DNA of 64,000 nucleotides from Candidatus Kerfeldbacteria bacterium CG15_BIG_FIL_POST_REV_8_21_14_020_45_12 (GTDB taxonomy: Bacteria; Patescibacteriota; Patescibacteriia; UBA9570; XYC2-FULL-38-9). How positions within the stretch are numbered: the first letter of the stretch is position 1; each line of letters starts with the position of its first letter. A program made the translations under genes and the position numbers. Shown piece after piece: positions 1 through 64,000 of this stretch. The stretch is from contig PFGC01000037.1 in NCBI GenBank assembly GCA_002781785.1, positions 13,589 to 77,588 of the forward strand. The letters are read 5' to 3'. The notes under the pieces are model-generated. The model saw nothing but the letters and a program-made list of their open reading frames with translations. It made no database searches and was not told the origin of the DNA.

Positions 1-348
1 TTGAACGGAGCAGAAATTGCCAGAACCGAAAAAGTTTCTCAGGGGCGTTTGCCATTGCATACCTTGAGAGCAAACATCGACTACAGTCGAGGTATTGCAA
101 AAACTATTTATGGTGTGATCGGAATTAAGGTTTGGGTATATTCTGGAGAAAGTTTTGGAAATGAAGAGGAAGAGGAAGTAAAACCCAAGAAGAGTCGACG
201 GCCACAGCAGAGAAAGCGTAAGAAAAGTGCCTATAAGCCAGATGCAGGGGATAAGACGGCAACAATTTTACGTAAGAAAGTTGATGTAGAGAAAGAGAAG
301 GCTGAGAAGATAGTGCCAGTTGTTCCGAGTGAAGAAACAAATTCCTGA
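1..348 (+). CDS. rpsC: 30S ribosomal protein S3, C-terminal fragment (5' end lies upstream of the window)
   Basis: Translation [10 protein letters not shown]... followed by a K/E-rich tail, as at the S3 C-terminus. It sits immediately upstream of rplP, in the conserved order. Confidence 0.8.
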
Positions 349-364
349 TAGTCACTTTTGACCT

Positions 365-784
365 ATGATGATCCCAAGAAAAGTTAAACATAGAAAGTGG
401 CATAATAAGCCGCTGACAGGAAGTCAGGTTGCTGGACGCAAGACGACCATTGCTTTTTGTGAGTACGCGCTTAAGAGTCTTGAGGCTTCTCGGATCACTG
501 CTCGTCAGTTAGAGGCTGCTCGTAGAGCCATGACTAGGTTTGTTCAGCGTGGTGGTAAGATCTGGATCCGTATTTTTCCGCAGCGTCCAGTTACTCTCAA
601 GGGTGGTGAAATTCGCATGGGTGGAGGTAAGGGTGCTGTAGATCATTATGTGGCTCACATCAAGCCAGGAACAATATTGTTTGAGATTGATGGTGTAACA
701 GAGGAGCAGGCGCGTGAAGCCATGCGTTTGGCAGCACATAAGTTACCAGTGAAGACTAAGTTTTTGAGCAAGCATACATCTTAA
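365..784 (+). CDS. rplP: 50S ribosomal protein L16
   Basis: 139 aa; [11 protein letters not shown]...[10 protein letters not shown]...RMGGGKG matches the L16 signature. Confidence 0.95.
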
Positions 785-788
785 GCAT

Positions 789-983
789 ATGGAAACTCAC
801 GAGTTGATGAAAAAAACACCAGCAGACCTTGCCAAGATGATTGGAAGCGGTCGCGAAGAGTTGCGCCAGTTGCGATTTGAGGTGGCTAACTTGTCTCAAA
901 AAGATGTCAGACGTGTACGAAAGCTGCGCAAAGACATCGCGAGAATGCAAACTGTGCTAACTGTCTTAACCACTACTGCCTAA
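789..983 (+). CDS. rpmC: 50S ribosomal protein L29
   Basis: 64 aa helical K/R-rich protein in the L16-L29-S17 order. Confidence 0.9.
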   Translation: METHELMKKTPADLAKMIGSGREELRQLRFEVANLSQKDVRRVRKLRKDIARMQTVLTVLTTTA

Positions 984-984
984 A

Positions 985-1278
985 TTGACGATTATGACTG
1001 ATGATAAGAAAACAACTGAGGCACGACCAAAGCTGATTCGCCGCTTTAAGGGAGTTGTGGTTTCTGACGTAAATGACCAAACTATTGTTGTGAAGGTTGA
1101 ACGTCGGTTGCGTCACAAGTTGTATGGTAAGCTGTACAGCCGATCACGGAAGTTTCATGTTCATGATCCAAAGAACCAATATGTAATAGGGGATAAGGTG
1201 GAATTCATGGCTTGCAGACCAATGAGCAAGTTAAAGCGATGGCGCGTTATTTATACAGGTGAGAAGGTAGGAGAATAA
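985..1278 (+). CDS. rpsQ: 30S ribosomal protein S17
   Basis: 97 aa; GVVVSDVNDQTIVVKVERR...HDPKN...GDKV OB-fold signature. Confidence 0.9.
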   Translation: MTIMTDDKKTTEARPKLIRRFKGVVVSDVNDQTIVVKVERRLRHKLYGKLYSRSRKFHVHDPKNQYVIGDKVEFMACRPMSKLKRWRVIYTGEKVGE

Positions 1279-1293
1279 ACTCGATATAGAACT

Positions 1294-1662
1294 ATGATCC
1301 AAGTAGAGTCAAAACTGAAAGTAGCAGACAACAGCGGCGCCCGTATGGTGAAGTGTATTAAGGTACTTAAAGGCTACAAGCGCCGGTATGCTCGTATTGG
1401 AGATGTTATAGTTGTTACTGTAAAGCTGGCTCAGCCACACGCCACTGTGAAGAAGAGTGAGGTGAAAAGAGCGGTCATTGTTCGCCAGAGAAAAGAAATG
1501 AGACGCAAGGACGGTACTTACATCAGATTTGGGGAAAATGCGTGTGTGATCATTGAGGCAAATGGTGAACCGGTAGGAACGCGTATTTTTGGACCAATCG
1601 GACGTGAGGTCAAGAATGCTGGTTATAATAAGATTGCATCATTAGCACCAGAAGTACTCTAA
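1294..1662 (+). CDS. rplN: 50S ribosomal protein L14
   Basis: 122 aa; [16 protein letters not shown]. Confidence 0.95.
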
Positions 1663-1666
1663 GCGT

Positions 1667-2008
1667 ATGAAAGGAATAAAGAACACATTTAGAATAAAGG
1701 TTGGTGACAAGGTGCAAGTCATCGCTGGAGATGATAAGGGAAAAGTTGGAAAAGTCACTCAGGTCTTAGCCCAGGATGCTCTAGTAGTTGTGGAAGGGGT
1801 AAACCAGCGAGTGAAGCACTTGAAGTCTAGCCGGAAAGATGAAAAAGGACAGCGCATTGAGTTTTTTGGACCAATTCACATATCTAATGTCATGTTGGTT
1901 GATCCGGAAACTCAGAAGCCAACCCGAGTTGGAGCTGAAATTGTGAAAGGTGAAGATGGGAAAACCCGCAAGTTCCGTAAGAGTAAGAAATCTAAAGCCA
2001 CATTCTAG
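1667..2008 (+). CDS. rplX: 50S ribosomal protein L24
   Basis: 113 aa; KVGDKVQVIAGDDKGKVGKV KOW motif. Confidence 0.9.
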   Translation: MKGIKNTFRIKVGDKVQVIAGDDKGKVGKVTQVLAQDALVVVEGVNQRVKHLKSSRKDEKGQRIEFFGPIHISNVMLVDPETQKPTRVGAEIVKGEDGKTRKFRKSKKSKATF

Positions 2009-2010
2009 GT

Positions 2011-2568
2011 ATGAATCGATTGGCAGAAAAATACAAGAAGGAGGCGGTCCCAAAGCTGATTGAGCAGTTCTCAATTGGTAATGCCATTGCTGTACCTAAG
2101 ATTACTAAAATCGTGATCAACGCCGGTTTGAGTAAATCTATTCAAGATAGTGCGTATACTGACGCTGCGGTTGATGTGTTAACTCGAATTACCGGTCAAG
2201 CGCCGATCAAGACGCTGGCCCGTAAGTCGATTAGTAACTTTAAGATCAGGCAGGGTATGGTAGTTGGAGCTAAGGTAACTTTACGTGGAGAGCGAATGTG
2301 GGCATTCCTTGATAAGATGATCAATGTTACGCTCCCTCGAGTTAGAGATTTCCGTGGTCTTTCTCAAAAGGCCTTTGATGGACAGGGGAATTACTCAATC
2401 GGATTTAGAGAGCACAATGTGTTCCCTGAGATATCGACGGATGATGTTGAAAAGATTGTTGGTTTGGAAGCGAATATTGTTACAACGGCTGAAACAGATG
2501 AGCAAGCTAAGGCACTGTTGACGGCGTTGGGGTTCCCATTTGAAAAGATTGAAGACAAGAAGAAGTAG
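2011..2568 (+). CDS. rplE: 50S ribosomal protein L5
   Basis: 185 aa; in the conserved L24-L5-S14 order. Confidence 0.95.
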   Translation: MNRLAEKYKKEAVPKLIEQFSIGNAIAVPKITKIVINAGLSKSIQDSAYTDAAVDVLTRITGQAPIKTLARKSISNFKIRQGMVVGAKVTLRGERMWAFLDKMINVTLPRVRDFRGLSQKAFDGQGNYSIGFREHNVFPEISTDDVEKIVGLEANIVTTAETDEQAKALLTALGFPFEKIEDKKK

Positions 2569-2574
2569 ATATAT

Positions 2575-2769
2575 ATGGCAAAGAAATCACAGATAATCAA
2601 ATCACAACGATCACGTCGGAACGCCAAGTTCTCGACACGTATTGTTCGTCGTTGCTGGAAGTGCGGTCGAGATAAGGGATACATGAGAGATTTCGACCTC
2701 TGCCGTATCTGCTTCCGCGAGCTCGCGGCTAAGGGAGCGATTCCGGGAATAAAGAAATCAAGTTGGTAA
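2575..2769 (+). CDS. rpsZ: 30S ribosomal protein S14 type Z (zinc-binding)
   Basis: 64 aa; CWKCGR...CRICFRE is the CxxC...CxxC zinc ribbon. Confidence 0.9.
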
Positions 2770-2778
2770 CCCCAGGCT

Positions 2779-3174
2779 ATGACAGATCCAATTGCAGACA
2801 TGTTAACACGCATCAGAAACGCCCAGGCCGCGAAGAAGCCTGAGGTATTGATGCCTTACTCAAAACTAAAGCACACGTTGGCTGATATTTTAGCAACCGA
2901 AGGTTTTATTTCCTCGGTATCAGTGGACGACGGTGAAGGTAGTGTAAAGAAAATGCTTACACTAGGCCTAAAATATAGTGGAGGAAAGCCAGTTATTCGT
3001 CGAATCGATAGAATTTCGACTCCTGGACGTCGAGTTTATGTAGGCGTGAAGAAGCTGCCGTATGTTTTCGATAACTTGGGCATTGCTATCATTTCTACCT
3101 CAAAAGGTTTAATGAGCAATAAGCAAGCACGTAAAGAGCGCATGGGCGGTGAAGTAATTTGTGAAGTGTTCTAA
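2779..3174 (+). CDS. rpsH: 30S ribosomal protein S8
   Basis: 131 aa; MTDPIADMLTRIRNA. Confidence 0.95.
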   Translation: MTDPIADMLTRIRNAQAAKKPEVLMPYSKLKHTLADILATEGFISSVSVDDGEGSVKKMLTLGLKYSGGKPVIRRIDRISTPGRRVYVGVKKLPYVFDNLGIAIISTSKGLMSNKQARKERMGGEVICEVF

Positions 3175-3179
3175 TCTCT

Positions 3180-3725
3180 ATGTCACGTATTGGAAAACAA
3201 CCTATTGCTATCCCAGATAAAGTTACCGTTGAGGTAAAAGGTGGATTGATTGTAGTTAAAGGACCGAAGGGCGAACTATCTGAGTCGGTTCATTCATGCA
3301 CAACCGTAACGATTACTGAGGCTGGAGTTGAGGTCGCCATTGCTGATCTAAGCGAAAAGTCACAACGATCGATGTGGGGAACTATGGCTGCCTTAATTAG
3401 AAATATGATTATTGGTGTCACAGATGGTTTTACCCGTAAACTAGAGATTAATGGAGTTGGATATGGTTGGCAGGTATCAGGAAAGAAGCTGACGGTAAAG
3501 GCCGGCTATTCACACCCAATTGATGTTACATTGCCAGAGGGAATTGATGCTTCTGCAGAAGGAAACGTACTGACAATTTCTGGAATCAACAAGCAGTTAG
3601 TTGGTGAGGTAGCGGCAAATATTAGAAAAATTCGCACCCCAGAACCATATAAGGGTTCTGGAATTAAGTATGATGATGAACAGATCCGTCGCAAGGCTGG
3701 CAAGCAGGCTGGCGGTGACGCATAA
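3180..3725 (+). CDS. rplF: 50S ribosomal protein L6
   Basis: 181 aa; [14 protein letters not shown]. Confidence 0.95.
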
Positions 3726-3733
3726 GGAAGACT

Positions 3734-4081
3734 ATGAGTATTGCACAAAAAAAACGAATGTCTCGAGGTCGACGCGCTCATCGAACGCGATCGCGATTCC
3801 ATGGTACAGCAGAGCGACCTCGCCTGTCTGTATTCCGATCTAACTTGCATATTTCTGCACAAGTTATTGATGATGTGTCCGGTGTAACCGTGGCGCAAGC
3901 TGATGACCGTGATTTAACTGGAACCAAGCGAGAAATTGCTCTAGCTGTTGGAAAGAGAATAGCTGAGGTGGCTAAAGCCAAGGGGATTGAAAGCATCGTC
4001 TTTGATCGCGGTGGTTATTTATATCATGGACGAGTCAAGGCATTAGCCGATGGAGCTCGTGAAGGCGGTTTGAAATTTTAA
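3734..4081 (+). CDS. rplR: 50S ribosomal protein L18
   Basis: 115 aa; [16 protein letters not shown]...FDRGGY.YHGRV. Confidence 0.9.
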
Positions 4082-4089
4082 GCACGATT

Positions 4090-4755
4090 ATGGCAGATAA
4101 CACGGAAGAAAAAAAAGTGACAACACCAGCGGAGAGCAAGAAGACTGTTGCCGCACCAGCAGCCAAGGCTGTTCAGGCTACCCCACGAAGTGGTGGAGGT
4201 AATAATAGAGGTGGTGGTCGCAATAATAGCAGCAACGATGGTGGAGATCGCGGAAATCGCAAACGCGGTGGACGCCGTAGACGAACTGATAAGCCGCAGG
4301 AGGAATTCGAATCCAAGATAGTTGATTTGGCTCGTGTTACTCGTGTGATGGCTGGAGGTAAACGAATGAGCTTTAGGGCTTGCGTCATCATCGGAGACAA
4401 AAAAGGACGTGTAGCCATGGGCGTAAAAAAAGGAGCTGATGTTCAATTAGCAGTTCAGAAGGCAACTGATTATGCAAAGAAGCACTTGATTCATGTTCCG
4501 ATTGTTGCTGGCACTATCCCCCATACTATCGAAAGTAAATTTAAGGGAGCTAAGGTACTAATCAAACCAGCCAAGGCTGGTACTGGAATTATTGCCGGTG
4601 GTCCAATGCGTGTAGCTCTTGAAATGGCTGGAGTGCATAATGCAGTTGCTAAAATGAAGGGTTCAAATAATAAGATCAACAATCTCACCGCAGTATTGAA
4701 TGCCCTTGATGAATTGCGAACCGCAGAAGAGATTTCCAAGTTAACAAAGAACTAG
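4090..4755 (+). CDS. rpsE: 30S ribosomal protein S5, with a G/R-rich N-terminal extension
   Basis: 221 aa; the S5 core (VTRVMAGGKRMSFRA...GTGIIAGG) follows an N-terminal low-complexity GGRNN/RRR tail. Confidence 0.9.
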   Translation: MADNTEEKKVTTPAESKKTVAAPAAKAVQATPRSGGGNNRGGGRNNSSNDGGDRGNRKRGGRRRRTDKPQEEFESKIVDLARVTRVMAGGKRMSFRACVIIGDKKGRVAMGVKKGADVQLAVQKATDYAKKHLIHVPIVAGTIPHTIESKFKGAKVLIKPAKAGTGIIAGGPMRVALEMAGVHNAVAKMKGSNNKINNLTAVLNALDELRTAEEISKLTKN

Positions 4756-4756
4756 T

Positions 4757-5266
4757 ATGTTGTCCGCATCACAACTTCCAAAAACACCAGGGCGAAAGAA
4801 AAAACGTGTTGGTCGTGGAGATTCAAGTAGTGGAAACTACTCTGGTCGCGGTATGAAGGGGCAGAGATCCCGTTCTGGCGGTAAGGGTGGTTTGAAATTG
4901 CGTGGTTTGAAGCAAAGCATGATGGCGGCTCCAAAGAAAAAAGGTTTTAGCCCTCGTTATCCCGCTTCTCAAATTGTTAATCTTACAGAGCTCGATAAGC
5001 ACTTTACAGCTGGCGCTGAAGTAAACGCTGCTGTATTGTATGAGAAGGATTTGGTTGTTAGTCCGTTTAAGGCGATCAAAATTCTTGGTGATGGAAAGTT
5101 GACAAAGAAGCTGTCAATTAAAGTACAAGCAGCATCTAAGAGTGCTCAAGAGGCTATTACTGCTGCTGGAGGAGAGTTCGAGGCTATTCCACTGCCTGGA
5201 CGACAAAAGAAAACACTGTCAGATAAAGCCAAGGTAAAAGCCAAAGCGAAGCCATCGGCTTCATAG
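4757..5266 (+). CDS. rplO: 50S ribosomal protein L15
   Basis: 169 aa; glycine-rich N-terminus (GRGxxSGxGK). It directly follows S5, with no L30 gene between them. Confidence 0.9.
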   Translation: MLSASQLPKTPGRKKKRVGRGDSSSGNYSGRGMKGQRSRSGGKGGLKLRGLKQSMMAAPKKKGFSPRYPASQIVNLTELDKHFTAGAEVNAAVLYEKDLVVSPFKAIKILGDGKLTKKLSIKVQAASKSAQEAITAAGGEFEAIPLPGRQKKTLSDKAKVKAKAKPSAS

Positions 5267-5296
5267 AGTTACGTTCATCAATTAGGGGGGAGCTCC

Positions 5297-6571
5297 ATGC
5301 TTGATAAACTCAAACAAATTTGGAAGTCTAAGGATCTGCGCTCAAAGATGCTGTTCGTTGGTTTTATGATGGTTATTTTCCGAGTAGCGGCACACATTCC
5401 GATTCCGGGAGTAAACGCAGGTGCTCTCCAGACTCTATTTGCTCAAAATCAAGTATTAGGACTCTTCAATGTATTTTCTGGTGGTGCTCTGGAGAATTTT
5501 TCAATTGTCATGCTTGGCGTTGGGCCGTATATTACAGCTTCGATTATCTTTCAGTTGCTTCAGCTAGTCGTTCCGAAAATTGAAGATCTAGCGAAGGAAG
5601 GTGGATCGGGACAAAATAAAATCAATACCTATACACGTTATCTAACAGTGCCCCTGGCAGTTCTACAGGGCTACGGAACTATAACCTTGTTACAAAGCGC
5701 TTCTGGAGCTTCAATTCTTGATTCAAATTTTACGATATTAAACTGGATTGTGGCTTTGACAGTAGTGACTGCTGGTTCGATATTTTTAATGTGGATTGGT
5801 GAGTTGATTACCGAAAAAAATATAGGAAACGGTGTTTCGCTACTAATCTTTGCTGGTATAATCGCGGGAATGCCATCTAGTTTGCAAAACGTTTTTGTAA
5901 ATTTTGATGCCTCTCAACTGCCTCAATTACTTGGATTTGCCGTTATTGCACTACTGACAATCATTGGTGTTGTATTTATTACTGAAGGACAACGTAATAT
6001 TCCCATCTCTCACGCGCGCCACCATTCTGCTGAGGGTCAGAAGAGTTATCTGCCGATTCGCGTAAATCAAGCTGGTGTTATTCCTATTATCTTTGCGGTT
6101 TCTTTAGTCCTGGCTCCAGGCTTTATAGGTCAATTTGCTATTCAGAGTGGCGTGGTCTGGTTGGTAGGTCCTGGTCAGTGGTTAGTTGATACTTTTAATA
6201 ATCAAATTGTTTACGGTGCCGCTTACTTCTTACTAGTCTTCATTTTTACATATTTCTACACGGCGGTTATCTTTCATCCTGATCGAATTGCCGAGAATCT
6301 TCAGCGTGGAGGTAGTTTTGTTCCAGGAGTTCGTCCAGGCACGGATACACAGATGTATTTAAAGCAGGTATCAAATAGAATTTTGTTGGCCGGCGCGCTG
6401 TTTTTGGGAGCAATTGCAGTCTTGCCTTTAGTCTTGCAAGCGGCTGTATCAGGTTCATTGCAAAACCTAGCAATTGGAGGCACTAGTTTGTTGATTATTG
6501 TATCTGTAGCCATTGAAACGGTAAAACAAGTTGAAGCTCAACTCTTGTTACGTGATTACGACAAGTTTTGA
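5297..6571 (+). CDS. secY: Preprotein translocase subunit SecY
   Basis: 424 aa polytopic membrane protein after rplO; GVNAG...NVFSGGALE is conserved SecY. Confidence 0.95.
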   Translation: MLDKLKQIWKSKDLRSKMLFVGFMMVIFRVAAHIPIPGVNAGALQTLFAQNQVLGLFNVFSGGALENFSIVMLGVGPYITASIIFQLLQLVVPKIEDLAKEGGSGQNKINTYTRYLTVPLAVLQGYGTITLLQSASGASILDSNFTILNWIVALTVVTAGSIFLMWIGELITEKNIGNGVSLLIFAGIIAGMPSSLQNVFVNFDASQLPQLLGFAVIALLTIIGVVFITEGQRNIPISHARHHSAEGQKSYLPIRVNQAGVIPIIFAVSLVLAPGFIGQFAIQSGVVWLVGPGQWLVDTFNNQIVYGAAYFLLVFIFTYFYTAVIFHPDRIAENLQRGGSFVPGVRPGTDTQMYLKQVSNRILLAGALFLGAIAVLPLVLQAAVSGSLQNLAIGGTSLLIIVSVAIETVKQVEAQLLLRDYDKF

Positions 6572-7236
6572 TAACATCTTCAGCCATGGTTGACGAAACA
6601 ACACCGAAAAAAATTTGTTTGTTTGGCCCTCAGGGTTCTGGAAAAGGAACACAGGCTGAGCGATTGGTAGGTCTATTTGGTGTTCCGCATGTATCACCTG
6701 GTAATATTTTTAGACAGGCAGTTGCCGAGGGCTCTGAACTGGGTTTGAAAGTAGAGAGTATAATTAATTCGGGTTCATTAGTGCCTGACGAAGTTACCAA
6801 TCAGTTGGTCAAGGAGAGGCTTGAACTGGAAGACTGTTTGGATGGTTTTGTACTAGACGGGTATCCTCGAAACGAAGTTCAGGCAGTTGCTTTAGATGAG
6901 GTGTCTACATTGACTCATGTAATTGTTATAGAAATTCCTGATGAGGAGTCTATTTCTAGGATTTCTATGCGTCGAACTTGCAGTAATTGTGGCATGACAT
7001 ATCACTTGCAATCAAAGCCTTCTAAGGTAGAGGGTGTTTGTGATAGTTGTGGATCCGAATTGGTTCAGCGCGATGATGATAAGCCGGAGGCTATCAGGCA
7101 TAGACTTAATATCTATCACCAGGAAACTGAGCCGTTGATCAAAAGATACGAAGATCGTGGAGTGCTTCATAGAATTGATGGGCGCGGCTCAATTGATGCT
7201 GTTTGGGAAAGAGTGCAAAGCTGCTTTTTTTCATAA
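6568..7236 (+). CDS. adk: Adenylate kinase (Zn-lid type)
   Basis: P-loop GPQGSGKGTQA and lid cysteines CSNCG...CDSCG. Confidence 0.9.
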   Translation: MITSSAMVDETTPKKICLFGPQGSGKGTQAERLVGLFGVPHVSPGNIFRQAVAEGSELGLKVESIINSGSLVPDEVTNQLVKERLELEDCLDGFVLDGYPRNEVQAVALDEVSTLTHVIVIEIPDEESISRISMRRTCSNCGMTYHLQSKPSKVEGVCDSCGSELVQRDDDKPEAIRHRLNIYHQETEPLIKRYEDRGVLHRIDGRGSIDAVWERVQSCFFS

Positions 7237-7238
7237 AC

Positions 7239-7988
7239 ATGAGCTTAATTAAGACACCTGATGAGATTTTGATCCTGGTTGAGAGTGGGCGAATTTTGGC
7301 TGAGTCGGTGACTAAGGTGTTAAGTGTAGTAGAGTCAGGAGTAACTACTTCTGATCTTGATGATTTTTTTGTAGAGACAATTAGAAAGCTTGGTGCAAAG
7401 CCAGCATTTCTAGGATATAAGGGATACACCAAAACAATTTGCACATCGGTTAATGACCAAGTTGTTCACGCTATTCCTGGTAAAGTTACTTTGGCAGATG
7501 GTGATATTATTGGTGTAGATTGCGGAGTTGTTTTCGAGGGCATGTACACTGACATGGCCCGCACGGTGGCGGTTGGTAGCATCACTGACGAAGCACGTCG
7601 TTTGATTGAGGTTACTAAAGAGGCTCTGCAAGCAGGTATTCAGCAAATGATTGTTGGCAACACCGTGGGAGATATTAGCGCTGCTGTTCAGGCGGTAGGG
7701 GATCGTGAGAAACTTGGAATTGTACGCGATCTTGTAGGACATGGTGTGGGTCACGCCGTGCATGAGGAGCCAGCGGTCCCAAACTATGGAAGAGCTGGAA
7801 CTGGCCTACGTTTAGAGGTTGGAATGGTTTTAGCAGTTGAGCCAATGTTTACATTAGGCGGTGACGATGTCATCTTTGAAAAAGACGGATGGACTGTGAC
7901 AACAGCCGATGGTACACTGTCCGCACATTTCGAGGACACCATAGTCGTAACTGAAGCAGGTCCTCACATTGTAACCAAAACAGCATAA
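7239..7988 (+). CDS. map: Methionine aminopeptidase type I
   Basis: Metal ligands in DIIGVDCG, HGVGH and EPM context. The start is taken at the internal ATG (MSLIKTP) to avoid a 34-nt overlap with adk. Confidence 0.9.
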   Translation: MSLIKTPDEILILVESGRILAESVTKVLSVVESGVTTSDLDDFFVETIRKLGAKPAFLGYKGYTKTICTSVNDQVVHAIPGKVTLADGDIIGVDCGVVFEGMYTDMARTVAVGSITDEARRLIEVTKEALQAGIQQMIVGNTVGDISAAVQAVGDREKLGIVRDLVGHGVGHAVHEEPAVPNYGRAGTGLRLEVGMVLAVEPMFTLGGDDVIFEKDGWTVTTADGTLSAHFEDTIVVTEAGPHIVTKTA

Positions 7989-8392
7989 TGAAATACCTAG
8001 GAATGGATTATGGAACTAAGCGCACTGGCCTGTCTATTTCAGACGTGTCTGGGCGCGTTGCTGTTCTCAAGGAAACTATCGAGGAAGATAGTCAGGACAA
8101 GGTGATTGAAAGAATAAAAGAGATAGTAATTGATGATGATGTTGAGGCCGTAGTCATAGGATTGCCGGTGAACATGAATGGAGAGTCAACTGCGATGACG
8201 GAACAAGTTGAGCGATTTATTGAAAAATTGCGAAATCATTTGACGGTTCCTGTGCAAACAGCTGATGAGAGATTGACGACAGAGATGGCAAAAAAATTAC
8301 TTAGAGGGGTTAAAAAAGAAGAAAGAGATCAGGTGGCAGCGCAAATTCTTTTGCAGAATTTTCTTGACGAACAGAACGCATTAACAGAGTAG
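7988..8392 (+). CDS. ruvX: Holliday-junction resolvase-like pre-16S rRNA nuclease YqgF/RuvX
   Basis: 134 aa; LGMDYGTKRTGLSISD is the RNase H-like YqgF motif. Confidence 0.85.
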   Translation: MKYLGMDYGTKRTGLSISDVSGRVAVLKETIEEDSQDKVIERIKEIVIDDDVEAVVIGLPVNMNGESTAMTEQVERFIEKLRNHLTVPVQTADERLTTEMAKKLLRGVKKEERDQVAAQILLQNFLDEQNALTE

Positions 8393-8395
8393 ACC

Positions 8396-9478
8396 ATGCA
8401 GCAATTGCCGACCATGTTGGTGGTGAGTGGGTTGACGCTGCTGACGTCAATTGTCGCGACAATATTTGTTAGAGCAATGGCGAAGCGTTTTGATATTTTG
8501 GATAAGCCAGAGGAGGATCGAAAAAAACACCAATATCCAACGCCGCTATTAGGTGGTGTCGCGGTTATTTTTGCAGTAGCAGTAGGTCTAGTTTTCGCCT
8601 GGAGTTCTTTGATTGGAGGTTATCTATTGCCAAAGCATCTGGTAGGGTTTTTGGCGGCGGCTATGGTTTTGCTGGTTGGAGGCGTGCTAGATGATAGGTT
8701 AAATTTATCGCCGAAGAGACAAATTATTTTTCCAGTTTGTGCAGCGCTGATTGTTATGGCGTCAGGAATTGGCATCGATTACATATCAAATCCACTGGGT
8801 GGAGTATTTCGTTTTGATAGTTGGCAGCTGGAGATATTCCGATTTAATGGATTGCCTTATTTCATTACTGTTTGGGCAGATTTATTCACCTTTTTTTGGT
8901 TGTTAGGGATGATCTATACAACTAAGTTTTTGGATGGTTTGGATGGACTGACTTCCGGAGTTACTGTAATTGGCTCGCTTATTATAGCGGCCTTGTCTTT
9001 AACTGCGACGGTTTTTCAACCAGAAACCGCACTTTTGTCTTTAATTGTGGCAGCAGCGTTTTTAGGATTTTTAATATTTAATTGGAATCCTGCGTCAATT
9101 TTTTTGGGAGAGTCTGGTTCACTCTTTGCGGGCTTTTCGCTTGGCGTATTGGCAATTATTTCTGGAGGAAAAATTGCGACAGCATTACTGATTTTAGGAA
9201 TTCCAATTTTGGATGTAGCTTGGGTTATATTGCGTCGGTTGTTTTATCGTCGGTCACCGTTTTCTGCTGATCGAGGACACTTGCATTTGCGTTTGGTAGA
9301 CAGCGGCCTGTCAGTCAGGGTTGTGGTGATAGTACTATACGTTTTAACAATACTATTTGGCCTTAGTTCATTATTTTTGCAGTCACGGGCAAAAGTGTTA
9401 GCTTTGGTATTTTTGGGAGTTACGGTATTTTTTGTGGGCGGTGTCTTAATTCATTTTATAAGGAAGCGCGTTTCATGA
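8396..9478 (+). CDS. Glycosyltransferase family 4 polyprenyl-phosphate sugar-1-phosphate transferase (MraY/WecA family)
   Basis: 360 aa with 10+ TM segments; DDRLNLSP and NWNPASIFLGESGSLFAGF motifs. Confidence 0.75.
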   Translation: MQQLPTMLVVSGLTLLTSIVATIFVRAMAKRFDILDKPEEDRKKHQYPTPLLGGVAVIFAVAVGLVFAWSSLIGGYLLPKHLVGFLAAAMVLLVGGVLDDRLNLSPKRQIIFPVCAALIVMASGIGIDYISNPLGGVFRFDSWQLEIFRFNGLPYFITVWADLFTFFWLLGMIYTTKFLDGLDGLTSGVTVIGSLIIAALSLTATVFQPETALLSLIVAAAFLGFLIFNWNPASIFLGESGSLFAGFSLGVLAIISGGKIATALLILGIPILDVAWVILRRLFYRRSPFSADRGHLHLRLVDSGLSVRVVVIVLYVLTILFGLSSLFLQSRAKVLALVFLGVTVFFVGGVLIHFIRKRVS

Positions 9479-9936
9479 AACGTTTTTTGGTAATTGGAGT
9501 TATATTGTTAGTTCTAGGCATCGCGCTGCTTGTTTTTTTACAACAGTTTTATGTGGGTAAAAAAATGGCTAATGTGACTATTGGTGGTAGGTCATTTAGC
9601 CTTGAGGTAGCAGATACAGCTATAGAGCGATCAAGAGGATTACAGGGTAGAGCAGAGTTGGCCGATGGGAATGGAATGTTGTTTATTTTTAGTGAACCAG
9701 TGTCAGCTGATTTTTGGATGAAAGATACATTAATTCCACTTGATCTTATTTGGATTGCAGACGGCAAGGTTGCTGGAATTACTCCAGACGTGCAGCCGCA
9801 GCCGGGAGTGGGTGATGCTGAGCTTGAATTGTATAAGTCACCTGGGTTAGTGACGCAAGTGATTGAACTTAGTGCCGGGTCAGTAATGGACTTGGGGATA
9901 AAGGTAGGAGACCAGGTTTTGGTTGAGCTTCAATAA
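9475..9936 (+). CDS. DUF192-family secreted/membrane-anchored protein
   Basis: N-terminal TM, then a LFIFSEP...DFWMKDTLIPLDLIW core typical of DUF192. Confidence 0.55.
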   Translation: MKRFLVIGVILLVLGIALLVFLQQFYVGKKMANVTIGGRSFSLEVADTAIERSRGLQGRAELADGNGMLFIFSEPVSADFWMKDTLIPLDLIWIADGKVAGITPDVQPQPGVGDAELELYKSPGLVTQVIELSAGSVMDLGIKVGDQVLVELQ

Positions 9937-10019
9937 TATAGCTAATATTCGCGCATTCTTGACACTAATCGACGGTGCAGCTATACTGTGGTTCGCGTCT
10001 ATTATTGAATGTGACATAC

Positions 10020-10337
10020 ATGATCGCTGTTATTTCAACCGGTGGAAAGCAATACAAAGTTTCTGAGGGAGGCACCCTGAAAATCGAAAAACTTGAGGTA
10101 GAAGAAGGAAAGAATATTTCTTTTGATGAAGTTTTGTTGGTTTCAAAACCTGACGGTTCTGATGTAAAGCTTGGCACGCCAACGCTTGAGGGAGCCAAGG
10201 TCACGGCTAAAGTTTTGAAACAAGCCCGCGCCAAAAAAATCGAGGTTAGTAAGTTCAAGGCCAAGAGTCGTTACTCAAAAACTTACGGACACAGACAGCC
10301 ATATACTGAGGTAGAGATTACCAAAATTGCTGTTTAG
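10020..10337 (+). CDS. rplU: 50S ribosomal protein L21
   Basis: MIAVISTGGKQYKVSEG...; the start is taken at the internal ATG. No rpmA (L27) follows. Confidence 0.9.
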   Translation: MIAVISTGGKQYKVSEGGTLKIEKLEVEEGKNISFDEVLLVSKPDGSDVKLGTPTLEGAKVTAKVLKQARAKKIEVSKFKAKSRYSKTYGHRQPYTEVEITKIAV

Positions 10338-10349
10338 AAATCAGGATAC

Positions 10350-10380
10350 AAAAAAACTCCCGCTTAGACGGGAGTTTTTG
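10350..10380. terminator. Bidirectional rho-independent terminator
   Basis: AAAAAACTCCCG-cttaga-CGGGAGTTTTT between the convergent rplU and recR. Confidence 0.8.
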
Positions 10381-10453
10381 TTTACAAATTATTTTTTTGA
10401 TATATAGCGTTGTGGCTAATATCCATAACTTATAATGAATTCCAATATATTTG

Positions 10454-11056
10454 TTAGATATTTTGGCGACCAGACATGGCATTTCCCAGTGTGATCTCAT
10501 CGGCAAACTCAATGTTTCCACCCATTGGGAGTCCACGAGCAATTTTAGTAATCTGAATTGAAGATTGATCCTTCAGTTGTTTCGCGATAAAAGCCGCAGT
10601 TGTTTCACCTTCCATGTCAGGATTTGTTGCCAGAATAATTTCAGTAACTCCGCCGCTAGCTACACGTGTTAGTAGTTCTTTAATGCGGAGTTGATCTGGC
10701 CCAGTGCCGTGTGCGTGATCTATAACACCGCCGAGTACGTGATAGACACCAGAGTAGGTGCCGGTTTTTTCGAACGCCATGACATCTTTGGGCTCGGCTA
10801 CAACGCAGATTATTTGTTTACTCCTTTCTGGATTTTCGCAGATTCCACAAAAATCATTTTCAGACACAGTGAAGCAGTCGGAACATAGTCTGATGGTATC
10901 CTTCAGTTCGTGAAGGCTACGAGCTAAGGCTTCGATTTCTGCAGTGGGTTGACGAAGCAAGTGAAAAACAAAACGTTCACTGGTTTTACTGCCAATGCCA
11001 GGTAGTTTATTAAACTCCCTAATTAAGCGTTGAATTGGTAGAGGTATTGAACGCAT
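10454..11056 (-). CDS. recR: Recombination protein RecR
   Basis: LPGIGSKTSERF helix-hairpin-helix, a CxxC..CxxC zinc finger and a Toprim domain. The start is taken at the ATG 6 nt inside the ORF. Confidence 0.9.
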   Translation of the reverse strand: MRSIPLPIQRLIREFNKLPGIGSKTSERFVFHLLRQPTAEIEALARSLHELKDTIRLCSDCFTVSENDFCGICENPERSKQIICVVAEPKDVMAFEKTGTYSGVYHVLGGVIDHAHGTGPDQLRIKELLTRVASGGVTEIILATNPDMEGETTAAFIAKQLKDQSSIQITKIARGLPMGGNIEFADEITLGNAMSGRQNI

Positions 11057-11065
11057 AGGCAAAAA

Positions 11066-11094
11066 AACCGGGGTGAAGCCGGTTTCTGTTTTAG
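11066..11094 (-). terminator. Terminator-like hairpin between ybaB and recR, possibly an attenuator
   Basis: Minus strand: AACCGG-cttcacc-CCGGTT followed by TTTTTTT, ending 4 nt before the recR ATG. Confidence 0.5.
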
Positions 11095-11396
11095 CCGAGA
11101 CTACTCATGTCTGGCATTTGGAGTTCTCCAGACTTGATCTTTTGTAACATGACGCGCTGAAGTTTTTTCATGGCGTTTTCAATGGCTTCTTTAACGCCAG
11201 CCTCTACTTTTGTTTTATTTTCAGGTGAGAAAAGTGAGGCATCGATGTCGATCGAAAGGATCTTTTGATTGCCATCCATAACTACACCGATAAGGCCGCC
11301 TACGGCATCGGCGTGTACTGTCTCCTTTTCTAGAACACCCTGGGCTGTCTTAGCGGTATCGCGTAAATCTTTGTACTGTTTGAGTTTTTGAAACAT
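11091..11396 (-). CDS. ybaB: Nucleoid-associated protein YbaB/EbfC
   Basis: 101 aa from the internal ATG (MFQKLKQ...); sits upstream of recR as in many bacteria. Confidence 0.85.
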   Translation of the reverse strand: MFQKLKQYKDLRDTAKTAQGVLEKETVHADAVGGLIGVVMDGNQKILSIDIDASLFSPENKTKVEAGVKEAIENAMKKLQRVMLQKIKSGELQMPDMSSLG

Positions 11397-11459
11397 ATCA
11401 GCTGTTATCGAATAATTGATGCTTATTGTATCGGTTTTAACCAATTTTGCAAGTCAGGG

Positions 11460-12866
11460 CTAGAAGGCCTCTGGTGGTGGGGGAGGAGGAGTACTGCCTG
11501 GGCCAAAGCGTCGTTCTAGGTTTTTGAAGGATGCTTTTTCACCATCGAAGAATAATTCTACCTGGCCAGTTGGACCATTTCGATGCTTGGCAATGAGAAT
11601 GTCAGCAATATTCTTTCGTTCGCTATCTCGTTTGTAATATTCTTCACGATAAATAAACATGACTACATCGGCGTCCTGCTCAATGGCTCCTGATTCACGC
11701 AAATGAGACAGTTTTGGGATTGGAGGGGACAGCTGTTCAACGGCACGAGACAACTGAGACAGAGCCAGGATTGGAATGTTCAATTCACGAGCGATAGATT
11801 TAAGACCACGTGAAATTTCTGCAATTTGTTGAACACGATTATCTGCGCTAGCACCACCAGCGTGACCTTCCATTAATTGTAGGTAATCGACAATCAAGAA
11901 GCCGATACCGTGTTCCATTTGAAGGCGACGCGCCTTTGTCCTAATTTCCATGATGTTCATATTGGCTGAATCATCAATAAACAAAGGAGCTTCCGCTAAC
12001 GCACCCATTGCCCGACCGATGCTGGAAAAATCCTCGTCGTTTTGTAACTTGCCAGTGCGCATTTTCCAAAGATCAACACCAGCCTCAGCGCAAAGCATAC
12101 GATCTCCCAGTTGATCTTTGCTCATTTCCAAAGATACAATTGCGGTTGGAACCTTTTCATTCACGGCGACGTGGCGGGCTAAGTCTAAGGCTAAACCAGT
12201 CTTACCCATAGAAGGTCTGGCCGCCAAGACAATCAGGTCTGACTTCTGGAAGCCTCCTAGCATATCGTCTAGGGCTGCGAAGCCAGTCGGGACGCCGCGT
12301 AGTTTTCCCTCATTACGGTGAATTTCATCTAGCCTATCAAAGGCGTCAGTCAGGACTGAGTGCAGGGGTACAAAATTTTGGCGCATGAATTTTTGAGAAA
12401 CCCCAAAGAGTGACTGCTCAGATTTGTCTAGCAGGTTCTCCACTGAATCATTTTCTTCTTGTCCAAAATTAACGATGTTGTGGCCGGCTTTAATTAAGCG
12501 CCTTAGTGTGGCCTTTTGCTGAACAATGCGGGCGTAATGAAGAATATTACTGGCGGTTGGGACTGAATTTGCTAGCGATGCCAAAAAAGCGCGTCCACCA
12601 ATATCTTCAAGTAGATTACGATCACTCAGCTTGCCGGCCAGTGATAAGGCGTCGACTGGCTCACGTTTGCTGTATAGTTCACTGATCGAATCAAAGATAA
12701 GGCGGTGTTTTTCAGCGTAAAAATCGTCGGCTGTGATTAAGTCGGCGATCTTAATCATGGCGTCTTGATCAATCAAAATAGAGCCCAATACAGCTTCTTC
12801 TGCTTCTCGGTTGTGTGGCGGTACATTCTTGAGTTCTTCCGCAGACGGTTGGTTTGTGGTGTCCAT
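11460..12866 (-). CDS. dnaB: Replicative DNA helicase DnaB
   Basis: Walker A PSMGKTGLALD, Walker B LIVDYLQLM, and a DnaB N-terminal domain. An ATG with an AAGGA ribosome-binding site at 12866 is preferred over the GTG at 12926. Confidence 0.9.
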   Translation of the reverse strand: MDTTNQPSAEELKNVPPHNREAEEAVLGSILIDQDAMIKIADLITADDFYAEKHRLIFDSISELYSKREPVDALSLAGKLSDRNLLEDIGGRAFLASLANSVPTASNILHYARIVQQKATLRRLIKAGHNIVNFGQEENDSVENLLDKSEQSLFGVSQKFMRQNFVPLHSVLTDAFDRLDEIHRNEGKLRGVPTGFAALDDMLGGFQKSDLIVLAARPSMGKTGLALDLARHVAVNEKVPTAIVSLEMSKDQLGDRMLCAEAGVDLWKMRTGKLQNDEDFSSIGRAMGALAEAPLFIDDSANMNIMEIRTKARRLQMEHGIGFLIVDYLQLMEGHAGGASADNRVQQIAEISRGLKSIARELNIPILALSQLSRAVEQLSPPIPKLSHLRESGAIEQDADVVMFIYREEYYKRDSERKNIADILIAKHRNGPTGQVELFFDGEKASFKNLERRFGPGSTPPPPPPEAF

Positions 12867-13036
12867 TTTTCCTTTGGTAATAGGAGATTTATTGTACAGA
12901 AAAAGCTGGTTTGAAGCGAGGGTCACAAGTCACAAGATGTCCCTTTGTTATCCACGTTATTATCCCCTTAAATCAGCGGGTGCATTCCGTTGACATAGAG
13001 TTTATCGGGTGATATGTTAAGAGCCGGTTTTTATAT

Positions 13037-13109
13037 GGGACGTTAGCTCAGTTGGTAGAGCAGCAGCCTTTTAAGCTGATGGTCGCAGGTTCAATCCCTG
13101 CACGTCCCA
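13037..13109 (+). tRNA. tRNA-Lys (anticodon TTT)
   Basis: Cloverleaf GGGACGT/ACGTCCC acceptor, anticodon loop CTTTTAA, T-loop TTCAATC. CCA is not encoded. A hairpin terminator follows at 13112-13132. Confidence 0.9.
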
Positions 13110-13135
13110 CAATAGCGCCTTCGGGCGCTTTTATG

Positions 13136-13164
13136 TTGAATTTATAGATAGATATTGTTATACT
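13136..13164 (+). promoter_or_regulatory. Sigma70-like promoter (TTGAAT-17-TATACT) for the small ORF
   Basis: -35/-10 hexamers with 17-nt spacing, 13 nt upstream of the ORF. Confidence 0.5.
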
Positions 13165-13176
13165 CTTCAGCAGATT

Positions 13177-13365
13177 ATGTCTAAAACCAAAGATTTAATG
13201 GATGAGGTTGACGATCTAGGCCAAGATCTCACCAAGGGAGCTATGCTTAGCCGAGCACTGGGGGTTGCCTTTGCAGTTTTCTTTTTCGCAGTTTTTTTAT
13301 TTATTGGAGTGGTTGTGTTATTTGCTAAGTTAGCAACTAAAATTGGTCCTGGCGGAGCTCAGTAG
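13177..13365 (+). CDS. Small single-pass membrane protein (62 aa), own promoter and terminator, immediately upstream of the P-type ATPase
   Basis: Acidic N-terminus, then a 25-residue hydrophobic helix (AFAVFFFAVFLFIGVVVLFA). A terminator follows (AGCGCtgcgGCGCT then T-run). Confidence 0.4.
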   Translation: MSKTKDLMDEVDDLGQDLTKGAMLSRALGVAFAVFFFAVFLFIGVVVLFAKLATKIGPGGAQ

Positions 13366-13437
13366 GTTTGGTTGGATTTGTATTGTGAGCGCTGCGGCGC
13401 TTGATTTTTTTGGCTAGAAATGGTATGATGATCGATA

Positions 13438-16134
13438 ATGAGTGATTCAATGAAAACTTTTTACGACTTATCAGCTGAAGAGGCCTTGAAGCTTTTTAAT
13501 TGCACTGAAGTTGGGCTAGATGAGGAGGTTATTGAGCAGCGTCTGATTAAGTACGGACGAAACGTGCTTCCAGAGCCAGCTAGCACTCCTTGGTTTGTGC
13601 TGCTCTTTAATCAAGTTAAGAGCTTTTTGATAATTTTATTAATTGTTGCGGCTATTGTCAGTTATATACTTGGAGACACAGCTGATGCCATGATTATTAT
13701 TGTCGCTGTAGTAATAAACATGGTGGTTGGTTTTATTCAGGAGTGGAAAGCTGAAAAGTCAGTGGAGGCTTTACGTCGAGTGATTGCTCAGCAAGCTAAG
13801 GTTAGGCGGGGAGGAAAAGAGGCTTTAATTCCAGTCGAGCAGTTGGTACCGGGAGATATATTATTGCTTGATGCTGGAGACAAGGTTCCGGCGGACGCTA
13901 GATTATTGAAGTTAAATGATTTCACGACGAATGAGGCTCCCTTAACTGGAGAATCTAATGAGGTAGTAAAGTCACTTGAAAAAATTGATGCTAGCGCGGT
14001 AATAGGGGATCGAGTGAATATGGTCTTTTTGGGGACGACTGTTTTACAAGGGTCCGCTGAAGCGGTGGTGACACACACAGGCGTCAATACTGAAATTGGT
14101 AAAATTGCTGCCTTGCTCGATAAAGCTGATTCAGGAGAAACTCCACTGCAAAAAAAATTAGATAGATTTGCTCGTGGAGTTGGTATCGCAGTTATTTTGA
14201 TTTGTGTTGCTCTGTTTATTGTAGGTGTGCTAGTTGGGATGGACCCCTTAGAAATATTTACTATATCAGTAGCGGTAGCTGTTTCAGCCATACCTGAAGG
14301 CTTGGTAGTGGCGGTTACGGTAATTTTGGCTCTTGGCATGCAGCGAATATTAAAGCGCAACGCCTTGGTTAGAAATTTACAAGCTGCTGAGACTTTGGGA
14401 TCAACGAGTGTTATTTGTACAGATAAGACCGGCACAATTACAGAAGGGAAGATGGAAGTTGTGTCAGTGGTTACGGCCAAGCAAGAATTTCAGGATCTTC
14501 ATCATGTGAGAAGAAATGATCCAACGGAGCTTAGTGAACTTATTTTTGCAGTGCAACTTGGCATGCTCTGTAATGATGCTCATGTTACTGAAAATGATTC
14601 TGGCTTGAAAGATTCAATTATAGTTGGAAATCTTACTGAGCAGGCTCTGCTTAGGGCCGGCATGGCCGTAGGCATTGATCATGTGATATTAAAAAGTGAG
14701 GAGCCTCGCATATCTACAATACCGTTCAATTCGAAAAATAAGTTTATGGCGACCCTCCATAAACACCCAGAGCTTGGAAAACGTATTTACATGAAGGGTG
14801 CGCCAGAAAAAATTGTGGCTATGTCAACGCAGGTCAGGTCCGGAGAGCAGGCGATTGCTTTTGATGACGAGATGAAGAGTAAATTTGAAAATGAGTTTGA
14901 GAAATGTTCTCGCAAGGGTTTAAGAATTTTGGGGTTAGCATATAAAAATGTTTTAGAATCAACTGAGGAGATAGCTGAGCAAGATTGCACTGATATGATT
15001 TTTGCTGGTTTTGTGGGGATTAAAGATCCACTTCGTCCTAATATAGCTGAAACTTTTGCTAAAACTAAAGCTGCTGGTATTCGTACAGTGATGATCACCG
15101 GTGATCACAAATTAACGGCTCAGGCTATCGCTGCTGAAGTAGGTTTATTGGTTGAGGATAAAAATATCCTAACGGGTGATGAGTTGCATGCCATGACACA
15201 GGAAGAGTTAAATAGTCGAGTAGAAGATATTACGGTTTATGCGCGTGTGTCTCCAGAAGACAAACTTAATATTATCAATGCTTGGAAATCACGCGGTAAA
15301 GTGGTAGCTATGACAGGTGATGGTGTGAATGATTCGCCGGCTCTCAAAACTGCCTCGATTGGAGTGGCGCTGGGGTCTGGTACTGACGTGGCTAAAGAGG
15401 CGGCTGACATTGTTTTATTGGATGATAGATTTGAAACCATTGTAGCGGCAGTAGAGGAGGGTAGGGGTATTTTTGATAATATCCGCAAAGTAGTTTTATT
15501 TTTGATGTCGGATTCCTTTTCTGAGGTTGTGGTTATTTCTTTTGCGATAATGTTGGGACTTCCAGTGCCGTTGACGGCTGCTCAAATTCTTTGGATAAAT
15601 TTAGTGAGTGATGGTTTTCCGAGTGTTGCATTAACAGTTGATCCCAAAGACGAGGGTATCATGGATGAGCCGCCGAGATCGTTGCGTGAGTCAGTTTTAA
15701 ATAATGAGATGAAGATATTGATTTTTATAATTAGTGTAGTGACAGGAATTTTAAACATATTGGTTTTTTGGTATTACTTGAAGACGACCAATAATCTTGA
15801 GTTATCTCGCTCTGTAGTATTTCTGAGCTTGTCTATAGACTCTTTGATTTATGTATTTTCGATTCGACAGTTACGCCGACCTTTGTTTAGCCGAGGCATT
15901 TTTAAAAACCGTTGGTTATTATTGGGCGTCGCAGCATCATTTTTTATTCAGTTATCAGCCTTCTATGTACCGCCGTTATCTCGATTGATGAAAACAGTAC
16001 CATTAGGTTTGCGTGACTGGGGTGTAGCTATAACTATAGCCACACTTGTAATTATGGTAACTGAGATAATAAAGTATATTTTCAATAGAAGACATCGTCG
16101 AACTAATTATAAAAATAGATCAGCACTGGCATGA
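13438..16134 (+). CDS. P-type cation-transporting ATPase (P2-type Ca2+/Mg2+-like)
   Basis: 898 aa; DKTGTIT phosphorylation site, TGDHKLTA, GDGVNDSPALK, and 10 TM segments. It has its own TTGATT-17-TATGAT promoter. Confidence 0.9.
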   Translation: MSDSMKTFYDLSAEEALKLFNCTEVGLDEEVIEQRLIKYGRNVLPEPASTPWFVLLFNQVKSFLIILLIVAAIVSYILGDTADAMIIIVAVVINMVVGFIQEWKAEKSVEALRRVIAQQAKVRRGGKEALIPVEQLVPGDILLLDAGDKVPADARLLKLNDFTTNEAPLTGESNEVVKSLEKIDASAVIGDRVNMVFLGTTVLQGSAEAVVTHTGVNTEIGKIAALLDKADSGETPLQKKLDRFARGVGIAVILICVALFIVGVLVGMDPLEIFTISVAVAVSAIPEGLVVAVTVILALGMQRILKRNALVRNLQAAETLGSTSVICTDKTGTITEGKMEVVSVVTAKQEFQDLHHVRRNDPTELSELIFAVQLGMLCNDAHVTENDSGLKDSIIVGNLTEQALLRAGMAVGIDHVILKSEEPRISTIPFNSKNKFMATLHKHPELGKRIYMKGAPEKIVAMSTQVRSGEQAIAFDDEMKSKFENEFEKCSRKGLRILGLAYKNVLESTEEIAEQDCTDMIFAGFVGIKDPLRPNIAETFAKTKAAGIRTVMITGDHKLTAQAIAAEVGLLVEDKNILTGDELHAMTQEELNSRVEDITVYARVSPEDKLNIINAWKSRGKVVAMTGDGVNDSPALKTASIGVALGSGTDVAKEAADIVLLDDRFETIVAAVEEGRGIFDNIRKVVLFLMSDSFSEVVVISFAIMLGLPVPLTAAQILWINLVSDGFPSVALTVDPKDEGIMDEPPRSLRESVLNNEMKILIFIISVVTGILNILVFWYYLKTTNNLELSRSVVFLSLSIDSLIYVFSIRQLRRPLFSRGIFKNRWLLLGVAASFFIQLSAFYVPPLSRLMKTVPLGLRDWGVAITIATLVIMVTEIIKYIFNRRHRRTNYKNRSALA

Positions 16135-16904
16135 GAGTTACTAAACAGGATATTTTCAACGTTAAAACTCAGTTGCAGCAGGAGATTCAGCAATATGAAA
16201 AGCAGTTGCAAGAGTTAATTGTTAAGCAGGGCATGATTACCAAGGTGGCTGAGTTAGCTCAATCAATTTTGGAATACAATGAACTAGAGCGAAATATTGG
16301 TGATCGAACCTATATTTTTGCATTACTGTCTTCCCCTCCAGAGTCGCTGAGGAACCCTTTGGTGAAGTCTAATTTATTTTCCTATATTGAGGCCGCTGAA
16401 ACGGTCAGTGTTGAGTTGGTTGATTTTTTGTTAAATGATTTTATTCAGCAGATCAAATTTGATATTCAAAATGGTGAAGATGATGACCCTGGCTTGGTTC
16501 AAGCTGAGTATAAAGAGTACATTATTCCAGGTAAAATAATCGCCGAGAGATTTGATGAAATCGAACCCTTACTCGAAGAGATGAACCGTTTCTGTAAAGT
16601 GCTTCAGCCTAACTATGATGCCAATGAGGCTCAAACGGTTTTAGAGTATGGAATTCGTAAGTCAATATCGGCAGACACTAGAATGGATCCAACACTTCAT
16701 TTATTAAAGGAGGTTAAGTTACAATATTTAACACCAGAAGCACGGGCAAGATTAGTGGATGAGGTTGAGGAGCATTTGGCCATAATTAGATTTGAGGTGG
16801 CGAAGGATCAGAATATTGCTATGGATAAGGCCATCACAATGCTGGAGGCAAGAGAGATGAATCATGGAATTCCTGATTCTGCACCAACTCCGCCGCAAAG
16901 TTAA
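16131..16904 (+). CDS. Hypothetical protein (helical, acidic)
   Basis: 257-aa intact ORF with native-like composition; no family recognised. Confidence 0.4.
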   Translation: MRVTKQDIFNVKTQLQQEIQQYEKQLQELIVKQGMITKVAELAQSILEYNELERNIGDRTYIFALLSSPPESLRNPLVKSNLFSYIEAAETVSVELVDFLLNDFIQQIKFDIQNGEDDDPGLVQAEYKEYIIPGKIIAERFDEIEPLLEEMNRFCKVLQPNYDANEAQTVLEYGIRKSISADTRMDPTLHLLKEVKLQYLTPEARARLVDEVEEHLAIIRFEVAKDQNIAMDKAITMLEAREMNHGIPDSAPTPPQS

Positions 16905-16914
16905 CAAAATATAT

Positions 16915-17340
16915 ATGGGCGATAAAGTTGTTCGATTCGACTTTGTGAAAAAACGTCGCTTAGAGCCAGGTGAGCCTGATGTTGAAGAATTTGCTAAACC
17001 GGAGCCAGTGTTGGATACGGAGCCACACCCTCAATCGAGTCCTGATGCCAGCATTAAAAGAGAGCGCTCAGGGGTGGTGCCGCCTGAAGATAGATTTGAT
17101 TTTGAAAGGCTGATTGCTACCTTAAACGGTTTAGCGGCTTTGCGTGAGGCCAGTGGCATTGCTCGTCGGCCAGACAGAGTGATGACCAGGCACGCTGCCG
17201 CTCAAATGGATGGATGGACAGTAGGGGAATTATGGCGTGCCATCAATCAGGGAAATGAACGAGATTGGGCTAAGCAGCCATCATATTACGATGCTGTGAT
17301 TGAAGAGCTGACACGACGAGGTTTATTGCCTACGCGTTAG
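16915..17340 (+). CDS. Hypothetical protein
   Basis: 141 aa from the internal ATG; no family recognised. Confidence 0.35.
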   Translation: MGDKVVRFDFVKKRRLEPGEPDVEEFAKPEPVLDTEPHPQSSPDASIKRERSGVVPPEDRFDFERLIATLNGLAALREASGIARRPDRVMTRHAAAQMDGWTVGELWRAINQGNERDWAKQPSYYDAVIEELTRRGLLPTR

Positions 17341-17402
17341 AGCGTTGTCAAATTGAAAAACTGGTGATACTCTTGGGTCTCATTCATTGAGTTATTTGTT
17401 TT

Positions 17403-18746
17403 ATGCATGTATTTATTAAAGATTTTGGTGCGCACGTCGACGAAGAGGTAGTAGTACGAGGGTGGGTTTATAATATGCGCTCTTCCGGAAAGATCGCCTT
17501 TTTGCAGCTGAGAGATGGTTCTGGCTTTACCCAAGCCATTGTTTCTCAACATGACGCACCTGAGCCAGTTTGGGAGGCGGTCGGCACGCTGACTATTGAG
17601 ACATCTGTCGAAATTTCTGGGGTGGTCTCAAAGCACCCAAAAAAGGAAGAGTATGAATTGCAGGTTCGTGACGTGAAGGTTTTGCATTTAGCAGAAGAGT
17701 ATCCCATTGGAAAAAAAGAGCACGGTCCGGATTTCTTGTTGAATAATCGACATCTCTGGTTACGTGCCCCAAGGCAGTGGGCAATTCAACGGATTCGTCA
17801 CACGATTTTTTACGCGATTCATGAGCATCTGGCTAGCGAAGGGTTTACGCGATTTGATACTCCTATTCTAACACCGACTTCGTGTGAGGATACCACGGAG
17901 TTGTTTGAAATGGATTATTTCCCAAAGGAAAATAGTGGTACCTCAGAGCTATCTGAAGATGGCACAGAGATGAGCGTGCACGATAAGGCGTATCTTACCC
18001 AAAGTGGCCAGTTGTATTCTGAGGCAGCTATTTTCTCTCTTGGTCGGGTCTTTGATTTTGGGCCGGTCTTTCGAGCAGAGAAATCAAAAACTCGGCGTCA
18101 TCTGACGGAATTTTGGATGATGGATGCCGAGATTGCTTTTGCTGATTGGAAAGAAAACATGGATGTTCAAGAGAGAATGGTGCAAGCTATTATTAAGACC
18201 GTGCTCGAGCGCAATCAACAGGAATTACAGATTTTAGAGAGAGACACTAGCAAACTTGAGGCCTGCCTAGTACCATTTGCACGCATGACCCATGCAGAGG
18301 CAGTAGCAAAGTTACAGAGCATGGGTTCTGATATCCAACCAGATCAGGATATGGGTGCCGATGATGAAACTATGCTAATGCAAGAGTTCACTACGCCACT
18401 CTTTATTGAAAAGTACCCAGCCAAGGTGAAGGCTTTTTATATGAAGCCTGACCCAGAAGATTCCTCGCGCGTCTTATGTTCTGACCTACTTGCTCCAGAA
18501 GGATATGGAGAGGTAATTGGTGGTTCTGAGCGTATTGCTGATTATGATTTGTTGGTAGCTAAAATGGCTGAGTTCAATTTAGATCGCAAACCATTTGAGT
18601 GGTATTTGGATCTTCGCCGCTATGGTTCTGTGCCACACGCTGGTTTTGGAATTGGACTGGAACGTACGGTAGCTTGGATTTGTGGGTTAAAACATGTCCG
18701 TGAAACCATTCCTTTTCCACGAATGATTAATCGGTTGACTCCGTAG
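17403..18746 (+). CDS. asnS: Asparaginyl-tRNA synthetase
   Basis: Class IIb synthetase: N-terminal OB fold, motif 2 FRAEKSKTRRHLTEFWMMDAE, and C-terminal GFGIGLERTVAW. Confidence 0.85.
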   Translation: MHVFIKDFGAHVDEEVVVRGWVYNMRSSGKIAFLQLRDGSGFTQAIVSQHDAPEPVWEAVGTLTIETSVEISGVVSKHPKKEEYELQVRDVKVLHLAEEYPIGKKEHGPDFLLNNRHLWLRAPRQWAIQRIRHTIFYAIHEHLASEGFTRFDTPILTPTSCEDTTELFEMDYFPKENSGTSELSEDGTEMSVHDKAYLTQSGQLYSEAAIFSLGRVFDFGPVFRAEKSKTRRHLTEFWMMDAEIAFADWKENMDVQERMVQAIIKTVLERNQQELQILERDTSKLEACLVPFARMTHAEAVAKLQSMGSDIQPDQDMGADDETMLMQEFTTPLFIEKYPAKVKAFYMKPDPEDSSRVLCSDLLAPEGYGEVIGGSERIADYDLLVAKMAEFNLDRKPFEWYLDLRRYGSVPHAGFGIGLERTVAWICGLKHVRETIPFPRMINRLTP

Positions 18747-18949
18747 CTTAGATAGGTTAGAGTCGCTTTATGAAATTTTGCGTGAACAATAATGACAACA
18801 ACGATACCCAGCTCCAGCTGGTTCCGTTGTCGTAGTGACTCACGACAGATAGTAGACGGACCGGCCTAAGGAGCCGGTCGTTTTCTTTCTAGGAGCAGAC
18901 GTCAGACCAAAAAATATGCTATTCTACTAACAAGAATTCAACACTATTT

Positions 18950-20341
18950 ATGAAAAGAACTTGGATAATCGAAACAACAGAGCAGGTCGGCGAGGAGGTA
19001 AAAGTCAGTGGCTGGGTGCATGTACGCCGAGATATGGGAAAGCTGATTTTCATTGAACTTCGTGATAAAACCGGCCTAATTCAGGTAGTATTTTTGCCGA
19101 ATTATGCTGAGTTATTGGCGCAGGCTAGTTCGTTACGATCTGAATTTGTTGTCTCAATTACTGGACGAGTGAACGCTCGCCCAGAAAAACAGGTGAAAGA
19201 TGATCACCCCACTGGCACAGTTGAGTTGGAGGCACTCTCAATGGAAATTCTAAGTGAGGCTGCCACCCCTCCATTTGAACTGACTGAAGATACCAGTAAG
19301 ATTGATGAGAATATTCGCTTGAAATATAGATATCTAGATATTCGAACACAGCGTCTTCAAAATAATTTAGAGATGCGCAGTAAGTTTGTGCAGAGTGCTC
19401 GAGAGTACCTGTTTGAAAATAGATTTACTGAGGTTGAAACACCGTTACTGACCAAATCAACACCAGAAGGTTCGCGAGATTTTCTAGTCCCGTCACGTCA
19501 TGCTAGAGGTTCGTTCTATGCACTGCCTCAATCTCCGCAGCAGTATAAACAGTTGCTAGTTGGTGGGGGAGTCGAGCGGTACTTTCAAATTGCCCGAGCT
19601 ATTCGTGATGAGGATCTAAGAGCTGACCGAGGTTATGAGCATAGTCAAATCGATATTGAGATGGCCTTTGTCGAACAGGAAGATATCCTGAGCACGGTTG
19701 AAGCCATGATGATTCAAACGGTTGAGGCGATGGGATTTACGATTAAGGAAAAACCATTTCCTCGTATTACCTATGCGGAGTCGATGGAGAAGTATGGAGC
19801 TGATAAGTTTGACTTACGTACGGAAGAAGATAAAGCTGCGGGTGTTCTCGCCTACGCTTGGGTGGTTGATTTTCCATTTTTTGAAAAGACGGAAAATGGT
19901 GGATGGACCTTTAGTCACAACCCATTCTCCATGCCTAAGCCTGAACATGTTGAGTGGTTGATGGAAGGAAAAAATATTGACCAGATTATTACTCAGCAGT
20001 ATGACTTGGTTTGCAATGGGTACGAGGCAGGAGGTGGTAGTATTCGAGCGCATAAGGCAGAGATCCTGAGAGCCACTTATAAAATTATGGGTTACTCAGA
20101 AGCAGAGACTGAGGAGAGCGTTGGTCACATGCTTGAAGCCTTCTCATATGGTTTTCCGCCCCATGGTGGCATCGCGCTTGGTATTGAACGCAACCTTATG
20201 AATCTGACGGGTGAAACCTTTCTTCGTGAAGTACAGGCTTTCCCAATGTCATCACAAGGTCGCACTGCGGTAATGGATGCTCCAGGGCAAGTGAGCCAAC
20301 AGCAGCTAGATGAACTTGGTTTGATCATTCAGAAAGACTAG
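18950..20341 (+). CDS. aspS: Aspartyl-tRNA synthetase, short archaeal/eukaryote-type (no GAD insertion domain)
   Basis: 463 aa; FQIARAIRDEDLRADR and GGGSIR class II motifs. Its length rules out the ~590-aa bacterial type. Confidence 0.85.
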   Translation: MKRTWIIETTEQVGEEVKVSGWVHVRRDMGKLIFIELRDKTGLIQVVFLPNYAELLAQASSLRSEFVVSITGRVNARPEKQVKDDHPTGTVELEALSMEILSEAATPPFELTEDTSKIDENIRLKYRYLDIRTQRLQNNLEMRSKFVQSAREYLFENRFTEVETPLLTKSTPEGSRDFLVPSRHARGSFYALPQSPQQYKQLLVGGGVERYFQIARAIRDEDLRADRGYEHSQIDIEMAFVEQEDILSTVEAMMIQTVEAMGFTIKEKPFPRITYAESMEKYGADKFDLRTEEDKAAGVLAYAWVVDFPFFEKTENGGWTFSHNPFSMPKPEHVEWLMEGKNIDQIITQQYDLVCNGYEAGGGSIRAHKAEILRATYKIMGYSEAETEESVGHMLEAFSYGFPPHGGIALGIERNLMNLTGETFLREVQAFPMSSQGRTAVMDAPGQVSQQQLDELGLIIQKD

Positions 20342-20667
20342 TGCGTCTATCCGCGCTTCAACAATATATTTTAAGTCAAACACTTGAAGAGGGTGGGCGT
20401 GTTGGACGCACCCTCTTTTTGGTTTTTTATGAAGGTGAGGAGAGAGACACAAAAGAGCAACTACGCGGAAAAATTATCACTCATAGCATAGAACGATTAA
20501 TCGACCGTGGTTATTTAATTGGACATGGTCACCGTACTCAGGAGAAGTGGTTTATTGATAAGGTTTCATTAACACCAGCAGGTACGAAAGAGGCGAGGCT
20601 CTTGATTGCTCAGCAGCAGACACTGCCTCTAAAGAAGCGATCGGCTAGAAAAAATGGTAATCAATAG
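20341..20667 (+). CDS. Hypothetical small basic protein (possible winged helix)
   Basis: 108 aa with a GTG start overlapping the aspS stop. Confidence 0.3.
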   Translation: MRLSALQQYILSQTLEEGGRVGRTLFLVFYEGEERDTKEQLRGKIITHSIERLIDRGYLIGHGHRTQEKWFIDKVSLTPAGTKEARLLIAQQQTLPLKKRSARKNGNQ

Positions 20668-20706
20668 ACGGCAGATGAAATATTCGGTATTCTTTCTCAC
20701 AGCTAT

Positions 20707-21405
20707 ATGAATAAAGAGTTTCAGTTAGAAAAATTCTCCGGACCCCTTGATTTGTTATTGCAACTGATTGAGCAAAAAGAACTGCAAATTACAGACATTG
20801 CCTTGGCTGATGTCACCGAGCAGTTTATTCAATATCTGGAAGAGGTCGAGGAGCGCTATCCGCATGAGTTGGCAGATTTTTTAACTATAGCCACGCGATT
20901 GTTGTTGTTAAAATCTCAGGCCCTCATGCCTTATCTTCAGGTTGATGAAGAGGAAGACTTGGGAGACTTAGAGGTTCAACTGAAGATGTACCGAAAGTAC
21001 GTGGATGCCATGAGGGGGATCGAGGACTTATTGGCTGCTGGTAAAGTACTTCATCCGCGCAAGGCTTTTAAGAGTCAGGAGGTTGTGTTTAGACCACCAG
21101 AGGGCGTTGGGCCAGATCAATTGAGAGAATACTTTGTTGATGTGCTGCAAAGTCTGGAGCCAATTGTTCGGATACCAAGATCCGCGGTAGAAAAGGTTGT
21201 TAGCTTGCGAGAGAAATTTACCCAAATTCATGATCTTTTGAAAAATAATGCTACCTTAGTTTTTGCCGAGCTGATGTCTGAAAATGCGGATCGGGCCGAA
21301 GTAGTTGTAACATTCTTGGCCCTGCTTGAATTGGTAAAACAGCAATCTATTTACGTTAGACAAGAAACGCCCTTGGCAGAAATTGTCATAGAGCGAGTTT
21401 CGTAA
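20707..21405 (+). CDS. scpA: Segregation and condensation protein A
   Basis: FSGPLDLLLQLIEQKELQITDIALADVTEQF is the ScpA N-terminus. Confidence 0.85.
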   Translation: MNKEFQLEKFSGPLDLLLQLIEQKELQITDIALADVTEQFIQYLEEVEERYPHELADFLTIATRLLLLKSQALMPYLQVDEEEDLGDLEVQLKMYRKYVDAMRGIEDLLAAGKVLHPRKAFKSQEVVFRPPEGVGPDQLREYFVDVLQSLEPIVRIPRSAVEKVVSLREKFTQIHDLLKNNATLVFAELMSENADRAEVVVTFLALLELVKQQSIYVRQETPLAEIVIERVS

Positions 21406-21487
21406 TTAATACAATTATAAATAGCTAAAGTTCGTATTTTTCATGAATGTTGATATACTTGATATTGTTAATTAGTTACTAAAGTAT

Positions 21488-22405
21488 ATGCCTACACAAA
21501 ATTTAGTGACCCGTTCAACGGTAGTTGGAGTAGTTAGTCTCTTAGGGGTTTTAGGATTTTTTTCTGTGGCTCAGGCTGAACCGGGAATTGATTCAAATCC
21601 AATCAGTTCATTAGTTGTTGAGCAGTCATCTGTAGTCACTACTGAGTCAGCAGATTATGACATTACAATAACCATTGATGAACCGATTGTCCCAGCTGAT
21701 TTTGAGGGGAATGAGGCAACTTCGACACCAGAATTAGTTTTTTTTGACGGGCTAGATGGTAGTGATGAGGCAAGGGGTAATTTGGATTTTTCAAATGCCA
21801 CCATTACTTTTGATGAGGATCATGGTGATTTGGTTTACGATACCAACATGGGAGTCGATGGCTTCACGGTGATATACAATACAGACACAACGTTGCCTGC
21901 TGCCGACTATTCTTTCCATCTTAGCGGTGTGACTAGTAGGTCAATTAATGCGGGCTTTGCTGGTCACTTTATCGGGGTGGCTATCTACGGTTTCTCAACG
22001 GCTACTGACTATTGCGGTGGACAGTATGATAGAGCTGATGGTGAATTCATGTGCACATTATCGGACGCGTTCGTGTTGCACAATGAAGATTGGGCACAGG
22101 ATTTTGGAACCTTATCAGTGGTTAAGGTAAAAAAGAGAAGCGCTACCGTTAAGTGGGAAGATGCTAATTATTGGTTGGGGGCAGATTCAATTAAAATTCA
22201 ATTAAAAACCAAGAAAGGTAAGAGGTTAAAAACCTACACTATTCCTCGATCTGATCTGTATGAAGGTGTTTCAACAAAGATTATTTCCAAGAAATTCTTG
22301 AGAAAAGGACGTCGATATAAGGTTAGGGCGCGAACTTTTTACGATACCGGTGATATGGGAGATTGGAGTGCGTATCGGTCATTTAAAACTAAAGGAAAGA
22401 AGTAA
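21488..22405 (+). CDS. Secreted protein with a C-terminal fibronectin-III-like domain
   Basis: Signal/TM peptide, acidic D/E-rich middle, and a C-terminal ~90-aa beta module (VKVKKRSATVKWED...YKVRARTFYDTGDMGDWS). It is inserted between scpA and scpB. Confidence 0.5.
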   Translation: MPTQNLVTRSTVVGVVSLLGVLGFFSVAQAEPGIDSNPISSLVVEQSSVVTTESADYDITITIDEPIVPADFEGNEATSTPELVFFDGLDGSDEARGNLDFSNATITFDEDHGDLVYDTNMGVDGFTVIYNTDTTLPAADYSFHLSGVTSRSINAGFAGHFIGVAIYGFSTATDYCGGQYDRADGEFMCTLSDAFVLHNEDWAQDFGTLSVVKVKKRSATVKWEDANYWLGADSIKIQLKTKKGKRLKTYTIPRSDLYEGVSTKIISKKFLRKGRRYKVRARTFYDTGDMGDWSAYRSFKTKGKK

Positions 22406-22475
22406 TGTTATAAATCAGCCCCTGAGGGGTCTGATTTTTTATTCTCTGACATATGACGCCTTATTGAGCTAGCCT

Positions 22476-22504
22476 TTGACCGGCTGAGTTTTGCACGGTA
22501 CAAT
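22476..22504 (+). promoter_or_regulatory. Sigma70-like promoter TTGACC-17-TACAAT upstream of scpB
   Basis: Near-consensus hexamers with a 17-nt spacer. Confidence 0.5.
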
Positions 22505-22512
22505 GTTCCCGT

Positions 22513-23112
22513 ATGAATGAATTACAAGGAAAAATTGATTCGATTCTATTCTTGGAATCTCGCCCATTTACGTTGAAGAAATTGGCTTCAGTTACCGGGT
22601 CCACCGTAGCTGAGGTTGAGGAGGCGGTTCAGGCTTTGCAGACAGAGTATGAACAGCGCAGTGGGGGAGTGACGGTTGTGCGAGAGGGCAATGATGTGCA
22701 ATTGATGACAGCGGCTACTCATGCTGATTTTGTGGCAGAATATCTAGCGGAACAGGAGGCAGCTGAACTGACTAGACCATCTTTAGAGACACTCACCATC
22801 GTGGCTTATAGAGGCCCAGTCGCTAAGTCTGAAATCGAGTTGATACGTGGTGTAAATTGCAGCTTGATTTTACGTAATTTAATGATCAGAGGACTCGTTG
22901 AAGAGCTTGGCGAGACCGAGGCTGGATCGCCGATTTATCGGGTAACAGTGGATTTTTTAGCCTTGCTTGGTGTAAATAAAACAGCAGATTTACCCGATTA
23001 CACAGAGCTTAATACCAACGTTCACTTAGAGGAAATGTTAGCTGCGTCACCTGATAAAGATGATTTTTTCGCGGCTCGTGAGATTCCTGCAGCTCAGCAA
23101 CCTGACGCCTAA
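22513..23112 (+). CDS. scpB: Segregation and condensation protein B
   Basis: Tandem winged-helix ScpB pattern (IDSILFLESRPFTLKKLA...). Confidence 0.85.
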   Translation: MNELQGKIDSILFLESRPFTLKKLASVTGSTVAEVEEAVQALQTEYEQRSGGVTVVREGNDVQLMTAATHADFVAEYLAEQEAAELTRPSLETLTIVAYRGPVAKSEIELIRGVNCSLILRNLMIRGLVEELGETEAGSPIYRVTVDFLALLGVNKTADLPDYTELNTNVHLEEMLAASPDKDDFFAAREIPAAQQPDA

Positions 23113-23115
23113 GCC

Positions 23116-23793
23116 ATGCGTGTAAATAGATGGCTGGCTCGAGCAGGGGTGACGTCACGTCGTGGAGCAGATGCGATGGTTACAGCTAAGCGAGTGACGG
23201 TCAACGGTCAAACGATCTCTGATTTTTCATTTCAGGTCTTGGATGGTGACGTGGTGACTCTGGATGGTGTTCCAGTTGAAGCCATCTCTGATACTGTGAT
23301 TATTGCATTGAATAAGCCAAGAGGTGTGACCACAACCTTATCTGATCCTTTTGCTAAACGGACGATAACGCAATATATACCAGCAGGGGCCAAGGGCTTG
23401 GTGCCAGTCGGTCGGCTCGACAAGGATTCAGAAGGCCTGCTGCTTATGACTAACGATGGCGAGTTGGTAAATAAACTGACTCATCCATCTTTTGAGCACG
23501 AAAAGGAATATATTGTTACTACTAATCGTAGTTTGTCTAATACAGAGCTTGAGAAATTAGCCAAAGGTGTGCGTCTGGCGGAAGGATTTACAGGTGGATC
23601 AGACGTGACTAGATTGTCGCGTAATTCTTTTTCTATCATTCTGACTCAAGGATGGAAGCGACAAATCCGTCGCATGGTAGAAACCGTTGGCGCTGAGGTT
23701 ACTAAACTGCAGAGGGTCCGAATAGGGAAGTTGTCGATTGATAATCTTGCGCCTGGGCGGACCAAGGTTGTTCAGGAGAATGATATTATATAG
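23116..23793 (+). CDS. rluB: rRNA pseudouridine synthase (RsuA/RluB family)
   Basis: S4 domain (RVNRWLARAGVTSRR) plus catalytic GRLDKDSEGLLL. Confidence 0.85.
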   Translation: MRVNRWLARAGVTSRRGADAMVTAKRVTVNGQTISDFSFQVLDGDVVTLDGVPVEAISDTVIIALNKPRGVTTTLSDPFAKRTITQYIPAGAKGLVPVGRLDKDSEGLLLMTNDGELVNKLTHPSFEHEKEYIVTTNRSLSNTELEKLAKGVRLAEGFTGGSDVTRLSRNSFSIILTQGWKRQIRRMVETVGAEVTKLQRVRIGKLSIDNLAPGRTKVVQENDII

Positions 23794-23795
23794 AT

Positions 23796-24782
23796 ATGTT
23801 GAAGTATTTTTTTACAACTGTATTCGTAATTTCTCAGCTGATGGGATTATCCATCCCTGAAGCTTTGCAAGAGACTGACTACGTTTATATTGTACCAACT
23901 GTTGCTAGTGGAATCGTTGAGCATGAGGGAGGGGACTTGCCAATTGATCGATTTCAGTGGCAGTTAGATGATAAAAAAGAAACTGAGGTTGCACCACCTG
24001 TTCCAAGAGGTGACCTGTATGGGCCGCCATTGGAGGTTACTACCGCCATAGTGGTTGATGTTGAAACTGGACAGGTGCTGTGGCAGAAAAATCCAGATAG
24101 AGTAGTACCTATTGCATCTATTACTAAGCTGATGACGGCGTTAGTCTGGTTTGATTATCAGCCGGCTGATGGCTTTAACCATGTGCATACCTTTGCTCCA
24201 GAAGAAGACACTCCGGCGGGTAAGGAATTAAATCTGCCTCACGGAGCTCAGCTAACAGCCTTTGATTTATTGCGCAGTAGTTTAATAGGATCAGATAATG
24301 ATACTGCTCTGGCTTTAGCGCACACTACTGAGATGAGCGACGATGATTTTATCTTGGCCATGAATCGCAAGGCATCCGCACTATCAATGGATCAGTCTAC
24401 TTTTGCGGATCAAACTGGCTTGAGTGATAAGAACACAGCCTCTGCTCACGACGTGGCCAGGCTGGCTATTGCAGCCTTTAATAATCCTGAAATTGAAGAA
24501 CCAGCAGGAATGACTGAACATCTACAAGAGACTGCAGATGAGGGTGTTTTTTCTAGAGTCCTCACGACAGATGAATTATTATATGATTCTGAGTTTAATG
24601 TGGTCGCTGGAAAAACAGGTTACACCGATGAGGCTGGTTACTGCTTGGTGGTAAAGGTAAAAGTTCCAAACAGTGAACGAGAAGTAGTGAGTGTCGTACT
24701 GGGAACACCTTCAAATGATGGTCGCTTTAATTCAACAAAAACTTTAATAGATTGGACCTTTACTCATTATGACTGGAATTAA
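23796..24782 (+). CDS. D-alanyl-D-alanine carboxypeptidase (PBP5/6-like serine peptidase S11)
   Basis: SITK (SxxK), SDN and KTG motifs plus an N-terminal signal. Confidence 0.8.
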   Translation: MLKYFFTTVFVISQLMGLSIPEALQETDYVYIVPTVASGIVEHEGGDLPIDRFQWQLDDKKETEVAPPVPRGDLYGPPLEVTTAIVVDVETGQVLWQKNPDRVVPIASITKLMTALVWFDYQPADGFNHVHTFAPEEDTPAGKELNLPHGAQLTAFDLLRSSLIGSDNDTALALAHTTEMSDDDFILAMNRKASALSMDQSTFADQTGLSDKNTASAHDVARLAIAAFNNPEIEEPAGMTEHLQETADEGVFSRVLTTDELLYDSEFNVVAGKTGYTDEAGYCLVVKVKVPNSEREVVSVVLGTPSNDGRFNSTKTLIDWTFTHYDWN

Positions 24783-25260
24783 TTTTGTACAGTGGTTTGT
24801 TAATTTTCCACCAGAGCTAGCTACTGGGATTATTGCTATGCTGCCAATTGCAGAGTTGCGTGGTGCTATACCGGCTGGCTTGGTGATGGGTCTGAGTTGG
24901 CAACAAGCAGCCTTTTACGCTGTAATCGGAAATCTAATTCCAGTGGTAATTATTGTATATGTGATTGAACCGGTGTCTAATTTTTTACGCCAACGGGTAC
25001 CAATTTTTGATCGTTTTTTCACCTGGTTATTTGCGCGTACGCGCGAGAAATTTTATGAAAAGCACGCCAAGTGGGGTGACTTTGCGTTAGTAGTTTTTGT
25101 AGCTATTCCGTTGCCGGTAACAGGGGCTTGGACAGGAGCCTTGGCCTCTTGGCTCTTCGGAATTGCCCCAAAACGGGCTTTGCCGCTCATTTCAATCGGT
25201 GTTATACTAGCGGCCATAATCGTGACTGCACTGTCAGTTGGTGTGGTCTCACTGTTTTAA
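24769..25260 (+). CDS. Putative small multidrug export protein family (PF06695-like) membrane protein
   Basis: LPIAELRGAIP and IPLPVTGAWTGALASW motifs; 4 TM segments. Confidence 0.7.
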   Translation: MTGINFVQWFVNFPPELATGIIAMLPIAELRGAIPAGLVMGLSWQQAAFYAVIGNLIPVVIIVYVIEPVSNFLRQRVPIFDRFFTWLFARTREKFYEKHAKWGDFALVVFVAIPLPVTGAWTGALASWLFGIAPKRALPLISIGVILAAIIVTALSVGVVSLF

Positions 25261-25277
25261 ACCTAACTCTCAATTCC

Positions 25278-26300
25278 ATGGCAAAAACACGCATTGCAAT
25301 CAACGGATTCGGTCGAATTGGAAAAATGGCTTTCAAAATAGCGCTTGAAGAGCATGGAGATAATGTCGAGATTGTTGGAATTAATGACCTTGGTCCGGCT
25401 GAGCAGGCCGTCCAAGGCTTGAAGTACGATTCGGTTTACCCTTCATTTGATCATGATATTGACTTTGGAGATGACTTTATCAGTGTGGATGGAGTTAAGG
25501 TGCCAAAGTATGCTGAAATGGAGCCAGAGAAGTTACCTTGGAAGGATTTAAAGGTTGATGTTGTCCTTGAGTGCACTGGTGTCTTTACAAGTAAAGAAGG
25601 AGCTAGCAAGCATCTGACTGCTGGAGCTAAGACAGTAATTATTTCTGCTCCTGCTAAGGGTGATGATCCCGTGGGAACTTTTGTGATGGGTGTTAATCAT
25701 GATGAGCATGACGCCGCTAAGGATCCGGTATTGTCTAATGCTTCTTGCACTACAAATTGTATTGCGCCTGTGATGCAGGTATTGCACGATGAGTTTGGTG
25801 TTGAGAAGGCGATGATGTCAACCATTCATGGTTATACGGCTGATCAGCGATTAGTGGATGGTGTTCATAAAGATCCTCGTAGAGCTCGGGCCGCTGCGAT
25901 AAATACAATTCCTACTTCAACTGGTGCGGCTGTGGCTACTGCAGAAACCATTCCAGAACTAGTTGGTATTTTTGATGGCATGGCCTTTCGTGTGCCGGTG
26001 CCAGTTGGTTCGGTTAGCGATATTACTGCAGTTTTAAAAAAGGATGTGACGGTGGAGGAGGTTAACGCTGCTTTATCTAAGGCGGCAGATTCTGAGAGAT
26101 ACGCTGGAGTGCTTGGGGTAACGACTGATCCAATTGTATCTTCTGACATTATTGGAAATAAATTATCTTCCTTGGTTGATTTGCCACTGACGATGGTAGT
26201 GGGCGGCAATATGGTAAAAGTAGTGGCTTGGTATGACAATGAATATGGATATTCAAATAGACTTGTTGAACAAGCCGTTGAGGTTGGTAAAGATCTTTAA
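25278..26300 (+). CDS. gap: Glyceraldehyde-3-phosphate dehydrogenase
   Basis: NGFGRIGK Rossmann fold, catalytic SNASCTTNC. The start is taken at the internal ATG (MAKTRIA). A terminator follows at 26319-26347. Confidence 0.95.
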   Translation: MAKTRIAINGFGRIGKMAFKIALEEHGDNVEIVGINDLGPAEQAVQGLKYDSVYPSFDHDIDFGDDFISVDGVKVPKYAEMEPEKLPWKDLKVDVVLECTGVFTSKEGASKHLTAGAKTVIISAPAKGDDPVGTFVMGVNHDEHDAAKDPVLSNASCTTNCIAPVMQVLHDEFGVEKAMMSTIHGYTADQRLVDGVHKDPRRARAAAINTIPTSTGAAVATAETIPELVGIFDGMAFRVPVPVGSVSDITAVLKKDVTVEEVNAALSKAADSERYAGVLGVTTDPIVSSDIIGNKLSSLVDLPLTMVVGGNMVKVVAWYDNEYGYSNRLVEQAVEVGKDL

Positions 26301-26562
26301 GATAGTTTGTTGATTTTTAAAAAGGTCCCCGGCGAGGGGCCTTTTTGGTAAAAAATTGGAGCCGGTTGAGAAGCTCCTGTGCTAGTAGACGAACACACCG
26401 GTAAAGGTGAGCTGGCCTCCCATGCTGGCGCTGAGGCCCCATCAGGACAAGTCGCTTTGGGAAGTCTTATATCGTGCAAGTGCCCCCTTAAAGGCTGGGC
26501 CAGTGAATCTGTTTTGATTATCAATGCCAAGATTAAAATTGATATAGAAATACCATATTCTT

Positions 26563-26591
26563 GACATATTACACTGTCAGGCTAGAATAGA
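26563..26591 (+). promoter_or_regulatory. Sigma70-like promoter TTGACA-16-TAGAAT for tRNA-Glu
   Basis: Consensus -35 box ~40 nt upstream of the tRNA 5' end. Confidence 0.55.
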
Positions 26592-26605
26592 TTGCACGAA
26601 AATTT

Positions 26606-26680
26606 GCCCGCATCGTCTAACGGCTAGGACGCCAGGTTCTCATCCTGGTAATCGGAGTTCGATTCTCCGTGCGGGTACCA
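26606..26680 (+). tRNA. tRNA-Glu (anticodon CTC), CCA encoded
   Basis: GCCCGCA acceptor, ATCGTCTAACGGCTAGGAC D-arm typical of tRNA-Glu, anticodon loop TTCTCAT, T-loop TTCGATT, then ACCA. Confidence 0.9.
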
Positions 26681-26685
26681 GAGCA

Positions 26686-26717
26686 GCATCACACTAGGTA
26701 AGTGTGATGTTTTTGTT
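26686..26717 (+). terminator. Rho-independent terminator after tRNA-Glu
   Basis: CATCACACT-aggtaa-GTGTGATG then TTTTTGTTT. Confidence 0.8.
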
Positions 26718-26800
26718 TAAAGATTGCTGTTTTTGTGGATTATTTGATCTTTTTTTTAGGTTTATTTATACTTCGGCCACCTCACTCTGTTTGTGGGGTA

Positions 26801-27490
26801 ATGCCGTTGAGGTGTTGTGTGACCTTACTTGATCTTATTCAAAAGTCGTACCCTGGCCTCTCGTTCGAAGATGCTCAGCTTCTGACGATCAGTGATCGAT
26901 GTGAAGCGGTGGCGAGGGGGCGCCGTGTTCCGGTGGTGGCCGATCACCTGGCCTACGTTCGCTCTGGCTTCGTCATGGAGTGCTACGGCGAACCCTGCGG
27001 ATCTGGTCAGTGGTCTCTCTTCCTGGGCACTCAGCTGTTCATGAATCCTGGGGCCTACTTCGGAACGTCTGATCCTGACATCGAGGCGTTGACCAGGACC
27101 AGGGTGCAGTACATCCCGCTCGAGGCGGTGAGGGCTGTGTGTCGACGGTCATCGTACCTGACCACGGTTTTGCAGGGCGGGATCATCGCTCAACGAGACC
27201 GTTTGGCCAGCTCGCTGGCCATGACCGGTCAGTCTGTGGAGGCACGCTTCACTCAGGTTCTGGCTGAAATGGTGATGACGATTGGACTGAGAGATGAGGA
27301 TGGAGTCTTCGTTCCCATCAAGATCAATCGGACTCAGCTGGCTCAGATGGTGGGCTGTAGAACAGAGACGGCCATCAGGGCTTGGAGGAGCTGCGCTGAT
27401 GGTGGTCAAATCATCGAGCGTCTGGAGGGATTCGTGATTCCTCATGACTCTTGCTTCATGGACCTGCTTGAGAAGAGAAGCGTCGCATAG
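26801..27490 (+). CDS. Crp/Fnr-family transcriptional regulator, encoded in a GC-rich island
   Basis: 229 aa; C-terminal helix-turn-helix INRTQLAQMVGCRTETAIRAWRSCADGGQI matches the HTH_Crp pattern, preceded by a cNMP-like beta-roll region. Codon usage is GC3-rich, unlike its neighbours. Confidence 0.65.
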   Translation: MPLRCCVTLLDLIQKSYPGLSFEDAQLLTISDRCEAVARGRRVPVVADHLAYVRSGFVMECYGEPCGSGQWSLFLGTQLFMNPGAYFGTSDPDIEALTRTRVQYIPLEAVRAVCRRSSYLTTVLQGGIIAQRDRLASSLAMTGQSVEARFTQVLAEMVMTIGLRDEDGVFVPIKINRTQLAQMVGCRTETAIRAWRSCADGGQIIERLEGFVIPHDSCFMDLLEKRSVA

Positions 27491-27636
27491 CTCACAGAAC
27501 CCATTCTCTGAAGACACGGTCTCGTGTTGTGTTTTCAGAAAATTGATTCGGTGGGAAATACGTTGCCGTGCTCTGTAAGAGGGGTGCGGCTCTTTTTTTA
27601 GGTACGTACTGAGCTCTTCTGCTATAATGATATTCT

Positions 27637-29139
27637 ATGGTCAGTAAAAGAGCTCACACAAATTATCTACCAACCGTTTTTACTATATTTGGTATTACTG
27701 GTGACCTAGCTAAACGTAAGCTGATTCCAGCTATTTATCACTTGTATTGTCATGGCTTGTTGCCAGAGGAAATTCATTTTGTAGGAGTAGGGCGACGGGA
27801 TTTATCGCTAGGTGATTACGGAGAAATGATTAAGCAAAGCGTAACTTATGCTGAAGGCAAGGTAGACGCAGACAAGCTGGCAAGTTTTGCGGCTCTATTT
27901 TCATATGTTGAAGGTGATATTAAGAGCCCAAAGGCATACGCTGATATTGGACAGGAGATTGCCAAGAGAGATAAAGATTGTGGCCATGGCCATCAGACGG
28001 TATTTTATTTGGCAGTGGCTCCGCAGATGTTTATCAGGATTATTGAGCACTTGAAGGAAGCTAGCTTAACGGGACCTTGTTATGAGCTAGGCATTAAGGG
28101 AAAGATAGTAATTGAAAAACCGTTTGGTCACAGTGTTGAGTCGGCCCGTCAGTTAAGTGAAGCTGTCATGACTTATGCTGACGAAGAGCAGATTTATCGA
28201 ATGGATCATTACCTAGGCAAGGAGACAGTTCAAAATATATTATTGTTTCGATTTACCAATCCAGTTATTAATGATTCTTGGAATCCTGAGGCGATAGATC
28301 ATATTCAAATCACCGCCTCTGAGGATATAGGAGTAGAGGATCGAGCTGGTTATTATGATAGCTCTGGAGCGCTTCGTGACATGATTCAGAGTCATTGTTT
28401 AGCGCTAGCCACTTTAGTGATGATGGATGAGCCAATGAGTTTGAATTCGGCTGATATCCATCGGCGTAAGGTTGAAATGTTGCAAACTTTTTCATTAGAT
28501 TCTAATCCAGCTGAGTCAGCGGTGCGAGCTCAGTACGATGGTTATAGAGCTATAGAAACTGTGGCTGAGCATTCTGTAACGGAAACTTTTGCCGCCATGC
28601 AATTAAAATCTTCTCATCCACGGTGGAAGGATGTACCTATTTTTATTAGGACTGGTAAGCGGATGGCTCAAAAGGAAACCAATATTGCTATTCATTTTGC
28701 ACCATGTAAATCTGATATCTGTAAGGCTGTCGGCATTAGAACAGAACCAAATGTCTTAAATATTCGAGTACAGCCTATGGAAGGAATAGGTTTATTATTG
28801 TATGCTAAGAAACCAGGTTTTTCTATTGAGACTGAGCAGGTCTATATGAATTTTACCTATCAGACTGAATTTACTGATGAACAGCCCTCGCCGTATGAGC
28901 GCTTGATCCATGATGTAATTATTGGTGACCAGTCACTCTTTCCAACCACTGAGGAAGTCATGGAACAATGGCGGATTGTTCAGCCAGTGCTTGACGCATG
29001 GAGTGATCAAGCTTTACCGATGCATAGTTACGCTCCGGGTGAGGATGGTCCGCAAGCAGCTCATGATTTGATAGGTCAGTGGCACGATTCAACTTGGACA
29101 GCAGGTGTGGGAAAACAAATGAATAGTGATGCTCAATGA
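27637..29139 (+). CDS. zwf: Glucose-6-phosphate 1-dehydrogenase
   Basis: GITGDLAKRK NADP site and the MDHYLGKE signature. Confidence 0.9.
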   Translation: MVSKRAHTNYLPTVFTIFGITGDLAKRKLIPAIYHLYCHGLLPEEIHFVGVGRRDLSLGDYGEMIKQSVTYAEGKVDADKLASFAALFSYVEGDIKSPKAYADIGQEIAKRDKDCGHGHQTVFYLAVAPQMFIRIIEHLKEASLTGPCYELGIKGKIVIEKPFGHSVESARQLSEAVMTYADEEQIYRMDHYLGKETVQNILLFRFTNPVINDSWNPEAIDHIQITASEDIGVEDRAGYYDSSGALRDMIQSHCLALATLVMMDEPMSLNSADIHRRKVEMLQTFSLDSNPAESAVRAQYDGYRAIETVAEHSVTETFAAMQLKSSHPRWKDVPIFIRTGKRMAQKETNIAIHFAPCKSDICKAVGIRTEPNVLNIRVQPMEGIGLLLYAKKPGFSIETEQVYMNFTYQTEFTDEQPSPYERLIHDVIIGDQSLFPTTEEVMEQWRIVQPVLDAWSDQALPMHSYAPGEDGPQAAHDLIGQWHDSTWTAGVGKQMNSDAQ

Positions 29140-29205
29140 GACTTGCTTGACAAAGTAAATATTTCAAGTAGTCTCAGTAATATCTAATTCATCCCTCGAC
29201 TGCAT

Positions 29206-29379
29206 ATGGCAGATTATCAGTACAACCGAGAGACGCTCCTGGTTCGCATGAACGCAGGAATCAGTCAGGCTGTTTTTGCTATGGTCCGCTTCATGGTAGG
29301 TGGCCAGAGCGCAGGCGTTCCCGCTGCTGTTATGGCAGAAGATGCGCGTCGGAGTAGGGTGAATCACGTTCAATCGTAG
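29206..29379 (+). CDS. Small GC-rich ORF (57 aa), hypothetical
   Basis: ATG-initiated ORF MADYQYNRETLLVRMNAGISQ... inside a ~240-bp GC-rich patch. A perfect 9-bp inverted repeat and a strong terminator follow. It may instead be a non-coding RNA. Confidence 0.25.
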   Translation: MADYQYNRETLLVRMNAGISQAVFAMVRFMVGGQSAGVPAAVMAEDARRSRVNHVQS

Positions 29380-29390
29380 ATAACGATTGA
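29366..29390. promoter_or_regulatory. Perfect inverted repeat GTTCAATCG-N7-CGATTGAAC (operator-like)
   Basis: 9-bp arms with a 7-bp spacer, overlapping the stop codon of the small ORF. Confidence 0.35.
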
Positions 29391-29405
29391 ACAGAAGTCA
29401 TTAAA

Positions 29406-29433
29406 CCCTCTCCGGCCCCGGTGAGGGTTTTTT
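29406..29433 (+). terminator. Rho-independent terminator
   Basis: CCCTCTCCGG-cc-CCGGTGAGGG then TTTTTT. Confidence 0.8.
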
Positions 29434-29445
29434 AAAATCACAACT

Positions 29446-31221
29446 ATGAAATCATTCAATTCAATACAAACTAATTTACGCTATATTTGGCCATATATTT
29501 GGCGATATCGAAAGTGGTCAGCTCTGGTTATTCTCTTTGTCTTGCTGAAAGAGTTATCGGTACTGGGAGAGCCGTTAATTTATCGTCAGGTCATCCTGGT
29601 CTTTGAATCGTTATTTGCCCTTGAAATTACCCATGACTTAGCTATCCAAAAAACCATCTTCTTAATCATTGGCTTTGTTTGCCTGCAGGGGTTGGTCATT
29701 GTCTCTAACGGTTTGATGTTACATTTTACCAATCGCTTGGATGCTTCAGCTATGCGAGATGGTGCAAACGACTTTGTTGGTAAGGTGCTTAACTTATCAT
29801 TTAGGTTTCACTCCGAACGTAAAACTGGAAAACTAGCCAAGGAATTTGCTCGGGGTGTTAATGGTATTGAGGCATTTCTGGATGCCTTTGTCTTCAACCT
29901 AATACCGTTGTTAATTCGTTTGACTGTAATATTCATTGTCTACGTTGTTATTGAGTGGCGCATTGCTCTGGTTCTGTTGGTTCAAGCTATTGTATTTTGT
30001 GTCTTCACGATTATCGCCTCTATCAAAATGCAGCATCGGCGTGATACCGCTAATTCGTTCGACGATGAAGGTTCAAGAAAGGCGATGGATGCTCTAATGA
30101 ATGCGGAGGTAGTTAAGTACTTTCATCAAGAACAAGAAGAGATAAAGTCATTCAAAAAGACTAGGCAGGTTTGGAAAGACAACAAGCAGTATGAGTGGGA
30201 CGGTTGGAAATGGGTTAGTAGCGGCCAGATTCTGATTAACGTCTCTTCGGTCGTAATACTATTGATGATAGCTATCCCATTACTTATATCTGGAGATATG
30301 GGCCTAGCTAACTTCGTCTTGGTGATCAGTTACCTTGGTTACCTTGTTGGTATCTTGTGGGACTTTCAGCATCACGTTCGTCGTTTGCAAGAAGCTCTAA
30401 CCGATTTAACCGCCTTCTTCAGCTACTTTGGAAAGGAGAATGAAATCTCCGATGCAGCTTCAGCTAAAACATTAGAAGTTAAGCAGGGCTTAATCCGTTT
30501 TGAACAGGTGCAGTTTGCCTACCAGGGAAGTAGTGGAGTGTTTGAGGATCTATCTTTCACAGTGCCGGCTGGAAAGAGTGTTGCGCTGGTTGGTCCATCG
30601 GGAGTTGGTAAGTCAACTATCATAAAAATGTTATATAGGTTTTATGAACCAACTGGCGGGTATATCACGATTGATGGTCAAAACATTAACGAGGTAACCC
30701 AGCAATCATTGAGGCAGCAGTTGTCCATTGTGCCGCAAGAAACAGCGCTGTTTAATGAAACGGTTGCTTACAACATTGCTTACGGTACTAAGGCTGTTAC
30801 CCGAGAACAGATTGAAACAGCGGCTCGCGAGGCCCACGCCGACGAACTGATTGCCAACTTACCACAAGGTTATGATACCTTGGTTGGTGAAAGAGGTGTG
30901 AAGTTGTCAGGTGGGGAGAAGCAGCGTATTGCCATAGCTCGAGCCTTCCTGCGCGACGCGCCAATCCTAGTATTAGACGAAGCTACCTCAAGTTTGGATT
31001 CAGCCTCAGAGGCAGAAATTCAACTGGCGCTTAAAGGCTTAATGAATGGTAGAACCACTCTAATTATTGCTCATCGATTATCGACAATAATGTCGGCCGA
31101 TCTGATAATTGTGCTCAGCGACGGTGGTATTGTTCAACAAGGGACACATGAGGAATTGCTAGAACATGGTGGATTATACCAAAAGCTTTGGGAACTCCAG
31201 GCTGGCGGTTATATCGAATAG
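29446..31221 (+). CDS. ABC transporter permease/ATPase fusion (MsbA-like exporter)
   Basis: 591 aa; 6 TM segments, Walker A GPSGVGKST, signature LSGGEKQR, Walker B ILVLDEATS. Confidence 0.85.
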   Translation: MKSFNSIQTNLRYIWPYIWRYRKWSALVILFVLLKELSVLGEPLIYRQVILVFESLFALEITHDLAIQKTIFLIIGFVCLQGLVIVSNGLMLHFTNRLDASAMRDGANDFVGKVLNLSFRFHSERKTGKLAKEFARGVNGIEAFLDAFVFNLIPLLIRLTVIFIVYVVIEWRIALVLLVQAIVFCVFTIIASIKMQHRRDTANSFDDEGSRKAMDALMNAEVVKYFHQEQEEIKSFKKTRQVWKDNKQYEWDGWKWVSSGQILINVSSVVILLMIAIPLLISGDMGLANFVLVISYLGYLVGILWDFQHHVRRLQEALTDLTAFFSYFGKENEISDAASAKTLEVKQGLIRFEQVQFAYQGSSGVFEDLSFTVPAGKSVALVGPSGVGKSTIIKMLYRFYEPTGGYITIDGQNINEVTQQSLRQQLSIVPQETALFNETVAYNIAYGTKAVTREQIETAAREAHADELIANLPQGYDTLVGERGVKLSGGEKQRIAIARAFLRDAPILVLDEATSSLDSASEAEIQLALKGLMNGRTTLIIAHRLSTIMSADLIIVLSDGGIVQQGTHEELLEHGGLYQKLWELQAGGYIE

Positions 31222-31292
31222 AATTGAGGCGCTCTATTGGTGGGGCGCTTCTTTTCTTTGCCAAAAATGCCTAGTATGGTATGTAGTGTTAT

Positions 31293-32447
31293 ATGAATAC
31301 TGTTAGCAAAGAAATAATTTATCTGGATCATGCTGCTACAACCCCAGTTCGGGAAGAAGTTGCGGCAGCGATGTTGTCCTGGCAGGCAGTAGAATTTGGA
31401 AACCCCTCAAGTCAGTATAGTTTGGGTTATTCAGCGCGGCAGGCGCTTGATGACGCTAGGGCTCAGGTAGCCGCAGCTTTAGGTTGCTCACCGCAAGAGG
31501 TTGTTTTTACCGGCGGTGGAACTGAGAGTGCCAATTTGGCAGTTTTGGGTTCAGCTAGATTTATTGGGCAGGGGAGTGTAGTGACCACTGCTATTGAGCA
31601 TGCTGCCGTTTTGGATAGCTGTCAGCAACTTGAGCGGGAAGGATTTACTCGCAAAATAGTTAAGGTGCCAAAAAACGGAATTGTTGATGCTCACTCAGTC
31701 GCAGCTATGGTGGATGAATCAACGGTGTTGGTGAGTGTGATGTTGGCTAATAATGAAATCGGAACCATTCAACCAGTTTCTAAAATTGTTCAGGCGGTTA
31801 AAGCTAAAAATCCAAAAACGTTAGTTCATACCGATGCTTGCCAGGCTACGGGATCCTTGAGTATTAATGTTGATGAGCTGGGAGTTGATTTGTTAACCTT
31901 AAATTCTAGTAAGATTTATGGTCCAAAGGGAGTTGGCGCTTTGTATGTGAAACGTGGTGTTAAGCTGCAGCCGCTAATGTTTGGTGGCGACCAAGAGCAG
32001 TCCCTGCGGCCAGGTACAGAAAATGTTTCTGGTATTGTCGGATTTGGTTTAGCGGTAGAGCTAGCTGTTGCAGAACGTGAGACTGAGAGTGAACGCCTGA
32101 GCAAATTGCGAGATGAGTTAATTGATGAGCTTATTCAGAAAATTCCAGGAGCAGAGCTAAATGGTGCCCGTGAACCGCGACTGCCCAATAATATTAATAT
32201 ATTTTTTCCAAATATTGATGGTGAAGCGTTGCTGGTGTATCTTAATCAGGCGGGGGTAGCCGCTTCATTAGGGTCGGCTTGTGCCGCCGGATCGCTTGAT
32301 CCGTCACACGTACTGTTGGCACTGGGCTATTCCAAAGCAGATGCTCGTCGTAGTCTACGGCTAACCCTTGGTCGGGCGACTACTAGTCAACAGATTGATA
32401 GAGTAATTAAAATCGTTGTTGATATTATTAACAAAGTGACTCAATAA
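31293..32447 (+). CDS. Cysteine desulfurase (NifS/IscS class I)
   Basis: LDHAATTP N-terminus, pyridoxal-phosphate lysine context SSKIYGPKG, active-site GSACAAGS. Confidence 0.85.
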   Translation: MNTVSKEIIYLDHAATTPVREEVAAAMLSWQAVEFGNPSSQYSLGYSARQALDDARAQVAAALGCSPQEVVFTGGGTESANLAVLGSARFIGQGSVVTTAIEHAAVLDSCQQLEREGFTRKIVKVPKNGIVDAHSVAAMVDESTVLVSVMLANNEIGTIQPVSKIVQAVKAKNPKTLVHTDACQATGSLSINVDELGVDLLTLNSSKIYGPKGVGALYVKRGVKLQPLMFGGDQEQSLRPGTENVSGIVGFGLAVELAVAERETESERLSKLRDELIDELIQKIPGAELNGAREPRLPNNINIFFPNIDGEALLVYLNQAGVAASLGSACAAGSLDPSHVLLALGYSKADARRSLRLTLGRATTSQQIDRVIKIVVDIINKVTQ

Positions 32448-32452
32448 ATATT

Positions 32453-32674
32453 ATGGCTTATTCCGTAGAGGTTATTCGTGAGGCTTGTATCGGCGCTGGT
32501 AGTTGCGCTGTGTTGGCGGCTGGAACCATCGAGATGGACGATGAGAACATTGCTGTTGTCGTTAAACAGAATGGAGATTCTGACGAGGATATTTTGGCGG
32601 CCGCTCAGTCCTGCCCGGTGGACGCGATTATAGTGCGTGACGAGACTGGAAATCAAATTTGGCCAGAGGCTTAG
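32453..32674 (+). CDS. Small single-cluster ferredoxin
   Basis: 73 aa with C..GAGSC....C..CP spacing; sits 6 nt downstream of nifS. Confidence 0.7.
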   Translation: MAYSVEVIREACIGAGSCAVLAAGTIEMDDENIAVVVKQNGDSDEDILAAAQSCPVDAIIVRDETGNQIWPEA

Positions 32675-32698
32675 TTAGTTTTTTTGCACGTACAGACA

Positions 32699-32727
32699 TT
32701 GACGAAATTGTCTTTTTTTGCTACAAT
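32699..32727 (+). promoter_or_regulatory. Strong sigma70-like promoter TTGACG-17-TACAAT
   Basis: Near-consensus hexamers with an exact 17-nt spacer in the AT-rich intergenic DNA after the ferredoxin gene. Confidence 0.55.
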
Positions 32728-32769
32728 AGATACAGAACGTAAATAAAAAGAAAAACAAACAAAAAAGGT

Positions 32770-32880
32770 ATGCAGATCGATCATAGGACCGAGCGCTTGA
32801 TGTTTCGCATCTCTGTGCTCTTTGTCGGGGTGTCTAGCTTGCTAACACTGGCTATGATATCGCCGATGGTAATAGGGTAA
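32770..32880 (+). CDS. Orphan small hydrophobic peptide (36 aa; internal ATG gives 26 aa), possibly a type I toxin-like peptide or sRNA
   Basis: MQIDHRTERLMFRISVLFVGVSSLLTLAMISPMVIG lies between a consensus promoter and a terminator. It was not in the supplied ORF track because it is under 60 aa. Confidence 0.25.
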   Translation: MQIDHRTERLMFRISVLFVGVSSLLTLAMISPMVIG

Positions 32881-32902
32881 GTTATATAAAATAGTCTTAC
32901 CA

Positions 32903-32925
32903 CCCCGCAGTTTTGCGGGGTTTTT
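32903..32925 (+). terminator. Rho-independent terminator
   Basis: CCCCGC-agtttt-GCGGGG then TTTTT. Confidence 0.75.
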
Positions 32926-32968
32926 AGTAAAAAAAAGAAGCCCGGTCGATCGCAGGTGATCGAACGGA

Positions 32969-33499
32969 CTAGTGGCTCGCGAAGCTCAGGCTGGGGCGAG
33001 TAGCGCCGCCAAAGTGCTCGGCGAGCCACGAGCGCATCTTGTCGGTCGGGAAGGGGGCGATGTTGCCAGTTCCCGGATCGCGGACGAGCTGCAGCCAGCC
33101 TTCGGTGTAGGCCCAGTCCCCGGGGAGGACGGGGAAGCTGGCGCGGAAGCGGTGTCCGACAGGGTCGGGAAGCCCGAAGCGAGCGTCTCCGAGGTCGTTC
33201 TGGATGACGGCCATTGCGGAGGTGTTGTCGCCGTACTGGCGCAGGACGGCCACGCAGAGCAGGCAGTCCCAGCAGCGGCCGGGGCCAAGCAGGTCGGGCA
33301 GTCGCCGCCATTCCAGCCGATCGGTGCTCAGGGGTACCGCTGTGTTGGGATGCTCCCATCGGACGATGCCCTGGTGGATGGCGACTGTAATCGGCCACAG
33401 GGTGCCGATGATCGAGTGCGCCCTGAGATCGCGGAGGGCATGGGGTGAGGAGGGGGGCCCTTCGGCGGTGGGCACCCAGGTTGCAGGACGATGCTTCAT
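32969..33499 (-). CDS. Hypothetical protein (177 aa) in a GC-rich island, with a CxxCxxC motif
   Basis: ATG at 33499 with a GGAG ribosome-binding site. The amino-acid composition is balanced (MKHRPATWVP...GRCWDCLLC...WLAEHFGG), whereas overlapping frames are Arg/Pro/Ala low-complexity. GC3-rich codons. Confidence 0.45.
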   Translation of the reverse strand: MKHRPATWVPTAEGPPSSPHALRDLRAHSIIGTLWPITVAIHQGIVRWEHPNTAVPLSTDRLEWRRLPDLLGPGRCWDCLLCVAVLRQYGDNTSAMAVIQNDLGDARFGLPDPVGHRFRASFPVLPGDWAYTEGWLQLVRDPGTGNIAPFPTDKMRSWLAEHFGGATRPSLSFASH

Positions 33500-33614
33500 C
33501 GAGACTCCACGGGTTTGTCGGCTTACTGTCTGCCGAGCTGAGGAAACGAACACCTCAATGGGTGTTGCCTGTATGTATCAAGAATACCCTGGCTCGTCAA
33601 TGATTCGGCCCCTC

Positions 33615-33642
33615 TTGACACTGCAAAATAGGTGAGTATACT
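33615..33642 (+). promoter_or_regulatory. hrcA promoter TTGACA-16-TATACT
   Basis: Consensus -35 box immediately upstream of the CIRCE element. Confidence 0.6.
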
Positions 33643-33646
33643 GCTA

Positions 33647-33673
33647 TTAGCACTCAGCCAATGAGAGTGCTAA
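33647..33673 (+). promoter_or_regulatory. CIRCE operator (HrcA binding site) TTAGCACTC-N9-GAGTGCTAA
   Basis: Perfect match to the canonical CIRCE inverted repeat, 25 nt upstream of hrcA. Confidence 0.9.
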
Positions 33674-33697
33674 ATCAGGCACTAAATCCCTGGAAAT

Positions 33698-34423
33698 ATG
33701 GGAAAAAAAGAACGACAAGAGAACTTACTCCGGGTCATTGTGCAGGAGTATATTGCCACCGCAAAGCCAGTTAGCTCCAAGCAGCTGGTGGAGAGTGGTG
33801 AGTTTGATTGTTCCCCAGCTACTTTGAGGAATGACATGGCTGAGTTAGAGGGCGAGGGCTTTATCGCTCAACCGCATACTTCGGCCGGACGCGTTCCAAC
33901 TGAAAAGGGCTATCAGTACTATATTAAGCACTTTATCGTGCCACAGCAATTAAAGGGTGCGCGAAAAGAGGCGATTGATCAGGCCGTGCAACGTCAGCCG
34001 GATGAGCGACAACTGCTCAAGGTGTTGGCCAAAACGCTAGCTGATCTGACCGACGAGACGGTCGTAATATCAATGTCCGGGCAAAACTATTACTACACTG
34101 GCATTGCGCATATGTTCCGAAAGCCGGAATTTGCTGCCCAAGCCGATTTGCTACAGGAGATTGGTGAAATGTTCGACCAAATCGACGAGGTTATGAAACA
34201 AGTTAACCATTCGGTTAGCCGCACCATGCAGGTCTTGGTTGGTCGGGAAAATCCTTTTTCGCACAACTGTTCAATGATTGTCTCCGAGCATCGCTTGGCA
34301 GACGAACAGGCAGGGGTGTTAGGGATTGTTGGACCGATGCGCATGGACTATGACGCCAACATTGCAATGTTGTCTTATGTCGAATCATTAATGGATGACT
34401 TATACGATGAGTACCGACGATAA
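33698..34423 (+). CDS. hrcA: Heat-inducible transcription repressor HrcA
   Basis: N-terminal winged helix (RVIVQEYIATAKPVSSKQL); CIRCE upstream; grpE-dnaK-dnaJ downstream. Confidence 0.9.
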   Translation: MGKKERQENLLRVIVQEYIATAKPVSSKQLVESGEFDCSPATLRNDMAELEGEGFIAQPHTSAGRVPTEKGYQYYIKHFIVPQQLKGARKEAIDQAVQRQPDERQLLKVLAKTLADLTDETVVISMSGQNYYYTGIAHMFRKPEFAAQADLLQEIGEMFDQIDEVMKQVNHSVSRTMQVLVGRENPFSHNCSMIVSEHRLADEQAGVLGIVGPMRMDYDANIAMLSYVESLMDDLYDEYRR

Positions 34424-34952
34424 TAAAACTTCGCAGGATCCGTTTGATCCAATCGCTGATCAGCCCAACGATGAGGCTGACACACGTAAAACAGCGAAGG
34501 CCAAGAAGAAAGATGAGCTGGTAACTTTAAAGGAGCAGTGCGCCGAGTATCTTGGGGGCTGGCAGCGAGCCAGGGCTGACTACGACAATTTACAGAGAGA
34601 AACCACCCGACGAATCGGCGAAACCATTAGACACGCTAATGAAGAGTTCATTCTTGAGCTACTGCCGATGGCTGATTACTTCTCTTATGCTTTCAAAGGT
34701 GTGCCAGAGGAAGATAGGGGATCAGACTGGCTGACCGGTATTGAGCACATTCAAACTAACTTCATGCGCATTATGGAAAGCCATGGTGTGACACCAATCG
34801 AAACAGTTGGACAGCCCTTTGATCCACATGTGCACGAAGCGCTCGAAGAGGTAGCTGGAGGCGAGAGTGGAATCATTGCCGAGGAAGTAGCTGCGGGGTT
34901 CAAGTTAAACGACAAGGTGATTCGTATCGCCAAAGTCAAAATCTATAAATAA
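34395..34952 (+). CDS. grpE: Nucleotide exchange factor GrpE
   Basis: Long coiled-coil, then C-terminal beta domain (GQPFDPHVHEA...). Overlaps the hrcA 3' end. Confidence 0.9.
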   Translation: MTYTMSTDDNKTSQDPFDPIADQPNDEADTRKTAKAKKKDELVTLKEQCAEYLGGWQRARADYDNLQRETTRRIGETIRHANEEFILELLPMADYFSYAFKGVPEEDRGSDWLTGIEHIQTNFMRIMESHGVTPIETVGQPFDPHVHEALEEVAGGESGIIAEEVAAGFKLNDKVIRIAKVKIYK

Positions 34953-34979
34953 TTACTGAAAATATCTAATACAACCACT

Positions 34980-36944
34980 ATGGGAAAAATTCTAGGAATC
35001 GATCTTGGAACCACGAACTCCTGTGTCGCGATTTTGGAGGGTGGTCAACCAAAGGTCATTGAAAACAAAGAAGGTAACCGTACTACACCTTCTATTGTAG
35101 CAGAGAGTAAAACTGGCGAACTGATCGTTGGACTGGCTGCTAAACGACAAGCGGTAACTAATCCAGAAAATACAGTCTTTTCAGTTAAGCGACTAATTGG
35201 TCGCCGTTGGGAAGACGAAGAAGTTCAAAAAGATGTAAAGCTGATGCCGTATGAGATCAAGCACGAGGGTGATCGCGTGACGGTAAAGATGGGGGAGAAG
35301 GAATATACTCCACAGGAAATCTCTGCAAAGATTTTACAGAAGCTAAAGACAGACGCTGAAGAAAAACTTGGTGAAAAAATTACCGAGGCGGTTATTACTG
35401 TGCCGGCTTATTTTGACGATTCACAGCGTCAGGCCACTAAGGATGCTGGAAAGATCGCTGGTCTGGATGTTAAGCGTATCATCAATGAACCGACAGCGGC
35501 GGCGTTGGCTTACGGATTTGATAAAAAGAAAGACGAAAAAATTATTGTATATGATTTGGGTGGCGGCACCTTTGATGTTTCTGTTCTAGAAGTTGGCTCT
35601 GACACCGTAGAGGTTCGGGCTACTCATGGCGACACTCATTTGGGTGGAGATGACTTCGACCAGATCTTGATTCACTGGATTTTAGAAGAGTACAAGAAGC
35701 AAGAAGGTGTTGATCTAGCCCAGGACAACCTGGCTTTACAGCGTTTAAAATCGGCTGCAGAAAAGGCGAAGATTGAACTGTCTAGTGCTATGGAGACAGA
35801 GATCAACGAGCCATTTATCGCTAACGATCCTTCCAGCGGACCAAAGCATTTGGTCATGAAGATTTCTCGAGCTAAGTTGGAGGAGCTGTGTGCTGATTTG
35901 GTAAAACGAACCTTTGGTCCAGTGGAAGAAGCTTTGAAAGACGCTGGAATGAGCAAGGGAGATATAAACGAAATCGTGCTGGTCGGTGGTCAGACTCGCA
36001 TGCCAATGATTCAACAGCAGGTAGAGGAGTACTTTGGCAAAAAGCCAAACTCCACTGTTAATCCTGACGAAGTTGTGGCCATGGGCGCAGCTGTTCAAGC
36101 TGGAGTACTGCAAGGAGATGTTAAAGATGTCTTACTGCTTGATGTTATTCCATTGTCACTTGGTATTGAAACCTTGGGTGGTGTAGCTACTAAGCTCATC
36201 GAACGTAATACTACTATCCCAACACAGAAACAGCAGATTTTTTCGACTGCCGCTGATAACCAAACTTCAGTTGAAGTACACGTTGTGCAGGGTGAGCGTG
36301 AGTTAGCTAACGATAACAAGTCTCTTGGAAGATTTATTCTCTCTGGCATTCCACCGTCTCCGCGTGGCGTTCCTCAAGTGGAAGTTGCCTTTGATGTGGA
36401 TGCTAACGGTATCTTGAATGTTACCGCTAAGGATAAAGCTACCAACAAAGAACAATCTATTCGGATTGAGGCTTCTAGTGGTTTGAGCGATGACGAGATT
36501 CAAAAAATGACCAAGGATGCTGAAGAGCACGCCGATGAAGATAGAAAGAAGAAGGAGTTAATCGAGTCAAAGAATATCGGTGAGACGATGATCTACACTA
36601 CTGAGAAGGCTTTGAAAGATGCGGAAGAGCACGTGAAGTCAGGTGAGATCAGTCAAGATGATGTAAAAAATATTCAAGACAAGATTGAGGACCTGAAAAA
36701 GAAGTTGGAAGGTGAAGACCTTGAGGCAATTAAAAAAGCTGGTGACGATTTATCAACGGCCGCTCAAAAAATTGGTGAGATTCTCTACGCTAAAGAACAG
36801 GAGAAATCTGGCGCGGAGGCAGGCGAAGGTGCTACTCCAGGCGAAGAAAAAACTGACGACGTGGTTGATGCTGACTTCGAAGAAAAAACAGACAACGAGT
36901 CAGAAGAAAAGTCAGACGATGCGGCGAAGGGTGAAGATAAATAG
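34980..36944 (+). CDS. dnaK: Chaperone DnaK (Hsp70)
   Basis: [22 protein letters not shown] and the full Hsp70 architecture. Confidence 0.97.
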
Positions 36945-36973
36945 TTTACTCTAGGTAAATAAAAACAAACCTT

Positions 36974-37630
36974 ATGAAGAAAGCTCATCTGCTCACCATT
37001 TCACTAATCACAGCTACTGCTTTAATGTATGCAGTTGGAACACAGGCAGTTAGTGATTCGCCAGCTGGATTTGTTGATACGCCACTTGATACCAAGCCAG
37101 TTAAGGCAATTGATAAGGATTCAGGAAAGGGTGTTGTCGTTCTAAAAAATAAACTGACCGGCAAAGAGCTGGAACGATTTACAGCTTTTAGTGGCGGCGG
37201 TGTTGATGCGCGCTTGGCTAACGTTGGTACGAGTGGTGAGCAGAAGGGTGTTTTGGCCATGCAAGAGCAAAAAGGCAAGTTTATGAAGTTGTACACGCGT
37301 GATGGAGAGTTATTAGCCACCCGCAAGGTGTCCAATAAAAAAGTGCATCATGAATACACCGCCGGTAAGTTAGTGGCAGACGATGATGAAAATTACATCG
37401 TAGCCGCGCGCAAAACTGGAAGTGATGATCAGGTTCTGTTGCTAGTTTATAGCTATAATGAAGACAACCGGACACTTGATCGAGTAACTTCCAAAACTGT
37501 AACTGGACTTGATAGCACAGTGATTGATGACGGCTTCGGTCTGATTATTGGTAAAAGGAAGTTGAAGTTAAATGATGAAAAGGGTAATAATCTAGCGACT
37601 CTGGAACTTGATGGTAGGACGTTACAATAA
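36974..37630 (+). CDS. Secreted hypothetical protein inserted between dnaK and dnaJ
   Basis: 218 aa with an N-terminal signal peptide (MKKAHLLTISLITATALMYAVGTQA); no family recognised. Confidence 0.45.
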   Translation: MKKAHLLTISLITATALMYAVGTQAVSDSPAGFVDTPLDTKPVKAIDKDSGKGVVVLKNKLTGKELERFTAFSGGGVDARLANVGTSGEQKGVLAMQEQKGKFMKLYTRDGELLATRKVSNKKVHHEYTAGKLVADDDENYIVAARKTGSDDQVLLLVYSYNEDNRTLDRVTSKTVTGLDSTVIDDGFGLIIGKRKLKLNDEKGNNLATLELDGRTLQ

Positions 37631-37723
37631 TAAGTTAATTAGGCTCGCTGCTTAACGGCGCCACCCCGTCAGTCCAGTTGGGCTGACGGGGTCCCCGTCG
37701 CCTCGCGCGCTCGCAGTAAATTC

Positions 37724-38815
37724 ATGTCTAAAGACTATTACAACATACTCGGGGTGGAGAAGGGCGTTAGTGAAGATGAGCTAAAGAAGGCCTATCGGAA
37801 ACTAGCGCATAAGTATCACCCAGATAAAGAAGGTGGCGACGAAGCCAAATTTAAGGAGGTTAACGAGGCCTATCAGGTTTTGAGTAGCCCAGACAAGCGC
37901 AAAATGTACGACCAGTACGGCGAGGCCGGCGTCAACGGTGCCGCTGGTGGCGGACCAGGCGGAATGAATTGGGAAGACATCATGCGTCAAGGTGGTTTTG
38001 CCGGAGGTGGTCAGGGTGTTGAATTTGACCTAGGAGATATTTTTTCAGAGTTTTTTGGCGGCGGTGGACGCCGAGGTCAAAAACAGCAACAGCGCGGTAG
38101 TGATATTCAGATGGACTTGACCATGACCTTTAAAGAGGCTGCCTTTGGTCTTAAAAAAACCCTTAACGTGTTAAAGGGGTCTACTTGCAGTACTTGTTCT
38201 GGCAATGGTGCCAAGCCTGGTACTCCTATTAAAGAATGTACTACTTGCAAAGGGGCTGGTGTGGTTGAACAATTACAGCGCAGCGTGTTTGGAGCGGTTA
38301 GGTCGCACGTGGCCTGTGAGGCTTGTAAAGGTCGCGGTAAAACTGTCGAGACAGCTTGTGAGACCTGTCATGGAAAGGGCGTTGAACGCAAAGACACTGC
38401 CTTGGAAGTAGACATTCCAGCTGGCATTGATGATGGTCAAACAATTCGTATTACTGGCCAAGGAGAGGCCGGAGAATTTGGCGCACAGTCTGGTGATTTA
38501 TTTGTAACGGTTCATGTTAAATCCCACGATGGCTGGGAGCGCGATGGCGATAATATTTATTCAGAAACAGAAATTCCGTTTGCTACTTTAGTAATGGGTG
38601 GGACTATTATAGTGGATACCCTGGACGGTAAGATGGAAGTAAAAGTACCTAGTGGTACCGGCAGTGGTAAGCAGCTTAGGTTACGCGGAACCGGGGTAAC
38701 CCGTTTGCATGGTGGAGGCCGAGGCGATCACATTATTACCGTTCAAGTTGAGGTGCCTAAAAAAGTTTCGAGTAAGTATAAAAAGATTCTCAAGCAACTG
38801 TCTGAACTAGACTAA
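37724..38815 (+). CDS. dnaJ: Chaperone DnaJ
   Basis: J-domain HPD (KYHPDKE), G/F-rich region, and four CxxCxGxG zinc-finger repeats. Confidence 0.95.
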   Translation: MSKDYYNILGVEKGVSEDELKKAYRKLAHKYHPDKEGGDEAKFKEVNEAYQVLSSPDKRKMYDQYGEAGVNGAAGGGPGGMNWEDIMRQGGFAGGGQGVEFDLGDIFSEFFGGGGRRGQKQQQRGSDIQMDLTMTFKEAAFGLKKTLNVLKGSTCSTCSGNGAKPGTPIKECTTCKGAGVVEQLQRSVFGAVRSHVACEACKGRGKTVETACETCHGKGVERKDTALEVDIPAGIDDGQTIRITGQGEAGEFGAQSGDLFVTVHVKSHDGWERDGDNIYSETEIPFATLVMGGTIIVDTLDGKMEVKVPSGTGSGKQLRLRGTGVTRLHGGGRGDHIITVQVEVPKKVSSKYKKILKQLSELD

Positions 38816-38819
38816 GTAA

Positions 38820-38842
38820 CACCGCCAATCGGCGGTGTTTTT
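38820..38842 (+). terminator. Rho-independent terminator after dnaJ
   Basis: CACCGCC-aatc-GGCGGTG then TTTTT. A second bidirectional hairpin (ATCCC-ctcat-GGGAT flanked by A/T runs) lies at 38849-38878. Confidence 0.8.
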
Positions 38843-38889
38843 ACAAACAAAAAATCCCCTCATGGGATCAATTTTTTTATAGAAAAGAG

Positions 38890-39172
38890 AGGTGGAGCTG
38901 GGTGGGAGGTCGGCCGAAGCTTACCCCCACCCAGCTAGCACTGTTGGTATGATCACTGTGGACTCCCCAGTCCAACGCAGGGCTTCCGAGGCCCTACTCG
39001 CCGGTCCCGCAGGCGTTATCGTTCCTTGCGTGGGGTCTCCAGTCCCACCGATAAAGCCAAGCCAGCTCAGTAATCACGGCTCTGGCCGATGCCCATGCGG
39101 CTCATCGACCAAAGGTCCCTCGTCAACGAGTGACAGCCCTCCAGCTGGTTCGTTAACGTCACCTCTAGCGCC
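38890..39172 (-). ncRNA. Candidate novel structured RNA (~280 nt, GC-rich) with its own promoter; family unassigned
   Basis: On the minus strand, a TTGACT-17-TAGAGT promoter sits at 39179-39207 on plus-strand coordinates. Downstream is a GC-rich region packed with hairpins, ending in a perfect 11-bp stem (AGCTGGGTGGG...CCCACCCAGCT) followed by CAGCTCCACC and a U-rich tract. Every frame gives low-complexity Pro/Ser/Gly or Arg translation. Confidence 0.3.
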
Positions 39173-39213
39173 GTCGGCACTCTATCTGAAGGGCCTTATT
39201 TAGTCAAATATAA

Positions 39214-39270
39214 AAAAAGAGGCGGGTCGATCAGCAGCTCTCCGAAATATTCCAGAGACCGATCGATCCG
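39214..39270 (-). terminator. Terminator hairpin for paralog A (minus strand)
   Basis: Long imperfect hairpin CGGATCGATC...GATCGACCCG followed on the minus strand by CCTCTTTTTTT; it overlaps the stop codon. Confidence 0.5.
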
Positions 39271-40068
39271 CTATTTGTTGCCAGGCGCGGCTGGGCTAGT
39301 GACCAGCACCAGTAGGCCATCACGGTTGGCGCGACAGCCGCCACTGGCCATTGCCTCCCTGACGATGGCTTCCAGCTGATCCGCCACTTGAGGTGATGGA
39401 TCCTCATCCTCATCGTTGATGAAGTAGATTCCACAGATGTAGCTCTCCTGGTCGCCATCATCGACCCCGAGCATGACCCGAGTGCCGATGGGCAGATCCT
39501 CGATGCTGCTCAGACGATCCTGGATGGTTTCGAGCAGTTCAGCCACGGCAATGCCTAGCTCGGCGGTTTCGAGCAGGGGCATGTCCACCTTGCTGTCACC
39601 GGAGAGTTGGATCTTCATGCGGGAGCGTTCAGACCAGTCCTTGATCTGGGCATCGCAGACGATGGTTGCTGCGATCAGGTCGCTCAGGCTTGCGTTGCCG
39701 ATCGGTACAGTCCTAGCGAACGGAAGATCGAGGTACACGTGGAAGCTGTGCTGTCGCCGGTGCTTGAGCCCCAGGGCCTCTACCATCTCGGCGAGATTGA
39801 AGAGCATTTCGACGGCTCGGGGCAGGCAGGCAGGTCCCAGTTCGCCGACCGGCAGCAGGATCAGCATGGTGTCTTCACCATCGAGCGCCACCGGGTTGTT
39901 CGAGTCCATCAGGTCGATGCCTTCCTCGATGAGATCGGCACAGACCTCTTCCAGGGTGTTGGGGAAGGGTTGACCCAGAAGTGAGGTCAGGTGACCTGCC
40001 GAGTCAGTAGCTGTGAACAGGATCGTCACCGATCCGCTTGCTCCAGTGAAGATGTCAGTCGGTGTCAT
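39271..40068 (-). CDS. Unknown-function protein, paralog A of a tandem triad (GC-rich island)
   Basis: 265 aa from the ATG at 40068, which has a ctGGAGGacagATG ribosome-binding site. It shares blocks with B and C (VTILFTATDS.. / ..MLILLPVGELGPA). GC3-rich codons; promoter TTGACT-17-TAAGGT at 40105-40133 on the minus strand. Confidence 0.5.
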   Translation of the reverse strand: MTPTDIFTGASGSVTILFTATDSAGHLTSLLGQPFPNTLEEVCADLIEEGIDLMDSNNPVALDGEDTMLILLPVGELGPACLPRAVEMLFNLAEMVEALGLKHRRQHSFHVYLDLPFARTVPIGNASLSDLIAATIVCDAQIKDWSERSRMKIQLSGDSKVDMPLLETAELGIAVAELLETIQDRLSSIEDLPIGTRVMLGVDDGDQESYICGIYFINDEDEDPSPQVADQLEAIVREAMASGGCRANRDGLLVLVTSPAAPGNK

Positions 40069-40201
40069 CTGTCCTCCAGTAGCACTCACCTTGAGCGCGA
40101 TCTTACCTTAATAGCAAGGGTCGATCTAGTCAATAAAAAAAGAGACCCTACACGCACCTGGAGAGGTGGGTAGGGGTGAGAGAGACTTGCTGCGCCTCTG
40201 C

Positions 40202-40918
40202 TCAGGAGCTGGGGTTGTCCGTGCGGCGCCGGGAACCTCCCGCGCCGAAGCGGCGGAGGAGCTCCAGCAGCGACTCGCTGCCGTCGGTCTGGTCGCGGAA
40301 GATGTCTTCGACGTCGAAGCCGGGGCTGAAGCCGACGAACCGCACTCGGACCAGCGTCGGACCACGCGAGGTGGGATGGCCGCTGTTGAAGACGCCGTCG
40401 ATGGCATCTTTGGCTGCGGCGAGCTCCTTGAGCTCACGGCAGACCCAGGTGGGGTCCGTGAACACCCCGACGCTCGAGGAGACGCGACCGGTGGTGAGCA
40501 GATTGGTGATCCGTCCGAAGCTCAGCCCTCCGAGCAGGGCGAGGGCCCAGCTGACCTCGTCGTTGGAGACCTGCCAGAGATCGGACGGATCGATGGCGAT
40601 GGCCACGTCGGCGAGGTTCTGGTTGGTGACGTTGGCGACGATCTGTCGTCCCGCCATCGTCAGGCGGTTTGCCAGGCCTTCGTCGATCGCCCCCACCGGT
40701 ACGAACATGACCTTGCGGCCAGTCTGGGTGGTGTAGATCGTCGAGGCGGCCAGAGCATCACCGCGGATGCGGCGATGATCGGCGTTGAAGATGGCTTCAG
40801 CCTCGACGTCCTGGTGGAAGCCGAAGAGGGGGACGCGACCGAGGCCGCAGTAGCAGGTGCTGACCAGGATGACGGTCACGGCGGGGAGCTTTCCAGAGAA
40901 CAGGGGACGGGGCTGCAT
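40202..40918 (-). CDS. Unknown-function protein, paralog B of the tandem triad
   Basis: 238 aa; ATG with a GGAGG ribosome-binding site. Blocks AVTVILVSTCY and KVMFVPVGAIDEGLA align with A. Own promoter TTGACA-18-TATTGT (40999-41028, minus strand) and a downstream hairpin plus T-run. Confidence 0.5.
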   Translation of the reverse strand: MQPRPLFSGKLPAVTVILVSTCYCGLGRVPLFGFHQDVEAEAIFNADHRRIRGDALAASTIYTTQTGRKVMFVPVGAIDEGLANRLTMAGRQIVANVTNQNLADVAIAIDPSDLWQVSNDEVSWALALLGGLSFGRITNLLTTGRVSSSVGVFTDPTWVCRELKELAAAKDAIDGVFNSGHPTSRGPTLVRVRFVGFSPGFDVEDIFRDQTDGSESLLELLRRFGAGGSRRRTDNPSS

Positions 40919-41105
40919 GTTGCCTCCAGGCTACAGCTGTGATGTTTGCTCGAAACCGAAACTTTTGAATTTGGGGATTTTACCCCTCGAGCCGCCTGAC
41001 AATACCGGATTAATTTGGTCTTTGTCAAGGGTTTTTAAAAAAAGATCGCGCGGCAGACTCGGAGTCTAGCGCACGCGAAGGTGGCGGGTGTGACCTGATC
41101 CTTCT

Positions 41106-41789
41106 CTAATCGCGGTAGAAGGGGGCCACGTCGATGGCCCAGCCACTGTTCCGCTCGATGGCGGCAAGCAGACGGTCGCCGAGGCGGCCGGCAGCCTTGC
41201 GTGGGTGTCGGATCGTCTGGCTGGTCTTGCGCCAGGTCTCCGCCAGTCGCTCTGACCGCTGCGCCCATGTCAGCCAGCTGCTGTGGATCCAGGCCATATC
41301 CCTGGCCGTCTGGTCGTCCACGACCTCCGGGCAGGTCACGAGCACCTGCGGGGCGAAGGGGGTGTTGCGCCAGCGAGCCATGGTAGCGACGGTCTCCATG
41401 CAGCCCATGATCAGCTGCATCAGGCAGGTGCCTCGCAGCTGGCCGGGGTCGAGTACCAGGCAGGTATGCGTGACCGAGAGGTGCTTCTGAATCAGCAGAG
41501 CTCCCAGGTACTGGCCGATGTGGCGGTAGTACAGGCTGCTCAGGTCACGCCAGTCCTGTCCGAGCCCGACCATGATCAGGGTGGCCGTACCCGAGACGGT
41601 GATCAGGGACATCACGTTGAGCTGGCCGGTGATGTCTGGGAAGCGGACGGCCGCGTCCATGATCGAGTTGAAGTAGCCTTCCGGCAGCTTGTCCGGGCTC
41701 GAGATGAGCACGGGCTGGTTGTTGTCATCGCGGCCCGTGAAGACGACGACGAAGCGGGTTGGTGCCAGGGTGAAAGGAACGGGGAGCAT
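41106..41789 (-). CDS. Unknown-function protein, paralog C of the tandem triad
   Basis: 228 aa from the ATG at 41789 (GGAGGcagtacATG). Blocks TRFVVVFTGRDD and VMSLITVSGTA resemble A and B. Own promoter TTGACC-17-TACACT (41843-41871, minus strand), divergent from the 41939 gene. Confidence 0.5.
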   Translation of the reverse strand: MLPVPFTLAPTRFVVVFTGRDDNNQPVLISSPDKLPEGYFNSIMDAAVRFPDITGQLNVMSLITVSGTATLIMVGLGQDWRDLSSLYYRHIGQYLGALLIQKHLSVTHTCLVLDPGQLRGTCLMQLIMGCMETVATMARWRNTPFAPQVLVTCPEVVDDQTARDMAWIHSSWLTWAQRSERLAETWRKTSQTIRHPRKAAGRLGDRLLAAIERNSGWAIDVAPFYRD

Positions 41790-41887
41790 GTACTGCCTCC
41801 AGTACGTCAGGGTGGTGCCGGCAGAAACTACCAAGCCGCCGCAGTGTATCCAAATATTTATTATAGGTCAACGCTTATTGTTAAATA

Positions 41888-41916
41888 TCTAACTTTGTGG
41901 TATAATTATTTTAGAA
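41888..41916 (+). promoter_or_regulatory. Promoter TTGTTA-17-TATAAT for the membrane protein, divergent from the paralog C promoter
   Basis: Consensus -10 box and 17-nt spacer. Confidence 0.5.
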
Positions 41917-41938
41917 AAAAAATCATTCGCAACTAGCG

Positions 41939-42628
41939 ATGAATGTAGAGGAACAGCCGATTTCAATGCGGTTGGCACAAGCCACCACTGAACAGGCGTC
42001 AAAGAAAAAAAAGAAAACTACAGACAAACAGGCAGATCAACAGGTTGAATCAGTTGAGGAGGTCGTCGAGTCAGGTAATACGACGGAAGCTACCACAACT
42101 CAGCCACCGGTTGCTGACCAGCTTGCTGAGATGTTTAATTTGGCTAACCCCACTTGGGATCTTTTTATTATAGTATTTTTTGCTGTATCGGCTTTGTTGT
42201 ATGGAATGTCCCTAGGACGTGATCGAATTATAGTAATTCTTGTATCAATCTATATGTCCTTGGCGGTAGTACAGGCTGTGCCAGACTTTGTGCTTAACAT
42301 CACGGTTAATCAAAGCTTTGCCTTTCAGTTTACAACCTTTATATCGTTGTTTGTTGTCTTCTTTTTTATGATCTCGCGATCGGCCTTGCTGCGAACGATT
42401 GGTTCAGGTGGGCAGCGCGGTGGATTTATAGCCACAATTATCTTTTCAATTTTGCACGTTGGTTTGTTGTTGTCGATTGCCATGTCATTCATGCCGCCAG
42501 AATTTTTACAACGCTTTGCGCCACTAACTCAAACTGTTTTTACAAACGAGTGGGCGGTGTTTGGTTGGATTTTGGCACCGATTGCCGCCATGATTGTATT
42601 TGGTCGGAGAGAGATTGAGGAAAAATAA
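41939..42628 (+). CDS. Hypothetical integral membrane protein (4 TM; CvpA-like topology)
   Basis: Acidic, T-rich N-terminus followed by four hydrophobic helices. Confidence 0.4.
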   Translation: MNVEEQPISMRLAQATTEQASKKKKKTTDKQADQQVESVEEVVESGNTTEATTTQPPVADQLAEMFNLANPTWDLFIIVFFAVSALLYGMSLGRDRIIVILVSIYMSLAVVQAVPDFVLNITVNQSFAFQFTTFISLFVVFFFMISRSALLRTIGSGGQRGGFIATIIFSILHVGLLLSIAMSFMPPEFLQRFAPLTQTVFTNEWAVFGWILAPIAAMIVFGRREIEEK

Positions 42629-42670
42629 AAGAACCAAACAGTAGACTACTGTTCGCTTAAATTTTTTTAT

Positions 42671-43642
42671 TTAAAGTTCAGCAGGAGCTTCGCGGCGGAT
42701 GTCTTGTACTATAGCTTCAACGTCTTCAATTGAGTCAACCTGAACGAGACGTTTTCTGTAAGAAGAAGCATGAGGAATGTCGCGCACGTACCATCCCATT
42801 ATTTTCCTGACTTCTACAAAAGGTCGGTCAGAATTAAGTTGACTGGCCAGGCGAGCATGTTCGACCATGGCATCAAGAATTTCGTTTGTAGTTAGTTCGT
42901 GATATGTGCCGGTTTCAAGATAGTCTTTGATTTGTTTACCTATCCAAGGTTTTCCAAAGGAACCACGAGCCAAAGCAACCCCAGCGCAGCCAGTATAATC
43001 TAGTGTGTGTTTAGCGGCTTCGGGAGTATGAGCATTGCCAGAGGCGATAACTGGGAACGGCACTATGTTCATAACTTCTTTTATGCAATCAAGATCTGCT
43101 GCTCCAACGTAGGGTTTTTCAAAACTACGTCCATGTACACACAGAGCCGCAATGGGTAAGTCTGAAATCAAACTAGCAAACTCACGGACGTGAGTATTTT
43201 TATAGCTCACTCTAGTTTTTACTGACACAGGAACTCGGCCGGCCACTCCGTCTAGAGTTGCTTCAATCACGGCTTTGGATAATCCAAGATCACCAAGTAG
43301 GGCACACCCGCCGCCGTTTTTAGCAACTTTTGGTGCCGGGCATCCAAAATTTATATCCACACCATCAAAGCCTAGGTCAACAATTTTTTTAGCAGCCTCG
43401 TAAAAATAATCTGGTTCAGAGCCAAATACTTGGGCTACTATAGGCCTTTCCAGATCGTCAAACTCCAGCATCTTCAAAGTTTTCTCTGAATTATGGTGCA
43501 GAGCATAAATTGAAATAAACTCGGGAAACAAAATATCTGAGTGGTACTTCTTGACCATCTGTCGATAGGCCTTATTGGTAATCCCGCTCATTGGAGCCAG
43601 ATAAATTAACGGTTTTGGTAGGTTTTCCCAAAAATTATTCAT
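42671..43642 (-). CDS. dus: tRNA-dihydrouridine synthase
   Basis: LAPMSGITN...VDINFGCP..K FMN-binding TIM-barrel motifs. Confidence 0.85.
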   Translation of the reverse strand: MNNFWENLPKPLIYLAPMSGITNKAYRQMVKKYHSDILFPEFISIYALHHNSEKTLKMLEFDDLERPIVAQVFGSEPDYFYEAAKKIVDLGFDGVDINFGCPAPKVAKNGGGCALLGDLGLSKAVIEATLDGVAGRVPVSVKTRVSYKNTHVREFASLISDLPIAALCVHGRSFEKPYVGAADLDCIKEVMNIVPFPVIASGNAHTPEAAKHTLDYTGCAGVALARGSFGKPWIGKQIKDYLETGTYHELTTNEILDAMVEHARLASQLNSDRPFVEVRKIMGWYVRDIPHASSYRKRLVQVDSIEDVEAIVQDIRREAPAEL

Positions 43643-43706
43643 AATCGGCTGGGGCGTGCTGATTTAGGCAAGCTATCAATGCATTTAAAATATTGTGCGT
43701 AGCCTA

Positions 43707-45110
43707 CTAGAGTCCAAGTTGATCGTCAATTGGTTTTAGCACCGGACCGTCTTCGGTGTCGTCTACGGCAAAACCAAGTTTGGCAATTTTGTCTCGTAGC
43801 TCATCAGCGGTGGTATAGTCTTTGGCGGTGCGCGCCTCTTCTCGTTTTCCTATAAGCTTATCCATTTTTTTGCCGGCCTTCTGTAAACGCTCACGAAGTG
43901 AGTTGCTTTGCCGCATTAGATCTAGACCGAGTATTTTATCCATCTCAAATATGGTTATAGCTTTTACGGCCGATGTATCATTTGACTTTACCACTTCCCA
44001 CAATGCAGCCATGGCCTCTGGTAGATTTAAATCATCGTTGATGGCTGAGTGAAATTTTTCTAAAGAATCCGCGTTGCCGGTGGAGGCCGGTTCATCCCAA
44101 GTTGATAATAGATAGACAAGTTTATTGTACGCGTGTTGTGATTTGTCTAGAGTTTCCCAGCTAAAATTTAACTTTGAGCGATAGTGCGCGGTTAATGCAA
44201 AGTAACGGTAGGCTAGGGGATTAAAGCCTTTGTCGATGAGGTTGGATAAGGTAATAAAATTACCCACTGATTTCCCCATACGACCGTCATTGATTAGGAG
44301 AAACTCTCCATGCATCCACCAGCGGGCAAAAGGCTGATCGGTGACAGCCTCTGATTGAGCAATTTCGTTGGTGTGATGAACTGGCATATGATCGACTCCG
44401 CCGGTATGGATATCAAGAGTTTTTCCGAGATATTTCATGGCCATGGCAGAGCATTCTAAATGCCAACCTGGAAAGCCAGTGCCCCAAGGTGATTCCCATT
44501 CCATAGCTCGTTTTGAGTCTGTTGGGGAAAGTTTCCACAGCGCAAAATCTGTCGGGTGATGCTTTTCAATACTTTTTTCTACTCGAGCCCCTTCTTGTAG
44601 TCCGGAAATGTCTAGTCGAGCCATTTTTCCGTAATCTGGAAACTTAGATGTATCAAAATAAATTCCATCAGAGGTTGCATAGGTGTAGCCTTTGGCTTCG
44701 AGTTGCTTAACAAGCTCTATTTGCTCAGGAATATGTTCTGTGGCTCGAGGGCGTTGGCTAGCCGGTAAGATGTTGAGACGCTTAATATCGTTATGAAAGG
44801 CCTCTTCATAAAACTGAGCAACTTGCCAAACAGTCTTGCCCTCGCGGGCGGCTCCTTTTTCCATTTTATCATCGCCGGCATCAGCGTCGTCAGTTAGGTG
44901 ACCAACGTCAGTGATGTTCATCACGTGATTTACATCGTACCCGTTAACTTGCAGGGCACGGCGCAGGATGTCGTAAAACAAAAAAGTGCGCAGGTTGCCA
45001 ATATGCGCGTAATCATAAACAGTCGGACCACAGGTGTAGAGAGTGACGTAGTCGGGCTTAGCTGGAGTGAACTCCTCCTTCGATCGAGTCAGCGAGTTAT
45101 ACAGTTTCAT
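43707..45110 (-). CDS. cysS: Cysteinyl-tRNA synthetase
   Basis: HIGN (HIGH) motif, KMGKS motif, and zinc-binding cysteines. Confidence 0.9.
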   Translation of the reverse strand: MKLYNSLTRSKEEFTPAKPDYVTLYTCGPTVYDYAHIGNLRTFLFYDILRRALQVNGYDVNHVMNITDVGHLTDDADAGDDKMEKGAAREGKTVWQVAQFYEEAFHNDIKRLNILPASQRPRATEHIPEQIELVKQLEAKGYTYATSDGIYFDTSKFPDYGKMARLDISGLQEGARVEKSIEKHHPTDFALWKLSPTDSKRAMEWESPWGTGFPGWHLECSAMAMKYLGKTLDIHTGGVDHMPVHHTNEIAQSEAVTDQPFARWWMHGEFLLINDGRMGKSVGNFITLSNLIDKGFNPLAYRYFALTAHYRSKLNFSWETLDKSQHAYNKLVYLLSTWDEPASTGNADSLEKFHSAINDDLNLPEAMAALWEVVKSNDTSAVKAITIFEMDKILGLDLMRQSNSLRERLQKAGKKMDKLIGKREEARTAKDYTTADELRDKIAKLGFAVDDTEDGPVLKPIDDQLGL

Positions 45111-46049
45111 TTATTTGAGCCAGTGCTTTTTTGCGAAATACACGAATAGAATTGAAGTAGCGCAAATCATCACGATTATTATTTTCCAAAAATCATAAGG
45201 ATGACCATTAAATGGGCCAAATTTGGTATTCATTCCAAAAATTCCGGCCAGCACAGCACTTGGTAGTAGTAGAGTTGAAATGCCTGTGAGAGTTTTAAAA
45301 ATTTCGTTGAGGTTATGTCCGATTAAGCCGTCATTGGCCTCTTGCAGTGCCTCAACTTCTTCTTTGTTGGAATCAAGGGCTTCCCAGATATCAGCAGCGT
45401 CATTTACCAGTCCTTCGAGAAGTTTATTGTCTGAAAAAATTATCAACCCGCCTTTTTGTAGTGCGGTATCATTAAAATGCTGAAAGACGCCACTGTAACC
45501 TCGAACCGCTTTACGCATGTCAGTAATATTTTGTCGCATTCTGAGAATTTCCTTAACCAAACTTCGTCTGTCTTCAGTTTCATCGTAGATAGCATTTTTT
45601 ATTTTCTCTAACTCTTGATCAATGTGATCGATCATAGGATAGGTGCGATCAATTACCTCGTGCAGCATTTTGGCGATGAACTTGGAGCAATTATCGTTCA
45701 GTAATTCGTTCAACTTTTTTTTATCGGTTTTTAATTCCTCCCACAGTTCTTTTAAGGAAGGAATTTTCCCATCGTGAATAGTTACGATCCAATCCTTGCC
45801 GATAAAGGTATCAACTTCATCAATTTGGATGGTCCGAGATACTGGATCGAAAATTGGAACAACCAAGATCATGTAGGTGTAATTCTCGCGAATAACGATT
45901 TGTGAACGAAAAGTGCTGCGGAAAGCGTCCTTAAAATCAGCATCGTGAAAAGAAAAAGTTGATTTTAGTTCAGACTTATCTTTAGCGCTTGGCCTGATGA
46001 TGTTTGTCCAACGAAGGCCTTGTTGGCTTTTAATCTCTTGGGTGCTCAT
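45111..46049 (-). CDS. corA: Magnesium/cobalt transporter CorA
   Basis: C-terminal 2 TM segments with the GMN motif (IFGMNTKF). Confidence 0.85.
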   Translation of the reverse strand: MSTQEIKSQQGLRWTNIIRPSAKDKSELKSTFSFHDADFKDAFRSTFRSQIVIRENYTYMILVVPIFDPVSRTIQIDEVDTFIGKDWIVTIHDGKIPSLKELWEELKTDKKKLNELLNDNCSKFIAKMLHEVIDRTYPMIDHIDQELEKIKNAIYDETEDRRSLVKEILRMRQNITDMRKAVRGYSGVFQHFNDTALQKGGLIIFSDNKLLEGLVNDAADIWEALDSNKEEVEALQEANDGLIGHNLNEIFKTLTGISTLLLPSAVLAGIFGMNTKFGPFNGHPYDFWKIIIVMICATSILFVYFAKKHWLK

Positions 46050-46154
46050 ATGCTCTATTGTATCAGACTGACGGATTTGGTGGAAGCTGCCTATTGAATT
46101 TGTGTCCTATTTATGCTATATTGAAACTCATAAATGAAATGATCTACTAGTGGT

Positions 46155-46766
46155 ATGGTTGCCTTATTCGGAAAAAAAGAAAAGGAATTATCTATGGACC
46201 CTGCGGAACATGCGATAGGACGGGTAGCTACTCCTCATGATGTAGGGGGAGAACCTGGTTTTACTCGGGAGGGGACTCCAGTTGTAACTGAGAAACCACA
46301 AATTCCCGATCAGGCACTGCCTCAAGAAACTGTAGTTGAGGTCGCTCCGTCAATCGATCAGAATGTCGAGAATAACGAGCCTTTACCGGCGCCAACCGGG
46401 CAGTCGGTGATAGCTAGTGATGATCAGCCGGTTTCTATGGCTACGGCGGCTATAAAATCAGCAGCTCGCAAGCAGGTGGAAGAAATTTTATCGGAAGGAC
46501 TTACCCAGGTGTATCAAGGCATGACTCCGCAGGAGCAGCTAGAGTTTAGGAAAAAAGGTGAGGAGGCAGCCACTAAAATTGAAGCTTTAATGACCGGATT
46601 TAAGGCATCCGCCAAAAAAATTGTGGATATTATTCGTACTTGGTTGGCTACAATTCCTCGGGTGAACAGATATTTTTTGGAGCAGGAATCAAAACTGAAG
46701 ACAGATGATATTATTAAGTTGCAACGGAAGTTAAAAAAGAGTCGTCGGTCACGCATCGACGTATAA
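46155..46766 (+). CDS. Hypothetical protein
   Basis: 203 aa; Pro/Glu-rich N-terminus and helical C-terminus; no family recognised. Confidence 0.35.
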   Translation: MVALFGKKEKELSMDPAEHAIGRVATPHDVGGEPGFTREGTPVVTEKPQIPDQALPQETVVEVAPSIDQNVENNEPLPAPTGQSVIASDDQPVSMATAAIKSAARKQVEEILSEGLTQVYQGMTPQEQLEFRKKGEEAATKIEALMTGFKASAKKIVDIIRTWLATIPRVNRYFLEQESKLKTDDIIKLQRKLKKSRRSRIDV

Positions 46767-46777
46767 CGGCTAGTTTC

Positions 46778-49318
46778 ATGGAGGCATTTTTAGCTGGAAT
46801 AGACACATCAATGCTGATAGCGATATACGTTATAGGATCTTTGGCATTTTTGTTTTTTGTTGTTATGACGGTACGTTGGTTTGTTAGGCGTAGTTTGGAG
46901 AAGCCAAACGCCTTTCAAATGTCAGTGATGATGATTACCGTCCCGAAAGAAGGTCAAGCGGAAGATCAGCAAATGGGATTGTCATCTGATCAGGCTAAAG
47001 AGCGTATTTCAGTGGCTGAGGTTTTCTTTTCAACTTTAGGTGGAGTTAAAGCACAGCGCGGGTTAGCAGCTTGGTGGTACGGACGCAACGATCATTTTGC
47101 TTTGGAGATTGTAGCTGATCGTGAAGGTTTAGTGACTTTTTACGCAGCTGTACCAAGGTATATGCAACAGTACTTTGAGCAACAAATTCACGCGCAGTGG
47201 GAAGATGCCAAGATAGATGAAGTGGAAGATTATAATATTTTTGAACCACAAGGCGTAGTCGTTGGCTCAACCTTAAAGCTCACTAGGAGCCAGATTTTTC
47301 CGATTACGACTTACGATAAAATGGAGTCAGATCCACTTAATTCTCTGACCAACATTTTATCTCGATTTGAAAAGGAAGAGGGAGCGGCTGTGCAGATTGT
47401 TATTCGATCAGCTCGACCTGAGTGGCATAGGTTGCCCACCCAAGTCGCTAGAACCATGCAGCAAGGTAAAAGTGTGGACAGGGCTTACAGTGAAGTAACG
47501 GCAAATCTTTTTTCTAAGGTTTGGCGAGAGTTTGCCAGAGTGATCTCGCAAAAGCAAAATAAAACAGAAGCTGGAATTGATCCCCGGACAGACCGAGAGT
47601 ACCGAATCTCTCCAATGGAAGAGGAGGTAGTTAAGGCCCTAGAGGAAAAAACCAGCAAGGCCGGATTTGATGTAAATATTAGAGTGGTGGTGTCGGCGGC
47701 TAGGCAAGACGTGGCTACCTATAAACTGAATAATGTATTAAACGCTTTTACTCAGTATGCCGGCTATCAGTATGGAAATAAGTTTGTAGCTAGTAAACCG
47801 AGCACTAGTCCTGATTTGGTGAAAGATTTTATTTATCGTAATTTTGATGATAGGAAAAGTTACGTTTTGAATACAAAAGAAATGGCCTCGCTATGGCACT
47901 TGCCGTTACAGAACACCGAGACCCCTAATATTCGTTGGTTGATGTCCAAAAAATCACCACCTCCTTCAAACCTTCCAAAAGAGGGCGTTATTATTGGCGT
48001 GGTTGAATATCGCGGCAAGGAGCAGATGGTTAGAATCCAGCGAGCAGATAGAACCAGGCACATGTATATTATTGGTAAGTCTGGTTCTGGTAAGTCTGTT
48101 TTACTTACTTCAATGGTTATCCAGGATATCCAAAATGGTGAAGGCGTTGGCGTTATCGATCCGCACGGAGAATTGATTGAAGACATTTTGCCGCACATTC
48201 CAAAAGATCGCGCCGATGATGTGATTATTTTTGACCCGTCATATACTGATTATCCGATGGGTTTGAATATGCTCGAATATGAAAATGATGACCAGCGTGA
48301 TTTTGCAGTTCAAGAGATGGTCGCTATTTTCTATAAATTATTTGGAGAAGAGATGATTGGTCCGATGTTTGAGCATTACATGCGTAATGCGATGTTGGCG
48401 TTAATGGAAGATAAAGAGGCTGGCGCGACCTTGATTGAAGTCCCGCGCATGTTTACGGATGACAAGTTCCGCAAGGATAAAGTTAGCAAGGTAAAGAATT
48501 TAATCGTGAAGAATTTCTGGGAACAGGAATACGAACAGTCACAACAAGGTCAACAGGCAGCAGACATGTTGTCGTATGTTATCTCCAAGATTGGTAGGTT
48601 TTTGACTAATGACACGATGCGAAACATTATTGGTCAAAAAAAATCGGCCTTTAATTTTAAGGAGGTCATGGACAAGCAGAGTATTTTGTTAGTTAACCTG
48701 TCTAAGGGAAAAATTGGAGAAGTTAACTCATCATTGCTCGGATTAATTTGTGTCACAAAGCTGCAAATGGCAGCTATGGCCAGAGCTAGTCAGGCCAAGG
48801 CTGACCGCAAAGATTTTTATCTATACATGGATGAGTTTCAAAATTTTACTACAGATTCGATTGCAACTATTTTGTCTGAGGCACGTAAATATCGTTTGAA
48901 CTTAATCATGGCCCATCAGTATATTGGACAGCTGTCTGAAAATAACGACACTTCAATTCGAGATGCTGTTTTTGGTAATGCGGGCACGATGTTGTCTTTT
49001 AGAGTTGGTGCAGAAGATGCTGATTTCTTGGTAAAAGAGTACGCTCCAGTTTTTGATGAAAATGACATTATTAATGTTGATCAGTACACAGCTAATACGA
49101 AGCTATTGATAGATAATACAGCTTCTCGTCCATTTAATATGAAAACCATCATGCCGCCGGAGGGGGATCCTCATATGAGTGATGTGCTCAAAGAGATGGC
49201 TAAGTTAAAATATGGCAGTCCGCGGCAGGCCGTTGAAGACGATATTCGAGAGCGAGGAGCCTTAGATCGCCTTGGAAAACAAGGCCCATCGCCACTTGGG
49301 CCAGATTCGTTTATCTAG
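46778..49318 (+). CDS. Membrane-anchored FtsK/HerA-superfamily ATPase (VirB4/TraC-like, AAA_10/DUF87)
   Basis: 846 aa; N-terminal TM; Walker A YIIGKSGSGKS followed by GVIDPHGEL (HerA/VirB4 hallmark); Walker B LYMDEFQNF; HQYIGQL. Confidence 0.65.
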   Translation: MEAFLAGIDTSMLIAIYVIGSLAFLFFVVMTVRWFVRRSLEKPNAFQMSVMMITVPKEGQAEDQQMGLSSDQAKERISVAEVFFSTLGGVKAQRGLAAWWYGRNDHFALEIVADREGLVTFYAAVPRYMQQYFEQQIHAQWEDAKIDEVEDYNIFEPQGVVVGSTLKLTRSQIFPITTYDKMESDPLNSLTNILSRFEKEEGAAVQIVIRSARPEWHRLPTQVARTMQQGKSVDRAYSEVTANLFSKVWREFARVISQKQNKTEAGIDPRTDREYRISPMEEEVVKALEEKTSKAGFDVNIRVVVSAARQDVATYKLNNVLNAFTQYAGYQYGNKFVASKPSTSPDLVKDFIYRNFDDRKSYVLNTKEMASLWHLPLQNTETPNIRWLMSKKSPPPSNLPKEGVIIGVVEYRGKEQMVRIQRADRTRHMYIIGKSGSGKSVLLTSMVIQDIQNGEGVGVIDPHGELIEDILPHIPKDRADDVIIFDPSYTDYPMGLNMLEYENDDQRDFAVQEMVAIFYKLFGEEMIGPMFEHYMRNAMLALMEDKEAGATLIEVPRMFTDDKFRKDKVSKVKNLIVKNFWEQEYEQSQQGQQAADMLSYVISKIGRFLTNDTMRNIIGQKKSAFNFKEVMDKQSILLVNLSKGKIGEVNSSLLGLICVTKLQMAAMARASQAKADRKDFYLYMDEFQNFTTDSIATILSEARKYRLNLIMAHQYIGQLSENNDTSIRDAVFGNAGTMLSFRVGAEDADFLVKEYAPVFDENDIINVDQYTANTKLLIDNTASRPFNMKTIMPPEGDPHMSDVLKEMAKLKYGSPRQAVEDDIRERGALDRLGKQGPSPLGPDSFI

Positions 49319-49421
49319 GGGTTTTAAGCCTTAGTCTTGACAAATTCGGAAATCTGTGTTAATAAGAGAGGGCTTTAAGATCAATTTCGTATTTATATAC
49401 AATATATATAAAGAATTCGTT

Positions 49422-49580
49422 ATGAATCCAGAACGAGGCATTAAACCAGTTGAGCGGACCGAGCTTTCCCCCGAGGTAGAGGCTCTGCGTTTGGCTATGG
49501 TCGAGGCTACACTTGAGGCGGCGGCTGGACGTGGAAACGCCGAGGCCGGTGAGGCAGCTTGGAAAGCTGTGGCTCAATAG
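49422..49580 (+). CDS. Small hypothetical protein (52 aa)
   Basis: Internal ATG of the listed ORF; Ala/Glu-rich helical peptide. Confidence 0.25.
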   Translation: MNPERGIKPVERTELSPEVEALRLAMVEATLEAAAGRGNAEAGEAAWKAVAQ

Positions 49581-49619
49581 TTTTGATTGTGGTATAAGAA
49601 GGAGAGCAGAACAGCTACC

Positions 49620-49943
49620 ATGACAATGGACGACTTTTTTACAGACGAGCAGTGGTCGGAAGATTGGGACGAAGGTGAGGACATGATTCCCACTGACCCG
49701 CTCGAACAACTGAATAAACGGGAGCAAGATTTGTTTTTCCGAATGGTTGATTTAGTTCCAGATAACCAACGCGAAAAAGCAATTATTTATTTCATGGATC
49801 ATCCCGCAAAGATTCGCGCAGTTGTCGACAATATAAAACAGAAGCGAGAGCTCATTACCAATGGCGATAAAGAAGGACTGGCAGATCTACTGAAGAGTGA
49901 AGGGGTGGATTTTTCCAAGGTAGAGGAGCTTGAGTTGTTCTAA
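49620..49943 (+). CDS. Hypothetical acidic protein
   Basis: 107 aa; followed by the terminator GGCCC-gttct-GGGCC then TTTTT at 49961-49984. Confidence 0.3.
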   Translation: MTMDDFFTDEQWSEDWDEGEDMIPTDPLEQLNKREQDLFFRMVDLVPDNQREKAIIYFMDHPAKIRAVVDNIKQKRELITNGDKEGLADLLKSEGVDFSKVEELELF

Positions 49944-50049
49944 AGAAACTTTTTTGTATAAAAGGCCCGTTCTGGGCCTTTTTCTTTACATTTTTTCTTG
50001 GACATTGTAATATTATCCAGCTGTAATAAGAAAAGAAACAGAAAACAAA

Positions 50050-50739
50050 ATGGAAAATGATAGTCTGAGGGCTTTGGAGGATATCCATCGCCTCATTGAA
50101 GATATTGAGGGTCAATTAGCGCACCTTAAGCAACGGGTATCAGAGCTTGGGCCGGTTGATCATAATCGTTATGCAAAGGAAAAAGCGCAGGATTTTGGAA
50201 GCAGTGATGGTAATGTCACAGAGGGTGTTTTTGATGGACAAAATATGGTTGGTCCTGACGGAAAGATTTATACTATTCCAGCTAACTATGCTAGTAAGTC
50301 CAAGTTGGTTGAGGGCGATATTATGAAACTAACTATCAAGGATGATGGTACGTTTATCTATAAGCAAATTGGTCCTGTCGAGCGAAAGCGAATGACGGCG
50401 ACTTTGGTTAGAACGGATAGTGGAGGCTATAAAGCCGTGGCTAAGTCTGGCCATAGCTACAAGTTATTAACCGCTAGCGTTACCTATTATAGAGGAGAGG
50501 TCGGCAACACAGCTATTATATTGGTGCCACCAGATGGGATGTCTAACTGGGCAGCGGTTGAAAACATTGTTTCGGAAATAGAAGACGCTGATTTGTTGCT
50601 TGAACAAGGCGATAATTTGTTGGCGGACGGGCAAGAAATGCTGCTGGAGGATGGAGATGAAGAGTTATTACCACCGCCCCACGGCGAACTTTCATTCAGT
50701 GAAGAGATAGTAACTGGAGATGATGATGAAGAGGAATAA
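50050..50739 (+). CDS. Hypothetical protein with an acidic C-terminal tail
   Basis: 229 aa; followed by the hairpin CCCCCGGGATCACGGGGG then TTTTG. Confidence 0.35.
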   Translation: MENDSLRALEDIHRLIEDIEGQLAHLKQRVSELGPVDHNRYAKEKAQDFGSSDGNVTEGVFDGQNMVGPDGKIYTIPANYASKSKLVEGDIMKLTIKDDGTFIYKQIGPVERKRMTATLVRTDSGGYKAVAKSGHSYKLLTASVTYYRGEVGNTAIILVPPDGMSNWAAVENIVSEIEDADLLLEQGDNLLADGQEMLLEDGDEELLPPPHGELSFSEEIVTGDDDEEE

Positions 50740-50827
50740 GGATTAGTTTTCCCTATTTGCGTTGCTCGGGGAAAGGCGGTACACTGAAGAAAATAAATGA
50801 CAATTCACCCCCGGGATCACGGGGGTT

Positions 50828-52492
50828 TTGTATCGCATGTCTACCTCACTCTACCAAAAATATCGACCCCAGCGCTTTGCCGAATTGGTTAATCAAGCGC
50901 ATGTTAGAACAACTTTGTTAAATGAGTTAAAGCAAGGATCAACCTCTCATGCCTATCTCTTTTCTGGACCGCGCGGAGTTGGGAAAACCACTACTGCTAG
51001 ATTATTAGCGAGGGCAGTTAATTGTCAGAACCCAACGGAGGGCGAGCCCTGTAATGAATGTGATAATTGTAAGTTGATAACTTCTGGCCGGGCCTTGGAT
51101 GTTGTTGAAATAGACGCCGCTTCGCATACGGGAGTAGATAATGTCCGCGAAAATATTATTGAGAATGCACGGGTAGCGCCCTCTCAATTAGCCATGAAGG
51201 TATTTATTATTGATGAGGTGCACATGCTTTCCACCTCAGCCTTTAATGCTTTATTGAAGACCTTAGAAGAACCGCCTAAGCAGGTGATTTTTATATTGGC
51301 GACAACCGAAATCCATAAGTTGCCAGCAACGATTATTTCTCGATGTGAGCGGTTTCAGTTTCGAAAAATTGGTTACAGTGAAATGGAAGATAGATTGCGT
51401 GATCTAGCACGGAGAGAAGGCATCATGGTTGCTGATGAGGTTATCTCGGCCATTGCCAAGCAGTCAGAAGGAGCTTTGCGTGATGGTGAGAGTTTACTTG
51501 GTCAAATACTGTCTTTGGATGACAAAGAAATTTCAATGGAGTTGGCGTCCATAGTGATGCCACACACTGATCTGCGTGAGGTGCTAGGACTCTGGACTGA
51601 GCTTTTACGCGGACAACTTAGCTTGGCTATTCAACGGATAAATCGCTTGCGTGATGAGGGAGTACTTCTGACCGAGTTTACCAAGGAGTTAATAGATTTT
51701 TTGCGCAAGGTTCTATTATATAGAGTGCAGGATTCATTGTCGCCATTGGAGTATCTAGACCTTTCGAATGAAGAAGTTGCGCAGGTTGGTCAGTTAGCAG
51801 CCAAGCTGTCGCCAAAAGATATTTCGGAAATGATTGAGGTTTTCATGGCAGCACAGGAGCAGCTAAAGGATGCGAGGATTATTCAGTTACCTCTGGAGCT
51901 GGCTGCGGTAAAGTTAACAGGTGACGCCACGGATAAACCGATACCGAGCGTGGTCGTTCCAAGCCAGCCAACTAGTCCTACGGTAAAATCAGAACCGGTT
52001 AAGCATAGCGATACACCAGTAGCACCCGTTGATGTTCCAGTCGAATCTGTTAAAGAAGTTCCAGTCACTGCAGCAGATCCGATGGTTGATCAGGATTCTA
52101 AACCGTTTTCTTTGGAACAGGTATATGAAAAATGGAATGATCTACTTGAAGAGATGAAGCGATTAAACCACGCTTTACACTTGACCATGAAGGTTGGCAA
52201 GGTGGTGTCGGTTGAAGATAACCGTTTGATTATAGGTTTTGAATACCAGTTTTATCAGGACCGTCTTAATGACGCGCATAACCGACCGGTCTTAGATAAG
52301 GCTTTTGCAAATGTTTTTGGTATTCCAGTGATAGTGGAAACTGTTATTGGGTCAGAGTATGCTTTGTCATCATCTACCAATTCCTCAAATATTGCTCAAC
52401 CGAGCCCAGACGAGGTAGCTAACGTATGGGAGCTGGCTAGTAGCACTTTCGGAAATCAATTCACTCCCCAGGGCGAGGGCGATCCTCAGTAA
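50828..52492 (+). CDS. dnaX: DNA polymerase III subunit gamma/tau
   Basis: YRPQRF, GPRGVGKTT, a zinc module CxxCxxC, and SRC. Confidence 0.9.
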   Translation: MYRMSTSLYQKYRPQRFAELVNQAHVRTTLLNELKQGSTSHAYLFSGPRGVGKTTTARLLARAVNCQNPTEGEPCNECDNCKLITSGRALDVVEIDAASHTGVDNVRENIIENARVAPSQLAMKVFIIDEVHMLSTSAFNALLKTLEEPPKQVIFILATTEIHKLPATIISRCERFQFRKIGYSEMEDRLRDLARREGIMVADEVISAIAKQSEGALRDGESLLGQILSLDDKEISMELASIVMPHTDLREVLGLWTELLRGQLSLAIQRINRLRDEGVLLTEFTKELIDFLRKVLLYRVQDSLSPLEYLDLSNEEVAQVGQLAAKLSPKDISEMIEVFMAAQEQLKDARIIQLPLELAAVKLTGDATDKPIPSVVVPSQPTSPTVKSEPVKHSDTPVAPVDVPVESVKEVPVTAADPMVDQDSKPFSLEQVYEKWNDLLEEMKRLNHALHLTMKVGKVVSVEDNRLIIGFEYQFYQDRLNDAHNRPVLDKAFANVFGIPVIVETVIGSEYALSSSTNSSNIAQPSPDEVANVWELASSTFGNQFTPQGEGDPQ

Positions 52493-52617
52493 TTAAATAG
52501 CCCTATAGTAATTCGGGCAAGGTAGCCTGCTCTTGATCTTTTTCTCTAGTTTTAGTAGATTACGTGAGCAAAACATAACTTGAATAATCTGTGTTTTGTG
52601 AAAAGGTACTGATATAT

Positions 52618-52688
52618 TGGGGAGTCGCCAAGTGGTAAGGCACACGGTTCTGGTCCGTGTATCCGGGGTTCGAATCCCTGCTCCCCAG
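52618..52688 (+). tRNA. tRNA-Gln (anticodon CTG)
   Basis: U1-A72 acceptor TGGGGAG/CTCCCCA typical of tRNA-Gln, D-arm GCCAAGTGGTAAGGC, anticodon loop TTCTGGT, T-loop TTCGAAT. Confidence 0.85.
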
Positions 52689-52756
52689 CACTCATTTTCA
52701 GCGAAAAGATTGTAGTCGAAATTAAGACGCAAAATTGTAGATACCCGAATTAGTTT

Positions 52757-53836
52757 ATGATAATTTTATACATACTATTACTACTCGTTAGTTTTTATAT
52801 TCTAGCGATTGTTTGTGAAAGATATTTTGTTCAAAGTCTTCAGATAATAGGTAATAAACTACGCTTATCGGATGATGTTGTGGGAGCAACTTTAATGGCG
52901 GCTGGTAGTAGTGCGCCGGAACTTTTTACTTCGCTGATTGCCACCTTTACAATTGGAGCAGAAGATATAGGAGCAGGCACAATCGTTGGTTCGGCTATTT
53001 TTAACATTTTGATTATTATTGGCGCTTCAGCTTATGTGGCTACGGCTAAATTAAAATGGCAGCCAGTAATTAGAGATTTATTGGTTTACATTCTTGCAAT
53101 CGGGCTACTATTTTTTACATTTCGTGATGGACGTGTGACGCTCACGGAAGTTTCATTATACTTAGGGTTGTACGCTGCTTATATTATTTTACTGAGTCAG
53201 TGGAAGAGAATTACCGGTTCAGACAAAGCTTCCAATTCTCTTACGGATATTAGTGATCAAGTTGAAAATATTGAACATGACCTAGAAAAAAATAAAGTTG
53301 GGTGGAGATTTACTCTGTATGTTATTGATAATATTGTAGACAAGTTTTTTCCTGATCTAAACAAAAGGCCGCAGTTGTACGGTATTACCTTTGCAATCTC
53401 AATTGTCATAATTATTGCTCTAAGTTGGATTTTGGTGGAATCAGCCGTGGGGGTTGCTCATATACTTTCTATCCCACAAGCGATCATAGCCCTAACTATT
53501 TTGGCTGCAGGAACCTCTATTCCGGATCTTATTTCGTCTATAGTTGTGGCTAGGCAGGGTAAAAGTGATATGGCGATAAGCAATGCGACTGGTAGTAATA
53601 TTTTTGATATCTTATTTGGTTTAGGCTTGCCGTGGGCAATCTTCACATTAGTTCATGGAGAGAGTTTGGTTGTGGCAACTGAAAATATAAATTCTTCAGT
53701 AATTCTATTATTAGCCTCGGCTATAGCGATAATTGCAATTCTAATTATTGCAAGATTTAAAATTGGAAAAAAGATTGGCGTTTCCCTGATGGCTGTGTAT
53801 TTGGGTTACGTTTTGTACACAATCTATTTAATTTAA
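52757..53836 (+). CDS. Ca2+:cation antiporter (CaCA/YrbG family)
   Basis: Two alpha-repeats (GATLMAAGSSAPELF and AAGTSIPDLISS) separated by a cytoplasmic loop. Confidence 0.8.
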   Translation: MIILYILLLLVSFYILAIVCERYFVQSLQIIGNKLRLSDDVVGATLMAAGSSAPELFTSLIATFTIGAEDIGAGTIVGSAIFNILIIIGASAYVATAKLKWQPVIRDLLVYILAIGLLFFTFRDGRVTLTEVSLYLGLYAAYIILLSQWKRITGSDKASNSLTDISDQVENIEHDLEKNKVGWRFTLYVIDNIVDKFFPDLNKRPQLYGITFAISIVIIIALSWILVESAVGVAHILSIPQAIIALTILAAGTSIPDLISSIVVARQGKSDMAISNATGSNIFDILFGLGLPWAIFTLVHGESLVVATENINSSVILLLASAIAIIAILIIARFKIGKKIGVSLMAVYLGYVLYTIYLI

Positions 53837-53929
53837 TATCGTAGTTTAGTTAGTATTGCTCTGGTTTTTTATGAGCAACAGTAAAGCCTTGGTTTGGTAT
53901 TATTGCTACTTCAGTTTATACTGCCTGCT

Positions 53930-55246
53930 ATGAAAACATCATCTTACTCGCCACGCACATATGTGGCAGATATCATTATTTGGTCTTTAGCTGGAGTGGC
54001 AGTTGTGCTGTGGGCCTTGGCTCCTAGGCTCGAACCGGCCTTTAGTAGTTTTGGAAGTTCGGCCACAGCGATTGGTCAGATTTTAGGGCTGGTTGGAGTG
54101 TCTTTGTTTGCGGTTAACTTGATACTTAGTGCCCGTCTTAAATGGATTGAGTATATTTTTCAGGGGCTGAATAGAATGTATGTGCAGCACAGTCGTTACG
54201 GGCAAATTGCTTTCATGGCACTGTTGTTTCACCCTCTGCTTTTATCAATTCAATATAGCGCTGGATCATTTCTAGGAGCCGCTAAGTTTATTTTTCCAAG
54301 CAGTAATGTGGCGATGGATCTAGGAATTTTTGGTCTCGGGTCAATGATACTTTTGATTGTACTGACACTTTATCTGAGGCCGAAGTATAATTTATGGAAA
54401 TGGACCCATAAATTTTTTGGATTCTCTTTCTTCCTTGGATATTTACACGTCTTATTGATTCCAAGCACAGTTTCATCTTATCAGCCTTTACGAATCTACG
54501 TGTTGGCTCTGGCTGCCCTGGGGCTTATGGCATTTTTCTACCGTACAGTATTGGGTCGCTTTTTAGTTAGGCGCTTTCATTATTCGGTTGTGGCTGTTCA
54601 GCAACTCAATGATACTATTACGCAGGTTGTGATGAGGCCAAAAGGGCAGCGGTTGAGCTATGTGCCAGGTCAATTTTTGTTTGTTGGTTTTGAAGATCCC
54701 GCAGTTGGCTCTGAGTCCCATCCGTTTAGTATCGTGTCGTCTCCAACCGATGAAAATTTAGAGATTGCGGTAAAGAATCTCGGCGACTATACGGCTCGCT
54801 TGCCACAGTTGTCGAGTGGTTCATCGGTATATTTAGAGGGTCCGTACGGTACTTTCTTTTCATCCCTTAGAGTTTCTAATCAGCATATTTGGGTAGCCGG
54901 CGGAATTGGCATTACTCCGTTTATTAGTAAAGCCAGATCATTAGTGGGGGATAGTAGCCAAAAAGTAGATCTGTATTATTGTGTAAAAAATATTGGAGAG
55001 GCAGCCTATGTGGATGAGTTGCGACAACTAGAACAGTCTTTACAGGGACGGTTTCGTTTGTTCATATTTTGTTCAGATGTGGATGGACGAATTACTGCTG
55101 ATTACATTTCGACGACATCTGGCGGCCTGAGCGATAAAGATATTTATTTATGCGCGCCTCCGGTTATGATTCAAGCGATGAAGGGCCAATTCGTAAAGCA
55201 GGGTATTAATCCACGTAGACTTCATTCTGAAGAATTTAATTTCTGA
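53930..55246 (+). CDS. NOX/ferric-reductase-domain flavocytochrome (6 TM bis-heme + FAD + NAD(P)H)
   Basis: Two His pairs spaced 13-14 residues in TM helices (HSRYGQIAFMALLFH; HKFFGFSFFLGYLH), FAD motif HPFSI, and NAD motif GGIGITPF. Confidence 0.75.
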   Translation: MKTSSYSPRTYVADIIIWSLAGVAVVLWALAPRLEPAFSSFGSSATAIGQILGLVGVSLFAVNLILSARLKWIEYIFQGLNRMYVQHSRYGQIAFMALLFHPLLLSIQYSAGSFLGAAKFIFPSSNVAMDLGIFGLGSMILLIVLTLYLRPKYNLWKWTHKFFGFSFFLGYLHVLLIPSTVSSYQPLRIYVLALAALGLMAFFYRTVLGRFLVRRFHYSVVAVQQLNDTITQVVMRPKGQRLSYVPGQFLFVGFEDPAVGSESHPFSIVSSPTDENLEIAVKNLGDYTARLPQLSSGSSVYLEGPYGTFFSSLRVSNQHIWVAGGIGITPFISKARSLVGDSSQKVDLYYCVKNIGEAAYVDELRQLEQSLQGRFRLFIFCSDVDGRITADYISTTSGGLSDKDIYLCAPPVMIQAMKGQFVKQGINPRRLHSEEFNF

Positions 55247-55248
55247 TT

Positions 55249-55905
55249 ATGAAAAAAATTACTTTAGTTGCACTAGTAATTTTTACCATTATCGTTGTCG
55301 GTGTGGGTATTTTGGGGGTTTTGTTTCCTCCAGTTAAATCAAATACCGTGCCTAGTAAGTCTGCCAATGTAAATGGGGTCAATCAGGGTGCGACGACTCA
55401 GTCCGAAACGGCTGGTATTTCTAAAACAGAAATTTCCAAGCACTCAACCGCTAGTGATTGTTATTTGTTGATTAATGGTAATGTGTATGACGTTTCTGCT
55501 TACATCGGAGTTCATCCAGGTGGTAGCAGTAGTATTACCTCACGTTGCGGAGGTGAGGTGACTAGCATTTTTACAGCGATACATTCTAATTTCGCGTGGA
55601 ACCTGTTGGGCAAGTATTATATTGGACCTCTTGAGACAACAGTAGCTACTGGATCGACTGCAGACACAGGCACTTCTGCACAAGATGTTTTTACAGTAAT
55701 TCAGACAGCGTTGTTGGATAAATATCCAAACGCGGAAATAATCGCGACCAAGCCCTCTAAGAGTTATTATGTATCAAAGTTAATTTATCAGGGGACTTTG
55801 TATGAGGTGCACACAGATGCATTGGGCACTGTCTTGGGTGAGGAGGTGCAAGACGACGAGAACGACTGGACCATTTGGGATACTGACGCTGACGATCTGG
55901 AATAG
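55249..55905 (+). CDS. Membrane-anchored cytochrome b5-like heme-binding domain protein
   Basis: N-terminal TM, then YDVSAYIGVHPGG (cytochrome b5 HPGG motif), then a C-terminal domain. Confidence 0.6.
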   Translation: MKKITLVALVIFTIIVVGVGILGVLFPPVKSNTVPSKSANVNGVNQGATTQSETAGISKTEISKHSTASDCYLLINGNVYDVSAYIGVHPGGSSSITSRCGGEVTSIFTAIHSNFAWNLLGKYYIGPLETTVATGSTADTGTSAQDVFTVIQTALLDKYPNAEIIATKPSKSYYVSKLIYQGTLYEVHTDALGTVLGEEVQDDENDWTIWDTDADDLE

Positions 55906-55918
55906 GCCGCTCTGAGTC

Positions 55919-56428
55919 TTGCAAAATTATTTTTTCCAGAAAATGGATATCATAAAATATATTATCGGATACGTTTTCATCACCGCCTTGATTGTTGGAT
56001 TGATAGCTGTATTTTTTATGGCTATCGCTGCAGCATTTTATGGTTTCTTTGCGATAATTTGGGGATCGGTGTCAGGTTTGCTTTGGATGTTCCGTAAACC
56101 AAAAAAGCCAACCCATGTTTGCCAAATGTGTTGGTCGGTTGAGTCTTTTGATGATCCTACTAGTGCGACTTACGGATGTGGTTTTTGCAACTCTGAACTA
56201 GCTGCGCAATCTTTCTATATACCGGCTGATGTGTTTTTTCAAAATAATTCTGAGTCTGATTTGGAAGAAAAAATTGTCGAACAGATAGTCAAAATCAAGG
56301 ATGTCTCTAAGGAAACTTATCCGAATCATAGAGCTGCTACCCATGCCAAGTTTCATCGAAAGAACGGACTGAAAAGATTGAATAATTTACTGAAAATTAG
56401 CCGGAGATATTATCCGGGCAAGCCTTAG
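55919..56428 (+). CDS. Hypothetical membrane protein with a zinc ribbon (CxxC...CxxC)
   Basis: 2 TM N-terminus, then CQMCW...CGFC. Confidence 0.35.
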   Translation: MQNYFFQKMDIIKYIIGYVFITALIVGLIAVFFMAIAAAFYGFFAIIWGSVSGLLWMFRKPKKPTHVCQMCWSVESFDDPTSATYGCGFCNSELAAQSFYIPADVFFQNNSESDLEEKIVEQIVKIKDVSKETYPNHRAATHAKFHRKNGLKRLNNLLKISRRYYPGKP

Positions 56429-56512
56429 ATGTGAAAACTTGACTTAGTTGCTTATAAAAGTAATAGTAGTAGGTAATTGGTCCCGTAAATACATCAAAAT
56501 TAAGATAAAAAA

Positions 56513-57877
56513 ATGAGACGTAAAACACAAGGAATATTGGTCACAGCAGTTGGAATTGGTTGTCTATGGGCATCGGCTGCTCTAGCGCTGAACTGGCCAG
56601 CCACAAGTGCTACTTTAGTTGGAAGTGCTAATTCACTTGGTGCTGGATATGAACCTAGTGGTATTGTCGCTTTAGCAGATGGACGAGTGGCTATGGTTGG
56701 AGATGATGGTGATGTAACTTTGATGTCTCAAGAAGGGCAGATTATAGGCAATTGGTCGCCAGGTGGAGATTTGGAAGGCATCACTGAAATTGGCGATGGT
56801 TACGTTTATGTAGCGGTTGAGCACCCAGATACCATTAAACAATTTAATTTATCAACTGGTCAGTTTACAGGTAAGTCTTGGGATTTAACTGGCTGGTTGA
56901 AGGGTAGTGACAATCTCGGCATGGAGGCACTGACCTTTGTGCCAAATGGTCATCATCCTTATGTCTCAGGTTTGGCAGGAGGATTGTTTTACGCTGGCCT
57001 GCAAGCAGACGGAAAGATTTATGTTATTAATGTTGATCTAACGACAACCAACGCGGCTGAATTAGTTGATGTGATAGATTTGGGTAAAACTTCTGATATC
57101 TCCGGACTTGATTTTGATGTTGACACTGGCTTGATGTATGCCTTGTATGATGGGTACAACGAGTTGTTAGAGGCGACTCCAGCTGGTGAGATTTTAAAAA
57201 CCTATTCTGTAGTTGGTAATGATCAAGAGGGTATTGCTTTGGTGCCAAATTGTGAAACGGGGACAGCTTCGGTATTTATCGCTGAGGATGTGGGTCCAGA
57301 AGTATGGAGATATAGCCCATATCCAATCACTTGCCAAGTGGAAGTCCCTCCGGTAGTTGAGGAGCCTCCAATTGAAGAGGTTCCACCAGTTGTGGAGACG
57401 CCTCCAGTAGTTGAGGATCCAGCTCCAGTTGAACCACCAGTTGCTGATCCGGTGCCCAGCGAAACTCCTCCCGCTGATGAAGTTCCGCCAACTACTGAGG
57501 TTCCTGACGAGCCGGTGCCAACCGAAGAGCCTGCACCTACTGCGCCAGTAGAGGATGGTAGTGGTGACGGTGTATCTGAAACAGAGACACCTGTGGTAGA
57601 TCCGCCAGTTGTACCGGAAGATTTTCGTAAACATCACATTAAGCCGCGTAAAGTTAAGGTGCGCTGGAGTGATGTAGCTGATCGATACGAATTGGACTTG
57701 TATACCAAAGGTCGTGGCAAATTGGTCACAAGGTTCACTGGTCTAAATGAAGCAAAAAAAGTCATTGGTAAAAAATATTTGAAGTCGGATAGAAAATACT
57801 GGATCAGAGCCAGGGCTTGCAATGAGGCTGGCTGTTCAGAATATACTCCATATATTAAAATCAAGAATGGTAAATAA
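56513..57877 (+). CDS. Secreted beta-propeller-like protein with a Pro-rich linker and C-terminal FN3-like domain
   Basis: Signal peptide; Gly/Asp-rich repeat domain; ~90-aa PPVVE/PAPVE linker; C-terminal module (KVKVRWSDVADRYELDLYTKG...YWIRARACNEAGCSEYTP) resembling the C-terminus of the 21488 protein. Confidence 0.5.
   Translation: MRRKTQGILVTAVGIGCLWASAALALNWPATSATLVGSANSLGAGYEPSGIVALADGRVAMVGDDGDVTLMSQEGQIIGNWSPGGDLEGITEIGDGYVYVAVEHPDTIKQFNLSTGQFTGKSWDLTGWLKGSDNLGMEALTFVPNGHHPYVSGLAGGLFYAGLQADGKIYVINVDLTTTNAAELVDVIDLGKTSDISGLDFDVDTGLMYALYDGYNELLEATPAGEILKTYSVVGNDQEGIALVPNCETGTASVFIAEDVGPEVWRYSPYPITCQVEVPPVVEEPPIEEVPPVVETPPVVEDPAPVEPPVADPVPSETPPADEVPPTTEVPDEPVPTEEPAPTAPVEDGSGDGVSETETPVVDPPVVPEDFRKHHIKPRKVKVRWSDVADRYELDLYTKGRGKLVTRFTGLNEAKKVIGKKYLKSDRKYWIRARACNEAGCSEYTPYIKIKNGK
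57350..57620 (+). repeat. Degenerate tandem Pro-rich repeats (PPVVE/EVPP-type) encoding a linker
   Basis: Reiterated ccaccagttgt/ggagcctcc units within the 56513 CDS. Confidence 0.5.
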
Positions 57878-57904
57878 GTGTTTATTTCTTGATCTATAAA
57901 TCAT

Positions 57905-58492
57905 ATGAGAAAAAATCTACTTTGGTCGGTTCCAATTATTGCGCTGGTACTGCTAGGAGCTGGTTGCGGTGAAAGTTTAGGTAAGAAGGTAGACGATCAG
58001 GTTGATTCAGCTCAAGCAACTGCTTCCGACAAGATTGCCCAGGAAGCGGCTGAGAGAGCCATGGAAAAAGAGCTTGAGAAAAATGGTCAAGATGGCAACG
58101 TGGACGTCGATGATAAATCAATCAGTATAACTACGGGTGAGGGAGAGTTTGCTATCGGTGAGAACGTGGCATTGCCGTCAGGTTTCCCAAGTGAAATTCC
58201 AATCTATAATGGTAGTAAGATTTCGACTGCCTCAGCTAGCTCAGAAACCAAAGAGTACTCTGCCTCATTAAATACGGAAGATACTTATGAAGATGTAGTA
58301 TCATTTTACAAAGATGCTTTGAATAGTAACGGCTGGACTCTAGGAGACACTAATACAGCTGATTTGAATGGTAGTGGTTTTACACACCTGGAAGCGACCG
58401 GCCATGATCTGTCGCTTAATGTTACAGTCACAAGTGGAGTCAGCTTTGGTGATGGTAAGATTCAGATTTTGCTTGCCACTGAAGCGAAGTAA
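57905..58492 (+). CDS. Lipoprotein, hypothetical
   Basis: Lipobox LLGAGC after the signal peptide; Ser/Thr/Asp-rich. Confidence 0.5.
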   Translation: MRKNLLWSVPIIALVLLGAGCGESLGKKVDDQVDSAQATASDKIAQEAAERAMEKELEKNGQDGNVDVDDKSISITTGEGEFAIGENVALPSGFPSEIPIYNGSKISTASASSETKEYSASLNTEDTYEDVVSFYKDALNSNGWTLGDTNTADLNGSGFTHLEATGHDLSLNVTVTSGVSFGDGKIQILLATEAK

Positions 58493-58503
58493 GATTATTT
58501 TAT

Positions 58504-58535
58504 AAAAACGCCCGCGAGCTGCGGGTGTTTTTATT
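58504..58535. terminator. Bidirectional rho-independent terminator
   Basis: AAAAACGCCCGC-gagct-GCGGGTGTTTTT between convergent genes. Confidence 0.8.
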
Positions 58536-59661
58536 TGCGTTCCAGTTTAGTGACAAGCTCGACGTGGGGTGTATGAGGAAACATATCGACCGCTCGCATA
58601 GCTGATACTTTATAATAATCCTGCAACTGCACCATTTCGCGAGCGAAGTTTTTATAGTTACATGATACATAGACAATGGTAGCCGGTGCTGCCGAAATAA
58701 CATCAGCTAGAGCTTTATCGTGCATGCCGCTGCGTGGAGGATCAAGAATAACCGTATCGGCACCCAGGTCCTTCCAATTAAAACTTTCAGTTTTGGCATC
58801 GTGCCACTCGGCGGTGACGCCATTTAAGGTGGCGTTAATTTTGGCGTCGGCGATGGCTTCTGGTACTAACTCTACTCCAATGGTTCGGTTGGTTTTAGCG
58901 GCCAAAGAAACGCCAAAAAAACCACTGCCACAGTATAGATCAAGCAGAGTTTGATTAGTTAGGTCACCTGCAAATTCAGTGACGGTAGATTGTAATAAAG
59001 CAGCAGCGTGGGGGTTGGTTTGAAAAAAAGCGTTTGGGGTAATACGAAAGGTAAATCCACCAATGCTTTCTTCAATGAATCCAGGACCAGACATGGTTTC
59101 CATTTTATCGCCAAAGGAGACATCAGTGATGGTTGAGTTAACTGACCAAATGATGGTAGTAGCATTACAATTATTAGATAGGGCTACTAAGGCTGCTCGC
59201 GTGGCCTGTTCTTCTATCTCGTCTGTGGGGGCGCTGGTCACAATATTTATCATGGTTTGTCCTAAGGTGCTCGAGCGGACAACCGCGTAACGTAAGAGTC
59301 CTTGATGGGCTTTGCGGTCAAAGAAAGTTAGACCACTGTCTGCCGTCCAGGCTTTGATTGCCACAAACAAATTTTCTATTTGGGTGTCGGCTAGAAAACA
59401 GTGATGACCATCTATTACCTTCCACCACTTTCCTTTTTGACGCATGCCGACGCGACCTTCGAAATCGATAACAAAGTCCATGCGATTACGGTAGTGCTCA
59501 GTCTTGGGAGAGGGGAGTATCTCTGTGCAGGTAAAATCTAATGCCTTCAACCGAAAAGATCCGTTAATGTCGGAGATCTTTTGTTGCAATTGTTTGTCAT
59601 AAGGTATGTGTGACCAGCCACAAGAGCCGCAGACATCTGGATTGGGACATAATGTAGACAT
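58531..59661 (-). CDS. rlmD: 23S rRNA (uracil-5)-methyltransferase RlmD/RumA family
   Basis: N-terminal 4-Cys cluster (CPNPDVCGSCGW), TRAM domain, SAM fold (LDLYCGSGFFG), C-terminal VDMFPHTPHVE. ATG at 59661. Confidence 0.8.
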   Translation of the reverse strand: MSTLCPNPDVCGSCGWSHIPYDKQLQQKISDINGSFRLKALDFTCTEILPSPKTEHYRNRMDFVIDFEGRVGMRQKGKWWKVIDGHHCFLADTQIENLFVAIKAWTADSGLTFFDRKAHQGLLRYAVVRSSTLGQTMINIVTSAPTDEIEEQATRAALVALSNNCNATTIIWSVNSTITDVSFGDKMETMSGPGFIEESIGGFTFRITPNAFFQTNPHAAALLQSTVTEFAGDLTNQTLLDLYCGSGFFGVSLAAKTNRTIGVELVPEAIADAKINATLNGVTAEWHDAKTESFNWKDLGADTVILDPPRSGMHDKALADVISAAPATIVYVSCNYKNFAREMVQLQDYYKVSAMRAVDMFPHTPHVELVTKLERK

Positions 59662-59760
59662 GACGTTCAGTGTACGGCAATTCTTTGGTTCAAACAATAG
59701 CCTTGCTGAAAAGTACTTTTTGTGGTACAATATTATAAATTAGTTCTTCTGATTCAAAGA

Positions 59761-61782
59761 ATGGAGTCTCGAACAAAAAAAACAATTGGATTAGTATCGC
59801 TATTAGTTTTGCTCATTGGAGCTACAGCCGTAGTCTGGTATTTAATATTATGGCCAAGGTATTTTGCGCCGGTTACTCAAGTTTCAGTTCAGCCTCAAGG
59901 TCAGCAGCAACAGCCGAGTAAAATAAAACCGGACTCAGCGGTAGTAGAAACAACTTCGAATGGTTTGATCAGCGTTGTTTCGGCAGAGGATTTAGCTGAT
60001 TATTTTGCTAGTAGTAACCTCAGCTATGGAGTTGGCGTGCTCCGGAGTGCTTCGGGAGTTGCCGAGACTGATGCTGCCTCAACTGAAACAATTGGTTTCG
60101 GTAGCTCTGATCAGACTGAGCGTTATTCAGAGACCAACGTGCAGGTTTCTGGAATAGACGAGCCTGACATTGTTAAAACAGATGGGGAACAATTATATAT
60201 CGCTCCAGATATTTTATACAGATATGCTTTTTCAAGTGATGTGTCGGAAAACCCCAAGGGAGGGGACGGACAGCAGTTGTCAAAAACAACTATCGTAGAT
60301 GCCTTGCCGGTAGAAGATATCTCTGTACTAGGAAATATAGATGAAGCAGCAACTGATTTATTGTTACACGATGATACCCTAATAGTTTTTTCAGATAGTG
60401 CTGTTACCGGATATGATGTTAAAACTTCAAGTGCGCCCAAGGACTTATGGTCATTGGCTCTAAATCAGGATCAATACTCTAGTGTGGTGATGGCGCGACT
60501 ATATAACGATAATTTGTATTTGGTGACAGTTACTTATCCAGATTCCGCGTTGCCTTGTCCATACGCGCCGTTGAGCACTGCAGCTTTTGATATTGAAATT
60601 TCATGTAGTGACATTTTACGTCCTCAGGCGACAACGGATAGTCGGGGTATTTATACAGTTTTAGTTATTAATCCAGGTACGGGAGAGGTTCAAGCTCAAG
60701 CCGCTTTGGCTGTCGAGAGCTATCAATCCGTCATGACAATGTTTGATGGAGGAATCTACCTGACTTACGTAGAACAGCCTGACCAGTTCTTGGTGTATAG
60801 AGATTTTTTTGCCAACGAAGGAGCGACCTTGATTGATGATGGTTTTACTGCACGTCTGGAAGAAATTGATAGCTACGATATTCATTCGGATAGTAAATTG
60901 ACGGAGTTGTACTATGAAATTCAAAAGCTTGATAGCTCTGCTGATATTGATCAGAATACTGGATTATCAGCCTTTGATTTAGCCTGGACTAAATATCAAG
61001 AAAGCCATGCCCGCGATTTAGAAAAAACTACAATCGTTAGAATGGCTTTGGATGATTTATCGATTGAAGCCACCGGCCAAGTGCCAGGGGATTTGTTAAA
61101 TCAATTTTCAATTGATGAGAGTGACGGATTTCTGAGGTTAGCAACTACTATCCATGGACCAAGCAATGACACTTCGGTGAATGATTTGTATGTGTTAGAT
61201 GAAAATCTTGCAATTGTTGGATCGGTGGCAGACCTAGGAGCGGGAGAGCGAATATATTCAGCTCGTTTCGTTGGAGCTGCTGGTTATATAGTAACTTATC
61301 GAGAGACTGATCCGTTCTTTGTATTTGATCTTTCAAATCCAGAGTTACCTAAGGTGGTGGGAGAGCTTAAGATTCCTGGTTATTCATCTTATCTACACCC
61401 GGTCGATGACGTGTCGGTTTTGGGAGTTGGTAAGAACGAGAAAGGAAAAATAAAATTATCTTGGTTTGACGTGACAGATCCAACAACGCCGGTTGAATCT
61501 AGTAAAGCAGTTATTGAGGAAGATTGGTCAGGCGTTCTTTCAACGCATCATGCTTTCTTACTTGATTCGGTACACTCTGTATTCTTTATACCAGCGGGAG
61601 ATAATGGATATGTTTATAGCTATGCAGGAGGCCTTCTTAAGCAAGTGCAAGAAGTGATTGACATCAAGGCCCGCCGTGCTGTTTATATTAATGATTATTT
61701 ATATATCATCGGAAGCAACTCAGTTGTAGTGCTGGATGAAAGCACTTGGAAAATAGTTGCTACCCTTAATTTAACGAAGTAA
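59761..61782 (+). CDS. Secreted beta-propeller-domain protein (COG4880-like)
   Basis: N-terminal TM anchor, ~650-aa extracytoplasmic domain. Extended -10 promoter TGGTACAAT at 59723-59731. Confidence 0.45.
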   Translation: MESRTKKTIGLVSLLVLLIGATAVVWYLILWPRYFAPVTQVSVQPQGQQQQPSKIKPDSAVVETTSNGLISVVSAEDLADYFASSNLSYGVGVLRSASGVAETDAASTETIGFGSSDQTERYSETNVQVSGIDEPDIVKTDGEQLYIAPDILYRYAFSSDVSENPKGGDGQQLSKTTIVDALPVEDISVLGNIDEAATDLLLHDDTLIVFSDSAVTGYDVKTSSAPKDLWSLALNQDQYSSVVMARLYNDNLYLVTVTYPDSALPCPYAPLSTAAFDIEISCSDILRPQATTDSRGIYTVLVINPGTGEVQAQAALAVESYQSVMTMFDGGIYLTYVEQPDQFLVYRDFFANEGATLIDDGFTARLEEIDSYDIHSDSKLTELYYEIQKLDSSADIDQNTGLSAFDLAWTKYQESHARDLEKTTIVRMALDDLSIEATGQVPGDLLNQFSIDESDGFLRLATTIHGPSNDTSVNDLYVLDENLAIVGSVADLGAGERIYSARFVGAAGYIVTYRETDPFFVFDLSNPELPKVVGELKIPGYSSYLHPVDDVSVLGVGKNEKGKIKLSWFDVTDPTTPVESSKAVIEEDWSGVLSTHHAFLLDSVHSVFFIPAGDNGYVYSYAGGLLKQVQEVIDIKARRAVYINDYLYIIGSNSVVVLDESTWKIVATLNLTK

Positions 61783-61792
61783 TAAATTCACT

Positions 61793-62968
61793 ATGGCATT
61801 TAGAGTAAGAAAAGAAGGGGGAGTAGGATCTAGTATTGCGGGTATGTTATTTGGTATTTTAATGATTGTTTTTGGAGCCCCTATTGCAGCTTGGTATGCT
61901 GAGTCTCAACATAGTGCCGAAGATTTTACTTCAGCTACAGTAGTTGAATCTAATACAGAGGCAGAAGGATACATAGTGGTGAAAGATATAGCGGTGTCTC
62001 AGGATGACCTTCTGTGCCCGTATCTGGGATTGAACGGATATGTAGCTGACGCTTCTGATGTAGAAGAATCTGGAAGCGGAGAAAGTGACGTTGCTGTTGT
62101 TTCAGAAAATGAATCTGCTATCCCAGCTCAAGATTCAAATAAATCTTGCTTATATGTAAGCACGACACAGGAACAGTATGAGCGTTCCGAGTACGAGCAC
62201 TGTGGAAAATTATCAAACGATCAAACTGTCATTAGACAACTTGATGATGTTTGTGACTCTAACGGAACTAATTGTGAGTCATGTTATTTAGTCGAGGAGT
62301 ACGATTGGTCTGATGTCGATGAAGGTGTGAGAACTGATTTTGGAGCATTTACGCTGGGAGATTACAACATTGATCCAGAAGATACGCCACGCTTTATTGG
62401 TCTTGAGAAGCTTGTTGAATACGAATTTTTAGAATCAAAAAATGATCCTGTAGAAGGAGACTTCCGCTGGAGCTATGAATTTTTTCCAACCGACCAAGAT
62501 GTATTAGTTGCTGGTAGTTCTGAAAAGAATGAGATTCGTGGAGCCTACGATGGTAAGCCATTTGTGATTTCAAACCTGGCCTATCAAGGAACTCTTGAAG
62601 CAATGCAGCAAAAAGATAAAACTGCTAAGTGGGGATTGAGAATTCTATCCCTCGGCTTTATGGTGTTTGGTATGATCTTGGTGACTGGTCCTCTGACTAT
62701 GTTTACCAATATATTTAGAGCCATCCCAATGGTTGGTAAGTACATGGACAAGGGGCTAGATGCCGTAGTTGGTTTTATAGCTGCCATCATGGGCTTCTTC
62801 TTCTGGGTGATACTTTACGGTATTGTCTTGGTATTAAAAAATATTGTCGCAATTATTATAGTTTTGGCACTGATTGGTGTGGCGATATTTTTCCTTGCAA
62901 AGCGAGGTAAAAAAGAAGATGGGGGAATCCCGCCAGCTTCGCCACCGCAAACACCAGTTTCTTCATAA
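61793..62968 (+). CDS. Hypothetical membrane protein (N-terminal TM + C-terminal 3 TM)
   Basis: Acidic extracytoplasmic middle domain containing cysteines; terminator AGGCGC-aattaaa-GCGCCT at 62995-63028. Confidence 0.4.
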   Translation: MAFRVRKEGGVGSSIAGMLFGILMIVFGAPIAAWYAESQHSAEDFTSATVVESNTEAEGYIVVKDIAVSQDDLLCPYLGLNGYVADASDVEESGSGESDVAVVSENESAIPAQDSNKSCLYVSTTQEQYERSEYEHCGKLSNDQTVIRQLDDVCDSNGTNCESCYLVEEYDWSDVDEGVRTDFGAFTLGDYNIDPEDTPRFIGLEKLVEYEFLESKNDPVEGDFRWSYEFFPTDQDVLVAGSSEKNEIRGAYDGKPFVISNLAYQGTLEAMQQKDKTAKWGLRILSLGFMVFGMILVTGPLTMFTNIFRAIPMVGKYMDKGLDAVVGFIAAIMGFFFWVILYGIVLVLKNIVAIIIVLALIGVAIFFLAKRGKKEDGGIPPASPPQTPVSS

Positions 62969-63022
62969 AGCCACGAGTAACAAAAAAGTGAAAATAAAAT
63001 AGGCGCAATTAAAGCGCCTATT

Positions 63023-63385
63023 TTATTTGTCTGCAAGAGCTTTGGTAATTGCTTGTACCGGAAGCAGGGCGCACTTTAGGCGAGTGGGTCCAAGTTCAAT
63101 GCCTAATAGATCAATAACGTCGTCAGGAGTAAGCTGTTTAGCTTTGGTAATTGCTTGTCCGGTAATATCTTCTGTGAGCATTGATGCAGCGGCTTGGCTG
63201 ATGGCGCATCCTTCACCAGTAAACATCACTTCTGCCACTTTTCCGTCGGCCAGTTTGAAAGAAAAAATTAGCTCGTCACCACAGGAACTATTTCGTTCCG
63301 TCTGGATGATGTCAGGATTCTCAACGCTACCGCTGTTTCTAGGGTGGCGATAGTGGTCTAAAATTTCTTCTTGGTAGATATCCAT
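63023..63385 (-). CDS. sufU: Fe-S cluster assembly scaffold SufU (NifU N-terminal family)
   Basis: 120 aa; NSSCGDEL, GEGCAIS and LKCALLP cysteine motifs. Confidence 0.85.
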   Translation of the reverse strand: MDIYQEEILDHYRHPRNSGSVENPDIIQTERNSSCGDELIFSFKLADGKVAEVMFTGEGCAISQAAASMLTEDITGQAITKAKQLTPDDVIDLLGIELGPTRLKCALLPVQAITKALADK

Positions 63386-63386
63386 T

Positions 63387-64000
63387 TTATGTCAGTAACT
63401 GTTGGGCTTTTTTGATACCATTGAGTAGAGCAGTAATATCTTCGCTGGTATTGTAAAAATATAAACTAGCACGAGTGGTAGAGGGGACTCCCCATTTCTG
63501 AAGCAGAGGCTGCGCACAGTGGTGACCAGCTCTGACGGCTACCTGACTTTCATCCAAAATAGATGCTACGTCATGGGCATGTACTCCGGCTACTGTAAAA
63601 GATACGATGCTAGTGCGGGCGGCTCGGTCTTTAGGTCCAAAGCTTGTAACTCCTTCAGCAGATTGAATGCCTTGCCAGAGCTCATTATAAAGTTCATCAA
63701 CTCGAGCATGAATAGCATCAAGGCCAATGTTTTGAAGGTATTTAATAGCGGTCCCTAATCCAATAACACCAGCAATATTGGGTGTGCCTGGCTCGTGCTT
63801 GGCAGGCAGAGCGGCCCAGGTTGATCGCTCTAAGGTAACTTTATCAATCATGCTCCCACCGCCGTAGACAGGTTCCAGCCGGTTTAGTAAATCGCGCTGG
63901 CCATATAATACGCCCACGCCAGTTGGTCCACATAATTTGTGTCCCGAGAAAGCTAGCATATCAGCTCCGAGGTCCTGAACATTGATGGGTTGGTGTGGAG
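63387..64000 (-). CDS. sufS: Cysteine desulfurase SufS, C-terminal part (gene continues past the window end)
   Basis: HKLCGPTGVGVLYG and RAGHHCAQP motifs. The ORF is open to the window edge. Confidence 0.85.
   Translation of the reverse strand, partial: PHQPINVQDLGADMLAFSGHKLCGPTGVGVLYGQRDLLNRLEPVYGGGSMIDKVTLERSTWAALPAKHEPGTPNIAGVIGLGTAIKYLQNIGLDAIHARVDELYNELWQGIQSAEGVTSFGPKDRAARTSIVSFTVAGVHAHDVASILDESQVAVRAGHHCAQPLLQKWGVPSTTRASLYFYNTSEDITALLNGIKKAQQLLT

Follow-up and report, generated by a model that had tools for sequence, protein, structure and literature searches.

A GC-rich gene for a remote Crp/Fnr-fold regulator between tRNA-Glu and zwf in a Kerfeldbacteria genome, a probable horizontal acquisition

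Patescibacteria have tiny genomes and very few regulators. How, then, did a GC-rich regulator gene come to lie between a tRNA gene and zwf in one of them, and what does it encode? We examined this in a stretch of 64,000 nucleotides (hereafter the window) of contig PFGC01000037.1 from Candidatus Kerfeldbacteria bacterium CG15_BIG_FIL_POST_REV_8_21_14_020_45_12. An initial annotation, made from the sequence alone, had proposed that a foreign Crp/Fnr-family global regulator was inserted there. The locus contains the following features (positions in the window; repeats and palindromes carry no strand).

25278–26300, plus strand: gap (GAPDH), with Gp_dh_N and Gp_dh_C Pfam matches on the identical gene in L002–L008
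26561–26588, plus strand: promoter-like site of tRNA-Glu, TTGACA-16-TAGAAT (11/12 consensus matches)
26606–26680, plus strand: tRNA-Glu(CTC) with encoded CCA (ARAGORN; Rfam tRNA, 58.2 bits)
26685–26720, plus strand: intrinsic-terminator-like hairpin (11 pairs) and T-run 3' of the tRNA (hairpin and T-run also given as 26685–26711)
26744–26772, plus strand: promoter-like site TTGATC-17-TATACT, 5' of the regulator gene in its AT-rich leader (consensus match only)
26751–26761: 11-nt direct repeat TTTTTTTAGGT, copy 1, at the left edge of the GC-rich patch
26801–27490, plus strand: regulator CDS, 229 aa, a divergent Crp/Fnr-fold protein (ATG at 26801, stop at 27490)
26829–26842: FNR-box-like palindrome TTGATCTTATTCAA within the 5' end of the CDS (weak)
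27565–27599, plus strand: terminator-like hairpin (27565–27590; 10 pairs, 6 of them GC) and T7, 3' of the regulator gene
27593–27603: TTTTTTTAGGT, copy 2, at the right edge of the patch
27624–29139, plus strand: zwf with its own -10 box (TATAAT, 27624–27629; ATG at 27637), G6PD_N and G6PD_C

The initial annotation had described a terminator after tRNA-Glu(CTC), a 229-aa ORF, and a second terminator ahead of a low-GC zwf (42% GC), and all of these were recovered, the first hairpin and T-run lying directly after the tRNA. Alternative starts of the regulator are GTG at 26735 (251 aa) and GTG at 26819 (223 aa). The synteny of gap (GC 0.44, GC3 0.34) is kept in the related loci L012, L013, L052 and L054, where tRNA-Glu(CTC) comes after gap too, and gap is the left anchor of a variable slot. 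The conserved right anchor is zwf (CDS 27637–29139; GC 0.42, GC3 0.34), which is apparently leaderless because its -10 box lies 7 nt before the ATG; this geometry is the same in L012 and L013. The identities of zwf and gap were taken from Pfam matches on the same genes in other assemblies. No RNA genes were detected by Rfam in the regulator leader or in the spacer between gap and the tRNA.

We compared the composition of the regulator ORF with that of 48 background ORFs outside the GC-rich patches, a set from which hrcA (GC3 0.54) was absent. The regulator ORF had a GC content of 0.567 (0.578, 0.465 and 0.657 at the first, second and third codon positions) against 0.438 ± 0.025 (GC3 0.384 ± 0.040) in the background, that is, about 5 sd (GC) and 7 sd (GC3) above it, and this anomaly exceeds chance. 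Its GARP and FYMINK fractions were 0.293 and 0.179, compared with 0.22–0.26 and 0.24–0.28 in host proteins. Base, codon and amino-acid composition are all shifted, as befits the foreign-looking gene first described. The patch is less extreme than the approximately 62% GC given for it: the ORF has 56.7%, the region 26700–27600 has 52.7% and the richest 400-nt window 58%, in a host of 44.7% GC. Likewise, the shift begins near 26776, about 95 nt past the tRNA and not within about 50 nt; the longest GTG-start ORF alone begins about 55 nt away. The composition of genes some tens of bases from the patch was unaffected.

A comparison with relatives that lack the insert had been proposed with the initial annotation, and the regulator was absent from every related genome examined; tblastn found no match in seven related loci. 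The slot is empty in L012 (HrcA 76% identical), where zwf begins 82 nt after the tRNA-Glu terminator, and in L054, where the next gene starts 14 nt after tRNA-Glu. It is occupied by a 132-aa orphan in L013 (49% GC versus 38% for the locus) and by a 140-aa orphan in L052 (60% versus 46%), both unrelated to the regulator. Horizontally acquired genes are recognized by atypical composition, by a patchy presence among close relatives whose flanks are conserved, and by nearest homologues that lie outside the clade of the host, and this gene shows all three. We consider, with a probability of roughly 0.7, that the patch was acquired horizontally long ago, at a hot spot specific to the lineage, and has since been partly ameliorated. 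A single-gene cassette at about 26.78–27.59 kb, with its own promoter-like leader and terminator, would have been gained from a GC-rich donor, would have entered the intergenic slot that separates the terminator of tRNA-Glu(CTC) from the promoter of zwf without a tRNA-targeting integrase, and would have been partly ameliorated towards the 44.7% GC of the host. In the Kerfeldbacteria-like lineage of Patescibacteria, foreign or orphan genes would have landed in the tRNA-Glu/zwf slot repeatedly. Such a transfer would be of an ordinary kind, though its pattern is unusually clean.

Besides the regulator patch, the window contains two further GC-rich patches, which the initial annotation had missed. 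They are as follows.

32926–33614: second GC-rich island, 65–69% GC, between the terminator of a conserved 36–39-aa ORF and the hrcA promoter/CIRCE
38880–41860: third GC-rich island, 57–69% GC, flanked by dnaJ and by a conserved membrane protein

The likeliest gene of the second island is at 32969–33499 on the minus strand (176 aa, GC3 0.83), and the island had no Pfam, PHROG or PADLOC match. The third carries minus-strand orphans at 39271–40089, 40202–40918 and 41106–41834 (GC3 0.70–0.87), and Rfam detected no RNA genes in its non-coding-looking part. When the window's five GC-rich ORFs were compared by BLASTP, no paralogy was detected. The slots of the second and third islands likewise vary among relatives, and the same three intergenic slots hold different GC-enriched orphans in several related genomes of 38 to 52% GC. 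The ORF at 41106–41834 had no homologues among 5.8e9 proteins; in L012, the same slot contains a GC-rich ORF (16219–17022) with which it has 30% identity (E = 3e-25). GC-rich genes at one slot are here common to two species without amelioration, which misfits a simple acquire-then-ameliorate clock. In another slot of L012, a GC-rich cassette is bracketed by a direct repeat of 47 nt that copies the 3' end of dnaJ. This comparative picture of the slots is more useful and intriguing than the regulator gene itself and, if the pattern is genome-wide, it would provide a tractable system for the uptake, domestication and source of foreign DNA in streamlined symbionts.

A broader reading of these slots, which we regard as rather unlikely, is that Kerfeldbacteria-like Patescibacteria have fixed intergenic landing pads, which time and again take up single GC-rich genes of high-GC neighbours or hosts, the Crp-like protein being a co-opted host or neighbour sensor. 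Candidate pads would be 3' of tRNA-Glu(CTC), just upstream of the hrcA CIRCE/promoter and 3' of dnaJ. The captured genes would each end up with their own promoter-like leader and terminator, the donor of the regulator would be Myxococcota-like, and no integrase encoded in cis would be needed. The footprints of such capture would be the dnaJ 3' end duplicated over 47 nt around the L012 cassette and, at the regulator, the bracketing 11-nt repeat.

Whatever the reach of the hot spot, the edges of the patch bear on how an acquired cassette would have integrated. The 11-nt direct repeat TTTTTTTAGGT brackets the patch. From the window's own density of exact 11-mer pairs, a 120 x 120 nt box should contain 0.007 of them; the repeat is mostly a T-run, as found after any terminator. 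It may represent a target duplication or microhomology used in illegitimate recombination. The intergenic DNA of the relatives is too diverged for the patch boundaries to be placed by alignment.

tRNA-associated islands are integrated by an integrase and carry an att repeat derived from the tRNA 3' end. The patch resembles them in adjoining a tRNA 3' end, in its foreign composition and in its variability among relatives. However, it has neither an integrase nor a tRNA-derived direct repeat, and its cargo is one gene of about 0.8 kb beyond the tRNA terminator. Seeded and Smith-Waterman searches of the window, L013 and L052 for a direct repeat of the tRNA 3' end gave chance-level matches only, the best alignment between the tRNA with its 3' flank and distal DNA being an 11-mer or a 14–15-nt imperfect match. 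No gene within ±10 kb carried an integrase or transposase Pfam family, and the regulator is the only ORF of the patch, with no mobility gene or other cargo. These results agree with the initial annotation, which had found no integrase, tRNA 3'-end repeat or further cargo, and do not support the classical tRNA-integrase island to which it had alluded; the slot orphans of L013 and L052 are also without tRNA-derived repeats.

It is nevertheless conceivable that the patch is the remnant of a larger, integrase-mediated element in the 3' end of tRNA-Glu, whose integrase, distal att repeat and cargo were lost through later deletions except for one gene. Its foreign composition immediately 3' of the tRNA and the different genes filling the slot in L013 and L052 would be explained in this way, and the 47-nt dnaJ repeat around the L012 cassette shows that site-specific integration occurs in the lineage. 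We find such a remnant distinctly doubtful, given the chance-level repeats in all three loci and the lack of integrase and transposase families within ±10 kb. Further, the insert is separated from the tRNA by the terminator of the latter, so the crossover did not take place within the tRNA gene.

Proteins of the Crp/Fnr family possess an N-terminal cNMP-binding-like beta-roll, a long C-helix at the dimer interface and a C-terminal winged HTH. When the regulator was searched against Pfam, HTH_Crp_2 (23.7 bits, E = 4.6e-5; cut-off 27) and cNMP_binding (13.6 bits, E = 0.066; cut-off 27.5) were both sub-threshold. Among its aligned matches, 51/51 had HTH_Crp_2 and 46/51 had cNMP_binding. A profile built without the regulator matched its residues 22–216 at 134.7 bits, and an AF2 model reached a pLDDT of 79.7 and a pTM of 0.75, both resting on an alignment of sequences chosen by similarity to the regulator; single-sequence structure prediction gave a pLDDT of 35. 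The predicted layout comprises a beta-roll (residues ~35–106), a long dimerisation helix (118–143; block-mean pLDDT ~85–91) and a winged HTH (146–214). The last was modelled confidently (pLDDT 91–96 over residues 141–220), and a Crp-type winged HTH is indicated by the HTH_Crp_2 of the homologues, the profile match through residue 216 and the model, although the direct Pfam score was sub-threshold. The beta-roll region was modelled at a pLDDT of 46–86 (only 46–63 for residues 60–90) in a model that depends on the Crp alignment, and the profile alignment spans its residues 22–117.

Foldseek aligned the regulator over its full length with GlxR, M. tuberculosis CRP and NtcA, and solved Crp/Fnr proteins had TM scores of 0.7–0.78 across ~200–230 aligned columns. 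These structural neighbours, Corynebacterium GlxR (4byy/3r6s), M. tuberculosis CRP (3i54/3mzh/4a2u), Synechococcus NtcA (2xgx) and E. coli CRP (1i5z), have the same length and predicted architecture. In contrast, their sequence likeness to the regulator is marginal (11–19 bits, best E = 0.0065). In its recognition helix (E-T-x-x-R) the regulator retains Glu and Arg, and its kept HTH/helix signature residues are R149, E189, T190 and R193; the equivalent of CRP R180 is Thr. Its frame is intact, its 229 aa are a normal length for the family and its GC1/GC2/GC3 pattern is that of a coding gene. Judged by sequence comparison, the regulator is a true but very remote Crp/Fnr-fold protein, so that the assignment in the initial annotation holds at the level of remote homology only. 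The gene probably encodes an intact Crp/Fnr-fold transcription factor with a predicted sensor beta-roll, dimerisation helix and winged HTH.

In cAMP-responsive CRPs, a phosphate-binding cassette (Gly-Glu ... Arg-Ser/Thr) contacts cAMP. The corresponding Glu and Arg positions read ...GAYFGT-SDPDIEAL... in the regulator in both profile and multiple alignments, and by these alignments the cAMP-contacting residues are not conserved. The effector is probably other than cAMP, since the cassette Glu and Arg are replaced; the NCBIfam CRP equivalog scored 15.6 bits against a cut-off of 266. FNR oxygen sensors ligate a [4Fe-4S] cluster through three N-terminal Cys and one central Cys. Of the 9 Cys of the regulator, C5 and C6 are N-terminal and C115 immediately precedes the C-helix; they do not follow the FNR spacing, and the subfamily alignment does not conserve them.

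Regulons of CRP and FNR have palindromic operators, TGTGA-N6-TCACA or TTGAT-N4-ATCAA, upstream of their targets. Because the recognition-helix Glu and Arg are kept, we infer that the regulator would act as a homodimeric DNA-binding factor on a CRP/FNR-type palindrome. Searches for both boxes, which had been proposed with the initial annotation, gave a mixed outcome: CRP boxes (<=2 mismatches) were not enriched in the window (23 versus 30.3 expected), and FNR boxes (<=1 mismatch) numbered 10 versus 4.2 expected and were mostly intragenic, one of them within the 5' end of the regulator gene, in a setting where the regulator's own operator sequence may differ. It is speculative that TTGATCTTATTCAA at 26829–26842 serves as an autoregulatory site. 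Nothing indicates that zwf is a target: beyond adjacency nothing couples the regulator to zwf or gap, and zwf of the relatives has no such neighbour. The term global regulator is unfounded, given the lack of CRP-box enrichment, of the conserved cAMP Glu and Arg and of coupling to zwf or gap.

These features also bear on whether the acquired gene is decaying, as a relic no longer under ligand control that is heading for loss or is kept as a sensorless DNA-binding protein. We consider this improbable, because the 229-aa frame is intact, the length and codon-position pattern are normal, R149, E189, T190 and R193 are conserved, and every population sampled carries the gene, fixed and without variation. 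It would account for the extreme divergence from every relative, the two sub-threshold Pfam domains, the cassette substitutions, the low confidence of the modelled beta-roll and the CRP-box count.

To return to the horizontal acquisition, we searched for the regulator's nearest homologues. In a word-index search of 5.8e9 protein clusters it matched only itself, and nothing above ~35% identity was found among them. In an exhaustive phmmer scan of 1.84e9 representatives the best non-self match was 32% identical (E = 2.7e-9). The 94 matches included no Patescibacteria-type homologue and were mostly of a high-GC amino-acid type (median GARP 0.358). We further scanned GTDB species representatives with a hand-made degenerate DNA signature pattern, which returned 34 loci, 32 of them confirmed by tblastn. 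Most of the confirmed loci (30/32) have 63–74% GC, and they are mostly labelled Myxococcota, Deltaproteobacteria or Polyangiaceae; the regulator aligned with them at 50–63 bits and 31–45% identity, mostly in its C-terminal half.

These sequences belong to an unnamed Crp/Fnr subfamily on contigs of about 70% GC (e.g. P0002–P0004, P0008; loci L015–L049) that gives the regulator's best scores anywhere (45–53 bits by phmmer). The signature is ...D-x-x-G-V-F-V-P...L-A-x-M-V-G-C-R-x-E-T-x-I-R...E-G-F; in full, G-L-x-D-x-x-G-V-F-V-P-x-x-L-x-R-x-Q-L-A-x-M-V-G-C-R-x-E-T-x-I-R ... E-G-F-V is shared with the regulator. Many members have an N-terminal C-x-C...C motif and most keep the Arg of the phosphate-binding cassette, whereas the regulator keeps only a CC pair and lacks the Arg. 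Homologous gene segments on the high-GC contigs have a median GC3 of 0.92, and the regulator (0.66) lies between donor-like and host values. It is likely the only known representative of its own branch, and it marks an uncharacterised subfamily on high-GC, mostly Myxococcota- or Deltaproteobacteria-labelled contigs. The donor clade is suggested at the compositional and subfamily level only, as MAG labels are unreliable and the closest donor-like sequence is ~35–45% identical over part of its length only. An actinobacterial nearest neighbour, as first suspected, is not borne out: solved actinobacterial CRPs score 11–19 bits, as do solved enterobacterial CRPs, against 50–63 bits for the Myxococcota/Deltaproteobacteria-labelled contigs, and the top profile and Foldseek matches to GlxR and M. 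tuberculosis CRP reflect what was crystallised and do not indicate kinship. A phage, plasmid or defence origin was also rejected: tblastn gave no match in 72,556 plasmids or 50,697 phages, and neither the regulator nor any island ORF had a PHROG or PADLOC family.

Could the gene instead be native, a vertically inherited, fast-evolving regulator made GC-rich by drift, biased gene conversion or selection without any transfer? No donor can be named, its AT-rich promoter-like leader and intrinsic terminator are host-style signals, and the GC-rich pair of 41106–41834 and L012 16219–17022 shows that such genes can persist in the lineage. Nevertheless, none of the relatives examined has the gene at the syntenic locus, two of them having an empty site, and the gene's matches are of the high-GC, not the Patescibacteria, type. 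Further, the amino-acid composition is shifted too, unlike the effect of a brief local mutational bias, and neighbours tens of bases away are unaffected. The initial annotation had tied local compositional drift to CPR homologues and to orthologues without GC3 enrichment; none were found in 5.8 billion clusters or 1.84 billion representatives. A native origin is highly improbable.

Horizontal transfer of regulators into Patescibacteria is documented (PMC12455944), and groundwater members carry transferred regulators and genomic islands, e.g. a lysR from Omnitrophota (PMC12455944). As in those cases, a streamlined genome would have gained a transcription-factor gene from outside the phylum. Unlike in those cases (PMC12455944), there is no donor sequence within about 35% divergence here, the high-GC, Myxococcota-like donor type is not among the donor phyla reported, and the same intergenic slots are re-used across species.

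We finally compared the locus with same-species contigs of up to 74 kb from JGI, ENA, NCBI and Logan assemblies. All 11 of 11 were 100% identical to 26501–27700 wherever they overlapped it, and 6 covered all 1200 bases. An assembly or binning chimera joining a GC-rich fragment of another organism to a Patescibacteria contig, which the abrupt GC change and the ends of some contigs might suggest (the short contig L001, of 1770 nt, stops 5 nt inside zwf, and the starts of three Logan contigs lie within the tRNA), is effectively refuted by six independent assemblies (contigs of 7.9–74 kb) that span both junctions at 100% identity and by flanks syntenic with relatives. A gained regulator that is fixed in the population is a candidate adaptation, because Patescibacteria have so few regulators in such tiny genomes, and it is possibly a clue to the organisms living with this uncultured bacterium. 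The same form of the gene was fixed in every population sampled.

The coordinates and gene order of the initial annotation (tRNA-Glu, terminator, ORF, terminator, zwf) were correct, and the regulator, a 229-aa protein of the Crp/Fnr fold, is encoded among the following features.

26561-26588: strong promoter-like site TTGACA-16-TAGAAT before tRNA-Glu
26606-26680, plus strand: tRNA-Glu(CTC), on which ARAGORN and Rfam agree
26685-26720: hairpin of 11 pairs with a T-run, after tRNA-Glu
26744-26772: promoter-like leader TTGATC-17-TATACT, ahead of the regulator
26801 (ATG) to 27490 (stop), plus strand: regulator ORF, 229 aa
27565-27599: hairpin of 10 pairs with T7, after the regulator gene
27637: zwf start, 7 nt after a TATAAT box

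In other assemblies, gene callers picked the alternative regulator starts GTG 26735 (251 aa) and GTG 26819 (223 aa). The rise in GC began at ~26776, past the AT-rich stretch 3' of the tRNA-Glu terminator. Public assemblies annotate the spacer between gap and tRNA-Glu (26360-26520; 54% GC) as an ORF of 61 aa, and relatives had nothing similar to it.

The features noted initially are thus real, but their GC content was overstated: against the ~62% claimed for the patch, GC was 56.7% in the regulator ORF, 52.7% in the interval 26700-27600 and 58% in the highest 400-nt window. The composition anomaly at the gene level is nevertheless strong. GC and GC3 of the ORF were 0.567 and 0.657, respectively, compared with 0.438 ± 0.025 and 0.384 ± 0.040 in the 48 other window ORFs of at least 150 aa (hrcA, GC3 0.54, was left out of this background). 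Further, the codon positions ranked GC3 > GC1 > GC2, the order seen in genuine genes that come from a GC-rich background. Amino-acid usage of the regulator was intermediate (GARP/FYMINK 0.293/0.179; host proteins, 0.22-0.26/0.24-0.28), and that of the 93 non-self phmmer matches was of the high-GC type (median GARP 0.358, FYMINK 0.12).

Family models recognized the regulator only below threshold (Pfam HTH_Crp_2, 23.7 bits versus a cut-off of 27; Pfam cNMP_binding, E=0.066; NCBIfam CRP equivalog, 15.6 bits versus a cut-off of 266). A word-indexed search of 5.8 billion clusters returned the regulator alone, and phmmer, run exhaustively against 1.84 billion representatives, yielded 94 matches, nearly all of 200-260 aa, the best with E=2.7e-9 at 32% identity. 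HTH_Crp_2 was present in 50 of 50 aligned matches and cNMP_binding in 46 of 51 aligned sequences. When a profile was built from 50 matches with the query left out, it matched regulator residues 22-216 at 134.7 bits, and an AlphaFold model using that alignment (pLDDT 79.7, pTM 0.75) predicted a beta-roll, a long helix (118-143) and a winged HTH; note that the alignment members were chosen by similarity to the query and that beta-roll residues 60-90 were poorly modelled. Foldseek gave full-length alignments to GlxR, M. tuberculosis CRP, NtcA and E. coli CRP (TM 0.7-0.78). The profile, model and structural matches together indicate that the regulator is a genuine yet extremely divergent Crp/Fnr-fold protein.

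A distinctive block (GL-D-x-x-GVFVP ... LA-x-MVGCR-x-ET-x-IR ... EGFV) recurs in the top matches. For a donor scan, this block was turned into a degenerate DNA pattern with which one genome per GTDB species was searched. The scan returned 34 loci, mostly in MAGs labelled Myxococcota, Deltaproteobacteria or Polyangiaceae; tblastn confirmed 32 of them (31-45% identity, 50-63 bits), 30 of which were on DNA of 63-74% GC. The best phmmer match was on a contig of 74% GC. The homologous gene segments had a median GC3 of 0.92, and the GC3 of the regulator (0.66) was approximately halfway between this donor-like value and that of the host (0.38). Although the pattern also fits the gene in the window, the genome of the window was missing from the 34 GTDB-representative loci; either the species representative was absent or masked in the scan, or it does not carry the regulator gene.

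The proteins most similar to the regulator form an uncharacterised Crp/Fnr subfamily, whose high-GC contigs are for the most part labelled Myxococcota or Deltaproteobacteria. The actinobacterial nearest neighbour raised initially as a possibility was not supported, because solved actinobacterial CRPs, like enterobacterial ones, scored only 11-19 bits against the single regulator sequence, far below the pattern loci. Neither the 5.8 billion clusters nor the phmmer scan contained a close homologue of the Patescibacteria type. Within the Crp/Fnr family, the regulator of this Kerfeldbacteria-like genome forms an orphan branch, and we consider that it was gained horizontally with a probability of roughly 0.7. 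A Myxococcota-like donor is a tentative assignment based on distant similarity and MAG labels. An old transfer, either from such a donor with high GC or from an unsampled relative, would be consistent with the data. Gain of regulators and islands by horizontal transfer is documented in groundwater Patescibacteria (PMC12455944).

HrcA homologues placed the lineage among Kerfeldbacteria-like Patescibacteria, and we used them to fetch the syntenic loci of seven relatives. The order gap then tRNA-Glu(CTC) was conserved in four of the seven, and the slot 3' of the tRNA, an intergenic site with conserved flanks, was empty or differently filled in these four, listed here with their HrcA identity.

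L012 (GCA_054014515.1), HrcA 76%: tRNA-Glu(CTC) terminator, zwf 82 nt on; 3' slot empty
L013, HrcA 66%: 132-aa orphan after tRNA-Glu(CTC), 49% GC versus 38% for the locus
L054, HrcA 55%: next gene 14 nt after tRNA-Glu(CTC); slot empty
L052, HrcA 51%: 140-aa orphan after tRNA-Glu(CTC), opposite strand, 60% GC versus 46%

In L012, a 515-aa orphan plus ~700 nt lay 5' of tRNA-Glu at the position matching window 26360-26520, so that variability extends to the 5' flank as well. The orphans on either side of tRNA-Glu resembled neither the regulator nor one another. The initial reading was supported as regards a foreign-looking gene, which sits in a hot spot beside a tRNA. A classical tRNA island was not supported, since no occupied tRNA-Glu slot contained a copy of the tRNA's 3' end and there was no integrase or transposase within 10 kb; the variable content points instead to a lineage-specific hot spot. 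The only edge signature of the patch was an exact 11-mer, TTTTTTTAGGT, at 26751-26761 and 27593-27603 (0.007 such pairs expected per 120 x 120 nt box from the window's own pair density), which is suggestive only, because T-runs such as these two copies occur after terminators.

An identical zwf protein was encoded on 17 contigs (JGI, ENA, NCBI GCA_002790455.1 and Logan assemblies). All 11 fetched loci were 100% identical to the window in 26501-27700 wherever they overlapped it, and six of them, on contigs of 7.9-74 kb, spanned both insert junctions, which rules out an assembly artefact. Thus, the insert is fixed in every sampled population of the species.

The regulator gene has an intact frame, a family-typical length, a promoter-like leader and its own terminator, in addition to its population fixation. 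In the alignments, the recognition-helix Glu and Arg were kept (E189 and R193, block MVGCRTETAIR). In the cassette that binds the cAMP phosphate, conservation was lacking at the Glu and Arg positions. We thus predict CRP/FNR-like DNA binding, probably by a homodimer, and an effector that is probably not cAMP. We found no evidence for the claim of a global regulator: CRP boxes were not enriched in the window (23 versus 30.3 expected). FNR-like boxes were in mild excess (10 versus 4.2 expected; reached in 1 of 100 shuffles) and mostly intragenic; one, TTGATCTTATTCAA at 26829-26842 inside the regulator's own 5' end, could speculatively be a candidate autoregulatory site. Nor was there evidence for control of pentose-phosphate or glycolytic genes; in L012 and L013, zwf lacks a neighbour of this kind, and the regulator adjoins zwf and gap because the slot is a hot spot.

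Two further GC-rich islands occupy slots upstream of hrcA and 3' of dnaJ.

32926-33614: island 2, 65-69% GC, bounded by the terminator of a conserved ORF of 36-39 aa and, on the other side, by the hrcA promoter/CIRCE
32969-33499, minus strand: best gene of island 2, 176 aa, GC3 0.83
33615-33673: stretch starting with the hrcA promoter TTGACA-16-TATACT
33647-33673: perfect CIRCE operator, TTAGCACTC-N9-GAGTGCTAA
38880-41860: island 3, 57-69% GC, between dnaJ and a conserved membrane protein gene

The minus-strand frame is the most likely island 2 gene because of its GC3, whereas public gene calls give a 158-aa plus-strand ORF instead. Island 3 consists of three ~900-nt modules, each a minus-strand orphan (272, 238 and 242 aa; GC3 0.70-0.87) plus an AT-rich spacer; ATAAAAAAAGAG occurs in two spacers (39210, 40133) and the variant TTAAAAAAAGAT in the third (41035). 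Pfam, PHROG and PADLOC gave no match for ORFs of either island, and among these cassettes only the regulator has a recognisable fold.

The island flanks were kept in relatives while the content differed. The hrcA slot held a 530-aa ORF in L012 and a 132-aa ORF in L051, and was empty in L013. The dnaJ slot was empty in L050 and L051, held a Metalloenzyme-family gene in L054 (GCA_042568075.1, 7358-8572; GC3 0.80 versus locus GC 0.50) and contained two orphans of 67-71% GC in L012. Judging from these loci, recurrent intergenic slots filled by short GC-rich cassettes of one gene each seem to characterise the lineage. The repeated use of the same slots by GC-rich orphans from species to species is less ordinary than the gain itself. 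Also unusual is a homologous pair in the dnaJ slot: window ORF 41106-41834 had no homologue among 5.8e9 proteins, and direct comparison matched it to L012 orphan 16219-17022 (30% identity, E=3e-25). Both have a GC3 of ~0.87, although host GC is 45% and 52%, and flanking orthologues are 66-76% identical between the two species. Neither vertical inheritance without amelioration nor repeated targeted capture readily accounts for this pair. In L012, the closest relative, the first cassette (67% GC, single gene) lies between direct repeats of 47 nt from the dnaJ 3' end (42/47 identical; 15102-15148, the last 47 nt of dnaJ, and 15984-16030, on the far side of the cassette). This repeat is a real att-like footprint of site-specific integration, though one found in L012 rather than in the window; no integrase was visible in the L012 locus.

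Island 3 begins on its left side with a stretch (38892-39203, 60% GC) that had no coding signature, GC3 being the lowest codon position, contained a perfect 11-bp hairpin (38896-38906/38926-38936) and matched nothing in Rfam. This stretch might represent a gene in decay or an uncharacterised RNA. L053 (GCA_964344485.1) carried a ~0.8-kb patch of 68% GC after an ABC transporter (3001-3800), where the public gene call is apparently in the wrong frame and another same-strand frame has a GC3 of 0.93. The hrcA promoter/CIRCE stretch was conserved at the DNA level in L012, L051 and L013. A small hydrophobic ORF of ~36-39 aa (32770-32880), downstream of a ferredoxin-like gene, was also called in these three relatives, with DNA conservation of 69-75%.

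In the three genomes with zwf, a -10 box (TATAAT or TATACT) preceded its ATG by 6-7 nt (window, 27624-27639; L012, ~4805-4820; L013, ~5966-5982), and zwf appears leaderless in all three. In the window, a 9-nt perfect inverted repeat, TGAGCTCTT (27610-27618) and AAGAGCTCA (27648-27656), encloses the zwf -10 box and start codon.

Follow-up and report, generated by a model that had tools for sequence, protein, structure and literature searches.

The DNA analyzed here, a window of 64 kb from a Candidatus Kerfeldbacteria genome, belongs to an ultra-small bacterium of the Crystal Geyser groundwater. It raises the question of how compact GC-rich genes came to lie among the housekeeping genes of a chromosome whose background within the window is 43.5% GC (standard deviation 0.064 in 150-nt windows). 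The initial annotation listed four GC-rich islands. Three of them are robust (26.8-27.5, 32.95-33.55 and 38.9-41.85 kb; 55-67% GC) and when pooled reach 61.0% GC across 4,363 nt, while the patch at 29.2-29.44 kb is marginal, with a maximum of 52% GC in 200-nt windows. The only long stretches with at least 55% GC in the 64 kb are positions 26801-27327, 32884-33616 and 38852-41881, together with two trivial ones of about 250 nt. The patches resolve into seven autonomous units: five protein genes (isl1, isl3, i4a, i4b and i4c; GC3 0.66-0.87), one small ORF (isl2) and one non-coding RNA of approximately 290 nt.

One codon and compositional signature is common to the islands, as had been proposed. 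The accompanying figures of ~60-68% GC and strong GC3 bias apply to isl3 (67% GC, GC3 0.82), i4b (66%, 0.86) and i4a (65%, 0.87), and less so to i4c (59%, 0.71) and isl1 (~56%, 0.66); the GC3 of the host is ~0.36-0.43, compared to 0.82-0.87 in the first three genes. C-ending codons prevail (C3 0.43-0.61 across isl3, i4a, i4b and i4c, and 0.53-0.61 when i4c is set aside), lysine accounts for 1.6% of residues in the islands and 6.7% in host genes, and arginine for 7.5% and 4.2%, respectively. For four genes, the period-3 asymmetry in GC is greater than in any of 2,000 shuffles, and for isl1 it has p=0.0005. High GC extends beyond codons to whole transcripts, including UTRs and the non-coding RNA. 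Judging from GC3 and amino-acid usage, we estimate that the signature would fit a genome with a GC content of roughly 65-70%. The signature recurs in one more cassette (111 aa, GC3 0.84), ~7 kb outside the window.

Each unit has the anatomy of a single gene wired for its own transcription, with a sigma70-like promoter in six out of seven cases, a GGAG or GGAGG ribosome binding site, an ORF or RNA, and an intrinsic terminator. The claim that every island gene carries both control elements thus holds for all seven terminators, each a hairpin followed by a T-run, and for the six units preceded by consensus-like TTGAC(N17)TAnnnT promoters; the 29.2-kb unit has no convincing promoter. Among nine terminators that were folded, two of which came from the relative L070, eight had z-scores between -2.7 and -5.3, and that of isl1 had -1.1. 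We found no support for the view that these elements form a separate, host-like layer. The AT-rich parts of the units (T-run and promoter) measure only ~35 nt each and both 5' and 3' UTRs are GC-rich, therefore promoters and terminators could equally have arrived together with the cassettes.

Island 1 adjoins a tRNA-Glu gene (26606-26680). Its promoter-like site (TTGATC N17 TATACT; 26744..26776, + strand) lies 64 nt downstream of the tRNA and is followed by isl1 (26801..27490, +; 229 aa) and by a terminator with a 10-bp stem and T7 (27565..27599, +), the weakest that we folded. We consider isl1 a putative, highly divergent Crp/Fnr-like regulator, since it matches Pfam HTH_Crp_2 with E=6e-5, short of the curated cutoff, NCBIfam CRP with E=0.008, and, weakly but colinearly, 12 Crp/Fnr chains among solved structures. 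The marginal patch holds isl2 (29206..29379, +), a weak member of the set with 57 codons, ~55% GC, borderline periodicity (p=0.04), no match in a Pfam search and a terminator at 29403..29433 (+; z -3.7). Island 3 is encoded on the opposite strand, with a promoter-like site (TTGACG N17 TACATA; 33568..33600, -) divergent from the hrcA promoter, the orphan isl3 (32969..33499, -; 176 aa, C3 0.57) behind a GGAG ribosome binding site, and a terminator at 32929..32967 (-; z -3.8). Searches of isl3 against Pfam, PHROG, NCBIfam, PADLOC, phages and plasmids returned no match, and its AF2 model (pLDDT 35) was unusable.

Island 4 spans 3 kb and contains four units in tandem on the same strand. The first starts from a promoter (TTGACC N17 TACACT; 41839..41871, -), encodes i4a (41106..41789, -; 227 aa) and ends at 41037..41076 (-; z -3.0). 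A model of medium confidence (pLDDT 63), built from a two-sequence alignment, predicts for i4a a macro-like or M17-aminopeptidase-N-domain-like fold. Only 8 nt past the preceding T-run begins the promoter of i4b (TTGACA N18 TATTGT; 40995..41028, -), an orphan of 238 aa (40202..40918, -; C3 0.61) with a GGAGG ribosome binding site and a terminator (40135..40176, -) that resembles the one 3' of the i4a counterpart in L070 (GCGTGTAGGG..CTTTTTTTA). The third unit encodes the acidic orphan i4c (39271..40068, -; 265 aa), again behind GGAGG, between a promoter-like site with a weak -10 that the promoter scanner did not list (TTGACT N17 TAAGGT; 40102..40133, -) and a terminator at 39212..39270 (-; z -2.9). 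The last promoter (TTGACT N17 TAGAGT; 39176..39207, -) precedes a transcript of ~290 nt and ~60% GC (38881..39175, -) that ends in a strong terminator hairpin (38881-38935). Each of its three frames is interrupted by stops, a period-3 signal is absent (p=0.14), and it folds with z=-4.6, a stability equaled by none of 200 shuffles. It belongs to no Rfam family and has no homolog in any fetched locus; we propose it as a candidate structured RNA.

Such a mosaic could be an artifact, and chimeric assembly had indeed been offered to explain it. The exact DnaJ adjoining the island is present on fifteen contigs, which represent at least nine samples and three pipelines (ENA with MEGAHIT, JGI and Logan). 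We compared nine of these loci, from independent assemblies, with the window; across the island junctions they match it with 100% identity except for one mismatch in L160, and assembly or scaffolding chimerism is therefore refuted. The islands genuinely belong to the chromosome of a single, clonal Candidatus Kerfeldbacteria population.

To trace the source of the islands, four of the five island proteins were compared with up to 15 billion proteins. The only non-self homolog was P0021, the counterpart of i4a in L070, with 30% identity; isl1, i4b and i4c returned only themselves in word-index searches of 5.8 billion clusters. Island proteins had no match in 50,697 phage records, 72,556 plasmids or IMG/VR, including phage and viral-contig searches with i4c and a plasmid search with i4b, and fell into no PADLOC, PHROG or NCBIfam family. 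These searches show the island genes, as far as the four proteins go, to be orphans. An origin in an Actinomyces-like high-GC host of a Saccharibacteria-type epibiont, through transfer or chimeric co-assembly, is hence largely refuted and would be highly improbable. Codon and amino-acid usage in the islands, which we take to be like that of high-GC Gram-positive genomes, would fit it, and mycobacterial Crp structures are among the weak matches of isl1 (E ~0.5). However, the organism is a groundwater Kerfeldbacteria rather than an oral Saccharibacterium, the junctions agree between assemblies, the proteins searched have no Actinobacterial homologs, and the best and sole plasmid match, from Streptomyces, is not significant (E=0.5). 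Closest homologs in CPR genomes of similar GC, together with uniform coverage and read-pair support, had been named as evidence against the initial reading. The single homolog does come from a CPR genome, but P0021 itself resides in a GC-rich island and therefore points to no donor.

Comparison with relatives confirmed that the islands occupy gaps between intact, syntenic housekeeping genes and interrupt none of them. The flanking hrcA, grpE, dnaK and dnaJ genes are tightly packed on the same strand, which we read as one operon. In the closest relative (L161), 82 bp separate tRNA-Glu from zwf, and in L005 the tRNA gene is followed by an ABC-transporter gene, so that the site of island 1 is empty in both; in L009 and L010 a membrane-protein gene comes directly after dnaJ, with a gap of 140 bp in L009. 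The gene order shows the islands to be lineage-specific insertions. As the initial annotation stated, no mobility gene was left behind: inspection and Pfam revealed no integrase or transposase in the 64 kb. Nor is any island in the window flanked by significant direct repeats or by relics of gene ends.

The L070 genome is more informative on how insertion may have occurred. There, a GC-rich single-gene cassette of ~825 bp lies between the true 3' end of dnaJ and a relic duplicate of this end (47 nt, 89% identity, E 1e-10), which comprises the last ~19 codons and the stop codon. This duplication is exactly what a single crossover or att-type insertion at this position would leave. It also resembles attL/attR, and so fits the possibility that the islands are what remains of a prophage, plasmid or ICE/IME after loss of its integrase and structural genes, with island 4 in particular built up in tandem at an attachment site in the end of dnaJ. 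The tRNA gene beside island 1, the four same-strand units of island 4 and the moron-like architecture typical of temperate phages (PMC3594210) all agree with such decay. We nevertheless consider it improbable, as no recombinase, replication, structural or transfer gene occurs in or near any island, the phage, plasmid and viral collections gave no match, and att-like repeats are absent from the window. A nearby VirD4-like gene has host composition and is conserved in a relative, and its class is common on Patescibacteria chromosomes (PMC12102498).

We favor, with a probability of about 0.55, a scenario in which the islands are moron-like cassettes of horizontal origin. The units would have been gained one by one from a GC-rich gene pool that is unsampled in public data. 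Recombination without an element-encoded integrase would have fixed them in intergenic hot spots that flank conserved genes (tRNA-Glu, fdx/hrcA and dnaJ) on the 3' side. The DNA could have been taken up by the cell and recombined either homologously (Campbell-type) or in a homology-facilitated illegitimate manner. Like phage morons, the genes may serve as accessory functions whose expression does not depend on the operons around them. Cultivated CPR have been shown to be naturally competent (PMC10187176), and HGT islands have been reported by the hundreds in groundwater Patescibacteria (PMC12455944). Horizontal origin, nature of the donor and recombination route are all what we infer, and the route is extrapolated from L070 because the window has no flanking repeats or relics. 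Several observations speak against the proposal. No donor was found, and the lack of homologs outside the clade for the four proteins searched is odd for a recent transfer from a cellular organism at a deeply sequenced site. Moreover, all units are neat, complete genes, which random illegitimate capture alone would not give.

The dnaJ locus poses a further difficulty. At the same dnaJ-flanking site, i4a and P0021 share only 30% protein identity while the flanking proteins share 67-91%; the -35, the -10 and the initial transcribed sequence are conserved. Although their divergence is saturating, both genes have GC3 of 0.87-0.88 and prefer nearly the same codons, in host genomes of 44% and 52% GC. 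According to Lawrence-Ochman amelioration, the synonymous sites of inherited genes drift to the composition of the host. A gene ancestral to this pair should therefore long have ameliorated, and the extreme GC3 shared by the two lineages is unexplained. These features, together with the similar margin of island over host GC in both genomes (61-66% compared to 44%, and 67-71% compared to 52% in L070), the high GC over entire transcripts and the restriction of homologs to the clade, may instead suggest native, fast-evolving accessory genes of Kerfeldbacteria. Their GC would be kept high by a local process, for example selection acting on the transcript or the DNA or, at hot spots of recombination, GC-biased gene conversion. 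We regard this as rather unlikely. No known bacterial process raises the GC3 of single genes by 45 points, and the 1.6% lysine points to long evolution under genome-wide GC bias. In addition, isl1 and isl3 are missing from the closest relative and are therefore gains rather than ancient residents, and the population is clonal at the island loci, hence with no sign of ongoing allele exchange.

The cassette scenario that we favor can be set against known systems. At the protein level, i4a differs from Macro domains and the M17 leucyl aminopeptidase N-domain in that it has no catalytic M17 domain and no sequence-level match to Pfam Macro, Peptidase_M17_N or the host's own PepA. Integron cassettes are likewise small, stacked single-gene modules in one orientation with an imperfect palindrome at the end. 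They are normally promoterless, whereas each unit here has its own promoter, with no intI integrase or attI site; the palindromes, with T-runs behind them, resemble ordinary intrinsic terminators, and reading by eye found no attC-like consensus common to the unit junctions. With HGT genomic islands and islets (PMC12455944) the units share atypical composition, lineage specificity, a load of hypothetical genes and a position at variable hot spots or, for island 1, beside a tRNA gene. They differ in their size of only 0.7-3 kb, the absence of integrase and of significant flanking direct repeats in the window, the separate wiring of each gene, an untraceable donor and one locus with extreme GC3 in two long-diverged species. 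Phage morons are defined by their own promoter and terminator and by deviating GC (PMC3594210). Unlike them, the units described here lie outside any phage or prophage, on a CPR chromosome where their neighbors are ribosomal, chaperone and central-metabolism genes, have GC above rather than below that of the host, occur several in tandem and include an RNA. With morons of the HK97/HK022 type they nevertheless have in common the one-gene layout between a dedicated promoter and a factor-independent terminator, the deviating GC and the insertion between genes that are adjacent in relatives.

Segment scans, together with GC profiles at 200 nt and 1 kb, delimited three strongly GC-rich stretches (26801-27327, 32884-33616 and 38852-41881). 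Combined, these islands reach 61.0% GC over 4.4 kb as compared to 43.5% for the remainder of the window, and the rest of the 64 kb has no stretch like them. The initial annotation had listed four GC-rich patches: three of them are confirmed, while the one at 29.2-29.44 kb is marginal, as it peaks at just 52% GC in 200-nt windows. The five protein genes lie at 26801-27490 (+) in island 1 (isl1; GC at the first, second and third codon positions 0.58, 0.47 and 0.66), at 32969-33499 (-) in island 3 (isl3; 0.68, 0.55 and 0.82), and at 39271-40068 (-) (i4c; 0.66, 0.41 and 0.71), 40202-40918 (-) (i4b; 0.65, 0.49 and 0.86) and 41106-41789 (-) (i4a; 0.62, 0.47 and 0.87) in island 4. Phase asymmetry exceeded that of all 2,000 shuffles for i4a, i4b, isl3 and i4c, and was significant also for isl1 (P = 0.0005). 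The patch ORFs show position-specific GC like the real genes of a GC-rich genome, and the encoded proteins are poor in Lys (1.6% versus 6.7%) and enriched in Arg, Pro, Trp and Cys. We also considered that the patches, as in a thermophile, were genes for rRNA or another structured RNA. This was ruled out by the strong period-3 coding signal, a unit of around 290 nt in island 4 being the only non-coding one. Known RNA genes, rRNA included, are also excluded, because Rfam and ARAGORN detect only three tRNAs in the window.

Island 4 is composed of four consecutive units on the minus strand. Each of them opens with a TTGAC-type -35 box, 1-10 nt past the T-run of the preceding unit, followed by a -10 box 17-18 nt on, and closes with a GC-rich hairpin and a seven-T run (CTCTTTTCT in the RNA unit); the three protein units also carry a GGAGG ribosome-binding site followed by ATG. 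Islands 1 and 3 host one unit each, built in the same way, and the 29.2-kb patch bears a 57-codon ORF with a good terminator and a promoter that is not convincing. Overall, six of the seven units (the five protein genes, this small ORF and the RNA) have their own promoter and factor-independent terminator. The AT-rich parts are limited to T-runs and promoters, about 35 nt each, and the untranslated regions are as GC-rich as the ORFs. In contrast to the island units, the neighboring hrcA-grpE-dnaK-ORF218-dnaJ genes are tightly packed on a single strand and read as an ordinary operon. This heat-shock operon hosts, between dnaK and dnaJ, a gene for a 218-aa secreted-looking protein (36974-37630 (+); UniRef label 'Phytase-like domain-containing'), an arrangement kept in L070 (67% identity), a locus of the closest relative, and in the related CPR locus L007 (41%). 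Beside island 3 lies a 36-codon ORF (32770-32880 (+)) of host-like composition, which encodes a hydrophobic peptide (MQIDHRTERLMFRISVLFVGVSSLLTLAMISPMVIG) and is flanked by a TTGACG/TACAAT promoter of its own and a strong terminator. Its place in L070 is taken by a 39-codon ORF that is unrelated to it.

In public records, the gene calls of the islands are inconsistent, and partly truncated or placed on the wrong strand. Long antisense ORFs of 258, 217 and 158 aa are annotated in several assemblies (40166-40942 (+), 41283-41936 (+) and 32972-33448 (+), respectively), and i4a is present in NCBI only as a truncated version of 104 aa (PIW36916.1/PJA92998.1). Promoters, ribosome-binding sites, terminators, the i4a homolog P0021 in the L070 island and a predicted fold support the minus strand for the genes of islands 3 and 4. 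Island genes that are misannotated in this way stay hidden from comparative analyses.

The remaining unit of island 4 (38881-39175 (-)) stands alone as a GC-rich transcript unit of around 290 nt, which a promoter of its own precedes and a very strong terminator hairpin closes. It has stops in every frame, lacks a period-3 signal and folds much better than shuffled sequence (z = -4.6). No match was found in Rfam, where the best hit (E = 0.08) falls on the adjacent terminator outside the RNA, and nhmmer returned no homolog in any of the fetched loci. Because of the stops in all frames, the missing periodicity, the strong fold and the lack of an Rfam family, we consider this unit a candidate structured RNA of unassigned type.

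An obvious concern was that the islands derived from a chimeric assembly with a co-cultured, Actinomyces-like organism of high GC, as proposed in the initial annotation. Exact look-ups assign the window to Candidatus Kerfeldbacteria from Crystal Geyser (NCBI PIW369xx and PJA9xxxx). Searches with the island proteins returned four Logan/JGI contigs, from two SRA runs and one JGI sample, that are 100% identical across the island borders. The exact DnaJ occurs on fifteen contigs of ENA, JGI and Logan assemblies from at least nine samples, and island 4 adjoins it in all fifteen. Nine loci from independent assemblies were compared through the junctions and are 100% identical, except for one mismatch in L160, one of the nine. 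Since the junctions are identical across assemblies, chimerism with a co-assembled high-GC organism is excluded at the assembly level. The Actinomyces idea is not supported either, as i4b, isl1 and i4c retrieved only themselves among 5.8 billion protein clusters.

To place the islands relative to conserved gene order, we scanned genomes with DnaJ, extracted related CPR loci and aligned the window genes to them with tblastn. In L009, the homolog of the membrane-protein gene that follows island 4 (41939-42628) lies 140 bp after dnaJ, and the order in L010 (dnaJ, membrane-protein gene, dus, cysS) is that of the window minus island 4. In L005, the ABC-transporter gene comes directly after the gap gene and tRNA-Glu. 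The closest relative found (GCA_054014515.1, loci L070 and L161) has flanking proteins that are 67-91% identical (DnaK 91%, DnaJ 72%, most others around 76%). Island 1 is absent from L161 because tRNA-Glu and zwf are separated there by only 82 bp, and the fdx-hrcA interval of the same genome hosts other genes with host-like composition in place of island 3. Judging from gene order, the islands are insertions between genes that are adjacent in relatives. L161 also bears an orphan of 515 aa and host-like composition (2404-3951 (+)) between the gap gene and tRNA-Glu, where the window has nothing; therefore, the same intergenic sites also turn over genes of ordinary composition. A metagenome scan for closer relatives, based on a DnaJ alignment whose patterns were universal J-domain motifs, found none, with a best match of 51% identity.

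Across the 1.95 Mb of CPR dnaJ neighborhoods scanned, islands with GC at third codon positions (GC3) above 0.8 occur only in the window and in L070. L005 and L006, the nearest relatives, and a few further loci carry milder single-gene GC patches. Those at L006 6952-7659 (+) and 10712-11569 (-) and at L005 18105-18962 (+) have 55-60% GC in loci of 43-46%, with GC3 of 0.66-0.78, and one of them encodes an orphan, secreted-looking protein. Weaker forms of the GC-rich single-gene patches thus seem to occur across the clade. We also walked 8 kb leftward and 10 kb rightward from the window and found one further unit of the island kind around 7 kb past the right end (L163 18346-18681 (-)). This monocistronic orphan encodes a predicted membrane protein of 111 aa (64.6% GC, GC3 0.84, C at third positions 0.51), has a GGAGG site and a terminator, and lies between a Ser/Thr kinase gene and the host M17 aminopeptidase gene pepA. 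Its C3-rich codon signature is that of the islands.

The island of L070 comprises two genes of 71% and 67% GC (GC3 0.88 and 0.86) in a genome of 52% GC. P0021 occupies the position of i4a, adjoining the membrane-protein gene divergently and facing dnaJ, and shares 30% identity with i4a along its entire length (E = 8e-27). Both species have kept the -35 and -10 hexamers of this unit as well as its first transcribed bases, and a terminator of one sequence type (GCGTGTAGGG..CTTTTTTTA) lies downstream of P0021 in L070 and downstream of i4b in the window. The second gene (212 aa) is unrelated to i4b and i4c. Codon preferences are near-identical between the islands of the window and of L070 (C3 0.50-0.61, G3 0.25-0.36; GCC, ACC, AGC, CGC, GGC and CTG/CTC preferred in both) and unlike those of either host. 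Inside the L070 island, a 47-nt segment (10993-11039) matches the dnaJ 3' end (11875-11921) at 89% identity (E = 1e-10). When aligned, it is a relic of the last 19 or so dnaJ codons and stop, with a 15-nt insertion and a stop codon of its own. Relic and functional dnaJ end bracket exactly one GC-rich unit of around 825 bp, which comprises the 212-aa gene with its promoter and terminator. Such a pattern would result if incoming DNA with a dnaJ-end fragment recombined with the chromosome in a single crossover, whether of Campbell type, of att type or as homology-anchored illegitimate recombination. Around the islands of the window, no target-site duplications, flanking direct repeats or gene-end relics were significant. 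A perfect 11-nt direct repeat (TTTTTTTAGGT, 26751-26761 and 27593-27603) brackets the island 1 unit with 842 bp in between and could be a target duplication in a terminator T-run; its occurrence is not significant when compared to shuffles (P around 0.1).

The island proteins are orphans. An exhaustive HMMER search of 1.84 billion representatives returned P0021 as the only relative of i4a (E = 9e-18). All-against-all BLASTP detected no paralogy among the island proteins, and hhalign profile comparisons of i4a/P0021 with i4b, i4c and the 212-aa protein of L070 gave E values of 0.18-0.24, with a suggestive alignment of 81 columns to i4c that is not significant. No PHROGs or NCBIfam family was found for the island proteins, and those tested had no significant match in 50,697 phage records and 72,556 plasmids (tblastn) or in IMG/VR scans. 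A phage, plasmid or viral origin was rejected for lack of matches in these sets, and PADLOC returned no defence system. Below family thresholds, isl1 matches HTH_Crp_2 (23.4 bits, cutoff 27) and cNMP_binding (E = 0.08), and its residues 96-211 or so show weak colinear matches to solved Crp/Fnr chains; it is a putative, very divergent Crp/Fnr-type regulator. The model of i4a predicts a three-layer alpha/beta/alpha fold that superposes on known Macro and Peptidase_M17_N members, and no sequence match was found in Pfam, NCBIfam or PDB. A copy of the N-domain of the host's own PepA was ruled out, as sequence similarity is absent. The single-sequence AF2 model of isl3 (pLDDT 35) is unusable.

No integrase, recombinase or transposase gene is encoded in the 64 kb. 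The claim of the initial annotation that the islands share a signature without an integrase is supported. A VirD4/TraG-like coupling ATPase of host composition (T4SS-DNA_transf, TrwB_AAD_bind; 46778-49318 (+)) is encoded 5 kb away from island 4, and L070 has conserved it at the corresponding position, with no relaxase or other transfer genes nearby. ATPases of this class are widespread on Patescibacteria chromosomes (PMC12102498).

Horizontal acquisition of the units is the most economical explanation. Gene gain is considered rare in symbiotic CPR genomes and, to our knowledge, hosts are not known for most CPR lineages. Compositional islands have been reported in bulk in groundwater Patescibacteria (PMC12455944). 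The natural competence of cultivated CPR (PMC10187176) provides a route that needs no integrase and agrees with the footprint in L070. Two observations fit poorly with acquisition. No donor homolog is found in very large databases, and the i4a/P0021 locus has held a GC3 of around 0.87 in both lineages. With flanking genes this divergent, synonymous changes must have reached saturation, and amelioration models predict that a foreign gene, if inherited, would have come to resemble its host by now. Either each of the two lineages drew repeatedly on a diverse GC-rich pool to replace the coding part, or high GC is maintained locally.

Taken together, these data raise the possibility, to which we assign a probability of only about one in five, that this clade of Kerfeldbacteria hosts undescribed, integrase-less single-gene cassettes (promoter, ribosome-binding site, ORF or RNA, and terminator; 0.3-0.95 kb). 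These would come from a GC-rich pool that public data lack, for instance a replicon, virus or host not yet sampled, or be kept GC-rich by a local GC-favoring process. They would repeatedly occupy sites next to the 3' ends of conserved genes and turn over there, with one dnaJ-flanking site shared by species whose core proteins are only around 75% identical, and would make up around 5% of the genome examined. Individually wired orphan genes of foreign composition offer a handle on how reduced genomes gain and express functions without mobile-element machinery, and the shared codon signature could guide the search for the donor host, virus or plasmid in the Crystal Geyser data. Unless repeated replacement accounts for it, the GC3 of around 0.87 that two diverged species share at one locus would allow non-mutational forces on bacterial base composition to be studied in an unusually clean setting.

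When compared to known systems, the units differ from integron cassette arrays, which rely on intI, attI and attC and on promoterless cassettes: here the integrase is absent, six of the seven units come with a promoter, and the unit junctions have just the T-run and TTGAC in common. With classical integrase-mediated genomic islands they share atypical composition and patchy phylogenetic distribution. However, such islands carry an integrase or recombinase at one end, which is missing here, and att repeats from the end of the target gene, which are not significant in the window and present for one L070 cassette. [quoted passage not shown] Our units resemble them in all three respects, with promoter and terminator around a single gene in six of seven units, 61% GC versus 43.5%, and locations between dnaJ and the membrane-protein gene (adjacent in L009 and L010), tRNA-Glu and zwf (L161) and tRNA-Glu and the ABC-transporter gene (L005). 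Unlike morons, which reside in phages or prophages, they lie in the chromosome among housekeeping genes and have no PHROG, phage or IMG/VR matches. The patches are best regarded as moron-like genomic islets of probable horizontal origin, in a chromosomal variant specific to CPR.

What the first reader, a model, noticed from the sequence alone, without database searches (positions are those of the whole stretch)
32935..33645. GC-rich 177-aa unknown protein wedged between the ferredoxin gene and the hrcA CIRCE/promoter
A ~600-bp patch of ~65% GC encodes on the minus strand a protein with balanced composition and a CxxCxxC motif (GRCWDCLLC), starting at an ATG with a GGAG ribosome-binding site. 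Overlapping plus-strand and alternative minus-strand frames give long ORFs of Ala/Gly- or Arg/Pro/Ser-rich low complexity, a typical by-product of high GC content. The patch abuts the perfectly conserved native CIRCE operator. It therefore looks like an insertion into the heat-shock regulon leader region, composed like the other islands.
Basis: partly seen in the sequence, partly recalled or inferred. Interest (0 to 1): 0.55.

Follow-up and report, generated by a model that had tools for sequence, protein, structure and literature searches.

The report
GC-rich orphan gene cassette beside hrcA
A self-contained, GC-rich gene with no known relatives sits just upstream of the heat-shock repressor gene of an uncultured Candidatus Kerfeldbacteria bacterium; it leaves the heat-shock controls intact, and its function is unknown.

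Summary
Window 32969-33499 (minus strand) is a 176-aa ORF, not 177. Its GC is 0.68 against a host mean of 0.435 (z = 9).

It is the only frame with the GC3>GC1>GC2 pattern of a high-GC gene (0.67/0.54/0.83, permutation p<5e-5). It has a GGAG ribosome-binding site and a hairpin plus T8 terminator directly after its stop codon. The plus-strand 158-aa ORF that GenBank annotates is its antisense shadow.

High GC stops at the ORF ends. The leader and terminator have host-like composition.

Neither strand's product has a homologue other than itself, and no family library matched. AlphaFold gave no usable model.

The host is a Candidatus Kerfeldbacteria bacterium from the Candidate Phyla Radiation (CPR). 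The locus is 100% identical in 20 contigs.

About 684 bp (32929-33612) fill a variable slot between the terminator of a conserved 36-aa micro-ORF and the hrcA -35 box. The slot is empty in two relatives and holds an unrelated insert in the closest one. The hrcA promoter and its CIRCE operator are untouched.

The cassette matches the GC-rich cassettes after dnaJ in architecture and codon signature. One of those is conserved at 30% identity in a relative and is still GC-rich, which simple recent transfer does not explain.

Verdict: a real, moron-like orphan cassette of unknown function and moderate interest.

The parts
32929..33612 (.). Inserted segment (about 684 bp, boundaries good to about 5 bp). 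It fills the slot between the micro-ORF terminator ('tttttagt') and the hrcA -35 box ('tcTTGACA').
   Evidence: Junctions compared with the empty sites in L002 and L029, and with L028. The flanking spacers show no similarity to relatives' spacers beyond shuffled controls. No terminal inverted repeats or target-site duplication.
32969..33499 (-). Coding sequence of the 176-aa orphan protein: ATG 33499-33497, TAG 32971-32969, 19.5 kDa, pI about 7.8, 8 Trp, 18 Pro, 3 Cys.
   Evidence: ORF list. GC1/2/3 0.67/0.54/0.83 with periodicity p<5e-5. C3 0.57 / G3 0.25. Host-referenced codon adaptation index (CAI) 0.44, z = -10.9. No homologue but itself. No Pfam, NCBIfam, PHROGs, PADLOC or significant PDB match (best PDB E = 0.05, over a 60-residue stretch).
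33254..33274 (-). Cys motif C76-W-D-C79-L-L-C82. These are the only three cysteines in the protein.
   Evidence: Read from the sequence. No Fe-S family match.
33505..33508 (-). Shine-Dalgarno GGAG, 5 nt upstream of the ATG.
   Evidence: Sequence. The other GC-rich cassettes carry TGGAGG(CA) at the same distance.
33572..33600 (-). Putative promoter TTGACG (33600-33595), 17-nt spacer, TACATA (33577-33572). The -10 box is weak.
   Evidence: Read. It falls below the threshold of the consensus scan. The other cassettes have TTGAC[ACGT]-17/18-TACACT/TATTGT/TAAGGT at the equivalent place. Inferred, not shown.
33500..33571 (-). 5' leader of about 65-70 nt, GC 0.47-0.55, with no significant structure.
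   Evidence: GC bins. Fold z = -0.35. No Rfam match.
32929..32971 (-). Intrinsic terminator. The hairpin 32939-32970 overlaps the TAG stop codon and is followed by UUC + U8 (32929-32936).
   Evidence: Fold -17.4 kcal/mol, z = -4.55. Inverted repeat I4. It is the same hairpin type as the terminator of the 272-aa island gene (22-mer with 2 mismatches at 39211-39232).
32972..33448 (+). Antisense shadow ORF (158 aa). GenBank annotates it as hypothetical protein COW24_03040 (PIW36908.1).
   Evidence: GC1/2/3 0.84/0.53/0.68. Ala/Gly/Val-rich. No Shine-Dalgarno sequence, and it starts inside the terminator hairpin. Annotation source.
33615..33673 (+). Right flank (context, native): hrcA promoter TTGACA-16-TATACT (33615-33642) and CIRCE (33647-33673), both intact.
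   Evidence: Nearly identical in L028.
32699..32925 (+). Left flank (context, native): promoter TTGACG-17-TACAAT (32699-32727), A-rich leader, 36-aa micro-ORF (32770-32880) and terminator (32902-32925).
   Evidence: Conserved in L028, L029 and L002.

Best explanation
The patch is a genuine, self-contained, single-gene transcription unit on the minus strand. It consists of a weak sigma-70-type promoter, a leader of about 65 nt, a GGAG ribosome-binding site, a 176-aa coding sequence and a hairpin plus T8 terminator.

Its coding part has a composition foreign to the host. It occupies a variable intergenic slot of a Candidatus Kerfeldbacteria chromosome, between the terminator of a conserved 36-aa micro-ORF and the -35 box of the hrcA-grpE-dnaK-dnaJ operon.

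It is transcribed away from hrcA. Its terminator stands back-to-back with the micro-ORF terminator, so it neither reads into its neighbours nor disturbs the hrcA promoter and CIRCE. It is therefore not part of the HrcA regulon.

By architecture and codon signature it belongs with the GC-rich cassettes after dnaJ, which are oriented against their neighbouring genes. It behaves like a phage 'moron': an add-on gene with its own expression signals and deviant GC.

The product is a soluble, Trp- and Pro-rich, lineage-specific accessory protein. Its biochemical function cannot be assigned. I infer only that it is a dispensable accessory factor, because it sits in a variable islet.

Shown: the frame, the boundaries, the terminator, the orphan status, absence from relatives, and intact hrcA signals.
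Inferred: the promoter, expression, and a foreign or recombinational origin.
For: - Composition and frame: GC 0.68, z = 9.1. Only this frame shows GC3>GC1>GC2, with periodicity p<5e-5. Its amino-acid make-up is balanced, whereas the other frames are skewed.
- Signals: Shine-Dalgarno sequence and ATG. Terminator at -17.4 kcal/mol, z = -4.55, directly after the stop codon.
- Extent: high GC is confined to the coding sequence.
- Not an artefact: 20 contigs from JGI, ENA, Logan and NCBI assemblies are 100% identical over 32680-33700.
- Relatives: the site is empty in L029 and L002, and a different insert sits in L028.
- Shared signature with island genes of the window and of L028: C3 0.50-0.61, G3 0.25-0.36, TA-poor, GA-rich.
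- Shared layout: promoter, TGGAGG, coding sequence, hairpin plus T7-8. Its terminator is related to that of the 272-aa island gene.
Against: - No homologue in about 15 billion proteins for either strand's ORF, so no donor is identified and conservation cannot be tested.
- There is no sequence variation among the 20 contigs, so selection cannot be tested.
- The -10 box (TACATA) lacks the conserved final T, and the consensus scan found no promoter.
- AlphaFold2 on the single sequence gave pLDDT 35.
- Codon usage is extremely un-host-like: CAI 0.44, z = -10.9.
- No integrase, transposase, terminal repeats, target-site duplication or tRNA gene is associated with it.
- Host-like promoter, Shine-Dalgarno sequence and T-rich terminator around a GC-rich coding sequence are odd for a raw import from a high-GC donor.
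- The orthologous 242/269-aa island gene keeps GC3 about 0.87 across a saturated divergence, which argues against simple 'recent transfer not yet adapted to host GC' for this class of genes.
Confidence: 0.6

Rival explanations
1. Dead cargo. A fragment of foreign high-GC coding DNA was captured in a tolerant intergenic slot. The ORF is intact only because the capture is recent. It is not expressed to any purpose and will decay.
For: No homologue. Weak promoter. Very poor codon adaptation. No foldable model. No polymorphism with which to show purifying selection.
Against: The GC-rich stretch begins and ends exactly at an ATG preceded by a Shine-Dalgarno sequence and at a stop codon embedded in a strong terminator. 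A random fragment would not bring this. The same complete layout recurs in five other GC-rich cassettes. An ORF of at least 176 codons arises in only 1.1% of shuffles.
Confidence: 0.17
2. A native, lineage-intrinsic class of rapidly evolving genes, oriented against their neighbouring genes. High GC3 would be actively maintained in the coding part only, for example by GC-biased gene conversion at recombination hot spots or by repeated allele replacement through conserved flanking promoter and terminator modules. Under this view the patch is a solo member that relatives have lost or replaced, not a one-off import.
For: - w242 (41106-41834, minus) and the L028 269-aa gene share position, orientation and the divergent promoter TTGACC-17-TACACTGCSGCSGCTTG. 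They share only 30% amino-acid identity.
- Both have GC3 0.87-0.88, while dS of housekeeping genes is saturated and host GC3 is 0.36-0.67.
- High GC stops at the coding-sequence ends, and the regulatory parts are host-like.
- No donor is present in 15 billion proteins, a collection that includes JGI, ENA and Logan assemblies from samples carrying this organism.
- Species-specific orphan genes normally match host GC (PMC11293555), so a special process is needed either way.
Against: - It rests on a single orthologous pair.
- p176 itself has no counterpart in any relative and no similarity to the 242/269 profile.
- Independent site-specific acquisition from a related high-GC pool would give the same picture.
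- No mechanism known to me raises GC3 by 40 points gene by gene.
Confidence: 0.15
3. The plus-strand 158-aa ORF (32972-33448), as annotated in GenBank (PIW36908.1) and called by most gene finders, is the real gene.
For: It is co-oriented with all neighbouring genes. Gene callers chose it in 9 of the 11 contig places that span the ORF; the minus-strand ORF was called only on the short Logan contig SRR5436000_271928 and, per the protein-search record, on one JGI contig.
Against: - GC1 0.84 > GC3 0.68 is the mirror image of a GC3-rich sense strand.
- Its composition is Ala16/Gly15/Val12%.
- It has a GTG start inside the terminator hairpin and no Shine-Dalgarno sequence.
- It does not span the whole GC-rich zone.
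- It has no homologue either.
Confidence: 0.04
4. It is not a gene at all but a structured non-coding RNA, or an assembly chimera.
For: GC-rich islands in AT-richer genomes are sometimes RNA genes.
Against: - Strong 3-base periodicity.
- No Rfam match even at E<=10.
- Identical junctions in independent JGI, ENA, Logan and NCBI assemblies, on contigs up to 74 kb among those fetched (the protein index records one of 746 kb).
Confidence: 0.02

Closest known systems
Phage 'morons' (add-on transcription units first described in phages HK97 and HK022)
   Same: An obvious addition between genes that are adjacent in relatives. Its GC differs from the surroundings. It has its own terminator and a putative promoter, and it carries a single accessory ORF (definition quoted from PMC3594210).
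   Different: It is not in a phage or prophage. The flanks are nifS, fdx and hrcA-dnaK. It has no PHROGs match and no match in phage records. The promoter is not demonstrated.
Species-specific orphan genes (ORFans) and small genomic islets
   Same: A short, lineage-restricted gene with no homologues, poor codon adaptation, absent from relatives.
   Different: In a large survey of human-gut species, orphan genes match their genome's GC (0.45 vs 0.46, rho 0.96), and virus-like orphans are lower in GC (PMC11293555). This one is 24 points higher, and only within its coding sequence.
Integron gene cassettes and cassette arrays
   Same: Small single-ORF units, arrayed head to tail (island after dnaJ), differing between relatives at the same site.
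   Different: No attC-like recombination site or terminal repeats. No integrase seen in the region surveyed (ORFs 26.7-42.6 kb, Pfam). Each unit carries its own promoter and terminator, whereas integron cassettes are typically promoterless (my own knowledge).
Compositionally deviant horizontally transferred islands, such as host-derived genes reported in episymbiotic CPR bacteria like Saccharibacteria (recalled from memory, not checked here)
   Same: A high-GC segment in a lower-GC genome of an episymbiont lineage.
   Different: No donor homologue was found. High GC is restricted to coding sequences, with host-type signals around them. One island gene has stayed GC-rich at an orthologous locus despite saturated divergence.

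Membership tests
Phage moron | Extra DNA between two genes that are adjacent in related genomes | tested here: met
   The site is empty in L029 and L002.
Phage moron | [quoted passage not shown] | tested here: met
   0.68 vs 0.435, z = 9.1.
Phage moron | Own terminator | tested here: met
   Hairpin at -17.4 kcal/mol, z = -4.55, followed by U8.
Phage moron | Own promoter | tested here: inconclusive
   TTGACG-17-TACATA was read by eye. It is below the scan threshold. No expression data are available.
Phage moron | Resides in a phage or prophage genome | tested here: not met
   The flanks are housekeeping genes. No PHROGs or phage match.
HrcA/CIRCE heat-shock regulon member | CIRCE operator within the gene's own promoter or leader | tested here: not met
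   CIRCE (33647-33673) lies downstream of the plus-strand hrcA promoter and outside the minus-strand unit, which starts at or before 33600.
Ferredoxin-type / Fe-S Cys-cluster protein | CxxCxxCxxxCP-type motif and a match to an Fe-S family model | tested here: not met
   Only three Cys (C76, C79, C82) and no fourth Cys-Pro. No Pfam or NCBIfam hit at E<=1. Metal binding itself is not testable here.
Insertion sequence / MITE / transposon | Terminal inverted repeats and a target-site duplication, or a transposase | tested here: not met
   No terminal inverted or direct repeats at 32929/33612. The ORF has no transposase family match.
Integron cassette | attC site at the cassette end and an integrase nearby | tested here: not met
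   The only palindrome at the 3' end is the terminator hairpin. No integrase family match among the ORFs tested in 26.7-42.6 kb.
Horizontally acquired genomic island | Deviant composition and absence from relatives | tested here: met
Horizontally acquired genomic island | An identifiable donor lineage or homologues elsewhere | tested here: not met
   Only self-hits in 5.8 billion clusters and 1.84 billion representatives, for both strands. No significant match in plasmid or phage records (best plasmid hit E = 0.5).
GC-rich cassette set of this lineage, oriented against the neighbouring genes (defined here) | TTGAC-type promoter, TGGAG(G) ribosome-binding site, coding sequence with C3 at least 0.5 and A3/T3 at most 0.1, hairpin plus T7-8 terminator, minus strand | tested here: met
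   The promoter is the weakest element. The terminator is related to that of w272.

The most novel reading that the evidence does not exclude
Kerfeldbacteria may carry a previously undescribed class of hypervariable single-gene cassettes, oriented against their neighbouring genes. Their coding sequences, and only those, would be held at about 85% GC3 (C-ending codons) inside a genome of about 44% GC. The cassettes would sit between conserved host-type promoter and terminator modules and turn over at fixed intergenic slots. The 176-aa gene would be a solo member. The cause would be a gene-targeted process, either recurrent allele replacement from a high-GC pool (possibly the unknown host organism of this episymbiont) or extreme GC-biased conversion, rather than ordinary one-off transfer.
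Probability: 0.2. Interest if true: 0.7.

Novelty: new variant of a known kind. Interest (0 to 1): 0.4.

Why it matters
On its own, this is one more orphan gene of unknown function. It also corrects a public annotation, because GenBank and most gene callers chose the antisense shadow ORF.

It matters more as an entry point. Within 15 kb the genome holds four cassettes of this kind, and a relative holds two. All have host-type expression signals around coding sequences of foreign composition.

One of them has stayed GC-rich at an orthologous locus across a divergence that saturated synonymous sites. That is not what the standard model predicts, in which transferred genes drift towards host GC (Lawrence & Ochman 1997, as cited in PMC11293555).

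It is also the opposite of what orphan genes usually look like, since they normally match host GC.

If the GC-rich pool could be traced, it might point to the partner organism of an uncultured CPR episymbiont.

There is also a methodological warning. Default gene calling and BLAST composition filters hide these genes and their homologies (vs 71).

Tried and rejected
**Family libraries and homology searches**
- Pfam, NCBIfam, PHROGs and PADLOC on the 176-aa product and on alternative frames: nothing.
- PDB sequence search: best E = 0.05, to a putative chelatase over 60 residues. Judged to be chance.
- Word-indexed search of 5.8 billion proteins with the minus-strand ORF and with the plus-strand shadow: only self-hits.
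- Exhaustive phmmer over 1.84 billion representatives: itself plus P0002. P0002 is a tandem-repeat peptide matching one 20-30-residue stretch (AYxxGWLxLVR). Rejected as spurious.
- tblastn against phages and plasmids: nothing significant.
- Viral contigs: nothing retrievable.

**Structure**
- AlphaFold2 on the single sequence: pLDDT 35 and unusable, so no fold search was run.

**Relatives**
- The scans of species-representative genomes and of metagenome contigs with HrcA gave only one close relative (L002) and some Fusobacterium-like hits.
- Useful relatives came from the HrcA protein search followed by contig look-ups.

**Tests on the patch**
- Terminal repeats or a target-site duplication: none.
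- RNA-gene hypothesis: no Rfam match at gathering threshold or at E<=10.
- Homology of p176 to the island proteins or to the 242/269 profile: none.
- My by-eye impression that the island proteins are paralogues of one another: not supported by hhalign.
- Host-referenced CAI does not discriminate between frames. All frames score poorly, and the true frame scores worst.

**Side leads**
- The idea that 38890-39195 (minus) is a tmRNA, because its 3' end CAGCUCCACC recalled one to me: not supported by ARAGORN or Rfam.
- Literature search for GC-rich islands in CPR or Kerfeldbacteria: nothing relevant.
Full report
**1. What is in the sequence**

The window averages about 0.44 GC. Host 531-bp windows have mean 0.435, sd 0.027 and maximum 0.514. 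Between about 32961 and 33480 the GC rises to 0.62-0.78 in every 40-bp bin, and it falls back to 0.40-0.55 on both sides.

The rise coincides with a minus-strand ORF. Its stop codon TAG is at 32971-32969 and its ATG at 33499-33497, with GGAG at 33508-33505. The product is 176 aa, as in the database entry P0001, not 177. The ORF has GC 0.68, z = 9.1.

The Cys motif is C76-W-D-C79-L-L-C82 (33254-33274). These are the only cysteines.

**2. Which frame is real**

Only the 176-aa frame shows the codon-position pattern of a high-GC gene: GC1/2/3 = 0.67/0.54/0.83.

The plus-strand 158-aa ORF shows the mirror pattern, 0.84/0.53/0.68. The 3-base periodicity was reached by none of 20,000 permutations.

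The 176-aa frame has a balanced amino-acid composition (Leu, Pro, Ala, Arg and Gly at 9-11% each). The other frames are Ala/Gly/Val-rich or Arg/Pro/Ser-rich.

A complete ATG ORF of this length arises in 1.1% of shuffles of the insert.

On the minus strand the stop codon is embedded in a hairpin of -17.4 kcal/mol (z = -4.55), followed by UUC-U8. That is a canonical intrinsic terminator.

Upstream there is a leader of about 65 nt with no significant structure. There is also a candidate promoter, TTGACG-17-TACATA (33600-33572). Its -10 box is weak, and the consensus scan did not report it.

Host-referenced CAI is poor for all frames and worst for the true one: 0.44 against a host value of 0.73 ± 0.03. 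So it measures foreignness and does not identify the frame.

**3. It is not an artefact, and whose genome it is**

The HrcA and ferredoxin proteins of the window are found on 16 and 21 contigs from JGI, ENA, Logan and NCBI assemblies. All 20 fetched loci that overlap 32680-33700 are 100% identical there.

NCBI names the organism Candidatus Kerfeldbacteria bacterium CG15_BIG_FIL_POST_REV.... I take the CG prefix to denote the Crystal Geyser groundwater metagenomes.

In 9 of the 11 fetched contig places that span the ORF, the gene caller annotated the plus-strand shadow ORF. This includes GenBank PIW36908.1, 'hypothetical protein COW24_03040'. The minus-strand ORF is on record for one short Logan contig and, per the protein search, one JGI contig.

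**4. Orphan status**

- The 176-aa product matches only itself among 5.8 billion clustered proteins.
- It matches only itself in an exhaustive phmmer scan of 1.84 billion representatives. The one extra hit is a tandem-repeat peptide matching a single short stretch, which I regard as spurious.
- Because gene callers favour the wrong strand, I also searched with the shadow ORF. It too matches only itself.
- Pfam, NCBIfam, PHROGs, PADLOC, the PDB, and phage and plasmid records gave nothing significant.
- AlphaFold2 without an alignment gave pLDDT 35, so no fold comparison is meaningful.

**5. Synteny**

Relatives were reached through HrcA.

| Locus | HrcA identity | Gene order at the site |
|---|---|---|
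| L029 | 66% | nifS - fdx - 36-aa micro-ORF - hrcA, with an AT-rich spacer of about 130 bp |
| L002 | 59% | nifS - micro-ORF - terminator - about 5 bp - hrcA -35 box |
| L028 | 76%, the closest | Same slot holds an unrelated 39-aa + 530-aa plus-strand pair at that genome's own GC |

The micro-ORF module is conserved in all four genomes. It comprises a promoter with a TG-extended -10 box, an A-rich leader, the 36-aa peptide M.ID.KTERLMFRI..LF......LL....ISPM.IG, and a terminator. The hrcA promoter and CIRCE are nearly identical between the window and L028.

The variable segment in the window is therefore about 32929-33612. It is bounded by the micro-ORF terminator and the hrcA -35 box.

It has no terminal repeats or target-site duplication. 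Its flanking spacers resemble those of relatives no more than shuffled controls do. The heat-shock promoter and operator are intact, and the new gene points away from them.

**6. Relation to the 'other islands'**

The region after dnaJ (38.9-41.8 kb) carries three more minus-strand ORFs: w272, w238 and w242. L028 has a GC-rich island (0.65-0.73) at the same place, with two minus-strand ORFs.

All six GC-rich ORFs share these features:
- A third-codon-position make-up of C 0.42-0.61, G 0.25-0.36, and A and T at most 0.16 each (at most 0.10 in five of the six). Host genes have GC3 of 0.36-0.54.
- A TA-poor, GA-rich, AA-poor dinucleotide signature, closer to one another than to the host.
- The same layout: TTGAC[ACGT]-17/18-TA-type promoter, a leader, a TGGAG(G)-type ribosome-binding site (clear for four of the six), a GC-rich coding sequence, a hairpin plus T7-8 terminator, and then often the next TTGAC.

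The terminators of p176 and w272 are versions of one hairpin: TAG-CGGWTCGATC...GATCGACCSGSCTYCTTTTTTT.

At the protein level p176 is unrelated to any of them.

**7. What does not fit simple recent transfer**

w242 and the L028 269-aa ORF are homologous: 30% identity over 232 residues, E = 1e-26. tblastn found this only with composition filters switched off.

They occupy the same position and orientation, next to the conserved 229/247-aa membrane-protein gene. They also share the divergent promoter TTGACC-17-TACACTGCSGCSGCTTG.

Between these two genomes HrcA is 76% identical and DnaK 89%, and synonymous sites are saturated (dS undefined or above 2). Yet GC3 of this gene is 0.87 in one genome and 0.88 in the other.

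A gene inherited from the common ancestor should have drifted towards host GC3. So either alleles are repeatedly re-imported at conserved flanks, or something maintains GC in the coding part.

In all cassettes, high GC stops at the coding-sequence ends. No donor appears in a collection of about 15 billion proteins that includes assemblies from samples carrying this organism. In a large survey, orphan genes match host GC (0.45 vs 0.46, rho 0.96; PMC11293555).

I cannot resolve this with the data at hand. It is recorded as the novel reading.

**8. Explanation and rivals**

Most likely (0.6): a real, autonomous, moron-like orphan cassette occupying a variable slot, transcribed away from hrcA, insulated by back-to-back terminators, and outside the HrcA regulon. 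It encodes a soluble 19.5-kDa accessory protein of unknown biochemistry.

Rivals:
- Unexpressed dead cargo (0.17).
- A native hypervariable gene class with maintained GC. This concerns origin and is partly compatible with the main explanation (0.15).
- The plus-strand ORF is the real gene (0.04).
- An RNA gene or an assembly artefact (0.02).

**9. Comparison with known kinds**

It works like a phage moron. The definition is own promoter and terminator, and GC content different from the surrounding genes (PMC3594210). It fails the membership feature of residing in a phage.

It is not an insertion sequence or MITE, not an integron cassette, not a CIRCE-regulated gene, and not a recognisable Fe-S protein. 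Each of these was tested and not met.

It is an orphan gene, but an atypically GC-rich one.

**10. Verdict**

As a single orphan gene of unknown function, the finding is of moderate interest (0.4). The surrounding pattern of GC-rich cassettes with host-type signals, and the persistence of their GC, is the part worth following up.

Noticed in passing
window 32699-32925 (+): A conserved 36-aa micro-ORF (32770-32880, MQIDHRTERLMFRISVLFVGVSSLLTLAMISPMVIG) with its own promoter (TTGACG-17-TACAAT, preceded by TG), an A-rich leader and a terminator. It sits directly upstream of hrcA in four Kerfeldbacteria genomes (window, L028, L029, L002). It has no Pfam match and looks like a single-pass membrane peptide.
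   Followed up: partly
window 38890-41834 (-), and L028 13270-15053 (-): After dnaJ there is an array of three GC-rich single-gene cassettes oriented against their neighbouring genes: w272 (39271-40089), w238 (40202-40918) and w242 (41106-41834). None has a family match. L028 has two at the same site. w242 and the L028 269-aa ORF are orthologous (30% identity, E = 1e-26, shared promoter) and both keep GC3 about 0.87, although dS of housekeeping genes is saturated. L002 and L031 have no island there.
   Followed up: partly
window 38890-39195 (-): A GC-rich stretch of about 300 nt between dnaJ and the island. It has no 3-base periodicity and has stop codons in all minus-strand frames. It is preceded by TTGACT-17-TAGAGT and ends in a long hairpin followed by CCACCUCUCUUUUCU. 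The minus strand folds at -145 kcal/mol (z = -4.6). No Rfam or ARAGORN match. It is a candidate unclassified non-coding RNA.
   Followed up: partly
window 32972-33448 (+) and 40166-40942 (+): Public annotations (GenBank PIW36908.1 / PJA93006.1, and most JGI and ENA gene calls) pick the antisense shadow ORFs of the GC-rich genes. The true products are therefore largely missing from protein databases, which biases homology searches for this class of genes.
   Followed up: yes
L028 6018-7733 (+): In the closest relative, the slot between the micro-ORF and hrcA holds a 39-aa ORF and a 530-aa ORF on the plus strand at that genome's own GC. The 530-aa ORF has only a weak DUF218 hit (E = 4e-5, below the family's curated score cut-off). 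The slot is therefore a hot spot for different insertions.
   Followed up: partly
window 26606-27490 (+): tRNA-Glu(CTC) is followed by a 251-aa ORF at GC 0.55, with a weak Crp-type helix-turn-helix match (E = 6e-5, below the family's curated score cut-off). It lies in another slot, between GAPDH and G6PD, that holds different ORFs in L028 (515 aa) and L029 (132 aa).
   Followed up: no
L002 (CAYFNF010000001.1): This genome assembled from a metagenome is titled 'uncultured Gammaproteobacteria bacterium'. However, it shares the micro-ORF-hrcA-grpE-dnaK-dnaJ synteny and 59% HrcA identity with Kerfeldbacteria, so the label is probably wrong. It also has one GC3-rich ORF (4008-4409 +, GC3 0.77) upstream of nifS, and it lacks the fdx gene.
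   Followed up: no
window 36974-37630 (+): A 218-aa ORF with no Pfam match sits between dnaK and dnaJ. It is conserved in L028 (62% identity) and L029 but absent from L002 and L031, where dnaJ follows dnaK directly.
   Followed up: no
local BLAST, vs 71: Default tblastn (SEG filtering plus composition-based statistics) missed the 94-bit match between w242 and L028 entirely. It appeared only with the filters off. Negative BLAST results for these GC-rich proteins, including, should be read with that in mind.
   Followed up: yes
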